NCBI GenBank assembly: GCA_001724265.1
Contig: MEDY01000176.1
Coordinates: forward strand, 1-56,471
DNA length: 56,471 bases
DNA from: Rhizaria sp. SCN 62-66
Lineage: Eukaryota
Direction of reading: 5' to 3'
The notes below the pieces were generated by a model. The model saw nothing but the letters and a program-made list of their open reading frames with translations, ran no database searches and had not been told where the DNA came from. Every line of letters begins with the position of its first letter. Positions within the stretch are counted from its first letter, which is position 1. Of the stretch, positions 1 through 56,471 are shown one piece after another. Both the position numbers and the translations under genes were made by a program.

Positions 1-784
1 TATCGCCGTCGTGTTTGTGCGCAAATGGTTAGCAATCTCACATTGTAGTTGCGCACTCTTCGACACCACCTGCCCCGTCCCTTCCGTTGGGGTTCTCAAT
101 AGTTAGTGAACCCCTTATTTCTCGATGAATTATTTTTTTACGATAGTATACTGTATAATATACGACTTTGATACTCCTTATAAGAATACATTGCCAAATC
201 TTATTCGGCTTACAACAAACAGTTTTATTCTTGAGACGGAGCGTGGTAACATTCAGAGCACACTCATGGTCATCATTTGTTAAACCCCTTGCTGCACCGC
301 AAAGCAAATGAAGGAGATGTTAGATCGCTAAACGTATGACGTATAGTAAAACTCTATTGAGCGAATGATTGCACATTGCTTTGCGTACATGTCAAAACGA
401 CAAACACATTTGCAACCTCTGTCGGAACCTAACCTGAAAAACAAACAACAAGTCTTTTTGGGTGCATACTTTTGGTATTCGCGGGGTTTTAGCATGTTTT
501 TATAAGTATACAATAAATTATCTGGAGATAATTTATGTTATTGTAGAGATCAATTTTGTTGTACTGCATGTAACGAAGATATTCGATTCTCACCACAAAT
601 TCTCAAGTGCTGCCTGCCTGTCTGCCTCCGATTTTTTACGAACCGGACAGGCAGCACCCCATGCACTCAGCTCAAGCTTAACTTCGAATGATAGTTTTGC
701 TTTTCTTCGAATTAGTTTGACTCCCCGAATCGGTTTCTAAATCTGAATAGTGGAGCCATCCAATTTGGTATTAATCGTGGGATA

Positions 785-3700
785 ATGTGGCGTCACATTT
801 TCTTCACACTCTTCACAGTAGTCGCATTCGCTACGGTTGCTCTGGTACGTTCAAAGGAGTCCTCCATCCCTCTTCTTTTCGTCTCCGAGCCGGTTTTCTT
901 TCCTTTGCAAGAAATATGGCATTGTGCTGCGCACACTCATTCTTTTTGTACACACGCCTGTACTGTTTGCTTTTGTTTCTTAACCCGTTGTGCACTCCAC
1001 ACTTGCCTTCAAATGTCCCGCTCTGCCTCTCACCGACTCTCACCAATCGCCTACTTCATTCTCTTTTGCACTCGTCAGGCTCAAACCTCTTCGAACATTG
1101 CAACCCTATCGAGCTACTTGACGGGTAGTACAAGCTACACACTCAATGCCAACTTTGTGTATCCTTCAGGTGCGACTTCCAGCTACGTGTACCTCAAGTC
1201 TTCCGAATCATGGTTCGAGACGTCAAGTTGCTTCATTTACAGGAATACCACGCAAATGGGCAGTTGCAGCTCGGGCGGGGCTCCTACCCAAACTGTTTGC
1301 GAGATCTCTTCTTATACCACGGCGACCCACACGATCTCCTGCACGGGTATCCAAATCCCTCAGGCAACTTCGCAAGCAATGACTGTCGAGCTGAACTCTG
1401 GCACCGCTGTCACTCACACGATCTCTGTTCCGCTCGCCCACGCCGTGCAGTCGTCCTACACTTTTACGACCACAGTCGCCAACTATCTCCTTAACGAGCC
1501 TAACACGATTAGCTTTACGTTTACACTCCTTGATGCCTTCTTGGCCAATCAATATATCCGCTTTGACTTCGACAAGCGGTTCCCGTTTACGACAAAGACG
1601 AGCTCCGACTGCGAGGTGTCGATTGGCGGCACTGCGGCTCAGTTTCAAAGCTTGGCTATGGATCCTGCCGGGGCTGTCAATATTTATGCTGCAACGAACA
1701 TTGCCGTGCTCTCGACGATCCTCTTTGCTTGTAAAGTTACGCCCAACACAACCGTTTCCACGACTGTGGTGCCTGCGTCGGTTGTCTTTCCCCCGAATTA
1801 CAACGTCCCGTATCCCGTTAACAAGCTGCCCATCGACATCAACAGTTACTCGGTGTCCTCCGCCATCTCGGGCTACACCCCCGACACGCGTCACGCTCTC
1901 ACACTGTCCTTTTACTCCCGCGTCGCCACAGCGGCCAACACGGCCTTTTATGTGAATTTCAATGGCCAGGTCACGCCCGTCCTTAACGCCTTCACAGGTG
2001 ATTTCGTCGTCGCCCCCATCTCTCCAGCCACTACGGTTGACGTCGGCTTTGCCACAACCAGGACAGTTTCCAACGCCACGCTTGCGATCACGCTGAAGCA
2101 GGCGTTCCCCGCCGGCCAGCTCGTGTCGTTTACTGCCCAAGTGTATCTCACCGGCGCGTTCGCCAAGGAACTGGGTGCTTTCAACTTTACCCGTCCTTCT
2201 TACCCTGCGATCATCACATCCGTCACGCCGCTCGCGTATGGCGCGCTGACGTACACATCATCCTACGCGCCTGTGATCGAATCCACTACGTACGCTCTGT
2301 CTGACATTGGTAACTTCACCATCACCATTCAGCCACTGCAGCGCTATGCACAGTACGCCGCGTGGACCGTGACGCTCCTCAAGTCACTCAAGTTTAACAG
2401 CGCGTACCCGTGCACTCTTTCCCCGGCACTTGCCGGCACGACGATGACGTTCACGCCCATTACGGGCAATGTTACGGGTCTGGCCGCGATGCCGACGGTG
2501 ATGAAGATCAATTTCGATGCTGTACTTACGGGGTCATACGATGTCTTTACGCCCGTTGAGCTCAGCTGCGGGTTTTATACGCCCGCCAGCGAAGTGGAGA
2601 CGTCGCCGGCAACGATTAGCTTTGAGTGGGCCGCCGGCAATAATGAGATTGTGAGCGCGAGTGTGGCACCATTTCCTGTTCCTATCACGGCCCATGAAAC
2701 TTCAGTGATCAGTGGTGGATTCCTGGTGAATTCACCAGTGTATATTGGACTTGTTTACAAAATTCGGCGTCGTTTGTATATTGGTGACGCTGTCACTATC
2801 ACGTTTGCTTCCGGTATTACTGTTCAAGGTTGCGAATCCGAGGTTGAGCTTGTTGCTGACAACAAGTTCATTTTTGTCATGCCATTTGACTATATTCCGA
2901 TCGAATAGGGTACTTTTATCTGCACGGTCGTCTTCCACACACTCGGCTACACCGGCATCAACATCGCTAATGCCACGTTCCCGGGTTTGTCCCATATGTA
3001 CTGGAACACTACGTTCACCACGCCTATCACGGACTATTCGGCGACCGCGGATGCATTGTCGTACTTACACACGGATGCCGACAACACGATCTCTTTCCAC
3101 TTTCGACATCTGGTCTGGTCGCAGCCCGGTGACGAATGGACCGTCACGATTGATCCGTTGCTGCAGCTCACTGGACCCTGCAGCATGGTCACACCCGCGA
3201 ATTATTCGACGTCGGAGCGCATTGGGACCACTAACTCGGCGACTATCGTCATCGACGATGAGATCGAATTATTCACGGATATTACCATCGCGTGTCCTGT
3301 GAGTAACACGTATGATTTCTTTGACACGTCGCCCGGGTCAATGACCATTGGCGGCCGCACGTTCGCGGCGTCACCCATGCCTAAGGTTCTGCAAAAGTAC
3401 GCCGGTCAGGCCACTCTCGAGTCGTATGTTACCAACGCGCAGACGACGATGACTCTCAATCTTCCATTGCTGCGACCCTATCCTGCTGACAGCACGTTCC
3501 TGTTTGTTTTTAACACCAGCTTCGTGTTCTCGACCAACGCGAGCATCATGTGCACCATTTTGCCAATCGGCAGCTCCAACACGACGCTGCCGCTGACGAT
3601 CGCGGCAGAGACTCCCACGCAGTCCCCCGGCAATGCGCACCAAATCATTACCGTAGGAGTTCCTGGCCTGAAGCTCGACGACGTGCTCAGCTTCTCGTGC

Positions 3701-6700
3701 CCGTTGATGAACCCTGTGTTGGCGACGCTGCCCCACGCGCCGGTGACGGCGACGCTGCTGGGCCACACGTTTGACTTTGATCCGCTGCCGACGTCTATCG
3801 CGGGAATGCTCACGCAGTCATCTGCTCGGCTCTATTCGTACTTGCCTAATGCTACGACGACTCTTGACCTCGAGTTCTTTGTTCTCTCTCCGGTTACGGG
3901 CACCCTTCTTTTCACTTTCGTGATTAACTCCAAGTTTGTTGGCCCCACTTGCGTTGTGAATCAGTGGCCCGGTGACTTTAGCCTCTCCACGACTAGTTCT
4001 ACCGAGTACAAAATCTCACCTGCGTCCACCACTGGCCTCCGCGCTGGTCTCGTGCGCTTGCGCTGCACCGTTACGAATCCGGCTTCGGGTGGCGTCACTA
4101 CTGCGGCTAGCGTGGCCGAGAGCTCATTGGTCATTCGTGGTACGTTGTCCTTTACGCTGCCCCAGGACGCCACGATGCAATACACGTTGACCCCCAGTGT
4201 GACGTCGTATGCGACTCTGTCTGAGCAGAAGCTCACTCTTGAGGCCACACTGCCTGTTGCTACAAAGACGGCGACGGACCTTGTTTTTAAGATCCACAAG
4301 AAGATCACCGTCAAGTACGGCTCGTGCGCGCTGTCTGGTCGCTCTGCCACTGCCGCTGTGGGCATCATCCGCATCACCCACGCGGCCACCACGGGCGTCA
4401 ACGTCAACGACATCACCGTGCGCATTCCATCCGCTGCTAACGCTAATGCGTACTACGTGCTGGCGTGCGATATCACGACACCCGACGGTCCCATCCAGGG
4501 CACTTCGGACGCTTTGGCGACGATCACCCTCGTCACGCTGGACAACACCGCCGTGACGAAGTCGTTTTCCGCGCTTCCGCACGACTTCGAGGCTTACGCG
4601 GCGACGGCGTGGCTGCTGAGTTATTTTGAGCTGATTCAGACGAGTTACTACGTCCAGTTCCGCGCGCTGACCGAAATCCCTGCTGACGTTAATATCACGC
4701 TCGCATTCGACCTCATCCACGTCCAAACGGGCGGCTCGTGCCGCATCTCCACCACGGGGCCCGACCGCGCCGAAGTTGCGGCGCGGTCCGCTGTCGCACA
4801 GAGCACCAACAACGTCGTAACGTTCACCCCTCCACAGAACCTTACAATTCCCTATGGCACTGTGATCAAGCTTCGCTGCCCTGTACGCAACCCGAATCAG
4901 AACCTCGAGGGAACTATCCCGGCCCCCACCATTTCTATCACCAACTCGCAGTACGCCAACGTGGCCTTCACGTCCGCCGCGCTGCCGCATCAGGTTCTCA
5001 CGACGTACGCTTCGCACCCGCAGCTGTTCGTGTCGCGCATGGCCAAGTACTACAGCGGCAAGGCCACGGAGCTCCTGTTCGAGTTCCCGCTCCTCGAGTC
5101 CACGGCTGCGGGCACTGTGTACGCTTTTGACCTCAACGATGGCGTCACGTTCCCGACGGGCGTGGCGGAGCCCTGCGTGGGTAACAATCTCAAGCTCACG
5201 TATGACAGCGAAGACACCCGTGCGATTGACATTGAGCTCAAGACCGCCGTGACGTCGGGCTTCATGTTCTCTCTGCTGTGCCAGATCGTCGCTCCGCCTG
5301 CCACGGTGGCCGCTTTCGTTCCTGCTGAGATGGCTTTTATCGCCAACTCTGCCGCTCAGGTCTCGGTGTTTCCGGCGCTAATCTCGTTCACATCGGCCGA
5401 CTACGCACTTGATGTCAGTATTCAGTCGCTGACGTACGGCGTCACGTCTAAGATGGTCGTATCGTTCCATCTCCTGGACGATTTCTCGGCTAACTCTATC
5501 TTCACACTTGTGCTTAACAGTGGTTTCTCGAGCGGGATCTCGGCCTGCAATTTGCCCGGCGCCGTCACGGCCATGAATGCCACGTCCCGCGGCGTTGCAA
5601 GCCGGTACACGGTTGATTTTATCCTGTCGAGCATTATTCGTGCCGGTAACACGGCTGTGATGACGTGCACCATTGTGAATCCATCCACGACCATTGGTCT
5701 GCCGGACACTCCCTTGCAAGTCATTTTCGACATTCCTGGCGCCAGCTCTCCGCGCACGTTGTCTCACCAGTTCTACATCGACCTCGTGCCTGGTTTCTCT
5801 GGCCGCACTTTGCTGTCTTCGTACAACGTTGACCCTGCTGCCACGCTGACCATTGCACTGTCGTTCCCGGAGCCGATCCAGTCGGGTGTTCTCACGCTCG
5901 CTGTGAGCAATCTTCTCCCGCTGGTCAACACGTCATGCACACTCCTCAAGGATACGCCTTACGCTTCTCTTGTCGCCTTCAGTATGGCTGCGCGCGATGC
6001 CACGTTCGACCCACATTTGGTGTTCCACGACGGCTTCCCGCTCGGTGGCTCGCTCACGATTGCTTGCACTGTGTCGACGACTCCTGGTGTGATCGACAAG
6101 ACCGTTGTTGCGACCGCGGATATGACGCCCAGTGTGGTGTTCTCGATCTCCGACCTACCGTTCCCTGTGCTGGAGACTGCGTCGAGTACGACTGAGGTTG
6201 CATCGATCGTTGAGCACACGCGCACTGTGTTGACCAACTCGATGTGGCTTGTTCGGTCGATCCCCGTCAAGACGGTCTTTTCGATTGTGATGCCGTCCAT
6301 CATCTTTACCTTCGTCGATGCGTGCACTTTCACGAACTACAACACCAAGGCTAGCGTTACGGCGGGCAATTTCACATACACGCCCACCAGCGATGGTGAC
6401 ACCAAGGTTTAGGTCCTTCTCGCGGCGCTGTCCGCGGGTACTGCGATTGATCTGGTCTGCATCGTCGGTGTTCCTGAATCCGTGTCCGACGGCGCTGTGC
6501 TCGAATACGGCCCCGCGATCCTCACCCCTCCACAGGGCACTGTCTTTTCGATCTTAATTGACCCTCTGCCGCACGCATCTGTGCCGGCTCCTGCGACTCC
6601 TTCGCCGTATTTTATCGACACACTGCGTCTTAGTCAGCAGGCGACCATGAATCTGCGTTTCCTTGTCGTTGACCGCATTTTTGCAAACACGGCTGTCACC

Positions 6701-9700
6701 ATCACTGCGAACTCACAGTTTGACACCCTGATCTGCACGCAAATCGCGACTCTGGACGCACCGAGCGCTGTGATCCGTTCATCCGGCAATGAGAGTCTGG
6801 CTGTGACTGCCTCGTTTGTTAACGGTGTTGCTGTCGGCACGGAACTCGCGTTCTCGTGCACAGTGTTCCTGTCGGAGACGGCGCTGCCGGCTAATGCTCT
6901 TGTGGCAGCCACTGTGTCGTATCCCTACGTCGCTGTTAGCAGCACCAACAAGATCCAGAATAGCGTGCGTACCGCACAGTATTCGCTGCCCAGCAACCTC
7001 GAGGCTGCGTACGTGTTTGATGTCACTGTGGGTTCGTTCCTGACTGCCAAGCCCACAGTGCTGCAGCTTGCAGTGCGTGTGCTCGACACGTATATCACGA
7101 CGGCCACGAGCCCGATTGATTTAAGCTTCAACACTGCGTTTGTCATTGCCTCCAACGCTGAGTGTAGCAGTCCCGCGCTTGCGGCTAACGCTACGATCAT
7201 GAACAACAACGTCGCGCTGAATCTCAATTCGCAGGTTCAACTCGGTGATATTGTCATTATCACTTGTCCCATCACCACACCCGCAGCGATTGGCGCGCTC
7301 ACCGGGCCCGCAGCGAAGCTTGAGAACGGCAACGCTATTACGTCGGATGTGGCTTTCACAGACCTCGAGCACGGCTTTGTCACCGGTTTCGTCACTACGT
7401 CCGACATCAAGTCGTTCATTGCCTCACAGACGACGCAGCTGCTGTTGAGCTTCTGGTTGTACGAGCCGCTTTTGGCCGATGCACAATCCTCCACGGCTAA
7501 GTTTACTTTGCCTATTTTGAATGACGGCTTCGCTAGCATCATGAGCTGCAAGGTCACTGACTCGACGGGCTCCACCGCGCGCTTCCTCAACATCGAATCC
7601 ACGGATCGCCAGATCACCTTCGACATTTACCCCGAGGAGCGCTCAGGCTTGCAGATCTTCATCGACTGCGTTGTTGTGAATAAAGACCAGGCATCTGCAG
7701 GTTCGGCGAGTCGCGAGCTCGGCATTGGTGGGATTGGTATTTGGGAAATCCCATTCCCTGATCTCATCAATGAACCGCAGACGAAGTACACTGCGCAGCA
7801 CGTTCTGCACTCGTTCATCGAGTCTGCGAACACAACGCTTGAGGTGGGCTTTGATATGCTTGAAGAATTTGCAATTGGCAAGACAATCTCCTATGAGGTT
7901 GTGAACGTCTTCACCATCGTTGCCAGCGGTACGGTGCCCTCATGCACGGTTAACTACCCGGAGTCGTTTGTTCTCTCGCTCTCGGGTACACACACGATTG
8001 TGTTGCGTGCTGTGGAGATCCTGCCTGCTGGCTCTCGTATTGAGCTCACATGTAATGTGGTGAACCCTCAGGCCGCACTATCGCCGACCGGTTTTGTTGT
8101 CACGATCCGTACGACGCCCGTATCGGAGAGCCGTCTCTTCAATTCTGAAGTGCTCGCACACCCCATTGTTTCTGCCTACACTGGCACACTGACGGCGGAC
8201 TCGCTCCTGCTCAGTGAAGCTACGGTGATTGAGGCTCATTTTGACGCCCTTGAAGGATTCTCAAGCGCTGGTTATGGTGACACTATCTTATTTTCGTATT
8301 ACTATGGCTTCATCGCCGCGTCGAGCAACTGCTCGCTGTCTTATACAGACGCCGAGCTCGAAGAAGTCGCTGTTGCAGAGCTGTCCCTCGACGGCGCCGC
8401 CGATATCAGCGCCAGGATCACCATCGACGTTCCCGCAGGCACGACTCTGGCATTCCGGTGCAAGCTTATGGCTCCCTCTGTGTCATTCGATGTCGCGATT
8501 CTTACGGCTATTTTCACGCTGAACACCGCACTGCGAACACTGGTTTTCCCTGATACGGCTGCTCCGTTCTCGAATCAGTACACATTTTCATCCCAGCTTA
8601 GCTCCTATTACCCAAGCGTTGCAGCCACCCTCACGCTGCGGTCTGTCATCATGGAGTTGATTGATGGAGCGACGTTCGAGATCGAGCTCACTGAAGTATT
8701 TGCTTCTGTTTCCACATGCACCGCGCTCCCAACCCCCTCGTCAAAGTCGGGTTCATCGCGCGCGCATAGTTTTAACTATAATTCCATCTCCGCTGGCACT
8801 CAGCTTGTGATCACGTGCAGCGTCACAAATCCCGCTTCGTCATTAGATATTTCGCCCGGTCTCATTATTTTCGACTCTCCTGCATTGGGCTCCAATCAAG
8901 AACAATATTTTGCCACGTTGCCACACTTCATCACAAATGATTTTGCTGTTGCAGTACGTCTCGAGTCATTTTACGCTAACCGTGTGAACACGAAGTACAC
9001 TTTGTCGTTCATGCTGCTGATGGAGTGGAATGTGGGCACTGTCGTGACGTTCAATCCCCATTATGGCTTTCATTCCACGTTCGACACGCTCACTTGCACG
9101 ATGGATGGCACTAGTACGCTTTCTATCTCCACACTGAAGGAGTTACGTTTCACTGTACTCCAGGCCTTTGTAGCTGGTTTCCGTGTCACAATGAACTGTA
9201 TTGTTACAACGCCCGCTGTGGGTATTGATATCAACGTCCCACCGGCAGAAGTTTCGGGTGCGATGCTTCTTTGGACGCAAAGCGGATCGATAGTTAGCTT
9301 CCCGTTCCCTGCGTTCTCACGATCATCAACCGTTTCGAGCATTAATGGCGAAGTCACACTTGACTCCTACTATGTCGATGAGCCGGCCGTGATGACATTT
9401 AGCATGTGGCTTCCCGAGGACTTGCTTAAAACTGATTTCTTGTCTTTTAAGTTTGACTCTCGCGTGGCCATTACTGCAGGCGCTACTTGCGGTGTTGGTG
9501 GCACGACTGCGCTCAGTGCAACCACTTATGTGTCTGGCAACGACGCATCTGTTGTGGTTGTGATCGATGACGATAACGATGTCGCGATTCTTGCTGGTGA
9601 ACCTTTCACCATTTCGTGCAATATCTTGATGCCATCGACGAGTAACGTGAAGATCGGCAACACTACGGCATTAAGCCAGACTATTTATGGTCAAAGCAGG

Positions 9701-12700
9701 GTGATTGTGTTTAACCAGTTCTTGTACCCGATTCTATCCAAGCTTGAAGCATCATCGCGCCAGTACTCATACATCAATGATGATGTGTCGTACTTTGTCA
9801 TTACGTTCCGCACGAACAAGTTGCTGACCAAGGGTACAACTATCCAGTGGAATCCAAATCCGAATCAGTTCGCAAACGACATGACCTGCCAACTTAAGCG
9901 CCACTGGGACGATGATGAGCTCAATATCGGCACTTCATCAGCTGGGTTTTATGTTGATATCGCGGTAGAGGAAACCGTTAACGCTGCCATCACGCTGTAC
10001 ATTATCTGCGATGTAACGATCAAATCTGACCCAATGATGTCGTCACTGATGTTGTCGGATTTGCAGGTCGGTAATGAGCCTGCGACGCCGCTGTCAACTT
10101 TGTTGATGTATCCAGTGTCTTCGAACCCTGTGACGTTCACGACGCAATTTTTCGCCACCAAGTCGACGACGGTGATCCAATTCACTTACAAGCTGACCGA
10201 GTATCTCCAGTTGGGCGACACCGTCACGGTGACCCTTCACTCTGGCTTTAAGATTGACGCTGAGCTTCCCTCGTCTATGTCTGTTTCTGGCACTGATATG
10301 ACTCTAGTAGATAAGGGCAGCAACACTCTTAAGCTCGTCACCACCCGCGAGCTTGCGCCGAACGAGAATGCTGACTTCTTCATCTCCCTTATCGCCCCTG
10401 AGTCGCATGATGTCTTTAACGACGGTCTCAAAATCGTGCGCTTTGATTTTGGCACTGTGGACTCTTACGGCTACAAACCTCGTTGGGGTGAAACCAGCTC
10501 CTTCACCGGCGGCAACGTGTTCCGTGATGAGAACCTGAAGGTGTCGTTCGCGTCGTACCTTTCAACAGCATCGAGTGTTGTGACGACTTTTAGCTTCACC
10601 GTGACCGACCCCTTCACGGCGACAACCGCGACACGGTATGAACTCATCCTTTTTGGTCGCGAATCTGCGTCTAACTTTCCGACTATTTCATGTAGCGGTT
10701 TTGCCGCAACGAACTCTTCAGTCCTGGGCAGTTTATCACAGGCGAGTATGAGTACGATGATTAATGTTTATTTCCAGACAGGCTACGTTTATGTACCTGG
10801 TACGACGTATTCTTTCACAGCCAACTGCGTTCTATACCCCATTGTTGCTACGGCCAAGCAGTATCTCTTCGAGCGCGGCACCTTCTAGCGCCATAGCGAG
10901 CTTTCGCGCAATGTTGTCTTGTCGCCGCTGTCTCACCCGATCGTGTCGGCTTACCCGGCGGTCCTGTCCACGTCGAGCTATATTGCCGGCGACACGAACG
11001 TCACATTGACGGTCGATTTCTGGGCTGTGGAGCCCTTCTGTACATCGTGCACACTTGACACATGCGACAGTTGCTCTGACTACGCCATGTTTACATTGGG
11101 CTCAACGCTTACAGGTGACATCTTAGCCAACTGCAATCTCAAGTACACGATCCTGGACCGTGCAGAGACGACTCTGCCCGTGTCATGCTCGTCGTGCGGC
11201 CTCTCCGACGTAAACTTTAACTTCACCGAGTATGTCCCTGTGGAGACAAAGCTCACGCTCACGTGCACTGGTATTACTGTGCCTGCGACCGAGTTCCCTG
11301 CACGTGATGCTGTCCTTGTGCCTGGCAGCATGGTTCTTAGTGGCCGTACCCTTAAGTCTATGGGTGTGGAGCTCTTTAAGATCGACCCGCTGCCTTATAA
11401 CTTCACCACCGACTTCGCGACTACGGCGTCGCTATCGTCTTACCGTGTTGGTGCACATTCTGTCATGACGCTGTCCTGGCAACTGCCACGGTCCGAGACC
11501 ACGAGTGCGACGCGCAGTCTCGAGCTCACACAAGGATACTTCACTGGGATCGATGACTGTGTATTGAGCCCCACTTACGATGTCATTTCGTTGTCTTCCT
11601 CCGATTCCACGATCATGATGTCTAATTTCATCGGTGCTGCGGGTGACAAGTTCACTCTCACTTGTAATGTCAAGACTGCAGCGGTCACATTAGATAAGAC
11701 AGTTGCCACCCTCAACATTGGTGGCGATGAGCTCACGTTTGTGCTGCCGCAGGAGATTGTGCAGCGCTATGAGACGAGTATGACGCTGTCTGATGCTACT
11801 GTGGGCGACAACTCTACTGCCGTCTTCACGCTCACTCCTTTTGTTGATATGGATGGTTTCGTCGCTGTCATCAGTTCGCCCCTCTTCGCATCGGGCTCTT
11901 GTCAGTCTTCGGCGTTTGCTGGGTCAATTGCATTTAATGCCACGACACACGAGCTTAAGGCTACGTTTGATTCTGCTCCCGCCAATGACCCTCTTTCCAT
12001 CACATGCACATTTGTGGTTGGCCCTGCCTATGATTACTCCCTTGCCATTGTGTTCACGCACAGCTCAATGCTCGAAGCTGAGACGTACTACTTCCCTGAG
12101 CTGGTGTCTGCGGTCGATGCTATTCCTATTGATGTGCGTCTGTCTTCGAAGCACGCACAGTCCGCGTCTAACCTGCGGCTTACTTTTACTGCTCCGCTGC
12201 TGCTCATGGATGACTACTCCACTGGACTCGTCATCAAGTCACAGTTCACCGAGATCTCGGCCTGTTTTAGTGATGACATGACAATCGATCTCAACGATGA
12301 CGATGTGTTGCTCATGTTCCTGCCGAACGTTATCCGCGGAGACCAAGTACGCGTCGACTGCAACGTGACCAACTCTGCAGTGGGTGCCGCTTTTGACATC
12401 AAGGGTTCTTTCATCGGTGACGGTAAGCCTAAAGTCAGCTATGTGGGCAAGCTTGTCGAACGCGTCGCCGCCGTCACCGGCGCTACTTCGCGCGAGTCCC
12501 TTGTTGCTGACGCCACGACTGTGTTCAACGTCATGTTTACCGCGACGGAGAATCTCGATGGACAGATCCTGCGTATTTACACCCAGGACGCATTTAGCTC
12601 TTTTGTGTCTAACTCGTGCACCGTCACGCGGAAAACTGTGGTCCCGGACACGAACCCAGTGCAGTACACTCAGGCTGCCGCGGGCTCGGTTGCGCTAGTT

Positions 12701-15700
12701 CCGTATTTCGATGACGTTGGTATCGCGACGACATTCACTGCCGTCGCCGTCAAGGACTCGGAGCTCACCATCACGTGCACTGTCGTAAATTCGCCAGTGC
12801 CTGTGGCTAACGTGACTGCGTATTCGTACTTTTCGCTCGACGGCCGTTCCTCGTTCCCGCTCGATCTGCCCCTGCTTGAGGTCACCACGTCGTATGTCGT
12901 TGCCACTTTCTTCCTCGAGAACAAGCGCGCCCTCCGCGCGGACACAGGCTTCACGATCTCTTTCATGCCCTCGCTACCACCCGCTGGATACACCCTGGAG
13001 CTGCCGCTGCAGCCGGTGTTTACGACCGTCGACGCCACGAGCTGTGAACTGTCACAGGCGTCGGTCTGGCCCGTTGAGAACCCCGATTCTTCGTCTACGG
13101 TTAATCTCGTTGGTACTGTCACTTACAATGCCACCACGTTTGGGCTGTCGGTGCACTTCCGCTCGACCGCGGTCAAGTGGGAGCTTGTCACACTGAAGTG
13201 CCGTGGCACTCTTGCTGCCGCGAGTGCTGCTCAGACTGTGTACGCGCAGTTCACCCCCGCCTCGACGAACAGCACTCTGCCAGTATTTGACCTCAGGGCT
13301 GAGGTGATGCAGATCATCCCCGAGATTGTCATCACACCCACGACGACGAACCACTACGTCAATGAGTCGAGCTCTATTGCGGTTCCTATCACAATCACGG
13401 AGACGACGATGGAGGGATGGATGATCACAATTTCGACGACGAATACGTTTATTACAGTTTCGAACTGCTACGTCACGGTGCCCGGAGTGTCTGTCAACGG
13501 CACCGCGTCTGATCCCGTTTCTGCCGGTACTGTTACGGTCGATGGAACCACGATTAAGGCGACGCTCAACGATCAAGCGCGGAAGGATGCCGTGGTGACT
13601 GTGTCGTGCTTCGTGCAAAACTATCTGCGCAAGAGCAACATTCGCTGGCTTGGCGTTGCCTCAAAAACTGGCTCGACCTCGTTTGAGTACGGCTTCACCG
13701 CGCACGACATTCTCTATCGGCCGCCTACATTTGATGCGCTGCTGTCGTCATCTATTTACGACGACTATCTGGTGACGCTAACGATGACGACGCTGCTGAC
13801 TTTGCCGCTCGAGATTGGACAAGAGCTCTCGCTCAACATGGAGACGCTTTTCCCTGGCCGCGCAACTGGTAAGCAGTGCTCGATCAAGTTTGGCTCGGCC
13901 GCCACGCGTTCACGCACTATCGGCACTGATGCCCTCGTGTTTACAGTTGATTTCTTCGACGTCCGCGACATCAATACGCTTGTTGAGATAATCTGCCGTG
14001 GTATGACGAACCCGAAGACTGCGGCCGAGGTCGTTCCCATCACGGGCATGCTTGCGGGCGAAGTTCCGCTGTCAATTAGCGTTAAGAACACGTTCGTTAC
14101 CACCACTGTGCCTGGCGCTGTGGTTGCTAGCTCTTACACTTCTGGCACCACCAATGTGGAGCTTGTCTATGAGTTTGTTACACAACGCGACCTCAATGGT
14201 TACGCGGTCCGCATTGTGCCGCTCCGCCGCTTTAACCTTACCACGGGCTGCGCAGCGTTGAATCTGGCGTCCACGTTCACACTGCCCACGGTCGCCGCGG
14301 GCGAGGAGCGCATCATGGAGGTGACGATTGGCGCCACCACGAACATTGGTGACACAGTCAAGATTAGCTGCGTTGTCAATCTCGGCGAGCCGTCCAACGC
14401 GTCAACGTATACGCTATCCTTCACTAAGACGAGCAGCAAGGCGGTACCTGTCGCGGTCACCATGCGCTATGTGGTGCCCGCGCCCGTGTTTGTAGGTTCG
14501 CTGTCGTCGTCGATCTTGGGTGACACCAGTGTTGTGTCCAAGATCAGTGCCCCGATCAGGTTCCCCATTGCGTCGGGTAACACGATCAACTTCAACTACC
14601 AGGACCAGTTCACTCTCTCGAGCGACGTGCGGTGCGCGATTAGCATTAACAATGCGTCGACGTCGCTCACGGTCACGTCATCAACGGCTATCTCGTACAC
14701 ATTCACCTCAGCCCAGGCCAACCTCACCGTGATTGGCCTTGATTGCGTTGGTCTTCGCCTTCCTACGGCGGCATTTACAATCAGCGGTGTAGTCTCAACG
14801 ACTGAGGCGCAGTATAGCTACGTGTACTTCTCGTTTGCGTACACCAATACCCTCGTCACTGCACATGCGCTCGGCAACACCACTCTCAGCACGTACCTGC
14901 CTTCGCAGTCGGGAGTCACCATGGTGGCTACGTTCAAGGCTCTTAAGGATCTCTCGGGATTCGCTTTTGTGTTGTCTGCGACGAACAGGATGTATATTAA
15001 CTCATGTGAATCGATTCCGAGCCTGCTGACTGGCGCTTCGAACACAGCGGAGACAAGCAACATCACACTCACCTTCAGTAGTTCCACGACCGTGAACCAG
15101 GAGATTGCAATCCAGTGCGTTGTGCGCACACTCGCCGCGTCGGCCAAGAGCAACATTATTGGCAACTATTACCTCGGTTCCACATCTGCCGCCGGCTCTG
15201 GCACGGTGCAGTTCGAGTTGGCCACCATTGTGTACTCGTACACTGGCACCGTTACGCAGTCGTCCAATGTGCAGGGTGAGATCAACACTCTCGCATTTAC
15301 GTTCTCCGCGCTTGATGACCTTACAAGTCGCACCCTTACACTCGATTTGGCCACAGTCGCTACTACCGTGACGTCTTGTGACGTACCAGAGACGTTAGTA
15401 AGCCATGCCGCTACTATCAACGGCACTGTGGTGAGCTTCGTGTTCACGGGGTTCACAACGAGTCTTAGTGTCGTCTTCACCTGCGTTGTAATCAACTCCG
15501 TCGCCCGCTCTGGCTCCGAGCTCCGCGCCGTCGTCACCCACCCCACTTCGCTTGCCGCTGCGCTGCCGGTCTACTTCTCCCACAGCGGGCTTATCGCGCG
15601 CGCGCTCACGGACCGCCTTGTCCAGTATGAGTCCTTCGCCGCCGCTGGTTCGCGCACGACTCTCACGCTCAAGTTGCGGCCTAACTTCATCATCACGTCG

Positions 15701-18700
15701 ACGATGTTGATTCGCTTCCCGCTGCCCGCGCACATCATCACTGCGGCGTCGCAGTGGCCGATCACGTGCACGGTCAAGGTTGGAACCGCGGGTGCTGTCG
15801 CCGTCACGCCCATCACCGGCACGAAGTTCTCCTTCACTGGCGTCAGCAGCGGCGTCGCCGGCGTTCTCATCGAGTTTAACTGCCTCAACTTCCCGCTGCC
15901 CGCGACGCCGATGGCTAACGCATCTGAGCTGCTCCTGGCTGTCGTGACCCCTGCTGTCGCGGCTAACACGACTGCCGGCACGGCCGCCGTGGCCGAGCAA
16001 GTTCTCGTCTCCCACACCACGACCGTGCCCGCGTACCCCGCTATCGTGGCTTCGGCCTTCGGCGGTGAGACGGCGATTGTGACTTACGACGAGCCCTACC
16101 CTAACGCACGCACGTCGGTTACCTTCACCACCAAGCCTTCGCTGACCTCTGCTGTTACCGTGGGCTGGGCGATCTCGGCCGAGCTTGCCTTCGAGGTGAC
16201 TCTGCACGCGACTCTCGCCATGGCGTGCACACTCACCGACGGCACTGTCTCGATCACGGGCACGACCAGTGCCACGCGCTCCGCGTCATCGGGTGTGATT
16301 AGCATCTCTTGGGCCGCCGCCTCAGCCGGCACGCTCGACGCGTCCAAGGCGATGCGCTTCCGTTGCACTAATGTCGTCATGCCCGCCGGTCTGCGCTCTG
16401 CCGCTTACTACGGCTCTCTGTCGGCCGGTCCCGCGCCGCTGCGTGCATCGCACTACACGTCGGAGGCGATCGTGTCAGCGCAGCTCGCGGGCCTCTTTGC
16501 GAGCTTCTCGCCGAACATTGTGGGTACCGCCACTGCCGCGTACACCATTAATAGCGTTGGTGTCGACCTCATTGCCGGTAACACTCTTGTCGTGCCCGTG
16601 CCTGAGGGCACGACGCTGGGTCCCTCCGGCGCCGTCGTGTGCCGCGTCGGCACGAGCAACGCCTTCTCTGCGACTCTGCAGACGACGCTGTCACGCGTTC
16701 TGGCTACGGTCCCGCAGAGCGCGTCCGCCAGCAAGACGGACTCCTTCAACTGCACTGGCCTCGCGCCGCCGCGGTCCACGCTCGCGAGTATCAGCACCAC
16801 GAACCAGCTTGCAATTTACCGCTCTCAGGATCTTGATGCAGAGTTTGCTCACGGCTCCGTGACGTCGCCTGTGATTGTCGCGCGCGAGATCACGACTGCT
16901 TCCGACCTCAACACAGTCTCTGTCGACCCCACTACGAGCACGGCTGTGTTTGTTATGCAGGGCTTCTCGTTCTCGCTTATCCCGTCGTCGCGCATCACCA
17001 TCTCAGTCCCCGCCGACCTCACGGTGTCCACGTGCACCATGCTCGGTAGCGACCGCGCCACTGCGCTCGCTGACGTCGCTGTGACTGCAGTGACTTCCAG
17101 TAGCCTTGTTGTCTTCACGTTTGCGTCCAGCGTCGCAACTGCGATTCCCGCGCACCAAGCTGTCGTCAATAGCACAGACTACATTTATGTTGTGCGCTGC
17201 ATTAACGCTAACGTGCCGGCGTACATCGTCGCTCCTTCGAGCACACTCACGACGTCCCTGTACTTCACATTCACGGATAAGCTTAGCTCAGCCCCCGCCA
17301 CTCGCTTCCTGGGCGTCGCGGCGCCCGACATGGGTACTGTCGCCGTCAACACGATGCCGTGGCCGTCGACGCAGGGCTCGCTTGTCATCACGTGGAGCAA
17401 CCACAGCTTCTCGCTCACTGCTGGTGACGCTATTTCTGTGTCGTTCACCAATAGTACCGCACTGCTGTTTGACACTCAGCATAACTCATGCGCCGTCCGT
17501 GGCACGTCTGTCACTGCACTCGTCACGCAGTCCACTAGCACTGGCTTTGTTCTCACGGTCATGGGCGCCGTGCCGGCTGCGATGGGCACGACGTTCATGC
17601 TCACGTGCTCGCACGTTACCACCGCAACAGTGCTGGGCCAGGAGCCCGCCACGGCCTCGTCTTCACTGAGTGTTTTGCGTCTCAACAACGCGGCCCAAGT
17701 TAAGGCCACGACCGCTAAGGTCACGTTCCCTGTGCTTGTCACGCGCCCCTTGTCGATGACGCTCACGGCTGGACTTGTCACGCCGTCGAGCTTCTCCTCC
17801 GCTTCGGGCACGCTCAATATGACTTTGCGTGCGTCTGACACACTGCCGCCTGGCGCACAGCTCGTCTTCCCGCTCCCCACTAACATGTGGACTGTGACGG
17901 CGTCTTCGTGCACGGGCTCCATTGCAGGTGCTGTCGTCGCATCGTCTAACGGTGCGAACACCAACTTTGTGTACTCGTTCTACAACGTGCTGCCTGCTGC
18001 CACCACATTCACGCTGTCGTGCACCACCGCTTCATCGGCTACTGTGTTCCGCCCGTCGTCATCGGTTATTGTGTCTGTCACAGCGGACGCCACCACAAAC
18101 GGTACCACCACACTGACTGTGCCCGCTGTCGTTGGCACCATCGGCACGCCCGCAGATGTTGTACTCTCGGCGCCGCGCGTTGGCGCTCTGACCAACATTA
18201 CTGTGCGCCTTCCCTCCATCGCCGCTCCGCTGGCGTCCGCCTCGATCGCTATCGGTCTCCCCGCTGGCACATCGCGCACGACCTCGGCCGCCTGCACGCT
18301 CACGCCGCGCGTCGGCGAGACCCCAGTTACGACCGTCTCGCTCTCGGGTTTCACTGTGACATCGAACACGACCGCGTTTACTACTAAGTTGACGCTTGCG
18401 ATCTCTGGCACCATGACCACAGGCACGTCGCTCACGCTCTTTTGCACGGGATTCCGCGCCCCGCTCGCCGTCGCCGCGGCGTCCAACACCACGCTCGAGG
18501 CCATCGCCACGCAGGGCGGCGCGGCCTCGGATGCCGGCCAGATCGCCGCGCGCACTCAGCTGATCTCCGCGGGCGTCACGGCCTTCCCCAACGCCGCGGC
18601 CACATTCTCCTTCGGCGGCACTGCGGGCAGCACGTCGACTCTGTCGGCTAGCTTATCCGCGATTGGCTTTGATCTCCCGATCAACTCGGTGCTGACTGTT

Positions 18701-20518
18701 GCGGTGCCACCCGGCGTGACACTCGCGGCCGGCACCAGCGGCACGGCATGCGTGTTTGATGATACCGTTCCTGTCGTTGTTTCGATTGACTCAACCACGA
18801 ACCTGGTGTCGTTCAACTTCCAGTCCGCGGTGACGGCGCGGACCGGCACCACGATGCTGGCACTTGAGTGCATTGCGGCTTTCGTGCTGCCTTCGGAGGA
18901 GATCGTGCGCACCTCGGCCGAGGTCATCTTGTACTCGCCCACGGGCCAGGCCAACTTGCTGACGCCGCTGCTGACTGCCCAGGCGCCCTTCACGGGCATC
19001 AAGGGCGCCACGCTGCAGGTCGAGATTGCCGCCGTCAACGCACAGGTCAACGTTTCCACGTCGCTGCGCTTCAACATCCTGCCGATGACTGTGAATGCGG
19101 CTGCGGGCGATTCGCTTATCATGGTTGCGCCCATACGTTTCACGTACGTTGCTAACGCTAACAACATGACGACAGCGTGCTTGCTTTCGACGTCGTCGCA
19201 GGCCGTCGTGCGTCTGACGATTGTGGCGAACCCTTCTGACAGCACTGTCTTGTACACGCTGCTCTTTGTCTCTGCCGCCAATCTCCGTGGCACGACTGCG
19301 TCTCAGGTCACATGCAGTAACATTCGCACCCCCTCCGCGGCTGTTGCCGAGGCCCGCGGGCTTGCTACGCTCAAGTCATCCGCCGGCGCGGTCCGCGGCT
19401 CGGGCACCACGAGTGCCATCTTCTCGCCCATCATCGCCGCGGCTTTCGCGACGCAGTGGAGTCGTATCATCCCGCAGTCCACCATCGCCGGTTCCGACTA
19501 CGGCATGCTGACCGTGCTGCTGTCACCGCTGACGTCCGCACTGGGTCTCGGTAGCACGTTCATCGTGACTCTGCCGCCCACATGGTCCATCACGCCCAAC
19601 GCTATCACCTGCGCCGGATCGTTCGGCAACGGCAACCGCCAGTCGGCGACGCTTACCTTCACGACGTACGCGCCCACGGTGGTTGACGCCGCCAACAAGG
19701 TGCTGCGTGTGTCGGCGCCGACGATGCAGTTCAAGCCCACCGACAGCAAGCTTCGTATCTTCTGCGACAATGCGGTTCGCGTGCCTGCCGTGGCGACGGC
19801 TGCGGTGACGGGCCCGTTCGTGTCGATTATCGACGCTAGTAACAATCCGCTGCTGCAGGCGCTGAACGTGGAGATTCCGGCGATCACTGCGACGGCTGTT
19901 TCGGTCAACTATCTCACCTTTACGGTGCAGTTTTACTCCGCGACCAGTTCGCTGTCATCCGATGACATTCGTGCGCTCACCGTTATCTTTGGCAACATCG
20001 CTGAAATCCCGCTTGACAACGTCTTTGTGCGGAGTCAGGCCGTGTCGTCTTCTCGCTCTTTGGCCGCCGGCTTCAGCGAAGGCCTCGCAATTGGGCTCCA
20101 TGGCACGGGTGGCGTGATCCCGCTTGATGTCAACATGGTGATTGTGCCGGTGGCAGACCACAAGAACAGCATCGAGGATCTGTATGACATGGTTTCGCAG
20201 CGGTCGTCGACGCTGCTCCAGAGCATGAACTCCGTCACAGCGCACAACGCGCAGACGATTGCCGATGTTAAGGAGACGGCGTTCCCGGCCACCTGCGCCA
20301 ACGGCGTCAAGGACAACACCGAGACTGACATTGATTGTGGTGGCAGCTCGTGCCTGCCGTGCCTGGCGACCAAGGCATGCTCTGCTACCTCTGACTGTCA
20401 CGTTGGTACTTGCACGGGCGGCTACTGCACTGGTAAGACCAGTGCTGCGGCCGGACTTACCGTCACCGCTACCACCATCGTGGCCGCGCTTGTCGCGATG
20501 ATTGCTCTCCTCTTGTAA
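785..20518 (+). CDS. Giant (~6,499 aa) predicted secreted, GPI-anchored surface protein of tandem ~130-145 aa Cys-paired beta-rich repeats; exons 785-844 and 1079-20518; contains 3 in-frame TAG codons
   Basis: ORF-track pieces 785..2908, 2987..6412, 6482..10888 and 10919..20518 share one frame, each separated by a single TAG with no other stop in the gaps; the final stop is TAA (20516-20518). Splicing 845-1078 gives signal peptide MWRHIFFTLFTVVAFATVALA|Q. The C-terminus is a Cys-rich module plus a hydrophobic tail. Confidence 0.85.
845..1078 (+). other. Spliceosomal intron, 234 nt, phase 0
   Basis: CTG|GTACGT donor, pyrimidine-rich body, CTCGTCAG|GCT acceptor; removal yields a clean signal peptide cleavage site (ALA-Q). 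Confidence 0.85.
2906..2908 (+). other. In-frame TAG #1, inferred sense codon
   Basis: ...DYIPIE*GTFICTVVFH...; the repeat unit's second Cys (FIC.V) lies just downstream and the frame stays open. Confidence 0.85.
6410..6412 (+). other. In-frame TAG #2, inferred sense codon
   Basis: ...DGDTKV*VLLAALSAGTAIDLVCIVG...; the AG..I.L.C.V repeat motif follows in frame. Confidence 0.85.
10886..10888 (+). other. In-frame TAG #3, inferred sense codon
   Basis: ...LFERGTF*RHSELSRNVVLSPLSHPIVSAY...; the LSHPIVSAY linker matches LAHPIVSAY of an earlier repeat. Confidence 0.85.
20291..20518 (+). other. C-terminal Cys-rich module (C.NG.KD..ETDIDCGG..C..C....C.....DC....C....C) and GPI-anchor-like signal
   Basis: Translation TCANGVKDNTETDIDCGGSSCLPCLATKACSATSDCHVGTCTGGYC then TSAAAGLTVTATTIVAALVAMIALLL-stop: small residues followed by a terminal hydrophobic stretch with no cytosolic tail. 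Confidence 0.75.
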
Positions 20519-22951
20519 ACAAGTGTTGAGCAGCAGTCGCGGCGGAAAGCAAGCTACGCAGCGTAATGTCGCTGTAAGTTTCTTTTTACTCTCATCATTT
20601 TTGTGTTAATTTTCTGCCCAACCCAAACCTCTCACTTCCTTAGAGTGGTTTCATAGCATTGTACGTATCGTTTTAGTAACCTTTTGGATATGGTTTGTAC
20701 CTGTATTTTAGTGCGTTGTTTGTCGTGTAAATCTTTGTGACACGAACTGGTTTCTTTGTTTTAGCATCGCGTGCAGTCTCTATCTGTCGTCTCCATCACT
20801 CTCAAAGCTATATAGTGGAGTGCGGCTGCGTACATGAGGAGTGACAGCACGCCTGTGCGTATTTTAGTCGTGTGTATGTGTAAATTGTGTGTTTGCGCGT
20901 CGTGTTTGTCATATCAAGTTTATATCTTTCCTGTTTTTTGTTTTTATTAGTTTTGTGCTGCGCTGTCTGCCTTGACACGGGCTGTTCAAGAGAACGTCGA
21001 TAGGAAAAGGCTCTGCGTACAAAGCGCTTGATGTTACATAGAACTGCACATGCTCACGCACTCACAATTACACACTCGCTCGCGCGCACTTCTGGGAAGA
21101 TGTGACCGATGGGTGTTAAGTTACTTTGTATTTTTAATTGCAAGTTATACCCCAAATTTATTATCCATAATACCATCGTTTTATTTCACCTTGTGACAAT
21201 ACAAAGCCATTTACTTTATCTTCGACGACAGCTCTGTTGATCTTCAGCTATGTTTCAACATGTGTTGAAACATGTGCTTCGGGTTGTGTTCAAGTTAAAG
21301 TTTGAGAGTTCGAGAGTTCAACGATTGAACATGTGTATTTCGTGGTATTTCGTATGCCCCTATTGGGGGCGTGTAACACTGATACAGTATTAAAGATACA
21401 TATGATGTGACGAGTAAATATAAACACATATAAACAAACACATATAAACAGACAAGATAAAGAACAAAGGTGCTTAGTGCGAGGAGAGACGGCTTAGTTT
21501 CAGCGGTTTCTATACAACAAGCACCGAAGTCAACGATAAGAGCCGCAAACAAGAGCAGAGGAGGCCTCTGTCAAGATTGACATCGGCAATATACGCGAAG
21601 CAAGCAAACACATGCGTCAGAATGTACATCTTAGCGCGAACGCAAGCGGGGCAGGCTGCGCAGTTGGTCAGACATGCATTCATCAGCAGACAACGGAGAC
21701 AAGGACGGAGACAATCAAGCTTCGACTTGCAAGAGGAAAAGAGGGAGGGCAGTGATTAACAAGCGAGAGGCACAGATAGATTGGGTAGCTAGCGAAGCGC
21801 ACGCAGACGCACGCGGAGGCCGAGCGATAACCCCGAAGTTCGGGAGGCTCGACAACCGCAACTAAGGCGGCGCTGCACTGTTTTGCATTACACAACGCAG
21901 CATAGTATTCCACATCGCACAGCGAAGTGACAAGCAAAGTGAGGCAACGCTGAGTCAGCAAGTCAGACAATGGAGTGTCGGCAAACGTTTTGTTAGTGTT
22001 AGTGTTCTGCTAACGTGCGCATACGTACACGCACGCCGTCGATAATTAGAAGCTGTTAGAGGAGCGTCAATGAGTAACGATACCACAAACAGCCCCGCTT
22101 AAGTGCGATCACGCAAAACACTATCTCAGCTGAGCAACAACGCACCTAACACTACATTTGTTACTAGCAAAAAGGAAACAACAAAACGAAAGAACGAGAA
22201 GAAGAAACCGCGATAATATAAAAAAAGAATCATGACAAGAAACTAGGCAAGAAAGCCAACACAGAGTTCACCCACTGGTTGTGTCACAACAGTGCTCTTG
22301 GTTTTTTGTGTGTACTGTTGCAGTGTTGTCATTGCTGATGTCGTTCTGGAGGCATTTTCTCAAGAAGGTTGTTGTTCTAATCATATACTACGACGATGGC
22401 TGTAATCATAATAATAAGGTCAGTCTTTTTGTTTCAATATCTCACGTCTCAACATGTTGATCGACATGCATCTGATGAGTGCGTATTTTCTGTTCTTTCC
22501 GGTAACGACTGCCCCTGTCCATTTGCGCGTGAATTGTGATGGCCTGTGCGGTCGCAACGTGAATGACCTACCACTGCAACTGGGGTAACGTGTCAAGTTG
22601 CGACGCAGCACGGCGCTCGTACAGTTCACAGCATTATATGACCTTAAGCAAGCATTACACTAAGGACAGAAGTTGATCATAAAAGAACATGAAGAGCGTC
22701 GGGACGCGGTAAGATTTGCGGGACGAAAAGAAAGACACAAGAGCGAATGAGACTTTTGTTTGAAACAAAATGAAAAAGAACAAAAAGCTAATCATTTTTA
22801 AAACAAAAACAAACAAAGTAGACGCAACCAGCACAAACTCAAGTGGTTCTGGAACCCCAGCGACAAGCAACGGCAACAGCAACACCACAATCACGTGCTA
22901 GAATAGTTCACTTGATCGTACGTTCGTTAGTAAGTTCGCTGGCTGCTCGCC

Positions 22952-23516
22952 TTACATGGGCACTCCGGCCGCGTCGTCCTCCTCCTCGTCCTCGCCTTCC
23001 TCCGCAATGGGGCCCGCCGCCGCCGTCGCCGCCGACCCGCCGGGCGTGAGCCCCCCAGCCGCACTGCCGCTGCCGCTGCCGCTGCTGGGCGAGACAGGCG
23101 ACGCGTTGCCACCATTGCCGTGACCGTGGCCGCCGCTGTGCGCGCGCGCGACGCCGGGCTTGGCGCCAGGCAGCACGATGACGGGCGCGGCCGAGAGGCG
23201 CGCGTCGCGAGCTTGCACGAACTGGCTCTGCGCGGGCGCGCCGGGGCCCAGCACGAAGCCCGCGGTGGCGGCCGCGGCGCCTGCGGCGGCGACGGCGGCG
23301 GCGGGCTCGCACACGGCGGCGGCGCGCGCAAAGGCGTTGCCAATGTAGACGTTGCCGACCTTGCTGCTGACGCCGGAGCTGTTGTTGCTGCCGCCGGGGC
23401 CCGCGAGCGCGAGCTCCACGTCGCCAGAGCCCGCGCCGGCGGCATCGTGGCGCTGGCCGGCGTAGGCCTTGCTGCGGGGGCTGGCCGAGCCGGCCTTGGC
23501 GGTGGCCGCGGCGCCG

Positions 23517-23553
<37 letters not shown>

Positions 23554-26500
23554 GCTTGGCGGCGTAGGTCTTGAACATGGCGCCCAGCAGCGAGGGGTCC
23601 GCCTTCCACGCCGCGTTCTCGAACGTGTTAGGGTCCAGGTCGATCTGGCCCTCGGTCACGTCGGGCGCCCAGAAGCGCAGCAGCAAGCCCGTGACGAGCT
23701 GCGAGAAGCCGAGCGCGATGGCGACGAGCCACATGGACCAGGGCTGCGGCGTTGTCTGCGCGAAAGAGCCCAGGAGCTCGACCATGATGGCCTGGCAGCC
23801 GCAGGAGATGATGAAGATGGACACGAACCAGGCGTTGTCGAGGATGCCGACGAAGACGTTGATTTCATCGTTGCACTTGCGCGAGTTGATCTCGTTAAAG
23901 AGCTGGAGCCAGACGAAGGTGTTGAAGAGGAAGGTGTAGTGCATGCCCTCGTTGGTGTAGTGGCGCATCACGCCCGCGTCGTCGAGCGCCCAATACTTGG
24001 TGTGCTCGGGGAACCAGTTCTCGCCGTTAAAGAGCAGCGTGAGCAGAATGACCAACTGGAACAGCGCCTGGCCGACGATGTTGCGCCACATGATGCGCGA
24101 CACAAGCGGCGAGTCGGGTCGGTACGGCCGCCGCAGCAGCAGCGTCGGCTTGGGGATCTCGGTGCCGATGGCGAGCGCGCCCATGGTGTCCATGACGAGG
24201 TTGACCCACAGCAGCTGGATCGGCTTCAGCGGCTCCTTGCCCAGTCCGATGGCGCCGATGAGCGCGATGACCAGCGCGCAGAAGTTGACCGAGCACTGGA
24301 ACTGGAGGAACTTGCGGATGTTGTCGAACACGGAGCGGCCCCACATGACTGACTTGACAATCGAGGAAAAGTTGTCGTCGAGAATAATGATGTCGGCGGC
24401 GGCCTTAGCGACGTCCGTGCCGGCTATGTTCATCGCCAGACCGACGTCGGCGGCCTTGAGCGCGGGGCCGTCGTTGGAGCCGTCGCCGGTGACGCCGACG
24501 ACCTCGCCGTGCTCGCGGAGAAACTTTACGAGCTCGAGCTTATCTTCGGGCTGGCAGCGGGCCATAACGCGCAGGTTCTTGACCAACTCCACGAACTCGG
24601 GGAGGTCCTCGCCCGTGCGCGCCTTGTTGGCCTCGTTTTGCTCCAGCCGCTGGCGGAACTGAACGCCCTCAAGCGCGACCTGCCGCGGGTGGCTGATGAT
24701 GCCGCAGTCCTTGGCGATGAAGCGCGCCGTGTCGAGGTTGTCACCAGTGACCATGCGGACGACGAGGCCGGCCTGCTGCACTGTCATGACGGCGTCGCGC
24801 GTCTCAAGCCGCAGCGGGTCCTTGATGCCGACGAGCCCGATGAGCGTCCACGGCAGCCCGTCGTCGACAGGGTCCGCAAGCTGCCCGTCCTTGAGCTCCA
24901 GCGGCACGTCGTCGACGTAGGCGAAGGCGATGCAGCGCAGACCAACGCGGGCCATATTCTCCATGTGCTTCATGGGGTGCTGATCCACAAGCACCAGCTC
25001 GTCGGCCATCACACCCTCGGGCCGGTGCGCGGGGTCTGTGCAGCACACCGGCAGCCCAGAGTCCTTGCGGCCCAGCAGCGCCCAGCGGTTGCACTGCTCG
25101 CCCGAGAGCGAGAACTGGCACGTGCCCGCCACGCCGGGGCCCGGCTTCTGCTGGAGGTCGAGCCCGCCGCCGCCGGGGATGGCGCACACGTTGCCCTCGG
25201 CGTCGAGCATGCTCGTGCACTTGGCGATCACGCGGTCCGCGGCGCCCTTGTAGTAGCGCCGGCCGATGGGCGGCAGCGACTCGACCGAGGTCGCGCCGTC
25301 GGCGATGACCACGCTCGAGTACTTCTTGGCCGAGGAGAACGGGTAGAACTTGATCGTGCGCATGCGGTTGTCGACGCGCAGCTGCATAATGTTGCGCGGC
25401 TTGCGGTTCTTGCCCTCGGGCTGCGGCACGCTAGGGTCGTGGTAGCGCGACAGCCACGACAGCAGCGCGGCCTCGGTGGCGCCGCCGTCGCCCTCCCAGC
25501 GCCAGTCCTCGGGGGGCGCGTCGAACTTCATGTTCTCAGGGGCCACGCGGCGGTCAGAATTGAGAACGATGCCCTCGACGAGGAGGTTATGCAGTGCGGG
25601 CGAGACCTCGGCGCGGCGCGGCTGGCGGGCGAAGTACTCGCCGCCCACGAAGGTCTGCACCACGGTCATCTTGTTCTGCGTCAGGGTGCCCGTTTTGTCG
25701 GAGCAAATGGTGGTGGCGTTGCCCATGGTCTCGCAGGCCGACATGACCTTGACGAGGTTCTGATCCTGGCGCATGCGGTTCATCGAATAGGCCATCGACA
25801 CAGTGACGGCGAGCGGCAGGCCCTCGGGGACGGCGACGATTACGATGGTGATGCAGATGATGAAGATGTCGATGATGCGGACCCACTCGGAGCTGTAGTC
25901 GGGCTTCTCGGCGAAAAATTTAATCAGCAGCGCGATGAGGGCCGCGGAACCGCACGTGAAGCCGATGTACGCAGCCAGCTTGGCCACCTCGGCCAGACGC
26001 ATCTGCAGCTTCGTGAAGGCCTGCGAGGACGACAGCGAGAGCATGATCTTGCCCTTGGCGGAGTTGACGCCCGTGGCCGTGACAAGCATGGAGCACGAGC
26101 CCTCGACGAGCTCGGTGCCGGCCGAGAGGAAAGGGTCGCTGGTGAGGTTCTTGACCTTCTCGTCCGACTCGCCTGTGATGGAGCTCTCGTTGACGCGCAC
26201 GGTCGTTTGGTCTGCGATAACGCCGTCGGCGGGGATCATGGAGCCCGGGTTGAGGAACACGAGGTCGCCGACGAGCAGGAGGTCCTGGTCCATCGAGATC
26301 TGCTTGCCGCCGCGCACGACAGAGACGGAGGAGCCCTTGAGCGAGGCCACCAGGTCGCGGTATGAGGTCTCCTGCTTGTGGTTGTTGTAGGCGGCAACGA
26401 GCACGACGACGGCGACGCAGATCAGAATCGCGAGGCCCTCGATCCAGCCCGTGGACGGGTGCTGGTAGGAGCCAGCGGCGATGGAGATGATGCCGGCCAC

Positions 26501-27123
26501 CACGAGCACCTGCAGCATGGGGTCCTGGAAGTTCTCCAGCATGTGCACGTAGAACGGGCGCACGTGCGGCAGCGGGTACTCGTTGCTGAGGTAGAGCCCG
26601 CGGCGCTTGGCGTACTCGGTGTCGCGCTCGTCGTCGCGCAGCCCGCCCTGCGTGTCGGTGCGGAGCGCGTAGGCGAGGCCGTGCAGGCCGCCCATCTCGA
26701 TGAAGATCGGCGTGTGGTGCTGCATGTGCTCCAGGGTGCGCACATCGTACAAGAACTTGTGCTTGCTACACGTGCAAAATGGCACGGTTGCGGGGTGAAA
26801 GGAGAGCGAGTCGCGTTGTTGTTGCGATGAGTAGAAGTGAAGCAAAGACGGAAAATGATGGCCAAGGGATCGTTTTAAAAGAGCGCGGTATAGATCATAC
26901 CCAATCACAAAAGAGGTATAGAGTCGATGGCAAGACAGAGAAGCCGGTGGGAATATCAAACAATGCTGTTAAAACGGGTTCAAGAAGAGGTAAATAAGGC
27001 CGAAGGGGGCCGGAGTGCGAGGGCACGAAGCAAGGTTTTGCACATGTGAAGCACGTACCCGATAGGCTTTAGGTCTAACTTCCGCTCATTTTGACGGTGG
27101 GAAAACGAGTGGATGCTACTCAT
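22952..27123 (-). CDS. PMCA: P2B-type plasma-membrane/vacuolar Ca2+-transporting ATPase (~1,292 aa); exons 27123-27059 and 26765-22952
   Basis: Motifs ESSITGES, VAVPEGLPLAVT, CSDKTGTLT, MVTGDN, GVTGDGSNDGPAL, QLLWVNLVMDT, FNEINSRK; stop TAA. The start codon and first exon are less certain, and further upstream exons are possible. Confidence 0.93.
23519..23551 (-). repeat. (GAC)n trinucleotide repeat encoding poly-Asp in the PMCA C-terminal tail
   Basis: cgtcgtcgt... run on the + strand; translated RDDDDDDDDDDDGG. Confidence 0.9.
26766..27058 (-). other. Spliceosomal intron, 293 nt, phase 2
   Basis: ATC GG|GTACGT ... GTGTAG|C AAG CAC joins MSSIHSFSHRQNERKLDLKPIG to KHKFLYDV in frame. Confidence 0.75.
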
Positions 27124-27785
27124 GCACTTGCCTTTCCAGTAAGTCTGTCAAGCAAGATCGAGGCAATGTGGCAAGAAAGTGGGGGTGTGAGCAGGGAGGA
27201 CAGGAGAGAGGCGAAAGTGGGAGGCAACGAAGGCGCCTGTGCGATGCCTTAGGGATGGACGCTGACTTTAAGCATGCATTTTGGTTGGCAAACAAAGTCC
27301 TATCAAAGTCTTAGTAATAGATGATACACGCTCGCTCATGAAGTATCTCTAGCAACAAACAGGTAATCGCGGATGATGATATGACCAGAGTATTCCCGTT
27401 CGCCCGTAGGCCATCCCTTTGCTCGAGTGAGCGAGGAGGGCCCAGCCTCGTCGACTGTCTTTTCCCGAGCGGTTCGCAAAAATTGGTGGGAAGAGCAAGT
27501 GAAGGAATCTTGTTTCTCCAGTTTTCGCCATAAAGCTATCGTCGATTAGATTGCAGACTTATTTCCGCCTATCACATCTTTAGTTTAGTTTTACATTTAT
27601 TTTTAGCTTTCTCTTGTAGACAATCCACCTGCTCATCAACACCAATTGTTTCGCTATCCGTTACACTGTCATTGCTTTTCTTCATCGATCTCGTACAAAA
27701 CGCAGTCCCAGAGCAGCTTAACAACAACATCGACATTTAAGACCTTACCGGAGCACAGAACTTGCGTAAATCTGTAAACACGTTG

Positions 27786-29225
27786 ATGTCTTACTCTGCT
27801 AGTACCTTGTCGTCGTCCTCAGCGGCCGGCAGCGGCACCCGCCAGCTGCCTGTGCGCGGTGTCACCGACGCCGCCATCGACACGTGCAACATCATGACGT
27901 GGCACACCGTCAACCCACAGCCGCCTGCGATCCCGCCGAACGTGCTCCCACCGTCCTTTGAGCTGGTTGAGTTCGGCGAGCTCGCTGTGGCGCTGCAGGG
28001 CAGCTCGACGGCGCTCAAGCTCCAGGCCCTGGCGCGGCTGATGTCGCTGTTGCAGCACCCCACGACGCTGCCGCGTCTCATTGCCAACGCGCAGAAGGTC
28101 TTTTCCGAGGGCGCCGCTACGGGTACCGTTGACGAGGACACGCTCAAGGCCTCGCTGGCGGACCGTCTGATTGCGGCCGGCCCCGACGGTGCGGCCCCAG
28201 CGTCGGGCCACCTGCCTGTGCGGCACAGTGGGCCGCACTACGCGGGCGACCTCTTCCAGGACGTCGTCGACACGCTCGAGGACGCCAGCGCGGACTGCCG
28301 CGCGCGCGCCGCTGCCGTGCTGCGAGTCGCCACCGCCGCGCCGCTAGGCCTCGAGTTCGCGGTCAAAGTGGACATCTTCCCCCGGCTGATGAAGCTGTCC
28401 GAGGACCCGTCCGCGGACTGCCGCGCGGGCCTCTACGCAGTGCTGCTGAACCTCACCAAGGCGCCCAACAGCACCGCACTCGACCGCATGCTCAAGCGCG
28501 GCCTCATCGCCACGCTCGTGACGGCGGCGGGGGCCGAGACCGCGCCCGCGGTCACGGAGGCGCTCCTGGCCGTGCTCGCCTCCGCGGTGCGGCGGTCGAC
28601 CGCGCTCGCGGCCCCTGTGCCCGCCGCCGCAGCGCCAGGCGCGGCCCCCGCGGCGCGCGGCGCGACGGAGCTCTCCGCGGAGGCCGAGACCGCGCTGGCC
28701 CTGGCAGTCTCGCTGCTGTCCTCATCGGATGACGCGGGGGTCTGGGCGGGCGCGGCGCGCGTCATCGCCGCCGCCGCGCTCGCGGCCAAGGGGCAGAACC
28801 ACGCCGTGGCGCTGGGCGCGGCCCCGCTGCTGTGCGCGGCGCTGGCGAGCGCGGTGCCGGCCGTGCGCGAGGCCGCCGCAGGGGCGCTCATGCAGGTGAC
28901 CGTGAGCCGGAGCGGCAAGGTCGCCGTCACATAGTGCGGCGGCGTCGCAGCGCTCTGGGCGGTCGTCACCGGCGTCCAGCAGCAGCAGCAGGGGGCGAGC
29001 GGCGCCTAGGGCGCGGCTGCGGTGGGCCAGGAGGCCGGTGTGACGGTGGCGCACGCGCTGGGGGCGTTGACCAACACGGCGGAGCTTCCGGCCAGCAAGG
29101 AGTGCGGCGTCATCACGGCGCCGGAGACGGCCGAGTTCCTCCGCAGGCTCATCGCCAGCACTAAGAGGGAGCTGGTGAAGCGCGCCGCCAAGAACGCGCT
29201 TGCGCAGTTTCTCTGGACGCCTTGA
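27786..29225 (+). CDS. RSPH14: Radial spoke head 14 / RTDR1-like armadillo-repeat protein (~479 aa) with 2 in-frame TAG codons
   Basis: ARM/HEAT repeats. Segments LSEDPSADCRAGLY, VREAAAGALMQVTV..GK, ALTNTAELP and the terminal KRAAKNALAQFLWTP match remembered RSPH14 features ([48 protein letters not shown]). ORFs 27762..28934 and 29022..29225 are in one frame; final stop TGA. Confidence 0.82.
28932..28934 (+). other. In-frame TAG #4, inferred sense codon
   Basis: SGKVAVT*CGGVAALW: sits at the polar position of the ARM helix-1 motif (typical AVVEAGGV). Confidence 0.85.
29007..29009 (+). other. In-frame TAG #5, inferred sense codon
   Basis: GVQQQQQGASGA*GAAAVGQEAG: a Gln/Ala/Gly low-complexity linker before the conserved RSPH14-like C-terminus. 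Confidence 0.8.
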
Positions 29226-29749
29226 TGGGCGAGGTGTAAGAGCAAATATGAGCAAAGTGAGGTCTTTGCAGTTCAGGTGGAGTTTACTTAGATTCGGATA
29301 TCAGGGCCTGTATATTCACATTTTTCTGAATAAACACAATGTATAGTTTTGAATCAAGTTGAAGAGTTAATTATTAAGTCATCATTCAGAAACAAGCATG
29401 TATATGTTGTTTGATAGACGTGGATTAATTTCGTCCACAAACGCAGATTCTGAACTGACCTTCTCGAAGACTCTGGAGGAGTCGGGAAGAATAACGGCAC
29501 TTTGCGTGCTCCAGCGTGCACATCATAACTTTTATTAAAAACGAAAGCAAACACCAGTAATCGTCCAATATTGAGCCAACTAATAATTTACTCACAACGG
29601 ATTCTTCTCGACTATTTTTTCCCACGCAGTTACCCCCAAACACACAACACACACGTCAACTGATCTTGTCTGTCTTGTCTTGCTCACAACTCAGAGCCTT
29701 CTTGCTTCTGCCTACGCACACCCAGCACACACTCACAACACACAACACA

Positions 29750-31306
29750 ATGTCCAAGGATAACATTGACCACACGATCCCCGTCGACTGGCCCGGGCTG
29801 CTGGCCTGGTCCATGAAGTACCACGACGACACCCGCACCTCCGAGGCCGTGCAGGCCATGTCTGCGGCCGACATGGAGTTCCTCACCTCGGCCATGGATG
29901 CCGTCATCATGGACCAGACGCAGCGCCTCAAGACGCTCATCGAGGTCCTGCGCCTGCCCGAGGACGGCGCGCGTCTGCACGAGCTCGTCACGCGCCACAA
30001 GAACGCGCTCCGCGCGCTCGACGACAAGAAGAACCTGCTCTCGGTGCTCGACGTGCGCCAGGCCAAGGCCGCGCGCGCGGACGAGCCCGCGGACGACACG
30101 ATCGCCGTTCCCGCGGACGCGGCGCCCGCTACGGCGGAGCAGCTGGTCGCGCTCGAGGCCCGCGTCGCGCGCGAGAAGGCCGAGGCGCTCGAGGAGGCCG
30201 AGGAGATCTGCTGGAAGGTCGACCGCGCCAACGGCTTCGTCGCGCTTAAGGGCCTGGGCCCGCTCGAGGCCTGCCTCAAGTCGGCGCACGCCCCCGTGCG
30301 CGCGCTTGCGGCGAAGCTCGTCGCGACGCTCGTGCAGAACAACGTCAAGGCGCAGACTGCGGTCTGCGAGACCAACATCCTGCAGTCGCTGCTCGCGCTG
30401 CTGGCCTTCGAGGACGAGACGGCCGTGGCTAAGCAGTTCGCGCTCAAGTGGATCACCAAGTTCTTCACCATCGACCTCTCCCCTGTGCTGGCGCCGCGCA
30501 CGCTCGAGGGCTACCAGGTCGTGCGCGCGGCCCTCTACGCGCTGTCCTGCCTGCTGTCGAACCACACACAGGCGCAGGCGCTCTTCCTCAGCAACTCCGG
30601 CCTGCCCCACCTCTTCCGCCTCCTCGCCGCCGCGCCGCACGCCGCCGAGCTCCCCCCCGCCTCGTCCGCTGGCAGTGACAGTGACGAGAGTGCGCGCGTG
30701 CGCAACTGCGCTGTGGTGATGCGCCGCCGCGCCGCCGCGCTGCTGGCCGAGCTCGCCGGCAGCGACGTCAAGCTGGGCCGCTCCACGGCCGAGAACATTC
30801 AGCGCTTCTGCGTGCGCCAGGCCGCCGAGCGCGCCGGCAAGGACGCCGACGCCGCGGCCGTGACCGACGCAGACACGCTCGCCGCCGTCTCCGCCTCCGC
30901 AGACGCCGAGGCTCGTGCTCTCGCGCAGGTGACGACCGCACTCGTCGAGGTCGAGAGCACCGAGGACGCCGCCAACGCGGCCGAGCCAGGCGCGGGCGCG
31001 AAGGCCGCGCACGCGGCGTGGGGCGGCGGCTACCAGGAGGGCAGCGACGCGTCGGGCTCGGTCCGCGTCGGCGTCGTGGTCGCCGAGGTCGCGTTGCTCA
31101 CGGTCACCGCCGCCGACTGGGCGCCCTTGGCCGCGGCGGGTGACCGCGAGACGCTCAAGGAGCTGCGCCGCGTCGTCGCCGCCGTCGGCAAGGCGGGCGG
31201 CGCGGGCGACGGCGGCCGCTACGACGCATTCGCGCGTGGGATTGCTGGCGAGCTCTTCCACGGAGACGCCGCCGCCGGCGAGGACGAGGAGGAGCACAGC
31301 GCGTAA
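29750..31306 (+). CDS. FES1: Hsp70 nucleotide exchange factor, Fes1/HspBP1 family (~518 aa)
   Basis: N-terminal DWPGLLAWS..., MEFLTSAM, DRANGFVALKGL, LVATLVQNNVKAQ, ALYALSCL; stop TAA. Confidence 0.85.
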   Translation: MSKDNIDHTIPVDWPGLLAWSMKYHDDTRTSEAVQAMSAADMEFLTSAMDAVIMDQTQRLKTLIEVLRLPEDGARLHELVTRHKNALRALDDKKNLLSVLDVRQAKAARADEPADDTIAVPADAAPATAEQLVALEARVAREKAEALEEAEEICWKVDRANGFVALKGLGPLEACLKSAHAPVRALAAKLVATLVQNNVKAQTAVCETNILQSLLALLAFEDETAVAKQFALKWITKFFTIDLSPVLAPRTLEGYQVVRAALYALSCLLSNHTQAQALFLSNSGLPHLFRLLAAAPHAAELPPASSAGSDSDESARVRNCAVVMRRRAAALLAELAGSDVKLGRSTAENIQRFCVRQAAERAGKDADAAAVTDADTLAAVSASADAEARALAQVTTALVEVESTEDAANAAEPGAGAKAAHAAWGGGYQEGSDASGSVRVGVVVAEVALLTVTAADWAPLAAAGDRETLKELRRVVAAVGKAGGAGDGGRYDAFARGIAGELFHGDAAAGEDEEEHSA

Positions 31307-31877
31307 AGTGCAAAGAGCGTTAAGTGCGAACAAAGATTATTTTAATGTAGCTTAGTATGTTAAAGATATTGTTTATTATTATGAACGTATTATTATCAGT
31401 ATGAGTGTATGAGTGTTGAAGTTACAGTAGCAATGAAAGAGAAGCACGCAGCAGGCCTAATGTGTGTCGTGTAAGTTGTGAAGTGCCACCCTTGCTGAGT
31501 GGCAACGATTGTTACAGTAGTTAAATTTTAATGGTTAGTAATACAAAACGTGAATATGAAACAACATACAATTTTGGTGTGATAACTAGTCCGCTTATGA
31601 ATGATATTGGGTGCTAACTCATATTAAAGCTTAAGCTGACTGTATATGAAGAGGATATGTAACTGGAAATTAGACGATATTACGACTTTGCAATGGCCAA
31701 CTCACCCCACCCAGATCGTGCCCGCATATGTTTGCGCCGCGATTACACCATCACCCATCGTTACTTACAAAACCAACATCATGAATGTGATGAAAGGTCG
31801 GAGGAGGTTGTCATGATGCACATGTGAGCCCATCTCGAGTTCATCTTATGCACCGACGCAGTAAATGATGTATAAGC

Positions 31878-32579
31878 TCACGTCATCGGAGTCACCACAG
31901 TCGTACCAGCATTCGCTTTGCTTGCGTTAGCATCTGCACCCGTCTCATCATCCTCCTTGAACGTTTTTTTGCCCCCACTGTTGTCGTCGTCACCGTCGTC
32001 GTCATCATCGTCGCCGTCGCCATCTCCGGGCACTGGCAGGAGGATGGCGTAGTCGATGGCGAACATCTTGGCCATGGCCCAGTACCCGCGCACGTCCCCA
32101 CTCCGCAGCACAGTGCCCGCCTCCAGGTTGAGTGGCGAGTCCGCCTGTGGGGAGCCCAGCAGGACGCCCACGGCGCGGCACACGGCCTCGAGCGTCCACG
32201 AGGCGACCCAGGAGGACTTGAGCACGTCGAGGCAGATCTCGCCCGTGCGCAGGTCCACGTTCGGGTGATAAAGCGGCGTGACAAACGCCACGGCAGGCGG
32301 CGCGTGCGGGTATCCGGGCGGCACCGTGATGGCCAGCTCCCAGCGCGCGGCCTCGAAGGGCGTGTCGTGCGGGCCAGACACCAGCGCCGTCCACGAGAAC
32401 AACGAGGCGGAACGGGGAAAAAGCATGATGCCCTCGCGCGGGTGGCGCGCCGCGAGCGCGGGCGGCAGCGGAGTCGAGTAGGGCAGCGCCTGGCAGAGCG
32501 CGTGCAGCGAGGCCGAGGCAGGGGAGACGCGCTGGATGTCGCGCCACTCCTTCGTCAAACGGTTCGTCGCAAGACTCAT
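31878..32579 (-). CDS. PEX4: Ubiquitin-conjugating enzyme E2, PEX4/UBC21-like (233 aa)
   Basis: RLTKEW, WTALVSGP.DTPFE, YHPNVD..TGEICLDVLK (catalytic Cys), WTLEAVCRA, DSPLN..AG..LRSGDVRGY resembling plant PEX4; acidic tail; stop TGA. Confidence 0.8.
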   Translation of the reverse strand: MSLATNRLTKEWRDIQRVSPASASLHALCQALPYSTPLPPALAARHPREGIMLFPRSASLFSWTALVSGPHDTPFEAARWELAITVPPGYPHAPPAVAFVTPLYHPNVDLRTGEICLDVLKSSWVASWTLEAVCRAVGVLLGSPQADSPLNLEAGTVLRSGDVRGYWAMAKMFAIDYAILLPVPGDGDGDDDDDDGDDDNSGGKKTFKEDDETGADANASKANAGTTVVTPMT

Positions 32580-33255
32580 CGGCGGCGTCGTGGTATTGCA
32601 GACCGCGGTGGCTGTGTGGAGTCACGTGTGGTGGTGTCTGCAATAGTTTGGCGAGGCCGTGGGTGTTACAGCTGTTGTGTTGCTGCGGTTTGGCGGAGCT
32701 GAGAGCAGAGAGGAAGGGAACTGGGAGTGATGTGAGTGATGTGACTTGCTGACAGGGCAACGCGTACGCAGAGGTAATTGACAAATTAGAGCGTACAATT
32801 TTGCAACCGAATACAAGACAATCTTAAATATCAGAATGCATGCCGAATATCTTAGTTTACGACTATGGATCGAGATACGGCTGCTTCAAAAATGTAACCA
32901 CAAACCAGATCTTTGGGGCAATACGACTAAAAGGATTACTTCTGTAGGCTGGCAGCCGTTGGGCTCTGACTGCCCCGCTCGAGATTGACCGCAATTTCAA
33001 ATCTTCCAACAGGTCACACAGGAACATAATGACCGTCCACTGGTCTCTAGATTGAATATATGTTTAGTTAGGAACGCGTGTATTTATATATTGAGGTTTT
33101 ATTTTCATGAGATCTTTGCATGTTGCCCTGCATACGACTCTCAGTTCTCTAACGGGTCGAAAATCCCTCTCGCCATCTCTCGCCTCCTAACAGACCTTCC
33201 TGCCTTTCCGTTCGATCTCTGTCGTTTCCCCACCTTTTCCTTTTCTAGAGTCACG

Positions 33256-35268
33256 ATGTCTGAGGCTGACCGTGACATGGAACTGCTCCAGCAGTCCCGA
33301 TTCCGCGTCTTCATCCAGCCCATTCGGTACGTCTCAGGGCCCCACACAATCACGCTCACAGAACATCACATACCCAGACCGACCACGCTTTGATATTCCT
33401 CTTCTCATCCTATATACCATGCGTTCTGTGTCCCCGTTATTCTCCCACTTACAGCGACATGCAGGAGAACTGGAGCGTCGACATCCCCGGCGGGCTGGAC
33501 GAGTTCCTGAACCTCATCGATGCGGCCGACGACGCTGACGTCAACTTCCGCCAGGCGGGTATGATCGTGCTGGGCTCCTCGCAGGTCTACTCGCGCAAGG
33601 TCGAGTTCCTCAAGAACCTCGTCTTCCAGCGCATGGACTCGTTTATCCGTCTCAAGAACAAGCGCAACGCCTCGGCCAGCTCCATCAACGAGGACGGCCG
33701 CGACCTCGACGCCGTCTTCGCCAACGAGGGCGAGGCCACGTTGCTCACCTTAGACTGGCCCGTCACACAGCAGCAGGCCGCCGTGAACGTTGACGACCGC
33801 GCTCCTCCGGGCTCGGCCGCGGACTTGGCGACCCGCGCGCACCTCAGCAGCAACCTCCATAGTATGGACGCGGGGGAGTACGTGCCGTACCACGCGCTGC
33901 GCCAGGCCCAGCTGCAGCCGCGGCCGCCCATCGCGCTGCTATCGCTCGACCCGACCCGCCTGCTGCCGAACCGCAAGGTGCCCAGCAGTGGCTTTAAGAT
34001 TGCGAACCTGGTGATGCACAGCTCCGGTGCGCTGCTGCTCCAAGAGAGCGACCGCCGCGCGGCCAACCCGCTCGCGCGCTCCAGCGGCCGCAACGGCGAG
34101 GGCCCCGGCGGCTTCGGCGGCGGCGACCGGCCCTTCGGCTCCCCGTCGAACGTCATGCGCGCGCAACACCTGGGCGTGATGATGGTGCACCGGCTGGGCG
34201 GCGGCGAGGTCGGCGACGACGGGCAACGCGTAGTGCGCCAGCTCCCGTTCAACTTCATCGGCGGCGGCGCGGGCGGCGCGTACGAGGACGGCGACGAGGA
34301 CGACTACGAGGGCTATGACGCCGAGGTTGCGCTGATGGGTCAGCAAAGCGCGCATCAGCAGCAGCAGGACGGGCTCGACGGGCTCGACGACCTGCCTGCG
34401 CCGGACCATGACAACGGCGACCACGACGACTACGACGACGGCGGCGGCCACCACGAGCACGACGACGGCAACATGCTTGACGGCGGCGACAACGGCGACG
34501 GCGGCGTGCTCGGCGCCGGCGCGATGGGCTACTACGCCGGTGCGGCCTCGTACGCGACAGTGGCCATGACCACGGGCGTCTCGCCCGGCCTCGGCACCTC
34601 CGCGTCCGCCGCCGTCGCCGCCGCTGCGACCGCGGGCGCTGCCGCCACGGGCCTCCTCCTCACCCACAACGACGACAGTAACAGTAGCAGCAGCAGCAGC
34701 GCGAGTGTGGCGCAGGCGTCGGTCGAGGCCGCGCTGGCCTCGGCCAAGCGCGCGCAGGAGGCCGCCGCGCAGGCCGCGGTCGAGGCCGAGGCGTCCGGCA
34801 CGGCGGCGGCGCGGCGCAAGGCTGATATCGCGAACCAGGCTGCCGCGGCCGCGACGCTGGCGGCGACAGAGGCGCAGACGATCGCTGCCGAGGCGGCCGC
34901 GCACAAGCTCGCGCAGCTGCAGCAGCAGCAGCTCTCGGCGGCGCGGCCCATGGCGCGCATCGAGGGCCCGTCGCTGCCGCCGGCGATCGAGTCGGTGCTG
35001 GCGAGCGTGATGCAGTCCCAGTCTGCGGGCTCTGCGCGCCTGGAGACGCTGGCGGACGCCGAGGAAAGCCGCGCCAACGAGGCGCTGCTGCGGCCCGTGC
35101 GCCGCGCGCCGCTGCCCGTGCCCCCCGCCTCGATACTATCACACGCGGCTGTGCCCCGCGAGCTCGAGGCCGCGCACACCGTCGCCACACTGACCGGCGT
35201 GTCGCTCCAGCAGCAGCAGCAGCAGGCCGCCGCCGCATCGGCCGCCGCCTCGAGCTCCGGCTCCGGCT

Positions 35269-35299
<31 letters not shown>

Positions 35300-37703
35300 C
35301 CGACTGCTGCTCGCCGCGTCCGCCGCGGCCGGCGTGGCCGCCGCGCGCGCCGCGCCAGCTGGCGTGGGCGCGGTGGACGGTCTGTTCCTGCAGATGGTAG
35401 CGCGCAACACTGCGCGCGCGCCCTTCAGCACCGAGTTTGCCAGCGAGTACACGCGCAACGCGACCGAGAAGCAGCGCGCCGTCCGCGCCGCCGCGCGCGC
35501 CAACAGCTCACGCAAGCGCGCCGCCGCTGCGGCCGCCTCCGCCGGTGGCGCCTCCGGTGTGGGCCCGAGCGGCGGCGGTGGTGTGGATGCGCAGCTCAGT
35601 GCCACGGCCGGGGTCAGGGCGGACCTGCCGCAGCCAGCGGCAGTGCGCGGCGCGGCTGATACCTCCTCCGACGCCGCCGCCGCCGCCACTGCTGCTGCTG
35701 CTGCGGGGAGCGCTAGTGCCGGCGCCGAAGTCGGCCTGGAGGACCTGGACGCGTCGTTCATCGCCCCGCCCGCCAGCACGGGCGCCCTCGGCACCGCAGC
35801 CGGCGCCAGTGTCGCTGCCGGTGCGGGCGCGGCCGGAGACTTCGACGCGCTGCTGGACGCCAACGGTCCGATGGGCGGCGGCGACGACGGCGGCTTTGGC
35901 GCCGGGTTCGACGACGACTACGACGACTTCGACTTCAACCCCACTGGCACCGGCGTCATCGCGGGCGTGCGCGGCGCCGGCGGTCATCGCCACGACGACG
36001 ACGACGACGACGAGGCGCTGTCCGCGCTGTCCGCCCTTACCGCTGCCGCCGCTGCGCCCGCGGACCCCACGCGCAACGCGTTCCTGTCGCCCTCCGCCGC
36101 CTCTTTGTCCAGCAGCAGCAGCGCGAGTGCGGGCGCGAGCAGCGACGACACGCTGCTGTGGGCGGCGCTCGAGAGCGACAACATCGCCGACGCCGTCTCG
36201 GCCGCGCGCGGGCTCTCGGGCGCCGGCGCGGCGCACGGCTCTGTGGGCGCCGGGCAGATGGTCGAGGCCGCGGCGGTGTCGTACAGCGCGCTGGTGCGGC
36301 GCGAGGTCGAGCAGTACCTCTCGCTGTCGGACCGGTACATGGGCCAGACCAAGCTCGCGGCGCGCGTGCGCGGCTGGGAGACGCGGCTGGAGCCTGTGCT
36401 GCGCGCTGAGGACGGGCGCCGGTCGTTCGACATCTTCGAGTACGGCACCACGGTCATGCGCGGCATCCAGCAGGGCGCGCCGCCGCCAGTGCCGCTCACG
36501 CGCGCTGAGGAGGACGCAGAGAAGGCGCGCATCGCGACCGCCGCGGCCAAGACGTCGGCGGCCGCGGTCGTGCAGCAGCAGCAGCGCGCGGACGCGGCGG
36601 CCGCGGCGGCAGCCGAGGCCGCGGGCGAAGTGAAGCGCGACGCCAAGGACGAGAAGCCCGTGCTGTCGTTCGCGGACGCGTTCCGTGGCCAGCCGCGGTG
36701 GGAGGTGTGCCGCGGGTTCCTGGCCGCGCTGCAACTGGCCAACAGCGGTAATGTCGACATCGTGCCTACGCCTGAGGGCTACGTGCACAACGGACCCGTG
36801 CCAGAGGACCACAGTAACAGCGACAGTAGTAGTGGTAGTAGCAGCGCCAGAGTCAAGATCGAGGGTGGCAGCGACCGTGCGAGCCGTTCGTCGGCCTCTG
36901 CGTCGGCCTCGGCGGCGGCGACGGGCGCGGCGGTCAACGGCGAGCAGTCGCTGCGCGCGCCCGGGTCCGTGTGCTTCAAGCTTATCACCACGGCCGGCCG
37001 CGTGCGCGAGGAGATCGGTACGTTCAGACGCACTAAGAGTATCAACGAGTAGCTGTATTTGCTCAACATCAGGCAAACATCTCTTGAAATTACTGGAATT
37101 CATCCCCAAATAACTCAACCTGTTTTAATTCAAATATCACTCCAAATACTCCGATATGCACTCACAATATCACTCTTTCTATCTTTTTCCGCTTTGCTTT
37201 CACACTGCGCAGAGGCGTCCGTCACCAGCGCCCTGCCCGCGTCCGCGGCGGCCGCGGCGGGCAGTTCCCGCGGCAAGCGCGGGCGCGCCGCCGCGGCGGG
37301 CGACGGCGACGAGGTGGACGAGGAAGAGGAGCGGCGCGCGCTCGAGGCCCTCGCGGGACTGGGCGCGGCTGACGGCAGTGCCGGTGCGGGCGGTCGCTTC
37401 GACGACGACGACGATGACGATGACGATGACGATGACGCTGGCTTTGGCAAGCGCGGCGGCGGGCGTGGCAAGGGATCCGCGTCCGCCGCGGCTTCTGCGC
37501 GCGGCGGCAAGAAGGGCCGTGGCGGCGACAAGGCCGACTACGAACAGGGCGACAGCGACGCGGAGGGCAGTGACGACGCCGATATCGGTGCCATTGTGGG
37601 GAGGCGCGAGGCCAAGCAGCGGGAGCGCGCGGCGGCTAGGAAAAAGCGCCCCGGCAAGGGACGCGAGCTGGCTGATGATGACGACGATGAGGACTCGGAT
37701 TGA
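33256..37703 (+). CDS. NCAPH2: Condensin II kleisin CAP-H2 (~1,374 aa, low-complexity expanded); exons 33256-33326, 33455-37017, 37213-37703
   Basis: Spliced N-terminus SRFRVFIQPIRDMQENWSVDI...NFRQAGMIVLGSSQVYSRKVEFL; C-terminal RVRGWETRLEPVL...FDIFEYG and WEVCRGFLAALQLANSGNV; stop TGA. Confidence 0.9.
33327..33454 (+). other. Spliceosomal intron, 128 nt, phase 2
   Basis: ATT CG|GTACGT ... CTTACAG|C GAC restores the conserved QPIRD motif. Confidence 0.9.
37018..37212 (+). other. Spliceosomal intron, 195 nt, phase 1
   Basis: ATC G|GTACGT ... TGCGCAG|AG GCG; AT-rich body between GC-rich coding segments; joins in frame to ORF 37059..37703. Confidence 0.8.
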
Positions 37704-38186
37704 GCAATACGAGGGCTTGGTGGCGCGAAGTGCAGCTGAGCAGCGTGCTTGCGTGAGTTTGGTGACAGCTTTCCATGGAGTTTTGCTGTAAAGTAATATG
37801 TATCACTTGAAATCTGGCCACGGGTTTGGAACCCGGGTACTATGATGTAAAAATACAACATATCGTGTTCCTTCTTGAAGCCATAATTGTTTAGTCCGAC
37901 TTCAAGTTGGTTTTGTGTTTTGCTTGTCATGCTGTTGTGGCAGCCAGGCGGGGGGTCGCCTGCACAGACCGTTTTTCCGAGGGTCAGAAACGACTCGTAG
38001 ATCAGACTCATGTGATCGTCATCGCGAATGTGAATACGATTTAGAGATAAACACGTGCGTTTTCATTACAAGCCTCTTTTAATACTTGCTCATTCTACAT
38101 ACTTCTTGCTGGATATGCATTGCCACCCGCAGCCACCACACTCAGACCAGAGAACAACGAGAGCAGAACACACCCTCCGTGTTACG

Positions 38187-39558
38187 ATGTCCTCCGCCGC
38201 AATGTACAAGATTGTCGGCGCGGCAGACTGTCCGTACTTTCTCCGTGCACAGCGCCTTGCTTACTTGCTGATGGCTCAGCTTGGTTTGACCACTCAGGAC
38301 ATCGTGATCGAGTCCCGCTCCCCTCAGGACTGGCCTGCCTACTACCAAGAGACTTGCAAGGTTCGTGCTTCGATGACAGAAACAAGGCTCACTGCGATCT
38401 CGCATGGCCCTTGACATTAAAAACTTTGTTATGCGATGCTATTCTGTGCGCTTTAATGCTTCTTTGGAAGATTGCACAGCTGACGAGTCGCTTGATGCGC
38501 TCCTTTGCCTCACACAAATATGGCGTGCTTGTCAATGCCAATCTTCATATATCAAGCTTAATTTGAGATAGAGTACTAAGATAGTGTTGTAATATGCGAT
38601 GTGCTTACTGATTTTTGCCCTTTGTCTCTTGTCATTCCCAATGCCTGTGATTCTCCGGCGCAGCAACTCAAGTACACGCGCGCGACGCCGGCCCCGAAGC
38701 CGACCCTGGCCCGCCCCGTCCCCCTGCCGCTGCCGCCGCGCACCGACCGCGTGCTGGTGTGGTCCCCGGCCACGCGCACGATTGTCGGCGGCGAGCTGGA
38801 GTGGAAGCAGCTGTGTGCGACGCGCTACGCGCTGGCTTGCGACTGGGACTGGGACCGCTGTCTCGAGGCCGCCGCGCTCAACAAGGACTTGCACACCACA
38901 CACGAGGACTACATCAATAAGGTACGATTTCTCACCAAAAATGTTTCTTTCTTAAAATAATCCTCGTTTTTCAAATTCAATTTCTCATATTTTTGCAATA
39001 TGATGCCTCTTTCCGTTCATTGCATTCCACTTTCTTTGCAGCGTCCCCTGGTTGCGCTGCTTACGGGCCCGCCCCTCTCGGGCAAGCGCACCCTCGCGCC
39101 TCTGCTCTGCGCGGCCCACCGGCTCCACCACGTGCACTCCGGCGCGCTGCTTGCCGCCGCGGCTCGCACCGACACAGCCCACGGCCACGCGGTGCGCATG
39201 TGGCTGCTCGCGCGCGCCGCACGCCTTGCGCCGCGTCCGCCGCGCGCGCACCGCCGCCGCGACGCCATCGCCCGCGCCGGCCATCCGGAGCAACAGGATG
39301 ACGGCACGGCCGCGGCTCATAGTGCCGAGGCGGGGGCTGGCGAGGACGACCGCGTGGCGCGGGTCGCGTTGGCCCCGCGCTCTGCCGTGACCTCGCCCTC
39401 GCACTCGACCGCCCACGCGTCTGCTCCCGCCGGCGCTAGTGCGGACAGCGCCGCGAGTGGCAGGGCCGCCGGAGTGGGCAGTCCTAGCGCGGCGGCGGGC
39501 GGCAAGCTGGCGACGTTCGACGACGACGTCGGTGGCGACGCGCTGGCCGGTGGCGACA

Positions 39559-39593
<35 letters not shown>

Positions 39594-39880
39594 TACGACG
39601 AAGACAGCGACGACGACGGCGCCGACGCTGCCGCTGCGGCCGCAAGCGGGGACCATTTAGCGCTCGTGGGCGCCGACGCCGCCGCGGCCGCGGCCGCGCT
39701 GGCGTTCATGGCCTCGACTGAGGCCGCGCTGCAGCCCACCGCGGCGGCAGCACGCGCGCTGCTACTCGCCTCCGCCTCCGCCGCCGCAGCAGCCAGCGAC
39801 AACACCAGCGCGAACTACAGCAGCAGCGGCAACAACAGCACCGTCGCGTCGCTGATCCTCAGCGAGAGCTACAGCGACGC

Positions 39881-39922
<42 letters not shown>

Positions 39923-40733
39923 GCTGCCGACGCAGCTGCTGGGCGCGGGCGCGAGTCCCGACGGCGGGCTGGGCCCTGTGCTGGCGCCGTTCCGCTGCCG
40001 CGCGCGGCGGCCGCGCTACCCGCCAACGGCGTTGGTTTGGCCGCTGGTCCGGGCCGCGCTGGGCGCCGCGCTCGCGAACTGCGAGCCCCTCTTGCAGACC
40101 GGCCCCGCCGACTCTGACTCCGGCGCCGGCGCCGGTGCTGACGGTAGCGTGCGACATGGCGTGCTGCTGGAAGGCTTCCCGCGCACGCGCGAGCAGGCGC
40201 TGCTGTTGCACCAGTACCTGGCCTCGCGCGACGCCGCCGTGGACGTGGTGGTGACGCTCGCCGTCGGCGAGGCCGAGGCCGTGCGGCGCGCGCGCGCGCG
40301 GCGGATTGACCCCGTGACGGACATGTCGTATGCCGCCGCTGCCGCCGTTGGCGCTGCCGCGGAGCAAAGCGCGGGCAGCGGCGCCGAGGAGGGCGGCAAC
40401 GGCGAGGAAGAGGGCAAGCATCAGCAGCAACAGCAGCAACAACAGCAGACGAAGAACAAGGACTCGAGTAGCACTGTGCTGCTCTCACGCGTGGACGACC
40501 ACCCCCGCGCCGTACGCGCGCGCTACCGCGACTGGCTGGCGGGCCCGAGCGAGGCGCTGGACCTCACGCTGCGTCCGCTGCTGCCGCAGGCTTCGTTCAT
40601 CCAGATCCACCCCGCGAGCGCGGCGGGTGCGAGCGACGCCGCGTGCGGTAGTGCCAGCAGTTGCTATGAGTCGGCGCTTGAGCAGGTTGGCACTGCACTG
40701 GCCGCTCAGCGTGGGTTTGCCAAGGCGCTCTAA
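38187..40733 (+). CDS. Adenylate-kinase-like protein with an N-terminal MDH1B/PPIL6-like glutaredoxin-fold domain (~707 aa); exons 38187-38360, 38664-38921, 39042-40733
   Basis: N-term YKIVGAADCPYFLRAQRLA...PQDWPAYYQETCK...LVW...IVGG; P-loop GPPLSGKRT, HVHSGALL, VLLEGFPRTREQA, LID-like RRIDPVT...SRVDDHP; stop TAA. Confidence 0.75.
38361..38663 (+). other. Spliceosomal intron, 303 nt, phase 0
   Basis: AAG|GTTCGT ... GGCGCAG|CAA; AT-rich; in-frame join. Confidence 0.75.
38922..39041 (+). other. Spliceosomal intron, 120 nt, phase 0
   Basis: AAG|GTACGA ... TCTTTGCAG|CGT; AT-rich; in-frame join just before the P-loop strand. Confidence 0.85.
39559..39617 (+). repeat. (GAC)n repeat encoding poly-Asp
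   Basis: gacgacgacg... run translated NDDDDDDDDDDDYDEDSDDD. Confidence 0.9.
39879..39923 (+). repeat. (GCC)n repeat encoding poly-Ala
   Basis: gccgccgcc... run of about 15 Ala codons. Confidence 0.9.
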
Positions 40734-41184
40734 GCGCGTGAACCGAACGAGAATGAATAAGTGGAAAAATATGACTTATAGAACGACACAATTTCTGAAT
40801 ACACATGATTTTTTTCCCCTGGAAGCGACATGTATTTACCGTGTTTCTATGTTGAGATCTGCAACAAATATACAACAGAATGGATTTATCTGATATCCAA
40901 GCGGATGTGCTGGCGCAAGTTGTTGCTGCTCGTGCAACCTGTCAGCATGTACTCCGCTGCTTCGTTTCAAGGCTTAATATCGCCATGAATTGATTGTAGG
41001 CTTCATGTAACAACTTAAAAACATCAAATCTAACCTGTTCGAGAAATGCAGCATTTCTTACAGCAGTCTTTCACTGAGCTTAAATGTTGTTTTTCAAGTT
41101 ATCAGTCTTGTCTAACCCGTTACCCCTCCACGGTGTTTCTGTTTGTCCTACAATCACCTGAAACGATGGCAGGAGCTCCCCGCA

Positions 41185-41827
41185 ATGTTCATCAAGAACC
41201 TCCTTATGGGGATCTTTCTGATTGTACAGATTCTGCTCGGTCTAGTCTTCACTGCACTCGCGAGCTTTCTGGTTCACAGCAAGGCGTTTCCCTTTGCTTA
41301 CTTGTTCATGCCCTTCGCGCTCTTCTTCCTCGTCATCGGACTTGGTGGATTTCTCGCTGGATCAAGATGGGCCACAAAACTGTGGCTATATCTTACTACT
41401 ATTCATTTTCTCACCCAGGTTCGTCTTGTTGTCCTCTCCGTCACTTCGCTTCAAGTTGCTGGCTCGTGCAGCGCACTGTTCACTCACTGTCGCTCTAACT
41501 GATTTCATTATTGATGTATCTTTGCGATTAATTCCAATCACCTTGTAGCTTGCCATTATGTTTGCGTTTTTGTTCTGGTTTAACCGCGTCATCGGCCAGA
41601 TCCAAGACAACGACGGTGACGGCATGATCAACAACATCGTCTCCCTCGGCTTCGGCGTCCTCAAAGACTACCGCGTTTACATCACAGTTGCTGTTGGCCT
41701 TAACGCGGCGTTCGAGCTCATCGTGCTGCTTGTTACCGGGTGTCACTCACTTTCAAAGAGAGACACTGCAACCGCGGTGACGAAGCCACGACGTGCGCGC
41801 CCGCTGTCACCGTCTGCATTCGCCTAA
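41185..41827 (+). CDS. Four-TM tetraspanin-topology membrane protein A (~170 aa); exons 41185-41418, 41549-41827
   Basis: Four hydrophobic segments, short loop between TM1-2, longer loop between TM3-4; no CCG motif; stop TAA; start codon uncertain. Confidence 0.7.
41419..41548 (+). other. Spliceosomal intron, 130 nt, phase 0
   Basis: CAG|GTTCGT ... CCTTGTAG|CTT GCC ATT ATG; in-frame join within TM3. Confidence 0.8.
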
Positions 41828-42802
41828 CAAGTTAGATGGTAAGCTTACATGACGGAAGAATCGCCCTGTTGTCCGTCCATGTGGTCAAGAGTTATCACCA
41901 AGCACCTTTGTTTTAAAAACATATTTGTTCATTGTAGCACTTCAAGTTATCACAATCATGAGTCCTAATCACGAGGAAATTCACGACTGAAAGTGTGAAG
42001 TTCATGCTGTACTCGCGGAATTCGGTCTCAACTTCGTTTGCCTGATCGAACATTCCCCGCCGAAGCTCTTACATAACGATTTATCTGCGTCGTATGTGTT
42101 AGTCGGGGGGTACAGATGAGAACCGTAATCTCAGCCTTTTTGACAAGTTTTCATATGCGCTGGGCATGCGTTCGCCTGTGTTAATGTATGAATCCACAAG
42201 GAGTTCCATGTACTCTTATCAGCCGGACCATCAAAGGTAGAGACAAATTCAAAAGATACATTTTATTACTATTACAGTTCACCAGTACTAATAAAAAGCC
42301 AAGACCTCGTAACAACTCACAACGATATTGACAGTCGCCCCCAGAATCGTGGTACGAACGACAGAAACGATTCTAACAAAACAAGAACCCTGTGTTTACA
42401 CATGCTGATGCCGCAGCTGTCGTGGCTGCTGCTACAGTTGCTCCGGCCACAGCGGCCATCGACAGTAGTAGTCGCAGTAATAGCAAGTGACAGTACTCCA
42501 TACTCGATAAGCTTCAGACGCAGCTTAACATATATAATCCAGCATACTTATTTATAGCACACAATATTTATTGAATGACAAGACATTTATTTAGTCAAAA
42601 GCTCACTTTTTAACTTCAACACTGAACAATACACAGTGTACACAAATTCTACGAAATAACATCGAGCATATAATCGCACATTGTGCCGGTACACATCAGA
42701 ACATCAAGAATGACAACGCAATGTTTTATACAAATCAAACGGCTGCGTTAGCTGTTACGGTTCATAAAAATGCATGTAGTTTTACACGATTCTGGATGCA
42801 AC

Positions 42803-44011
42803 TTAGGCGGACTTGGCGAGCTCCTTGACCTTCGCGGGCGCGCAAATGGCCTGGCCGACCGCGTCGAAGAGTGCATCGGGCGCAACCGCGCGCACGGCAA
42901 GCCCAATCTGCGCGTCGGGCGTGGCGCGGTAGCGTGCGTGCGGGCGCGGCGATAGGACGGCGTCGGCGAGCACTTCGCACACGAACGACACGGGCGAGTA
43001 AAGCGTCATCGCCTTGGAGTTCTCAAGTGCGCACGCCGACATCATCGCGTAGGTCTTGGCCGCGCCGGGCTCCAGCAGGCTCAGCGCGGACGCGTCCGTG
43101 CTCGCCGCCGCCGCCGGCGCAGACTTGGCCTCAGCAGCGCCGGTCTCGGTCGCGCTGGCTGAGCTGGAGGAGTTGGAGGCGAGCGTGCCGATCGCGGTGT
43201 TGGTGAACTCAGTGCGCGTGCTGCCGGGCTCGACCGTGACGACGTTAACGCCAAACACGGCCAGCTCGGCACGGTACGCGTCGGCGATGGCCTCGAGTGC
43301 GTGCTTGGAGCTGCAGTAGAGCCCCATCATCGGGAAGCTCACCTTGCCGACCATGGAGCTGATGAACACCACCGAGGGCGTCACTGAGACGCGCCCGCGC
43401 GCGGCGCGCAGCAGCGGCAGGAAGGCGTTGGTAACGGCAATGGCGCCAAAGACGTTTGTGCGGAACTGCGCCTCGATGTTGGCCTCGGTGGCCGTCTCAA
43501 GCGCGCTGCCCTCGGCGTAGCCAGCATTGTTGACCACTGACTGCAGTGCGAGGCCCTCATTCTTGATCGCGCCCGCGACGGACGAGGCGGCAGCCGTAAC
43601 CGAGGCCGCGCTGGCAACGTCAAGAATCACGGCGCGGAGGCTGGAGCGCAGCGCGGCGGGCGCGGCGGCCTGCACCTTGTCGAAGTCGGCCTGCTTGCGG
43701 ACAGTGGCGAAGACGATGAAGCCCTCCTGTGCGAAGCGGACGGCGGATTGCGCGCCGATGCCCGTCGAAGTGCCCGTAATAAGCACGGCAGACTTGGCGG
43801 CAGGCGCAACGCGGCGGTTAAACGCAAACTTAAAGAGCAGTGCGGCGAGGAGCGCGGCGAGGAAGGAGACGGCAGCGATCTTGAGGCCGCCGGAGTAGAC
43901 GAAGACTGCTGCGCCGACCAGCCAGAAGACGCCGGTGCCGGCCTCGTTGAAAAAGGCGAGCGCCTTAAAGTAGTCTGGCGTCACGCGGAGAAAGCCAAGA
44001 ACACCGCTCAT
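42803..44011 (-). CDS. Short-chain dehydrogenase/reductase, retinol/17-beta-HSD-like, with N-terminal membrane anchor (~402 aa)
   Basis: ITGTSTGIG, FATVRK, LDV, VVNNAG, FISS, catalytic YCSSK, VEPG; stop TAA. Confidence 0.9.
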   Translation of the reverse strand: MSGVLGFLRVTPDYFKALAFFNEAGTGVFWLVGAAVFVYSGGLKIAAVSFLAALLAALLFKFAFNRRVAPAAKSAVLITGTSTGIGAQSAVRFAQEGFIVFATVRKQADFDKVQAAAPAALRSSLRAVILDVASAASVTAAASSVAGAIKNEGLALQSVVNNAGYAEGSALETATEANIEAQFRTNVFGAIAVTNAFLPLLRAARGRVSVTPSVVFISSMVGKVSFPMMGLYCSSKHALEAIADAYRAELAVFGVNVVTVEPGSTRTEFTNTAIGTLASNSSSSASATETGAAEAKSAPAAAASTDASALSLLEPGAAKTYAMMSACALENSKAMTLYSPVSFVCEVLADAVLSPRPHARYRATPDAQIGLAVRAVAPDALFDAVGQAICAPAKVKELAKSA

Positions 44012-45093
44012 TGTGAGAGTTGGTTTGACTGTCAGAGTGCGGGACGCAAAAGAAATCGCCGAGAATATTTGGAGCAAGCAGGAAAGTGAGATTTGTTCGG
44101 CTAACTGTCGATCGTTACTCGCGGATATTGACTGGTTGAATCGTGAATAGTCGTCAATCGTATATTATATCGCGAATAGTGTTCGCCTCAAATCGCTTCA
44201 CGATGTATATAGAGCTTGGAATGAGTCGCAAAAATTTACATCACAGGCGGGTGTCGGCCATTTGAGCAAACCACAAAACATCTCCCAACTCAATTATCAA
44301 CATGTAACGCACGCATATTTGGTCATATACCAACGTGGCTGCAATAATCACAATTCAAATAAAGTCTCACATTGCCAATGCTAATTATTTTATGTTGTCC
44401 TGTTCACGGCTGTAGAGATCCTCAGCCAATGACCCACGATAGCCACGGCGTTCGCGAAAACCTGGGTAGTAGGCACTCGCATACATCGCTGTTTTTACTT
44501 ATTAGCTCTCAAATTGCGTTTTCTGACAACGGCATGTATAATTACTGCCTTGAAATACATTTATATTGGCTAAAGGAAAGGTTATCAGGCATAAAAACCC
44601 GAACAAGTTCATGTTTCTTATGTTACTGCGTAAGCAATGAATGCGTCATATGCATTATCATGTTCAAGAACGGGGTAGTGTATGACAATGTGTGTATTTC
44701 AATTGTCGCTAAGTGCCAATGGAAAACAAAAGGGGGTCAAAAATAAAATTTTACAACAATACGCACAGAGATCGGGGAGAAGTTCTGACTGCGTCGATAG
44801 CTTATCAGAAAAGTAGCACATTGCTCGCACAGGAAGAGCAGCAGCAGCACTGAAACAAGTCGGCATAATGAGAACGCAAAAGAACTACAGAAGCACATGC
44901 GTGCGCATTATGGCTGGAGTGTTTTAGCAGCTGTTGATCACAAGAACACAGTAGTTACATTAAACTTGGAAGTGTGCAAACAAGCGATGTGTACAGTGCT
45001 GACTTGAAATGCGACATGTTCAAGTCACTAAGATGCAGTCTTCCATCATTTGTTGCTAGGTTTTGCGTTACGTTTTTAAGTACGCGCGGGTAC

Positions 45094-45603
45094 TTAGACG
45101 TTGACAGGCGTGGCGACGACGCGGCCGGCGGCGAGGCGGCGCGCGACCAGCTCCTCGTCCTTGCGCAGCGTGTACACGGTGAACATCAGCGTCACGAGCT
45201 CCAGCACCATGTGCGCGCCAACGCCAATGCAAATCCAGAACTGGAAGGAGTCGAGGTAGCCGACGCCTTGCTGCACGGCGGCCTCGTCGGCGCCGTCGAG
45301 CTTGTTGATGCTCTTGGTGAACTTGGAGAGGAAGGCGCCGACGAGCACGATGAACACGCCCTGCACGACGAGGTGGAAGAGCGCAAGCGGGACGAACAAC
45401 TTGCGCGAGCCAAGGCCGACAACGCCGACGATGAGGAAAAGGACAGCAACGGCAGCCACGATGTAGCCGACGGTGTTCGCAGTGTCTTTGTAGAGGACGT
45501 AGCCGGCGGCGGCGCCGAGGGCCAGAAAGGCAATAATCTCGATCACGTGGAAGATCTTCAGCACTGAGCGCAGCTTGGGGTTAGCGGTCATTGTAGGCGA
45601 CAT
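45094..45603 (-). CDS. Four-TM tetraspanin-topology membrane protein B (~169 aa)
   Basis: Intronless ORF with strong GC3 bias and four hydrophobic helices; similar to protein A at 41185-41827; stop TAA. Confidence 0.78.
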   Translation of the reverse strand: MSPTMTANPKLRSVLKIFHVIEIIAFLALGAAAGYVLYKDTANTVGYIVAAVAVLFLIVGVVGLGSRKLFVPLALFHLVVQGVFIVLVGAFLSKFTKSINKLDGADEAAVQQGVGYLDSFQFWICIGVGAHMVLELVTLMFTVYTLRKDEELVARRLAAGRVVATPVNV

Positions 45604-46444
45604 AATCGGGCGAAAACTATGCGTTGCACCGGTGTGTAGATAGACGGTGCGATGCGGCGAATACGGGTGCAAAAAAGTCGAGCATGATCGAGAACCGCTG
45701 AGAAACAGTTGAAGGAATATAACAAGGGGGTGCTGTTACCGCAGAATATTACTGTATCACATCTGGTAAATTGCCATTTCAAGTAAGATACCTCGTTTTC
45801 ATTTGCTTCTGACGGATGCTCTCACAAGGGTGGCTCGCAACAAATCGTTGAAAAGGCTTGTTGCTCAGAGCTGCCACGTCGAAGCAAATGTGTGTTAGAC
45901 GCTGTTTTTCAATTGTGTGAATGGCTGGAAGGTTATTATTCTGTGCATGTAAGTATTTTAAACGCTAGACCAGTTTCCTTTTGAGTTACTCTTGTGCCAT
46001 CTGCAATCACGTTCGTTTCATGCAAGTATTCAAGTCGCGAAGGTTGCTTCAAGTTGCCGCTGAGCAGCGCACGTCTGTGCAGACGGCCACAGTCTCACTA
46101 GCATGCTTCAAACTTAAACTAAAATTGTGTAATCAACCAGTCTCTATGATCACATTTATTGACAGTACTATTGAAAGCTTAAAAAATTCAATAAGTATCT
46201 GCAGATGCAACTTAAACAATGAGGTTGTGTATGAATGAACGCTGTTAGCAAACAAACTTATCGGTTGTTAATGCGACGCAGGATTAACATACAAAACTGA
46301 TCGAGAAAGTGAATAATAGTAAAAATATACCCATGGGTCATCACAATAAAAGAAATCGAAGCAATAAAACAAGAATACGCGACTGTGAGCACCAAATAGC
46401 CTTTTTGTCATCGCAATGATAAACGTTAACCATCGATTGAGCGC

Positions 46445-48165
46445 TCACTTCTTCACGACGTTGGTGCCGGGCGCGGCGGCGCGGTAGGTCTCGGGTGCGT
46501 CGCACTGCCCGCCGACGGGATTCGCGACGGAGCGGCAGACGTCGGGCGCCACGCAGTTGTAGCAGCGCAGCGGGTACTGCGCCGTCTCGTACGGGCGGCC
46601 CGACTTGAGGTGCGCGGCCACCAGCTGCGCCTGCGCCTCGGTCAGCAGCGGCTCGTCGTTGAGCGAGGGCGCGCGGCGGAAGTGCGTGATACCGGCCTCG
46701 GCGGCCTCCTCGGCGTACTCGATGTCCATCTCGTACAGCGTCTCGACGTGGTCCGACGTGAAGGCAATCGGGATCGCCAACACGTGGCGCACGCCCTCCT
46801 TGGCCAGCGCTGCGAGGGGGCGAGAACATATGTACGAAGCACAAATGAGCAAGAGTGAAACCTGGATGTAAGGTTAAAGGATGAACATCCCAGCTATGTC
46901 ATAACGGATGAAAGAGTTCGGAAAAAAATTGGCGCAATTCCGCATTATTATAAGCGATATTAGAGCGATATGTCTGGCAACGTACACTTGAGCGTCTCCG
47001 AGGTGGAGGGCGTGAGCCAGGGCAGGAAGCCGACCTTTGACTGCCATGCCAGCACGTAGGGGTTCTTGCCGCCGAGCTCCTTGTTGACCAGCTGCACGGT
47101 GTGCGCAACCTCGTGCGGGTAGCTGTCGCCCTGCGTGACCACCTTGACGGGCAGCGAGTGCGCGGAGAAGATGAGAACAACCTACGAACATCACGGTGCG
47201 CACAGTGCATACAGCACCAGCAGTAGCAACAAAGCCAGAAGTCAGGTATGGTGTAGTTATTTCTTAAATGTCGCATTAATCGTTCTATGATAAAGTTTGT
47301 TGACATTAAGATATTAAAAGCATGTTTTACATAATAAAATCAGAATAGCGTAAACGCATGTGACATTTAAAAAAATGTGTAGTCACGAGAGTACCTTGCT
47401 GCGGTCGACCTCCGGGGGAAACAGGTCCATGCCGAGCTTCACGCGCGCGGCGACGGCCTGAATGAACGTGGGGTGCTCGTGCCAGCGGTCGATCACGCTC
47501 CACACCTCCTTGCCCTCGGGCGCGTCCGCGCCCGGGCCTGCGGTGACCGTGCGCAGGCCGGTGGCGGTGTCCTTGCCCTTGACGGCGCGCCAGAGCGCCG
47601 CGAGCGAGGAACCCGTGGTGGTGCACGAGTACATGGGGTACTGCGGGAACGCCACAGCGCGCTCAACGCCGTCGCGGCGCATCTCGGCCAGCGCGTCCTC
47701 AGTGAAGGGCGCGGCGTAGCGGAACATGGGGTAGGCCTTGTGCGGCGCCGTGGCCGGGGAGAGCACGTCGAGGCGCGCGCACATGAGGTCGCCCTGCAGC
47801 TGCGTCCAGCGGCGCAGCGGCGAGCCCCCAATAGCGGCATACTGCGGGACGATCTTGGGCGCGCGGCGGCGGGCGGCCCAGGCGCCGAGGGGCTGGAGCT
47901 TGCCCAGGTTGATGATCATGTTGTCGCTGAAGAGGTTCACCAGGAAGGACTCGACGTCGCCCACGGTCTCGGGGCCGCCCATGTTGAGCATCGCAATGCC
48001 CGTCTTAACTTTGCGCGGAGATGCCGCGGCCCCGGTCGCGGAGACGGCGGCCGGGGCGGTCGGCGCGGCGGAGGAGAAGCTGGGACTCAGAGAGCGTGCG
48101 GAGACGGAGAGGGAAGAGAGCCGACTCAGACCGGTGCGCAGTGTGCGCTGGCTGCGGGAAAGCAT
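46445..48165 (-). CDS. FECH: Mitochondrial ferrochelatase with predicted [2Fe-2S] ligands (~443 aa); exons 48165-47395, 47181-46986, 46809-46445
   Basis: Arg/Ser-rich presequence; [71 protein letters not shown]-terminal [11 protein letters not shown]; stop TGA. Confidence 0.95.
46810..46985 (-). other. Spliceosomal intron, 176 nt, phase 1
   Basis: AAG T|GTACGT ... CTCGCAG|CG CTG gives TLKSLAKEG. Confidence 0.88.
47182..47394 (-). other. Spliceosomal intron, 213 nt, phase 0
   Basis: AAG|GTACTC ... TTCGTAG|GTT GTT CTC restores [11 protein letters not shown]. Confidence 0.88.
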
Positions 48166-48966
48166 TCTTGGTGTACTGTAACAAGGGAAATGCCGTGACA
48201 CGCGTACCAGAGCAAGGCAGAGACAAGATAGTGGTGTGAGGCGGTGCAAGGGAGCGAGGCAATGCTTCGGGGTCACATCAGAAAATGCAAAACCGTATCT
48301 GACGTGATCTCGGGGAATACTAAGTGTAATTAAGTCATGAATATGGATTCATGTATAATAATGCAACTAAATGCTATTCGGTGTGGCATAAGTTTTCTCG
48401 ACGATGTATACGAGTAGATATAGAAGGAAAGATGATGCATCGGGTGAGATACAGAAAGACCGTGTTTGGGGTCGACGACGTGTGGCATGCAAAATAAATA
48501 TCTCGCATATCACAGGGTCATCGTCAACTCGTCTAGTTTAACATTGCCCGTGGACCTTTTAGTGCGAAATCCCTTTTCTATTTTCAGAGTCCTTACTCCG
48601 TGAATGTGTTGCTTGGTATACGCTCATTGAGATTGCAACGGCGACGTCTCCCTCTTAAACGTAGTCGCCATTGTCAGTCTCACTCCTAGATACCAAGCTA
48701 AACAATGTCTTGTAGAGATACGCTCTCAGTATGTTTGATTTTATGTTATATATTCTTAGATCCGTAACTTTTACCCACTGAAACTCTTGTTTGCGTCGCG
48801 TCACGCGCTCTTTACTTCTCTCTTCCAGACAGTTTCTCGAACTCGTCGTCGCAAGTGCACTTAGCTCTCTGCACACCGACACAACGAAAACGCTGACACC
48901 GCTCTCATCTACCCAACTTGACAGCCAGTTTTACTTCACGCTCCCGTTGCTGTCCTTGTGCGCTTG

Positions 48967-50028
48967 ATGCCAAAGGGGCGCCGTGGCCAGTCGGGCAGTG
49001 CCGCTCCCCCATCCCACTCCTCCCCCACCAGCGCCAGCAGCACGGCGAAGGGCCCCAACATATCCACAAGCTCGCCGTCCCGCGCCGCCCCTGCGCCGGA
49101 GTCCTTTAGCGTTGTGGCGAACACGCTGGCAGAGCCCCTGCTGTCCCCCTACTCTTCTACAGCCTCCTCAAACCACAGCAACAGCTACAGCAGCGCAAAC
49201 GCGGGCGCGTACACCAACTCGACCAACAACCCTGCCGGCGCGAACAGCGGCCCTATGTCGACTTACTCCTCGCCGTCTCTCTTGCTCTTCAAGCCCGCCG
49301 CTCACGCTGATGCGGACAGCCCCTGCAACGCCAACGGCAGTCACGACGCTGTCGCCGCTGCCACTGCGACCGTTGCGGGCGCGCAGTCCGAGGCGGACGC
49401 GCTCGTCGCGTCGCCGACCTTTTTTTTCGGCCCTGACCAGTCGCTGGTGTCTCCGCCGCAGCCCGCGCGCACGCTGTCCAACGACAGCGTTGACAACGAC
49501 AACGACGATGGCCTTGATAGCGGCGGCGGCGGCGCGGGCGTGGGCTTGCGCAGCCAGCTCGTCGGCGGCACTGTCGTTGCGAACGCTCTAAGTGGCGCTG
49601 GCCGTGGTGGCAACGCTCACGGCCACTCTGCTGCTCGCGATGGTCGCGGTCACGGTTACGGTCACGATGGTAGCGCCGGCGACGGCGCCGGAGAGAGTGG
49701 GCTTCTCCTGATATCGACTACCTCGTCCGACTACATCCCAGGCTCCGACCGCACGCACGGCGACAACGCCACGCACGCGCACGCCCACGGCAATAGCGGT
49801 CTGAGCAGTGCGAGCAGCGCAAGCGGCCAGCGTGGTGCCAGCGCCAAGGGGTACTCAGCCGTGGCGGGAGACCCGTACAATCACCACGCCGACGAGTACT
49901 CGATCAACACTCACGGCCCCCGCAACGCTGCCGGAGCCAACGCCGGCAGCAGACCCGCGCACGCTGCGCGTGCGAAAAGCAACAAAACGGGGGTGCGTGG
50001 CATCGTGCACTTTGCCGGCAACGCAACT

Positions 50029-50059
<31 letters not shown>

Positions 50060-53000
50060 AACAGCGGAAGAGCAATCATCAGCAGCCGCAGCGCGCCGCC
50101 CTCGGCGAGGACGACGACGACGAAGACAACATCGGCTTCGACCTCTCCGCGATCACGCCCACGACTAGTGCCCACGCCAACGGCAGACGCGGGCGCGCGC
50201 GCAGCAGCTCCGGCTCGGGCGCGCTGCTGGGCTCCCACAGCGAGACCAGTGACGACGACTTCTCGTCGAGCTCTTTCGTGCGCGCCTTCGCGGCCGACCT
50301 GCGCCACACGTCCTTCTCCTCCACGGCCACGCAGGTACGAATAAAAGCATGACAATTCGTCTCAAGTTCAACTTCCTTCTTAGGATGGAAAAATGTATTT
50401 TTCATTATTTATCCAGAAATCATTTTGTTTCTAACCACCACTGGTTCTATACGCCCACTTTTTGTTGTTTTTCGCATGCAGATTGTGTACTCGCGCTCGT
50501 ACCTTGTCTTCTATTTCATTCTGCTCAGCGCGCAGATCGGCCTCTGCGTCTGGCTCGCCCTCCACAGCCACCTCTTCTTCCCGGCTTCGGGCTCCAAGGC
50601 CGAGCCGCTGCCGCTGTCCTTCTTCCTGCTCGAGCTCACGGTCTCGCTCCTTATGACCCTGGAGCTGCTGCTGCGCGCCGCGGCCGCGCACGGACGCTTC
50701 TGCGCGCACGTGGGCAACGCGCTGGACGCCGCGCTGACCGTGGCGGCGACCGCGCTCACAGTCGCCTCGTTCGTGCTCTCGCACACGGGCGCGGCGGGCA
50801 AGCTGCTCGCACTGGGGCCGTTACTTACGCTGCTGCGCTATGCGGTGCAGTTCGCGCGGCTGGTTGTCATCCTGCGCGCGCAGTGGGTCCGCAGCCGGCT
50901 GTTGCGCGTGTCTGAGGAGACGCCCGTGGACTTCACGCTGCACACGGCGACCGCGGGCGACATCAACATCGACATCAGCGGCCACAGCGGCGGCCACGGC
51001 GGCGGCGGCGAAGGCGCACACGGCCAGTTGCCTGTCTTGCACGGCCACGGCCATAGTCGCGGTCGCGGGCACAGCCACTTGCTGCACGGTGAAGAGGAAG
51101 CGTACGACGTCATCGGCGCCGACGACCTGCACGTGGACCACGATGACGACGTGGGACAGGGCCTCGTTAGCAACGGACCCATCGAGTACGACGTCATCAC
51201 AGTCGCCACCAAGAACGCCTCCGCTGCCGGCGCCGGTGCGAGCGCGAGCGCGAGTGCAGGTGGTGCGCATGTCCCTGTGCTGCTGGCTCAGAGTTCTCTG
51301 TCCTCTTCTGCCGCCGCCGCCGCCGCCGCCGTTGCAGGCCAGCAACAGGGCAGCAGCGCGGCCAACGGTGCCAGCGCACTGCTGTCTCTCTTTGGCGGCT
51401 ACGGCGCCGCCGCCACCGCCGCGGCCGCGGCCGACACTCCGTCCACGGGTCCCTCGACTAGCGCCAGCACCCCGGCTACAACAGCTATGGCTGCGCCCGT
51501 ACTGTCATCCGTTGTGGCGGCCGCGCCGAGCTCGATGCACATGCAGCCGGCCTCAGCCGCCGCCGCCGAGGCCGCCGCGGAGGCCGCGCTGCGCGCCGTG
51601 ACCGGCGACGGCAGCGGCGCCGAGAGCGACGCCGACCACCGGCGCGCAGGACTTGGCCGCGGCCACGGCCACGGCCACGGCCACGGGCTTGCTCGCGGGC
51701 TTAGTCTGGGTGCAGTGTCACATCTGCGGCAGCAGCAGCAGCAGCAGTATCACGGTTTGCTGAGGAGCACTGGCGTTGTCGACGCCGATTTGCCCCACAT
51801 CGACGGCGCCAGCGACGGCCACCCCAGCACCGCTCCCGTCCCGCTGCCGCTGCCGCTGCCGATGCCGATGCCGCCCAGTAACGCTGCTGCGGCCGCCCAC
51901 AGCAGCAGCAGCACTGGCAGCGCCAGCGGCGCCCTCACCGGGCTCGCCGGGCTGGCCGCCACCACCCCGCGCTTCGCCGGCAGCACCGGCGGCAGCGGTG
52001 GCGGCAGTGGCAGCGGCGGCGTCGTCGTCGTTGGCAGCCTCGGCAGCAACAGGCCCGGCGCCGTCGCTGGCAACGCCAGCGCCGCGGGCACCCCGCGCGC
52101 GCGGTCCTCGCACTTCGCTCCCGCGGCCTCGCCCGCTCACGCCGGCGCTGGCCCCCACGGCGGGCCCAGCGCGTACGGCGGGCTCAGCACGTATAGTGGA
52201 GCCAACGGCGCCGCGAGTGGCCGCGCTACCCCTGACGCTGCGATTGCTAGCGGCAGCGGCAGCGCCAACGCGCCGCCTGTGCTGGCCCGTGTGGCGACGC
52301 CTGTGCTCACGCCGGTCAAACTCGACCCGCGCGCGCTGCGGCCCCACCTGCTCTCCACCACGCCCGCCACCGCCACCACGCCCGCGTCTCCCGCCACCGC
52401 CGCGGCACCCAGCGCCAGCGCGAATGGCGGCGGCGCGAGCGGGCCCGCGGCGCTGGCGCTGGGCAAGAGCTACAGCCCTAACAGCCTCGCCAGTAGCACG
52501 ACGAACAGCAACGGTAACAACAGCAAACGCAATGCTGCCGGTGACGCCGTTGCGGGCCGGAGCCTGAGCCAGAGCCGGGACGCTACGACGCCCTCCGGCA
52601 GCCCCAGCGCGGGGCCCCGCTCCGCGCTCGCCAGCACTGGCAATGCTGCCGAGGCGAACGTGAACGCTGCACTCATCTCTGAGGCGACCAACTACGCACT
52701 TAACAGCAACCCTGTCTTTGCGACGCCCCCTACTTCTGTCGCGAATGCGAGTGCGAGCGCGCATGCAGTGGTGCCGGCGCCGGGGAGCGCGGCCGTGAAC
52801 GTGAGCGCGGCGGAGGCGAGTGAGGCTGTCGCGCTTTACGCGTCCAGTCTCGAGACTGCGGCGTCGTTCGCAGTCCCCGCGCCCGCCGTGGCCGCTGCGC
52901 TGGCGGCCGCAGTGTCCACGGCCACCGCCTACAGTCAGCCCGCGGCTCAAACCGGGGCTCAGTCTGCTCACGGTCCCTTTGCCACCCATCACGGCCACTC

Positions 53001-53805
53001 AAGCAGCAGCAGCGGTGCTAAAAAGTCTGTTGCCGACACCGAAGCCGAGGCCGAGGCGGACCTGCTGCTCTCGATGCGCAAGCTGCCCGGTCTCAGCCAC
53101 ACCCAGGCTCACGGCCACGGCCACGGCCACAGCCACGGCCACAGCCACAGCGCGCACAGCCACGGCGGCAGCAGCAGTGTCCTCAAGGCGGCGGTGGACA
53201 GGGACGATGATGACCTAAGTGACGACGACGATTTGGGGGGCAGCACGTACATTCGAAGCATTTCCAAGAACAACGTTGTCGCCGCGAATAATAATGTGAA
53301 CGATGATTTTGATGACGCCTCCAATGACGGGATGTTGCTCAATTTCAATAACATGAACGCCAACGGACATGGATCTGACGCCGGCAGCGCCGAATCCATC
53401 GATGGCGGCCTCTTGGCCGACCGCAGCACCACATTTGCCAGCAACGACGCCGGCGACGGCACTGGCAACGGCGACGACGACGACGATGAGAACGCGTACT
53501 TTAAGGCGCTGTCGATGTCGCGTGTGGCCACACCGTCGCTCTCGCGCGCGGGCTCCGCGTTCCCGGCCGCGCCGTCGCTGCTCTCGCCGCCGCAGCTCTA
53601 CACCGCCGGCGCACCGGCCAGCGGCAGTAGTGCTCACAGTCACAGCCAGGGCCAGAGCCAGGGCCAGGGCCAGAGCCAGAGCGCCCACAGTCGCAGCCAG
53701 CGGCTGCTTGAGGGCGGTGGCGCGCTCGGGTCGTCTGTGACTCACAGTGCTGTGGTGGGCGTCGGTGACGACATTGGTGATGACGGAGACGAACTAGGGT
53801 ACTAA
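48967..53805 (+). CDS. Stand-alone voltage-sensor-like (S1-S4) membrane protein in long low-complexity arms (~1,563 aa); exons 48967-50334, 50482-53805
   Basis: Four TM helices at ~50490-50890 with S2 FFLLE.....L..LE..LR, S3 N.LD and S4 LLRYAVQFARL..ILR; no pore domain; stop TAA. Confidence 0.7.
50029..50064 (+). repeat. (CAG/CAA)n repeat encoding poly-Gln
   Basis: cagcagcagcagcagcaacagc... run of about 12 Gln codons. Confidence 0.9.
50335..50481 (+). other. Spliceosomal intron, 147 nt, phase 0
   Basis: CAG|GTACGA ... CATGCAG|ATT; AT-rich; joins ORFs 48958..50352 and 50425..53805. Confidence 0.85.
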
Positions 53806-54412
53806 GATTAACTTGTATAGAAGCTGAGAACAGCAATATTGTTCCTAGGAACCTCCAAGTATGATAGATTTACGATAAATGCATTACGGATGTCAGAGCA
53901 AAAACGTGAGATTTCATTGTATATATCGGGGCAGATTAATGGACTTACTCTGATAATATTAATCCGTTTTATTGAATATGCCTTAATTCAAATACATTTA
54001 CTTAGTTAGAGTCTGTTGCGAGTGTCTATCGACCTAAAACTGAGCGTTGTCCAGTCAGCAAAGGGGGATCCGTCTTTTTTTCGGTCCCGCAGCCTGTCGT
54101 CGAGCGGGAAGAGCGACGAAAACAAAACCACAGGGTTCGGTGGTGAGGAAAAAGGCTTTCCGTGTGGATGCTGCATATGGTGTACTGATGTTGCAATATG
54201 TTTGTTGTGACGTCAGCAACGCATATATTTCCAAATTCGTTATTCTATCTTGATCTGCCTTTGCCTTGCCCTGTGCTTGGGCTGGATTTGTTTGGCCTCT
54301 GACGAGGCCTCCCCCTGCTGAGCAAGCGACATTTCCTCACCTTCATTCTCCTTCTTTTCCGACTCGTCCTTTGCTCTGACTGTTTCACCCGTGTGTGCCG
54401 TAGCGGGCAGCC

Positions 54413-55717
54413 ATGTCAGCGTCCGCCGTGTTCATCATGGACGCCAAGGGGAAGATCATCATTTCGCGGAACTACCGCGGCGATGTCCCCATGACGACCG
54501 CCGAGCGCTTCGCCCGAATTCTCAACGAGGAGGAGGACAGCCGTCTCAAGCCCGTCATCTACGACGAAGGCAACTCGTTTGTCTACATCACCCACAGCAA
54601 CCTCATCCTCATGGCGATGACCAAGAAGAACGCCAACCCCCTGGTGATGCTTTCGTTCCTCTCCTCCCTCGTCGACGTCCTCGTCGAGTACTTCAAGGAG
54701 CTTAACGAGGAGTCGCTCCGCGACAACTTCGTCGTCACCTATGAGCTGCTCGACGAAGTTATGGACTTCGGCTTCCCCCAGTCCACCGACGCCAACATCC
54801 TCAAGGAGTTCATCTGCGTCACGGAGCGCCACCAGTTCAAGCGCTCGCAGCAGGCCGCGCCCACGGTTCCCGTCGCCATGACGCAGCGCGTGTCGTGGCG
54901 CAAGGAGGGCATCGTGCACAAGAAGAACGAGGTCTTCCTGGACGTCGTCGAGCGCCTTAACCTCCTCGTCGGCAGCAACGGCAACGTGCTCCGCAGCGAG
55001 ATCGACGGCGTGCTTAAGATGCGCACCTTCCTGACGGGCATGCCCGAGCTCAAGCTCGGCCTCAATGACAAGATCCTCATGGACGCTCGCGCGCGCGCCA
55101 TCGGCGGCGAGGGTGCTGCGTCGCGCAACAAGTCGGTTGAGATGGAGGACATTCGCTTCCACCAGTGTGTGCAGCTGGGCCGGTTCGAGAACGACCGCAC
55201 GATCAGCTTCATCCCGCCTGACGGCGACTTCGACCTTATGTCGTACCGCCTCAACACGCAGGTGCGCCCGCTCATCTGGGTCGAGGCCCACGTCGAGCCG
55301 CACTCGTCGTCGCGCGTCGAGTACCTCGTCAAGATCAAGGCCAACTACAAGCGCCGCTCGGCCGCCAACAACGTCGAGGTGATCATCCCCGTCCCCAGCG
55401 ACGCTGACTCGCCGGTGTTCAAGACGAGCACGGGCAAGGCCGAGTACCACCCCGAGAAGGACTGCGTGGTGTGGAAGATCAAGACGCTGCAGGGCCAGAA
55501 GGAGTTTATGATGCGCGCGCAGTTGGGCCTGCCGTCCGTGACCGCGAATGACCCAACCAAGGCGCGGCCGCCGATCAAGGTCTCGTTCGAGATCCCCTAC
55601 TTCACCGTGTCGGGCATCCAGGTGCGCTACCTCAAGATCACGGAGCAGAGCCGCTATCAGGCGCTGCCGTGGGTGCGCTACATCACCAAGAACGGCGACT
55701 ACGAGGTCCGCTTCTGA
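54413..55717 (+). CDS. AP1M1: AP-1 adaptor complex medium (mu1) subunit (434 aa)
   Basis: MSASAVFIMDAKGKIIISRNYRGD, EESLRDNFVVTYELLDEVMDFGFPQ, VSWRKEGI..KKNEVFLDV, FHQCV, ISFIPPDG.F.LMSYR, YQALPWVRYIT.NGDY; stop TGA. Confidence 0.96.
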   Translation: MSASAVFIMDAKGKIIISRNYRGDVPMTTAERFARILNEEEDSRLKPVIYDEGNSFVYITHSNLILMAMTKKNANPLVMLSFLSSLVDVLVEYFKELNEESLRDNFVVTYELLDEVMDFGFPQSTDANILKEFICVTERHQFKRSQQAAPTVPVAMTQRVSWRKEGIVHKKNEVFLDVVERLNLLVGSNGNVLRSEIDGVLKMRTFLTGMPELKLGLNDKILMDARARAIGGEGAASRNKSVEMEDIRFHQCVQLGRFENDRTISFIPPDGDFDLMSYRLNTQVRPLIWVEAHVEPHSSSRVEYLVKIKANYKRRSAANNVEVIIPVPSDADSPVFKTSTGKAEYHPEKDCVVWKIKTLQGQKEFMMRAQLGLPSVTANDPTKARPPIKVSFEIPYFTVSGIQVRYLKITEQSRYQALPWVRYITKNGDYEVRF

Positions 55718-56471
55718 GCAATGCAGCCGCGTGAAGAGCGTGTGAATCAAAGAATGGCAAGGACAACGAATGATAACATGATGTGATGTGGGCGTGGTGG
55801 TAATCGTGGGCAGGCGCTTCTGTAAAGTGCTACGGACGATATCCGACATCATGCTCCATTTGTGCTATTGTTATATCATCTTTAACGTCGTTGTTCTTCT
55901 TTGTAATGTGGTGTAAGAATAGGTGATTCGTAAGTACGTGCATGCTGTTGTGCTTGAATTCTCAATGAGTATGACTGATGGCCGGGCCGGGCCAGGCTGC
56001 GATACGTATGAAGGGTGCCTAGCTCCACCCTGACCTGTACTGTCACTATACTCTGTGGTGTTAAAGTCTTGTTTTGTCACTTGTCGCCTACTTTCGTTGC
56101 AAAGTGACATTGTCACTGCACTGTTCTTCTCACTCGACAGTGGATGCATATGACTACGAATGAAAGTGGAGTTAGTGAATTACAATGATTATGCAACAAG
56201 GACAACGTCAAAGTCGATCAATCAGTTTGACAAGTATCGTGAACACTGAGCATCACATTATGTTCATTGTTTATATACTAGCATGGCAGGTTGCAGCAGC
56301 AGGCTCGAACTACAAAATCATGATATAATATGATATATTTTAGTTAATCACATCAAATACAAACATACACAGAATTACCATCGGTCCGTCGTAGGATGGC
56401 GCGCCGACGATTTTCGCTCCGCGCGGGCCCGTCGGAAATTCCCGGAACTTTTCTTTGCCTAATAAAGACCA

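What the first reader, a model, noticed from the sequence alone, without database searches (positions are those of the whole stretch)
785..55717. Non-standard nuclear genetic code: UAG read as a sense codon while UAA and UGA remain stops
Seen in the sequence: five in-frame TAGs (2906, 6410, 10886, 28932, 29007) interrupt two unrelated genes. These genes have no frameshifts and no in-frame TAA/TGA, and their protein motifs continue across each TAG. All 13 inferred gene ends are TAA (8) or TGA (5), never TAG; if TAG made up 25% of stops, 0/13 would have probability 0.75^13, about 0.024. Established knowledge: UAA and UAG almost always change meaning together in nuclear codes. Uncoupled UAG-only reassignments are known from few lineages (the fornicate Iotanema spirale, UAG=Gln; a sainouroid rhizarian, UAG=Leu; some phyllopharyngean ciliates). 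Inference: this GC-rich, intron-containing, probably flagellated mitochondriate protist carries such a code, possibly as an independent origin.
Basis: partly seen in the sequence, partly recalled or inferred. Interest (0 to 1): 0.95.

Follow-up and report, generated by a model that had tools for sequence, protein, structure and literature searches.

The report
TAG probably read as amino acid
In this DNA from an uncultured wastewater protist, two genes only make sense if the usual stop signal TAG is read as an amino acid; that would be a rare kind of genetic-code change, but the case rests on five codons in one contig.

Summary
All five in-frame TAGs sit at the stated coordinates. Three lie in a 6,577-codon single-exon surface-protein gene. 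Two lie in a radial-spoke-14-like ARM-repeat gene. Neither frame has a TAA, a TGA or a frameshift. All 13 modelled gene ends are TAA (8) or TGA (5).

The TAGs are not assembly errors. An independent DNA assembly and a polyA RNA-library contig carry both ARM-gene TAGs unchanged and unspliced. Coding clearly continues past them: the ARM protein is 72% identical to its nearest homolog after the second TAG, against 58% before the first.

TAG read as sense, with TAA and TGA as the only stops, is the best reading, at about 0.65. It is not proven. There are only five codons, no tRNA, no eRF1 and no genome.

One new fact cuts both ways. In another population the third TAG is TAC, which encodes Tyr. 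That hints at Tyr, or at an unstable, partly deleterious codon.

In this codon usage 66% of random nonsense mutations would give TAG, so "all five are TAG" is weak evidence on its own. The encoded amino acid is unresolved.

The parts
785..20518 (+). Giant single-exon surface-protein gene, 6,577 codons plus a TAA stop. It has a signal-peptide-like N-terminus, 42 repeats of about 135 aa each with two Cys, a Cys-rich stalk and a C-terminal hydrophobic anchor.
   Evidence: Codon-usage score 0.48 bits per codon. No relatives in the protein database apart from itself.
2906..2908 (+). In-frame TAG 1 (residue 708 of the giant protein).
   Evidence: It lies in a repeat-HMM match state at a variable column. 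A strain variant with L455H ends its predicted piece at the same place.
6410..6412 (+). In-frame TAG 2 (residue 1876).
   Evidence: It aligns to a hydrophobic repeat column: F9 L9 V8 A5 I3 T2 Y2 P1 among the other repeats. Predicted pieces from other assemblies end or start here.
10886..10888 (+). In-frame TAG 3 (residue 3368). It reads TAC (Tyr) in another population.
   Evidence: In run X4 a contig over 10500-16206 has 3 differences, one of them 10888 G>C (depth 7.56 of 7.56). Run X3 keeps G (0 of 4.7). Codon reading.
27786..29225 (+). ARM-repeat gene, radial-spoke-head-14-like, 479 codons plus a TGA stop.
   Evidence: Homolog P0004 is 60% identical over 96% of the length. 32 relatives at E<=1e-3. 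P0004's Atlas model matches radial spoke head 14 clusters at TM 0.63-0.67 by query. No Pfam family reaches its cutoff.
28932..28934 (+). In-frame TAG 4 (residue 383 of the ARM protein).
   Evidence: It lies between SGKVAV and GGVAALWAVV, both conserved in P0004. The column in 12 homologs reads E4 D2 K2 A1 H1 V1 P1. The X3 DNA contig and the X5 RNA-library contig are identical here.
29007..29009 (+). In-frame TAG 5 (residue 408 of the ARM protein), in a variable loop after a poly-Q insertion.
   Evidence: Covered by the same X3 and X5 contigs.
37018..37212 (+). Inferred intron of the condensin-II CAP-H2 gene. It contains the TAG at 37050, which is therefore neither a stop nor a sense codon.
   Evidence: GTACGT...GCGCAG ends, 195 nt, a drop in G+C, and the same GTAC 5' end as the three other inferred introns. 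Not verified by RNA.
22952..55717 (.). The eleven other genes whose ends were tallied, with the first base of each stop codon. PMCA-type ATPase 22952 (-) TAA. ORF ending 31304 (+) TAA. E2-like ORF 31878 (-) TGA. CAP-H2 37701 (+) TGA. Adenylate-kinase-like 40731 (+) TAA. Membrane protein 41825 (+) TAA. Short-chain dehydrogenase 42803 (-) TAA. Membrane protein 45094 (-) TAA. Ferrochelatase 46445 (-) TGA. Low-complexity protein 53803 (+) TAA. AP mu subunit 55715 (+) TGA.
   Evidence: Pfam assignments. ORFs and coding scores. Stop codons and contexts.

Best explanation
The organism is an uncultured, GC-rich, intron-poor protist from wastewater and bioreactor samples, probably flagellated. It translates UAG as an amino acid and terminates only at UAA and UGA. 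The likely mechanism, which is inferred and not shown, is a tRNA with anticodon CUA derived from a normal tRNA by one anticodon change, together with an eRF1 that no longer competes well at UAG. UAG is a rare codon here: 5 in 12,534 codons, about 0.4 per thousand. It sits only at poorly conserved positions and is polymorphic at one site. That pattern fits a young or weakly used assignment rather than a long-established one. The amino acid is unresolved. Tyr has the one direct hint, the TAG/TAC polymorphism. A hydrophobic or aromatic residue fits site 2. Gln and Glu fit site 4 better.
For: SHOWN.
(1) Five in-frame TAGs, with no TAA, TGA or frameshift, in two unrelated genes.
(2) Both genes need read-through to be whole. 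The giant protein has its signal peptide before TAG 1 and its membrane anchor 5,869 codons later, and all 42 repeats keep their Cys pair. The ARM protein is 58% identical to P0004 before TAG 4 (223/382) but 72% after TAG 5 (51/71). It ends in the family's invariant C-terminal Pro.
(3) The TAGs are not assembly errors. A DNA contig from another study (X3, 28636-29956) and a polyA RNA-library contig (X5, 28885-29133) carry both ARM TAGs with 0 differences and 0 gaps. No joint skips them.
(4) Several haplotypes share the sites. Variant proteins with L455H, or with two other substitutions, still break at the same three places.
(5) 0 of 13 gene ends are TAG. That has probability 0.055 to 0.004 if TAG made up 20-35% of stops.
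(6) No downstream RNA structure sets the TAG sites apart. Their z-scores run from -1.53 to +0.43, against -1.34 to +1.12 for five control sites. A site-specific programmed read-through signal is therefore not indicated.

INFERRED. Nonsense routes are only 2.4% of point mutations. Five nonsense hits by drift would therefore imply about 200 substitutions and, by my estimate, several frameshifting indels in about 21 kb. None is seen.
Against: The sample is tiny: five codons in two genes, both of dispensable kinds. The remaining roughly 5,500 codons in the other modelled genes hold none. By my arithmetic about 2.2 would be expected, so the probability of seeing none is about 0.11.

No TAG falls on a conserved residue, and the columns disagree. 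Site 2 is hydrophobic. Site 4 is mostly acidic or basic.

One of only 5 differences in 14,404 laid bases of run X4 hits the third base of a TAG. By my arithmetic the chance of that is about 0.001. TAG codons therefore look unstable, as young nonsense alleles would.

The other three strain differences seen at DNA level in the giant gene are all non-synonymous: M4736L, V4816L and S5316I. That is compatible with relaxed constraint.

66% of random nonsense mutations would be TAG in this codon usage.

The close relative's AP mu gene (L001, 89% identical) has no in-frame TAG, and P0004 has none either.

No tRNA, eRF1 or further genome could be examined. The X5 library is not proven to be RNA at this locus.
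Confidence: 0.65

Rival explanations
1. The code is standard and the five TAGs are true premature stops. They would be nonsense alleles, fixed or segregating, in two genes the organism can do without: a huge surface protein and an accessory flagellar protein. The absence of TAG at gene ends would be a small-sample accident.
For: The TAG/TAC polymorphism at 10886-10888 is what a young nonsense allele looks like. TAG is the expected product of 66% of nonsense mutations here, so five of five has p = 0.13. Strain differences in the giant gene are all non-synonymous. The housekeeping genes carry no TAG. Relatives' orthologs carry none.
Against: Two of 13 genes would be multiply hit (three and two nonsense mutations) with no frameshift and no TAA or TGA in 21 kb. 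The part of the ARM protein after the stops is its best-conserved part, at 72% identity, and keeps every invariant residue. The same breaks recur in several haplotypes and in samples from 2015 to 2025 in three studies. 0 of 13 TAG stops has p of about 0.004-0.055. An RNA-library contig still covers the ARM TAG region at a depth like the neighbouring genes.
Confidence: 0.2
2. UAG is still formally a stop but is leaky in this organism. A weakened eRF1, or abundant near-cognate tRNAs (Tyr, Gln or Lys), lets ribosomes pass it often enough that in-frame TAGs are tolerated at unimportant positions and TAG is avoided at true gene ends. This would be an ambiguous intermediate rather than a completed reassignment.
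For: TAG is very rare in frame, at 0.4 per thousand codons. It occurs only at variable positions, and the columns do not agree on one residue. One TAG was exchanged with TAC, which fits selection against a costly codon. No gene of 13 ends in TAG. Tyrosine tRNA is named as a read-through-inducing tRNA in the title of PMC8136774 (seen only in the search listing).
Against: Three leaky stops in series in one 6,577-codon gene would multiply the losses. No read-through context or structure is shared by the five sites: the +4 bases are G, G, C, T, G, and the fold z-scores are unremarkable. The data here cannot separate this reading from a dedicated tRNA.
Confidence: 0.1
3. The TAGs are corrected in the mRNA by A-to-I editing, UAG to UGG (Trp). 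This is the 'restorative editing' of premature stop codons described in filamentous ascomycetes, possibly limited to one life stage.
For: That system targets UAG preferentially and includes a gene with two tandem UAGs (abstracts of PMC4817773, PMC11156358 and PMC10776026, seen in the listing). Only TAG, and never TAA, is seen in frame here.
Against: The one RNA-library contig over both ARM sites reads TAG at both, with 0 differences. The gene content is not that of a filamentous ascomycete: it has condensin II CAP-H2 and a radial-spoke-like flagellar protein. That lineage argument rests on my general knowledge. Editing would not explain 0 of 13 TAG stops.
Confidence: 0.03
4. Artefact or mis-modelled gene structure. 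The TAGs would be assembly or sequencing errors, or would lie in very short introns that are spliced out.
For: None found. It was considered because the window is a metagenome contig and one other in-frame-looking TAG (37050) does lie in an intron.
Against: Independent assemblies agree base for base. The flanks of the TAGs are conserved coding sequence with exon-like G+C. The RNA-library contig is unspliced across both ARM sites, and no joint skips any TAG. The real introns here are 124-213 nt, AT-rich and start with GTAC.
Confidence: 0.02

Closest known systems
Rhizarian exLh (Sainouroidea): UAG = Leu, UAA and UGA stops (Panek et al. 2017, PMC5304391; passages read)
   Same: UAG occurs in frame, and UAA and UGA are the only terminators, with UAA in the majority there (56 UAA, 15 UGA) as here (8 TAA, 5 TGA). 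It is a non-ciliate protist. Sainouroids are described there as coprophilic, a habitat not far from sewage.
   Different: There, 384 in-frame UAGs were found in 71 genes, and 82 of 86 hyperconserved sites were Leu. Here there are 5 in 13 genes, none at a conserved Leu. Only site 2 has a column where Leu is common, 9 of 39 other repeats. Relationship to Rhizaria was not tested.
Iotanema spirale (Fornicata): UAG = Gln, UAA and UGA stops (PMC5304391, abstract and passages)
   Same: UAG-only reassignment with the other two stops kept.
   Different: That is an anaerobic metamonad. Here a ferrochelatase and a GC-rich genome point elsewhere (that inference is mine). Gln never occurs in the site-2 repeat column, 0 of 39.
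Phyllopharyngean ciliates: UAG = Leu in one lineage and Gln in two others, with UAA the preferred stop and suppressor tRNAs found (McGowan et al. 2024, PMC11687900; abstract read)
   Same: UAG alone is reassigned and UAA is firmly the main stop. The discovery came from metagenome-type data.
   Different: In those ciliates the reassigned UAG is in widespread use. Here it is rare. This contig has 56 kb of multi-gene sequence, GC3 of 0.81-0.94 outside the giant gene (0.68) and 124-213-nt introns, which is unlike ciliate macronuclear DNA (that judgement is mine).
Mesodinium-type code: UAA and UAG = Tyr (recalled from memory; no paper read for it)
   Same: It would share Tyr as the meaning of UAG if the TAG/TAC hint is right.
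   Different: There both UAA and UAG are reassigned. Here TAA is the main stop, at 8 of 13 gene ends.
Restorative A-to-I editing of premature UAG codons in filamentous ascomycetes (PMC4817773, PMC10776026; abstracts in the listing)
   Same: Genes that look like pseudogenes because of in-frame TAGs, including two in one gene, are nevertheless functional.
   Different: The RNA-library contig here keeps TAG. The organism is not an ascomycete by gene content. TAG stays a normal stop in those fungi, whereas 0 of 13 genes end in TAG here.

Membership tests
Nuclear code with UAG sense and UAA/UGA stops | In-frame UAG in genes whose coding sequence demonstrably continues in the same frame | tested here: met
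   Five sites in two genes. The repeat HMM and the ortholog alignment both run across them.
Nuclear code with UAG sense and UAA/UGA stops | UAG absent, or nearly so, from bona fide gene ends | tested here: met
   0 of 13 modelled gene ends: 8 TAA and 5 TGA. The sample is small. Three ends are anchored by homology: AP mu, the ARM protein and the giant protein's anchor.
Nuclear code with UAG sense and UAA/UGA stops | UAG positions correspond to one amino acid at conserved sites of orthologs | tested here: inconclusive
   No TAG is at a conserved site. Site 2 is hydrophobic, F9 L9 V8 A5 I3 T2 Y2 P1. Site 4 reads E4 D2 K2 A H V P, and site 5 is a variable loop. Sites 1 and 3 are variable. The only direct hint is TAC (Tyr) at site 3 in run X4.
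Nuclear code with UAG sense and UAA/UGA stops | A tRNA with anticodon CUA encoded in the genome | not testable with these tools
   The window has no tRNA gene (ARAGORN, Rfam), and no genome is held for it.
Nuclear code with UAG sense and UAA/UGA stops | eRF1 with altered stop-codon recognition motifs | not testable with these tools
   No eRF1 gene is in the window, and no other contig of the organism could be reached.
Nuclear code with UAG sense and UAA/UGA stops | UAG persists in mature mRNA, neither edited nor spliced | tested here: inconclusive
   One contig of a polyA metatranscriptome (X5, 28885-29133) carries both ARM TAGs with 0 differences and 0 gaps. However, contigs hide minor variants, and the library is not proven DNA-free at this locus. 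The giant-gene TAG that was laid (10886) had no X5 cover.
Nuclear code with UAG sense and UAA/UGA stops | In-frame UAG widespread across the genome's genes | not testable with these tools
   Only 13 genes are available, and 2 of the 13 carry TAG.
Unitary pseudogenes (standard code) | Mixed lesions: frameshifts and stops of several kinds | tested here: not met
   0 TAA, 0 TGA and no frameshift in 7,056 codons of the two genes.
Unitary pseudogenes (standard code) | Loss of constraint downstream of the first stop | tested here: not met
   The ARM protein is 72% identical to P0004 after the second TAG against 58% before the first. All repeats after TAG 1 keep the Cys pair. This measures long-term constraint, not recent constraint.
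Unitary pseudogenes (standard code) | The lesion is polymorphic among close strains | tested here: met
   Site 3 is TAC in X4 and TAG in X3 and in the window. Sites 4 and 5 are unchanged in X3 and X5.
Restorative A-to-I editing of UAG | RNA reads G where DNA has the middle A of TAG | tested here: not met
   The X5 contig reads TAG at both ARM sites. This is one contig, so stage-specific editing is not excluded.

The most novel reading that the evidence does not exclude
This non-ciliate wastewater flagellate is caught early in a stop-codon reassignment of a kind not yet described: UAG alone read as tyrosine. A tRNA-Tyr whose anticodon changed from GUA to CUA would do the decoding. UAG has already vanished from gene ends (0 of 13). 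As a sense codon it is still rare (0.4 per thousand), confined to tolerant positions, and still exchanging with TAC between populations sampled ten years apart. That would be a natural snapshot of how a stop codon is captured.
Probability: 0.18. Interest if true: 0.9.

Novelty: new member of a known kind. Interest (0 to 1): 0.7.

Why it matters
Nuclear codes in which UAG changes meaning while UAA stays a stop are known from only a few lineages: one rhizarian, one fornicate and some phyllopharyngean ciliates (PMC5304391, PMC11687900). They bear on why UAA and UAG usually change together.

A further independent case would widen that sample. This one would come from a GC-rich, intron-poor protist that recurs in wastewater and bioreactor samples of several studies from 2015 to 2025.

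The low codon frequency and the TAG/TAC polymorphism are more unusual. If confirmed, they would make the early stage of a reassignment directly observable in natural populations. The debate between codon capture and an ambiguous intermediate has mostly had to infer that stage.

There is also a practical point. Gene callers split these genes at each TAG. The public protein collections hold the pieces as separate proteins, so this organism's proteome is mis-annotated.

Tried and rejected
- Whole genome: none is held.
- Earlier notes of this scan: nothing on this genome or on look-alikes. The word search returned only an unrelated phage note.
- tRNA and RNA families in the window: none.
- Dispersed repeats, sought as a hook for other contigs of the organism: only low-complexity repeats turned up.
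- Relatives or fused forms of the giant gene: a search with the third piece found only itself. A search for forms of 1,031-3,282 aa spanning TAG 1 or TAG 2 found nothing. By the tool's own warning this is no proof of absence.
- Genome-contig scan with AP mu: 30 pattern hits, no relative.
- Metagenome scan with the ARM alignment: 116 pattern hits, no relative, and not even P0004's own contig, so that collection lacks these samples.
- Metagenome scan with AP mu: 40 loci, one of them close (L001, 89% identical, 1,964 nt). It has no in-frame TAG and ends in TGA, so it adds nothing on the code.
- Amino-acid inference from repeat-profile log-odds: summed over three sites, no residue stands out.
- The same attempt for the ARM family: it had a column-mapping error, and its emission values must be ignored. 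I use the raw columns instead.
- Read-through-promoting RNA structure: none.
- Taxonomic placement through the Atlas: uninformative.
- Parts of the laid stretch without X5 or X6 cover, including 10886, say nothing either way.
- Tiny-intron and assembly-error readings: rejected.
- Supplementary tables of PMC5304391 and PMC11687900 were not seen. They may hold codon-frequency data that would sharpen the comparison.
- Print check for a UAG-only reassignment in a wastewater or GC-rich non-ciliate protist: two full-text searches listed none beyond the known cases. I did not search for Tyr-specific UAG-only codes beyond.

Full report
WHAT THE WINDOW IS. The 56,471-base window has no N. It is a contig of an uncultured eukaryote. 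Near-identical DNA is held by bioreactor, wastewater and activated-sludge runs of several studies from 2015 to 2025. No whole genome is held for it.

I modelled 13 genes.
- A giant single-exon gene, 785-20518.
- A PMCA-type P-type ATPase, a condensin-II CAP-H2, an adenylate-kinase-like protein, a short-chain dehydrogenase, ferrochelatase and an AP-complex mu subunit. All were named by Pfam.
- An ARM-repeat gene, 27786-29225.
- Five further ORFs with coding-like codon usage.

Coding GC3 is 0.81-0.94 in eight genes and 0.68 in the giant gene. Four inferred introns are AT-rich, 124-213 nt long, and all begin with GTAC: GTACGT twice, GTACGA once and GTACTC once. They are inferred from sequence only.

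THE OBSERVATION.

With TAG read through, 692-20518 is one frame of 6,608 codons. In the giant gene's span the coding frame has 0 TAA, 3 TAG and 0 TGA. The other five frames carry 97 to 571 stops each. The ARM gene's frame has 0 TAA, 2 TAG and 0 TGA. Across nine genes and 12,534 codons the tally is TAG 5, TAA 0, TGA 0.

Two further TAGs that look in-frame belong to introns. The one at 37050 lies in a 195-nt intron of the CAP-H2 gene. The one in the ferrochelatase ORF is the AG end of an intron.

CODING CONTINUES ACROSS THE TAGS. The giant protein starts with a signal-peptide-like segment and ends with a Cys-rich stalk and a hydrophobic tail. Between them lie 42 repeats of about 135 residues, each with a Cys pair spaced about 40 and 90 residues apart. 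The three TAGs fall inside repeat envelopes. The protein's architecture is complete only if all three are read through.

The ARM protein has a 60%-identical homolog (P0004), which aligns without frame change across both TAGs to the last residue. Thirty-two relatives were found at E<=1e-3. In a 13-sequence alignment the invariant residues are K378, P435 and the C-terminal P479. Identity to P0004 is 223/382 (58%) before the first TAG, 11/24 between the two TAGs, and 51/71 (72%) after the second. P0004's Atlas model matches radial-spoke-head-14 clusters over residues 46-455. The gene is therefore probably flagellar.

THE TAGS ARE REAL. Contigs of four other runs were laid on 10500-30400.
- A DNA contig from another study (X3, 28636-29956) covers both ARM TAGs with 0 differences.
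- A contig of a polyA metatranscriptome (X5, 28885-29133) also covers both, with 0 differences and 0 gaps.
- No joint skips any TAG.

The public protein collections hold the genes as separate pieces that break at the TAGs. Variant pieces from other assemblies still break at the same three places. One carries L455H and another carries two substitutions. Several haplotypes therefore share the sites.

THE NEW FACT. In run X4 (2025, another study) an 8.8-kb contig matches 10500-16206 with only three differences. One of them is 10888 G>C, which turns TAG into TAC, Tyr. X3 keeps TAG there.

In all, five differences are attributable to X4 over 14,404 laid bases. By my arithmetic the chance that one lands on the three bases of the single covered TAG is about 0.001. 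TAG codons therefore turn over faster than their surroundings.

This fits three readings:
- a synonymous TAG/TAC pair, if TAG means Tyr;
- selection removing a costly, leaky codon;
- a young nonsense allele.

The other DNA-level differences in the giant gene are all non-synonymous: M4736L, V4816L and S5316I. The gene is therefore either under diversifying selection or weakly constrained.

WEIGHING THE READINGS. The exclusivity of TAG is weaker evidence than it looks. With this codon usage, 1,798 of 2,715 one-step routes to a stop give TAG. Five of five then has probability 0.13 under plain nonsense mutation.

Three things argue against pseudogenes.
- The absence of any other lesion. Nonsense routes are only 2.4% of point mutations. 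Five of them by drift would imply some 200 substitutions, and by my estimate several frameshifting indels, in 21 kb. None is seen.
- The strong conservation of the ARM protein after its TAGs.
- The persistence of the same sites across haplotypes, studies and a decade.

Independently, 0 of 13 genes ending in TAG has probability 0.055 to 0.004 if TAG made up 20-35% of stops.

No shared context or downstream RNA structure marks the sites. The +4 bases are G, G, C, T, G. Fold z-scores run from -1.53 to +0.43, against -1.34 to +1.12 for controls. A site-specific programmed read-through signal is unlikely.

Editing of UAG to UGG, as in filamentous ascomycetes (abstracts), is contradicted by the one RNA-library contig and by the gene content.

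I put TAG-as-sense at 0.65, true premature stops at 0.20, a leaky stop without a dedicated tRNA at 0.10, editing at 0.03 and artefact at 0.02.

WHICH AMINO ACID. This is unresolved.
- Site 2 aligns to a hydrophobic repeat column, F9 L9 V8 A5 I3 T2 Y2 P1, with no Gln, Glu or Lys.
- Site 4 aligns to E4 D2 K2 A H V P in 12 homologs.
- Sites 1, 3 and 5 are variable.
- Summed profile scores single out no residue.
- A second attempt for the ARM family had a mapping error and is discarded.

Tyr has the only direct hint, the TAC allele. It is tolerable at both kinds of column.

COMPARISON WITH KNOWN CASES. The pattern of stops matches the UAG-only reassignments of the rhizarian exLh (UAG = Leu; ends 56 UAA and 15 UGA), Iotanema (Gln) and phyllopharyngean ciliates (Leu or Gln, with UAA the preferred stop). 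I read passages and abstracts of PMC5304391 and PMC11687900.

The clear difference is density. ExLh has 384 in-frame UAGs in 71 genes, mostly at conserved Leu. Here there are 5 in 13 genes, none at a conserved site. Membership in this kind of code is met on two defining features: in-frame use and absence from gene ends. It is inconclusive on two: a single amino acid and mRNA persistence. It is untestable on three: tRNA-CUA, eRF1 and genome-wide spread.

WHAT COULD NOT BE DONE. No other contig of the organism could be reached. Its phylogenetic position is unknown. The closest relative found (L001, AP mu 89% identical) is a 1,964-nt contig with no in-frame TAG and a TGA stop.

VERDICT. This is most likely a new, sparsely used instance of a known rare kind of code change, and it may be at an early stage. 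It deserves a genome-wide test, which public data should allow.

Noticed in passing
window 785-20518: The giant gene encodes 42 tandem repeats of about 135 aa, each with a conserved Cys pair, between a signal peptide and a GPI-like or TM tail. The searches found no relative in 5.8 billion proteins apart from its own pieces. All strain differences seen in it are non-synonymous.
   Followed up: partly
window 37018-37212, 50335-50481, about 47394-47182 (-), about 46985-46862 (-): All four inferred introns begin with GTAC (GTACGT twice, GTACGA, GTACTC). They are AT-rich and 124-213 nt long. Two of them have lengths that are multiples of three, so the flanking exons stay in one frame. Such an unusual 5' splice-site consensus might help to place the organism.
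   Followed up: partly
window, 13 stop codons: TAA is the main stop (8 of 13) although coding GC3 is about 0.9. The base after the stop is G in 9 of 13 genes and a purine in 11 of 13.
   Followed up: no
L013:76-1356: An AP mu homolog from another metagenome contig (G+C 0.48) has two in-frame TAGs and one in-frame TAA. The TAA sits at the conserved Gln of GYQALPWVRY. This is a different organism, apparently with a UAR = Gln type code.
   Followed up: no
window 23483-23565, 39553-39642, 37395-37458: Long GAC/GTC (poly-Asp) and GCC (poly-Ala) codon runs recur in several unrelated genes, together with His-Gly and poly-Gln tracts. Low-complexity inserts are a general habit of this genome.
   Followed up: no
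window 27786-29225 and public protein collections: Gene callers split the TAG-bearing genes. The ARM gene is stored as a 382-aa piece and a 67-aa piece. The giant gene is stored as pieces of 707, 1,138, 1,413-1,468 and 3,143 aa. Annotation of this organism in public resources is therefore fragmented.
   Followed up: yes

Follow-up and report, generated by a model that had tools for sequence, protein, structure and literature searches.

The window, i.e. the whole stretch of 56,471 nt that was analysed, holds two genes which are interrupted by TAG codons and by no other stop. One of them, an RSPH14/RSP14-like armadillo-repeat (ARM) gene, comprises the following features:

27786..29225, + strand: RSPH14/RSP14-like armadillo-repeat gene, 479 codons, without intron
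28932..28934, + strand: in-frame TAG#4 (codon 383), where an ARM helix begins
29007..29009, + strand: in-frame TAG#5 (codon 408); the insert around it is lineage-specific and rich in Gln, Gly and Ala, and the homologue P0003 has Arg at this site
29010..29222, + strand: 71 conserved C-terminal codons past both TAGs, with the last ARM repeats and the AELP and W-x-P motifs
29223..29225, + strand: TGA terminator of the gene; the flank beyond has a GC content of 40%

The RSPH14-like gene and its C-terminus

The frame at 27786-29225(+) encodes 479 residues and contains exactly two in-frame stops, TAG in both cases, before it ends with TGA. The peptide strings quoted in the original prediction were found letter for letter in its translation, and the proposed identity as an RSPH14-like gene was borne out, as RSPH14 chains were the top solved-structure matches both for the family profile and for the single protein. 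With the family profile, the RSPH14 chains were matched at E-values of 6e-66 and 3e-64 and Chlamydomonas RSP14 at 4e-51; a designed ARM protein also reached 1e-59, and therefore the profile alone is not specific. The window protein by itself (P0001) matched 8j07_T (E-value 4e-10) and 9fqr_Fj (0.004), followed by importins at E-values of at least 0.16, a similarity to RSPH14/RSP14 which clearly exceeds that to generic ARM proteins. Profile positions 24-362 are collinear with residues 11-348 of the 348-residue human chain 8j07_T, i.e. with the whole ARM solenoid, and in the alignment the C-terminus of the query (...AQFLWTP) matches the W-x-P motif of the family. The radial spoke head chains of RSPH14/RSP14 (PDB 8j07_T, 9fqr_Fj and 7jtk_X) are likewise ARM proteins and collinear up to the C-terminal W/F-x-P. 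The window protein differs from them by inserts, by an N-terminal extension of about 150 residues, which is common to a small clade of homologues, and by its length of 479 compared to 348-387 residues. The homologues are metagenomic proteins, and Pfam gave ARM/HEAT matches only, all below threshold. The assignment as a predicted RSPH14/RSP14-like gene is supported by these matches, which do not separate an ortholog from a paralogous ARM protein, and the product may be considered a putative component of the radial spoke head.

The conserved C-terminus of RSPH14 had been claimed to continue past the two TAGs, and the downstream homology is real according to both the family alignment and P0003, the sole close homologue among 5.8 billion proteins (455 aa, E-value 1e-147). 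P0003 passes both TAG sites uninterrupted and reaches the same C-terminus. The identity to P0003 amounts to 223/382 residues (58%) before TAG#4, 11/24 (46%) between the TAGs and 51/71 (72%) after TAG#5, the segment after TAG#5 being the best-conserved part. Only two columns of the 24-sequence family alignment are invariant, one of which (P435) is located downstream of both TAGs. The GC content by codon position was 0.73/0.57/0.90 before TAG#4 and 0.66/0.55/0.90 after TAG#5, with 0.40 GC past the TGA. Due to the fact that the DNA is GC-rich and one antisense frame of the same stretch is likewise open, the open frame alone means little and the evidence lies in the homology. A metagenome scan for the DNA of P0003, performed with the P0001/P0003 alignment, resulted in 116 pattern matches and no relative.

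TAG codons and stop codon usage in the window

The other gene with in-frame TAGs encodes a giant surface protein. Its features and an intron that was used as a control are:

785..20518, + strand: giant gene of 6577 codons with TAA stop and three in-frame TAGs
2906..2908, + strand: in-frame TAG#1, codon 708; the ORF ending here recurs in strain variant P0168 (L455H)
6410..6412, + strand: in-frame TAG#2, codon 1876, in the context K-V-*-V; register relative to the repeats uncertain
10886..10888, + strand: in-frame TAG#3, codon 3368; the linker around it cannot be aligned, and a contig of run X4 has TAC (Tyr) instead
37019..37212, + strand: control GT-AG intron of the condensin II CAP-H2 gene, with an apparent in-frame TAG at 37050

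The giant protein consists of a signal-peptide-like N-terminus, 44 Cys-pair repeats of about 130 residues and a hydrophobic C-terminal tail. Apart from the three TAGs its frame of 19.7 kb is internally free of TAA, TGA and frameshifts, and the repeat period runs on across the TAGs. When orthologues of the giant protein across TAG#1 to TAG#3 were sought, 3/3 matches were the window's own pieces.

In nine gene segments with together 12,684 codons, the in-frame stops were 5 TAG, 0 TAA and 0 TGA. Despite a GC3 of about 0.8-0.9, TAG terminates 0 of the 12 genes in the window, seven of which end in TAA and five in TGA. The C-termini of the AP-1 mu gene and the RSPH14-like gene are confirmed by homologues; the other ten are ORF ends, and for most of these the sequence inspected past the stop is short. 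UAG is used at a rate of 5/12,684 codons, about 0.4 per 1000, and the strongly biased housekeeping genes lack it, a pattern suggestive of a young codon or of inefficient decoding. With five codons in two genes on a single 56-kb contig, the sample of in-frame TAGs is small, which counts against the reassignment of UAG. The bases following the five TAGs are G, G, C, T and G, i.e. there is no common readthrough context.

Several further sites were considered and set aside. The sixth in-frame-looking TAG at 37050 was ruled out as a sense codon, as it lies inside the CAP-H2 intron, and an ORF with two TAGs at 41222-41827 was left out of the counts due to its low GC content and lack of a family. A scan of all TAGs with stop-free flanks by flank GC3 was swamped by antisense frames and revealed no new site. 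The confirmed introns of the window are of the GT-AG type, AT-rich, about 150-200 nt long and begin with GTAC; ciliate introns are very short. The tRNA scan of the window gave 0 tRNA genes and Rfam 0 family matches, and Pfam scans of the window's main ORFs detected no eRF1 domain.

The same TAGs are present in other populations and recur across runs from four studies. Both TAGs of the RSPH14-like gene were found with 0 differences in contigs of X3 (28636-29956), X5 (28796-29253) and X9 (28885-29133). X9 is a polyA RNA library, the contig of which is collinear and without gap over 28885-29133; the library may contain DNA, as 27387-27767, upstream of the ATG, is covered too. Strain variants with amino-acid changes elsewhere, namely L455H in P0168 and D2193A and N2664D in P0171, again have ORFs that end at TAG#1 and TAG#3. 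In run X4, which represents another population, the TAG#3 site reads TAC (Tyr); counted against reassignment, this would also fit a segregating nonsense allele. None of the X4 pieces listed spans 28142-29074, where TAG#4 and TAG#5 are located.

Reading of UAG and the residue it would encode

Two genes that are intact in other respects contain in-frame TAGs, past which conserved sequence follows. With somewhat better than even confidence, we consider UAG to be translated as an amino acid while UAA and UGA terminate, with a dedicated tRNA(CUA) as the predicted agent. Reassignment predicts in-frame UAG in several genes with homology downstream, which was found in two genes at five sites, a small sample, and it predicts that UAG is unused as terminator, which applies to all 12 genes of the window. 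The organism, a flagellated eukaryote which is GC-rich and uncultured, would have lost UAG as terminator, a tRNA with the anticodon CUA would decode the codon as an amino acid, the recognition of UAG by eRF1 would be weakened, and translation would still end at UAA and UGA. All 479 residues of the RSPH14-like protein would then be made, and the giant surface protein would be a single chain of 6577 residues. A code change of this kind is already known; here it would affect a lineage without a close named relative.

According to the standard code, the TAGs would be nonsense mutations and the RSPH14-like and giant genes would be little-decayed pseudogenes or null alleles, an explanation we regard as improbable. 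Large surface-protein families of protists often contain pseudogenes, and the TAC at TAG#3 in X4 is as expected of a segregating nonsense allele. Mutation alone favours TAG in GC3-rich genes: based on the codon usage of the two genes, 60% and 78% of the possible nonsense mutations give TAG, and the probability that all five stops are TAG is about 0.13 under the pseudogene null, so that the TAG-only pattern is not decisive as a stand-alone argument. By a rough estimate from general mutation spectra, stops arise from only a few per cent of substitutions; five nonsense mutations should thus have been accompanied by about a hundred or more neutral substitutions and by several indels, yet the five stops in 7,056 codons occur with no frameshift, TAA or TGA. 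Moreover, conservation of the RSPH14-like protein is highest past the TAGs, the TAGs are seen again in strain variants and in runs from four studies, no TAG terminator is present in the 12 genes, and two of these 12 would need to be affected. Even less probable, and very unlikely on its own, is that the TAGs are unreal or never seen by the ribosome, owing to assembly or sequencing error, a missed intron or RNA editing (e.g. U to C, giving CAG). The window does have GT-AG introns, one of them with the apparent in-frame TAG at 37050, but in contrast to the AT-rich confirmed introns, which start with GTAC and are about 150-200 nt long, the stretch that holds the TAGs has about 77-81% GC, and P0003 aligns gap-free at TAG#4. 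The independent DNA contigs of X3 and X5 are identical base for base, which argues against an artefact, and the polyA-library contig of X9 is collinear and unedited over both TAGs (28885-29133, 0 differences, 0 gaps), which argues against editing or an intron.

The chance that UAG is leaky or ambiguous is larger than for these two explanations, although still on the unlikely side. There would be no dedicated tRNA(CUA); UAG would be poorly recognized by the release factor, near-cognate tRNAs would insert a mixture of residues such as Gln, Tyr and Lys, and the codon would be tolerated solely at permissive positions of genes that can afford a reduced yield. Such decoding is consistent with the placement of all five TAGs at variable or unalignable positions, where the columns favour no single residue, with the great rarity of the codon (5/12,684), with the alternation of TAG and TAC (Tyr) between populations, with the disuse of TAG as terminator in 12/12 genes and with the natural suppressor tRNAs of yeast, which insert Gln, Tyr and Lys at UAG (PMC4150775). 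However, three readthroughs in one message of 6577 codons would compound the losses unless each of them were highly efficient, and no common readthrough-promoting context is present 3' of the TAGs. Furthermore, cognate suppressor tRNAs were found or inferred in the stop-to-sense cases of PMC11687900 and PMC5304391.

If UAG is reassigned, its residue cannot be named from five sites of which none is conserved, and the claim of Gln (or Glu) instead of Leu in the original prediction was consequently not established. No TAG stands at a conserved column and the columns disagree on the residue, an observation that counts against reassignment. Among 23 homologues, the TAG#4 column (28932) contains E seven times, D four times, K, Q and P twice each, and A, H, V, T, S and L once each. 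The predicted Glu of human RSPH14 at TAG#4 was confirmed in chain 8j07_T, while the second RSPH14 chain 9fqr_Fj has Asp. As to the proposed exclusion of Leu and Trp, Trp is indeed absent from this column, as is Tyr, but Leu is present once. The five closest relatives covering the site have A, D, K, A and V, and the closest homologue (P0003) has Ala. TAG#5, described as located in a Gln-rich linker, falls in the insert rich in Gln, Gly and Ala, at a column without family information.

For the TAGs of the giant gene, comparison was made with the gene's own repeats. TAG#1 is in a poorly aligned, Ala-dominated column (A in 16 of 39 repeats), and TAG#3 is outside the aligned repeat core. TAG#2 had been placed at an outward-facing position of a strand, and the context K-V-*-V is indeed there, but its column is hydrophobic (F11 L8 I5 A5 Y4 V4 T2 of 39, alignment posterior about 0.5); with an alignment shift by one residue it becomes a polar outward-facing column in which Gln is ordinary. 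In a leave-one-out calibration on the giant-gene repeats, the probability that true sites of a residue score as low as TAG#1 plus TAG#2 was 0.003 for Gln and <0.001 for Glu, while Tyr, Leu and Ala gave 0.6-0.95. This calibration was not relied on because the posterior at TAG#2 is only about 0.5 and the HMM alignment never reaches TAG#1.

The residues were ranked by an informal weighing of column scores against precedent. Gln is the tentative first choice, at less than even confidence, chiefly because of precedent and the polar TAG#4 column. Leu is unlikely and, in falling order, so is Tyr; Glu is quite unlikely and Ala highly improbable, the remainder being spread over others. There is a small chance that a UAG-only change, with UAA and UGA still as stops, encodes a residue new for such nuclear codes. 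Tyr and Ala would be the candidates, Tyr with the TAG/TAC alternation at 10886 as a hint, Ala as the residue of the closest homologue at TAG#4 and the dominant one in the repeat column of TAG#1.

Lineage, significance and comparison with known codes

The best named match of the AP-1 mu protein was a EukProt sequence filed under the euglenid Ploeotia vitrea (68% identity), and haptophyte and ochrophyte sequences reached 62-64%; as these match scores are too flat, the organism is not placeable by AP-1 mu. A metagenome scan with the AP-1 mu of a relative (P0046) gave only a 1964-nt single-gene contig with a TGA stop, and an ATPase scan of prokaryote genome contigs for mis-binned pieces gave bacterial and archaeal ATPases only (22-30% identity).

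In practical terms, gene callers cut the genes of this organism at TAG: database entries are split there, the RSPH14-like protein into 382 and 67 residues and the giant protein into four pieces. Nuclear codes that give UAG and UAA different meanings are rare and of special interest because wobble by a suppressor tRNA with the anticodon UUA is thought to couple the two codons (PMC11687900). If true, the reassignment would add an independent case, from a lineage that is GC-rich and outside the ciliates. The change would seem to have been caught while UAG usage is very low, and an early phase of codon capture could be seen in it. Several studies have the organism in their bioreactor and wastewater data, and its genome, tRNAs, eRF1 and even peptides could be recoverable from existing material.

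In yeast, near-cognate readthrough at UAG inserts Gln, Tyr and Lys (Blanchet et al. 2014, PMC4150775). Readthrough of this type would explain both the TAGs at permissive positions and the TAG/TAC alternation; in contrast to the situation in the window, natural readthrough normally takes place with low efficiency at genuine terminators and offers no route to 6577 residues via three UAGs. For the oligohymenophorean ciliate in which UAA and UAG code for different amino acids (PMC10553269), both codons are sense, whereas UAA is the terminator in 7/12 genes of the window; the uncoupled meanings of UAG and UAA are shared.

Two protists with reassigned UAG are described by Panek et al. 2017 (PMC5304391). 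In the rhizarian exLh (Sainouroidea) UAG encodes Leu, which was fixed by 384 UAGs in 71 genes at conserved Leu positions; the terminators are only UAA (56) or UGA (15), and UAG is rarest in highly expressed genes. The window is different in its rate of about 0.4 UAG per 1000 codons with none at a conserved column, and kinship of the lineages is not implied. Similar to exLh, only UAG occurs in frame, UAA and UGA are the stops with UAA being commoner (56:15 there, 7:5 here), and UAG is scarcer in highly expressed genes. In Iotanema spirale (Fornicata), a fornicate known from transcript data in which UAG encodes Gln, UAG alone is likewise reassigned, to the same residue that the original prediction had proposed; unlike Iotanema spirale, the window is GC-rich and encodes a ferrochelatase (Pfam match), and nothing here links the two lineages.

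The system of PMC11687900 (2024) is a UAG-only change with UAA as main stop, a tRNA-Sup(CUA) and wide use of UAG. The window differs by the rarity of UAG and by introns of about 150-200 nt. Common to both is that the UAG-only change, a probable one in the window, came to light in environmental assemblies through data mining; UAA is the main stop, and a tRNA(CUA) would be the expected agent.

Gene content and stop codons of the window

The window, a eukaryotic contig of 56 kb, has genes with GC3 values of ~0.8-0.97, the spacers and introns have ~40% GC, and the introns are of the conventional GT-AG style, ~150-200 nt long with the 5′ end GTAC. Apart from the RSPH14-like gene, the following genes and ORFs were considered:

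785-20518, forward strand: giant gene, one ORF of 6577 codons ending with TAA
29666-31306, forward strand: ORF of 546 residues, possible Fes1/HspBP1-like protein
33390-37703, forward strand: condensin II CAP-H2, with CNDH2_N and CNDH2_C domains
46446-48170, reverse strand: ferrochelatase, three exons and two AT-rich introns
48958-53805, forward strand: single gene, ORFs 48958-50352 and 50425-53805 joined across an intron at ~50335-50482
Also recognised in the window: P-type cation ATPase
Also recognised in the window: ubiquitin-conjugating enzyme
Also recognised in the window: adenylate-kinase-domain protein
Also recognised in the window: short-chain dehydrogenase
Also recognised in the window: AP-1 mu

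The CAP-H2 gene is enlarged by long Ala/Ser/Gly/Asp low-complexity tracts. No family match was found for the product of 48958-53805 (~1570 residues), and a Pfam search with the ORF 29666-31306 was without a match; a protein-atlas feature score of 0.96 and structural TM values of 0.42-0.47 place the latter, as a lead only, near the Fes1/HspBP1/SIL1 Hsp70 nucleotide-exchange factors.

In nine gene segments comprising 12,684 codons, TAG was found in frame five times and TAA and TGA not once. Twelve genes of the window are terminated by TAA (7) or TGA (5) and none by TAG, a tally in which two apparent "stops" at intron boundaries were set aside in favour of the actual ends of the genes. The predominance of TAA fits with TAG being unavailable as a stop. 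TAA is the top terminator despite third positions of 80-97% G+C, which composition alone would not predict. A sixth apparent in-frame TAG (37050) was rejected, since it is located inside the GT-AG intron 37019-37212 of the CAP-H2 gene and so mimics an in-frame stop. Two more TAGs occur in a low-GC candidate ORF of 201 codons with hydrophobic stretches (41222-41827, forward strand), which was excluded from the count.

With regard to the source, at least half of the sampled words from 27700-29300 were present in four runs from three studies, labelled as bioreactor or wastewater metagenomes; the contig may itself derive from one of these runs. The closest relative in the protein collection is 89% identical for AP-1 mu and 60-64% for the RSPH14-like protein. 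The best named match of AP-1 mu, listed in EukProt as Ploeotia vitrea, has only 68% identity, too little to place the lineage.

The RSPH14-like gene beyond its two TAG codons

The frame 27786-29225 (forward strand) contains two in-frame stops, both TAG (TAG#4 at 28932 and TAG#5 at 29007), and ends with TGA; the peptide strings quoted for its read-through in the original prediction agree with the translated frame. The GC content by codon position is equal on both sides of the TAGs and drops to 0.40 past the TGA. The read-through protein (P0001) is aligned by its close homologue P0003 (E 1e-147) from residue 19 through the final residue, with identities of 58% (223/382) before, 46% (11/24) between and 72% (51/71) after the TAGs. 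When 1.84 billion representatives were searched exhaustively with HMMER, 38 matches reached E 0.001 or better; 22 of these were aligned together with P0001 and P0003 (alignment A1) and six in a separate alignment (A3), while the window's own split pieces P0002 and P0011 and eight long multi-domain ARM proteins (679-3696 aa) were omitted. Only K378 and P435 are invariant in A1, the latter downstream of both TAGs, and W-x-P terminates both this family and P0001. Compared with solved structures, the A1 profile gave RSPH14 as top matches (6e-66 and 3e-64, the chain 8j07_T being covered end to end), and Chlamydomonas RSP14 was matched at 4e-51. With P0001 alone as query, human RSPH14 was matched at 4e-10, and proteins other than RSPH14 followed at E 0.16 or worse. 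The claim that a conserved RSPH14-like C-terminus continues beyond both TAGs was borne out by the 72% identity to P0003, P435 and the W-x-P end. An additional N-terminal region (27786-28240) with the conserved motif L-P-V-R-x-S-G-P-x-Y is common only to P0003, P0010, P0012-P0014, P0009 and P0022, and canonical RSPH14 is without it.

Probable translation of UAG

The giant ORF is interrupted by TAG only, at 2906, 6410 and 10886 (TAG#1 to TAG#3). Its product begins with a signal-peptide-like segment and contains 44 Cys-pair repeats, each ~130 residues long, as well as a Cys-rich module close to the C-terminus and a hydrophobic tail; it belongs to no Pfam family, the homologue search returned just its own pieces, and the GC3 is only 0.68 compared with ~0.9 in adjoining genes. 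A very large surface or adhesion protein with a new type of repeat is the probable product.

An assembly error, an intron or editing as the origin of the TAGs in the RSPH14-like gene is disfavoured by exact agreement of contigs from other studies, as runs X3 (28636-29956) and X5 (28796-29253) match both TAGs with 0 differences. The polyA metatranscriptome contig X9 (28885-29133) likewise crosses both with 0 differences and no gaps, although contigs of an RNA library may originate from DNA, and X9 has further coverage at 27387-27767, 5′ of the start codon. If the RSPH14-like and giant genes were instead pseudogenes, the TAGs would be nonsense mutations, and their codon usage would send 60% and 78% of the possible nonsense mutations to TAG; five of five then has P ~0.13, so that the TAG-only character of the stops is less strong evidence than it looks. 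However, by a rough estimate stops make up just a few per cent of the outcomes of substitution, and five neutral nonsense hits would accordingly be expected to bring many substitutions and several indels, yet 7,056 codons are without frameshift, TAA or TGA. Against pseudogenes also stand the conservation of sequence past the TAGs, the absence of TAG among the 12 terminators and the retention of the TAGs across populations: ORFs in the database again stop at TAG#1 and TAG#3 in strain variants that differ in amino acids elsewhere, namely P0168 (L455H) and P0171 (D2193A, N2664D). Translation of UAG in the source organism is considered very probable, and the support is good in view of the small sample. 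Decoding by a dedicated tRNA(CUA) is somewhat favoured, and near-cognate or ambiguous decoding is the less likely alternative. All five TAGs are located at permissive positions, just as a young or leaky codon would predict.

With regard to the residue inserted, the original prediction goes further than the data. Human RSPH14 (8j07_T) indeed has Glu opposite TAG#4, as stated in the original prediction, and 9fqr_Fj has Asp there, but the further proposal of Gln or Glu and not Leu was not established. The TAG#4 column of A1 (23 sequences) is mixed (E7 D4 K2 Q2 P2 and one each of A, H, V, T, S and L), is without Trp and Tyr, and gave profile log-odds of +1.3 for E, +1.1 for Q, +1.0 for D, +0.8 for K, -0.2 for A and -1.4 for L. 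In the clade with the N-terminal extension, A, D, K, A and V occupy it (five of eight other rows cover the column). P0003 has Ala facing TAG#4 and Arg, within a gapped linker, facing TAG#5, which is an insert column in A1. Compared with 39 sister repeats, TAG#1 falls into an Ala-rich column (A16 L5 T5 V3 and others), and TAG#3 is located in an unaligned linker. For TAG#2 the column as aligned is hydrophobic (F11 L8 I5 A5 Y4 V4 T2), and a one-residue shift yields the polar outward column assumed in the original prediction. In a leave-one-out calibration, Gln and Glu as true residues were seldom found in columns like those of TAG#1 and TAG#2 (joint P 0.003 and under 0.001, respectively), unlike Tyr, Leu, Ala and Val; the result is fragile, as the HMM aligns TAG#2 with a posterior of ~0.5 and its alignment stops short of TAG#1.

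Run X4 differs from the window at five positions, three in the giant gene (10888, 14990 and 15230) and two in spacers (21274 and 27411). In the giant gene, TAG#3 becomes TAC (Tyr), an ATG becomes CTG (M to L) and a GTG becomes CTG (V to L). The alternation of TAG and TAC points mildly towards Tyr, with which the change would be silent; it may equally be an ordinary replacement in a surface protein that changes fast. Each of the three giant-gene changes is to C, and by the standard code none is synonymous; 27411 C>T recurs in X9, an RNA run from the study that also yielded X4. With the precedent of Gln, Leu or Glu in UAG-only changes (PMC5304391, PMC11687900 and PMC10553269), Gln is tentatively the single best guess; Leu, Tyr, Glu and Ala are further candidates.

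Comparison with known UAG reassignments

Full-text literature searches for reports on metagenome-assembled eukaryotes with a reassigned UAG brought up only PMC5304391, PMC11687900 and PMC10553269; the case can be called unpublished only within the reach of these searches. The stop-codon pattern of the window is that of known UAG-only reassignments. According to PMC5304391, 71 genes of the rhizarian exLh contain 384 in-frame UAG, with UAA (56) and UGA (15) as terminators and UAG scarcest in ribosomal protein genes; Iotanema reads UAG as Gln, and Amoeboaphelidium reads UAR as Gln and is thus not UAG-only. For phyllopharyngean ciliates, PMC11687900 gives UAG as Leu or Gln, UAA as preferred stop and tRNA-Sup(CUA) genes. 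Compared with exLh, Iotanema and these ciliates, the organism of the window sets itself apart by very low UAG usage, a GC-rich genome and a lineage without a close named relative.
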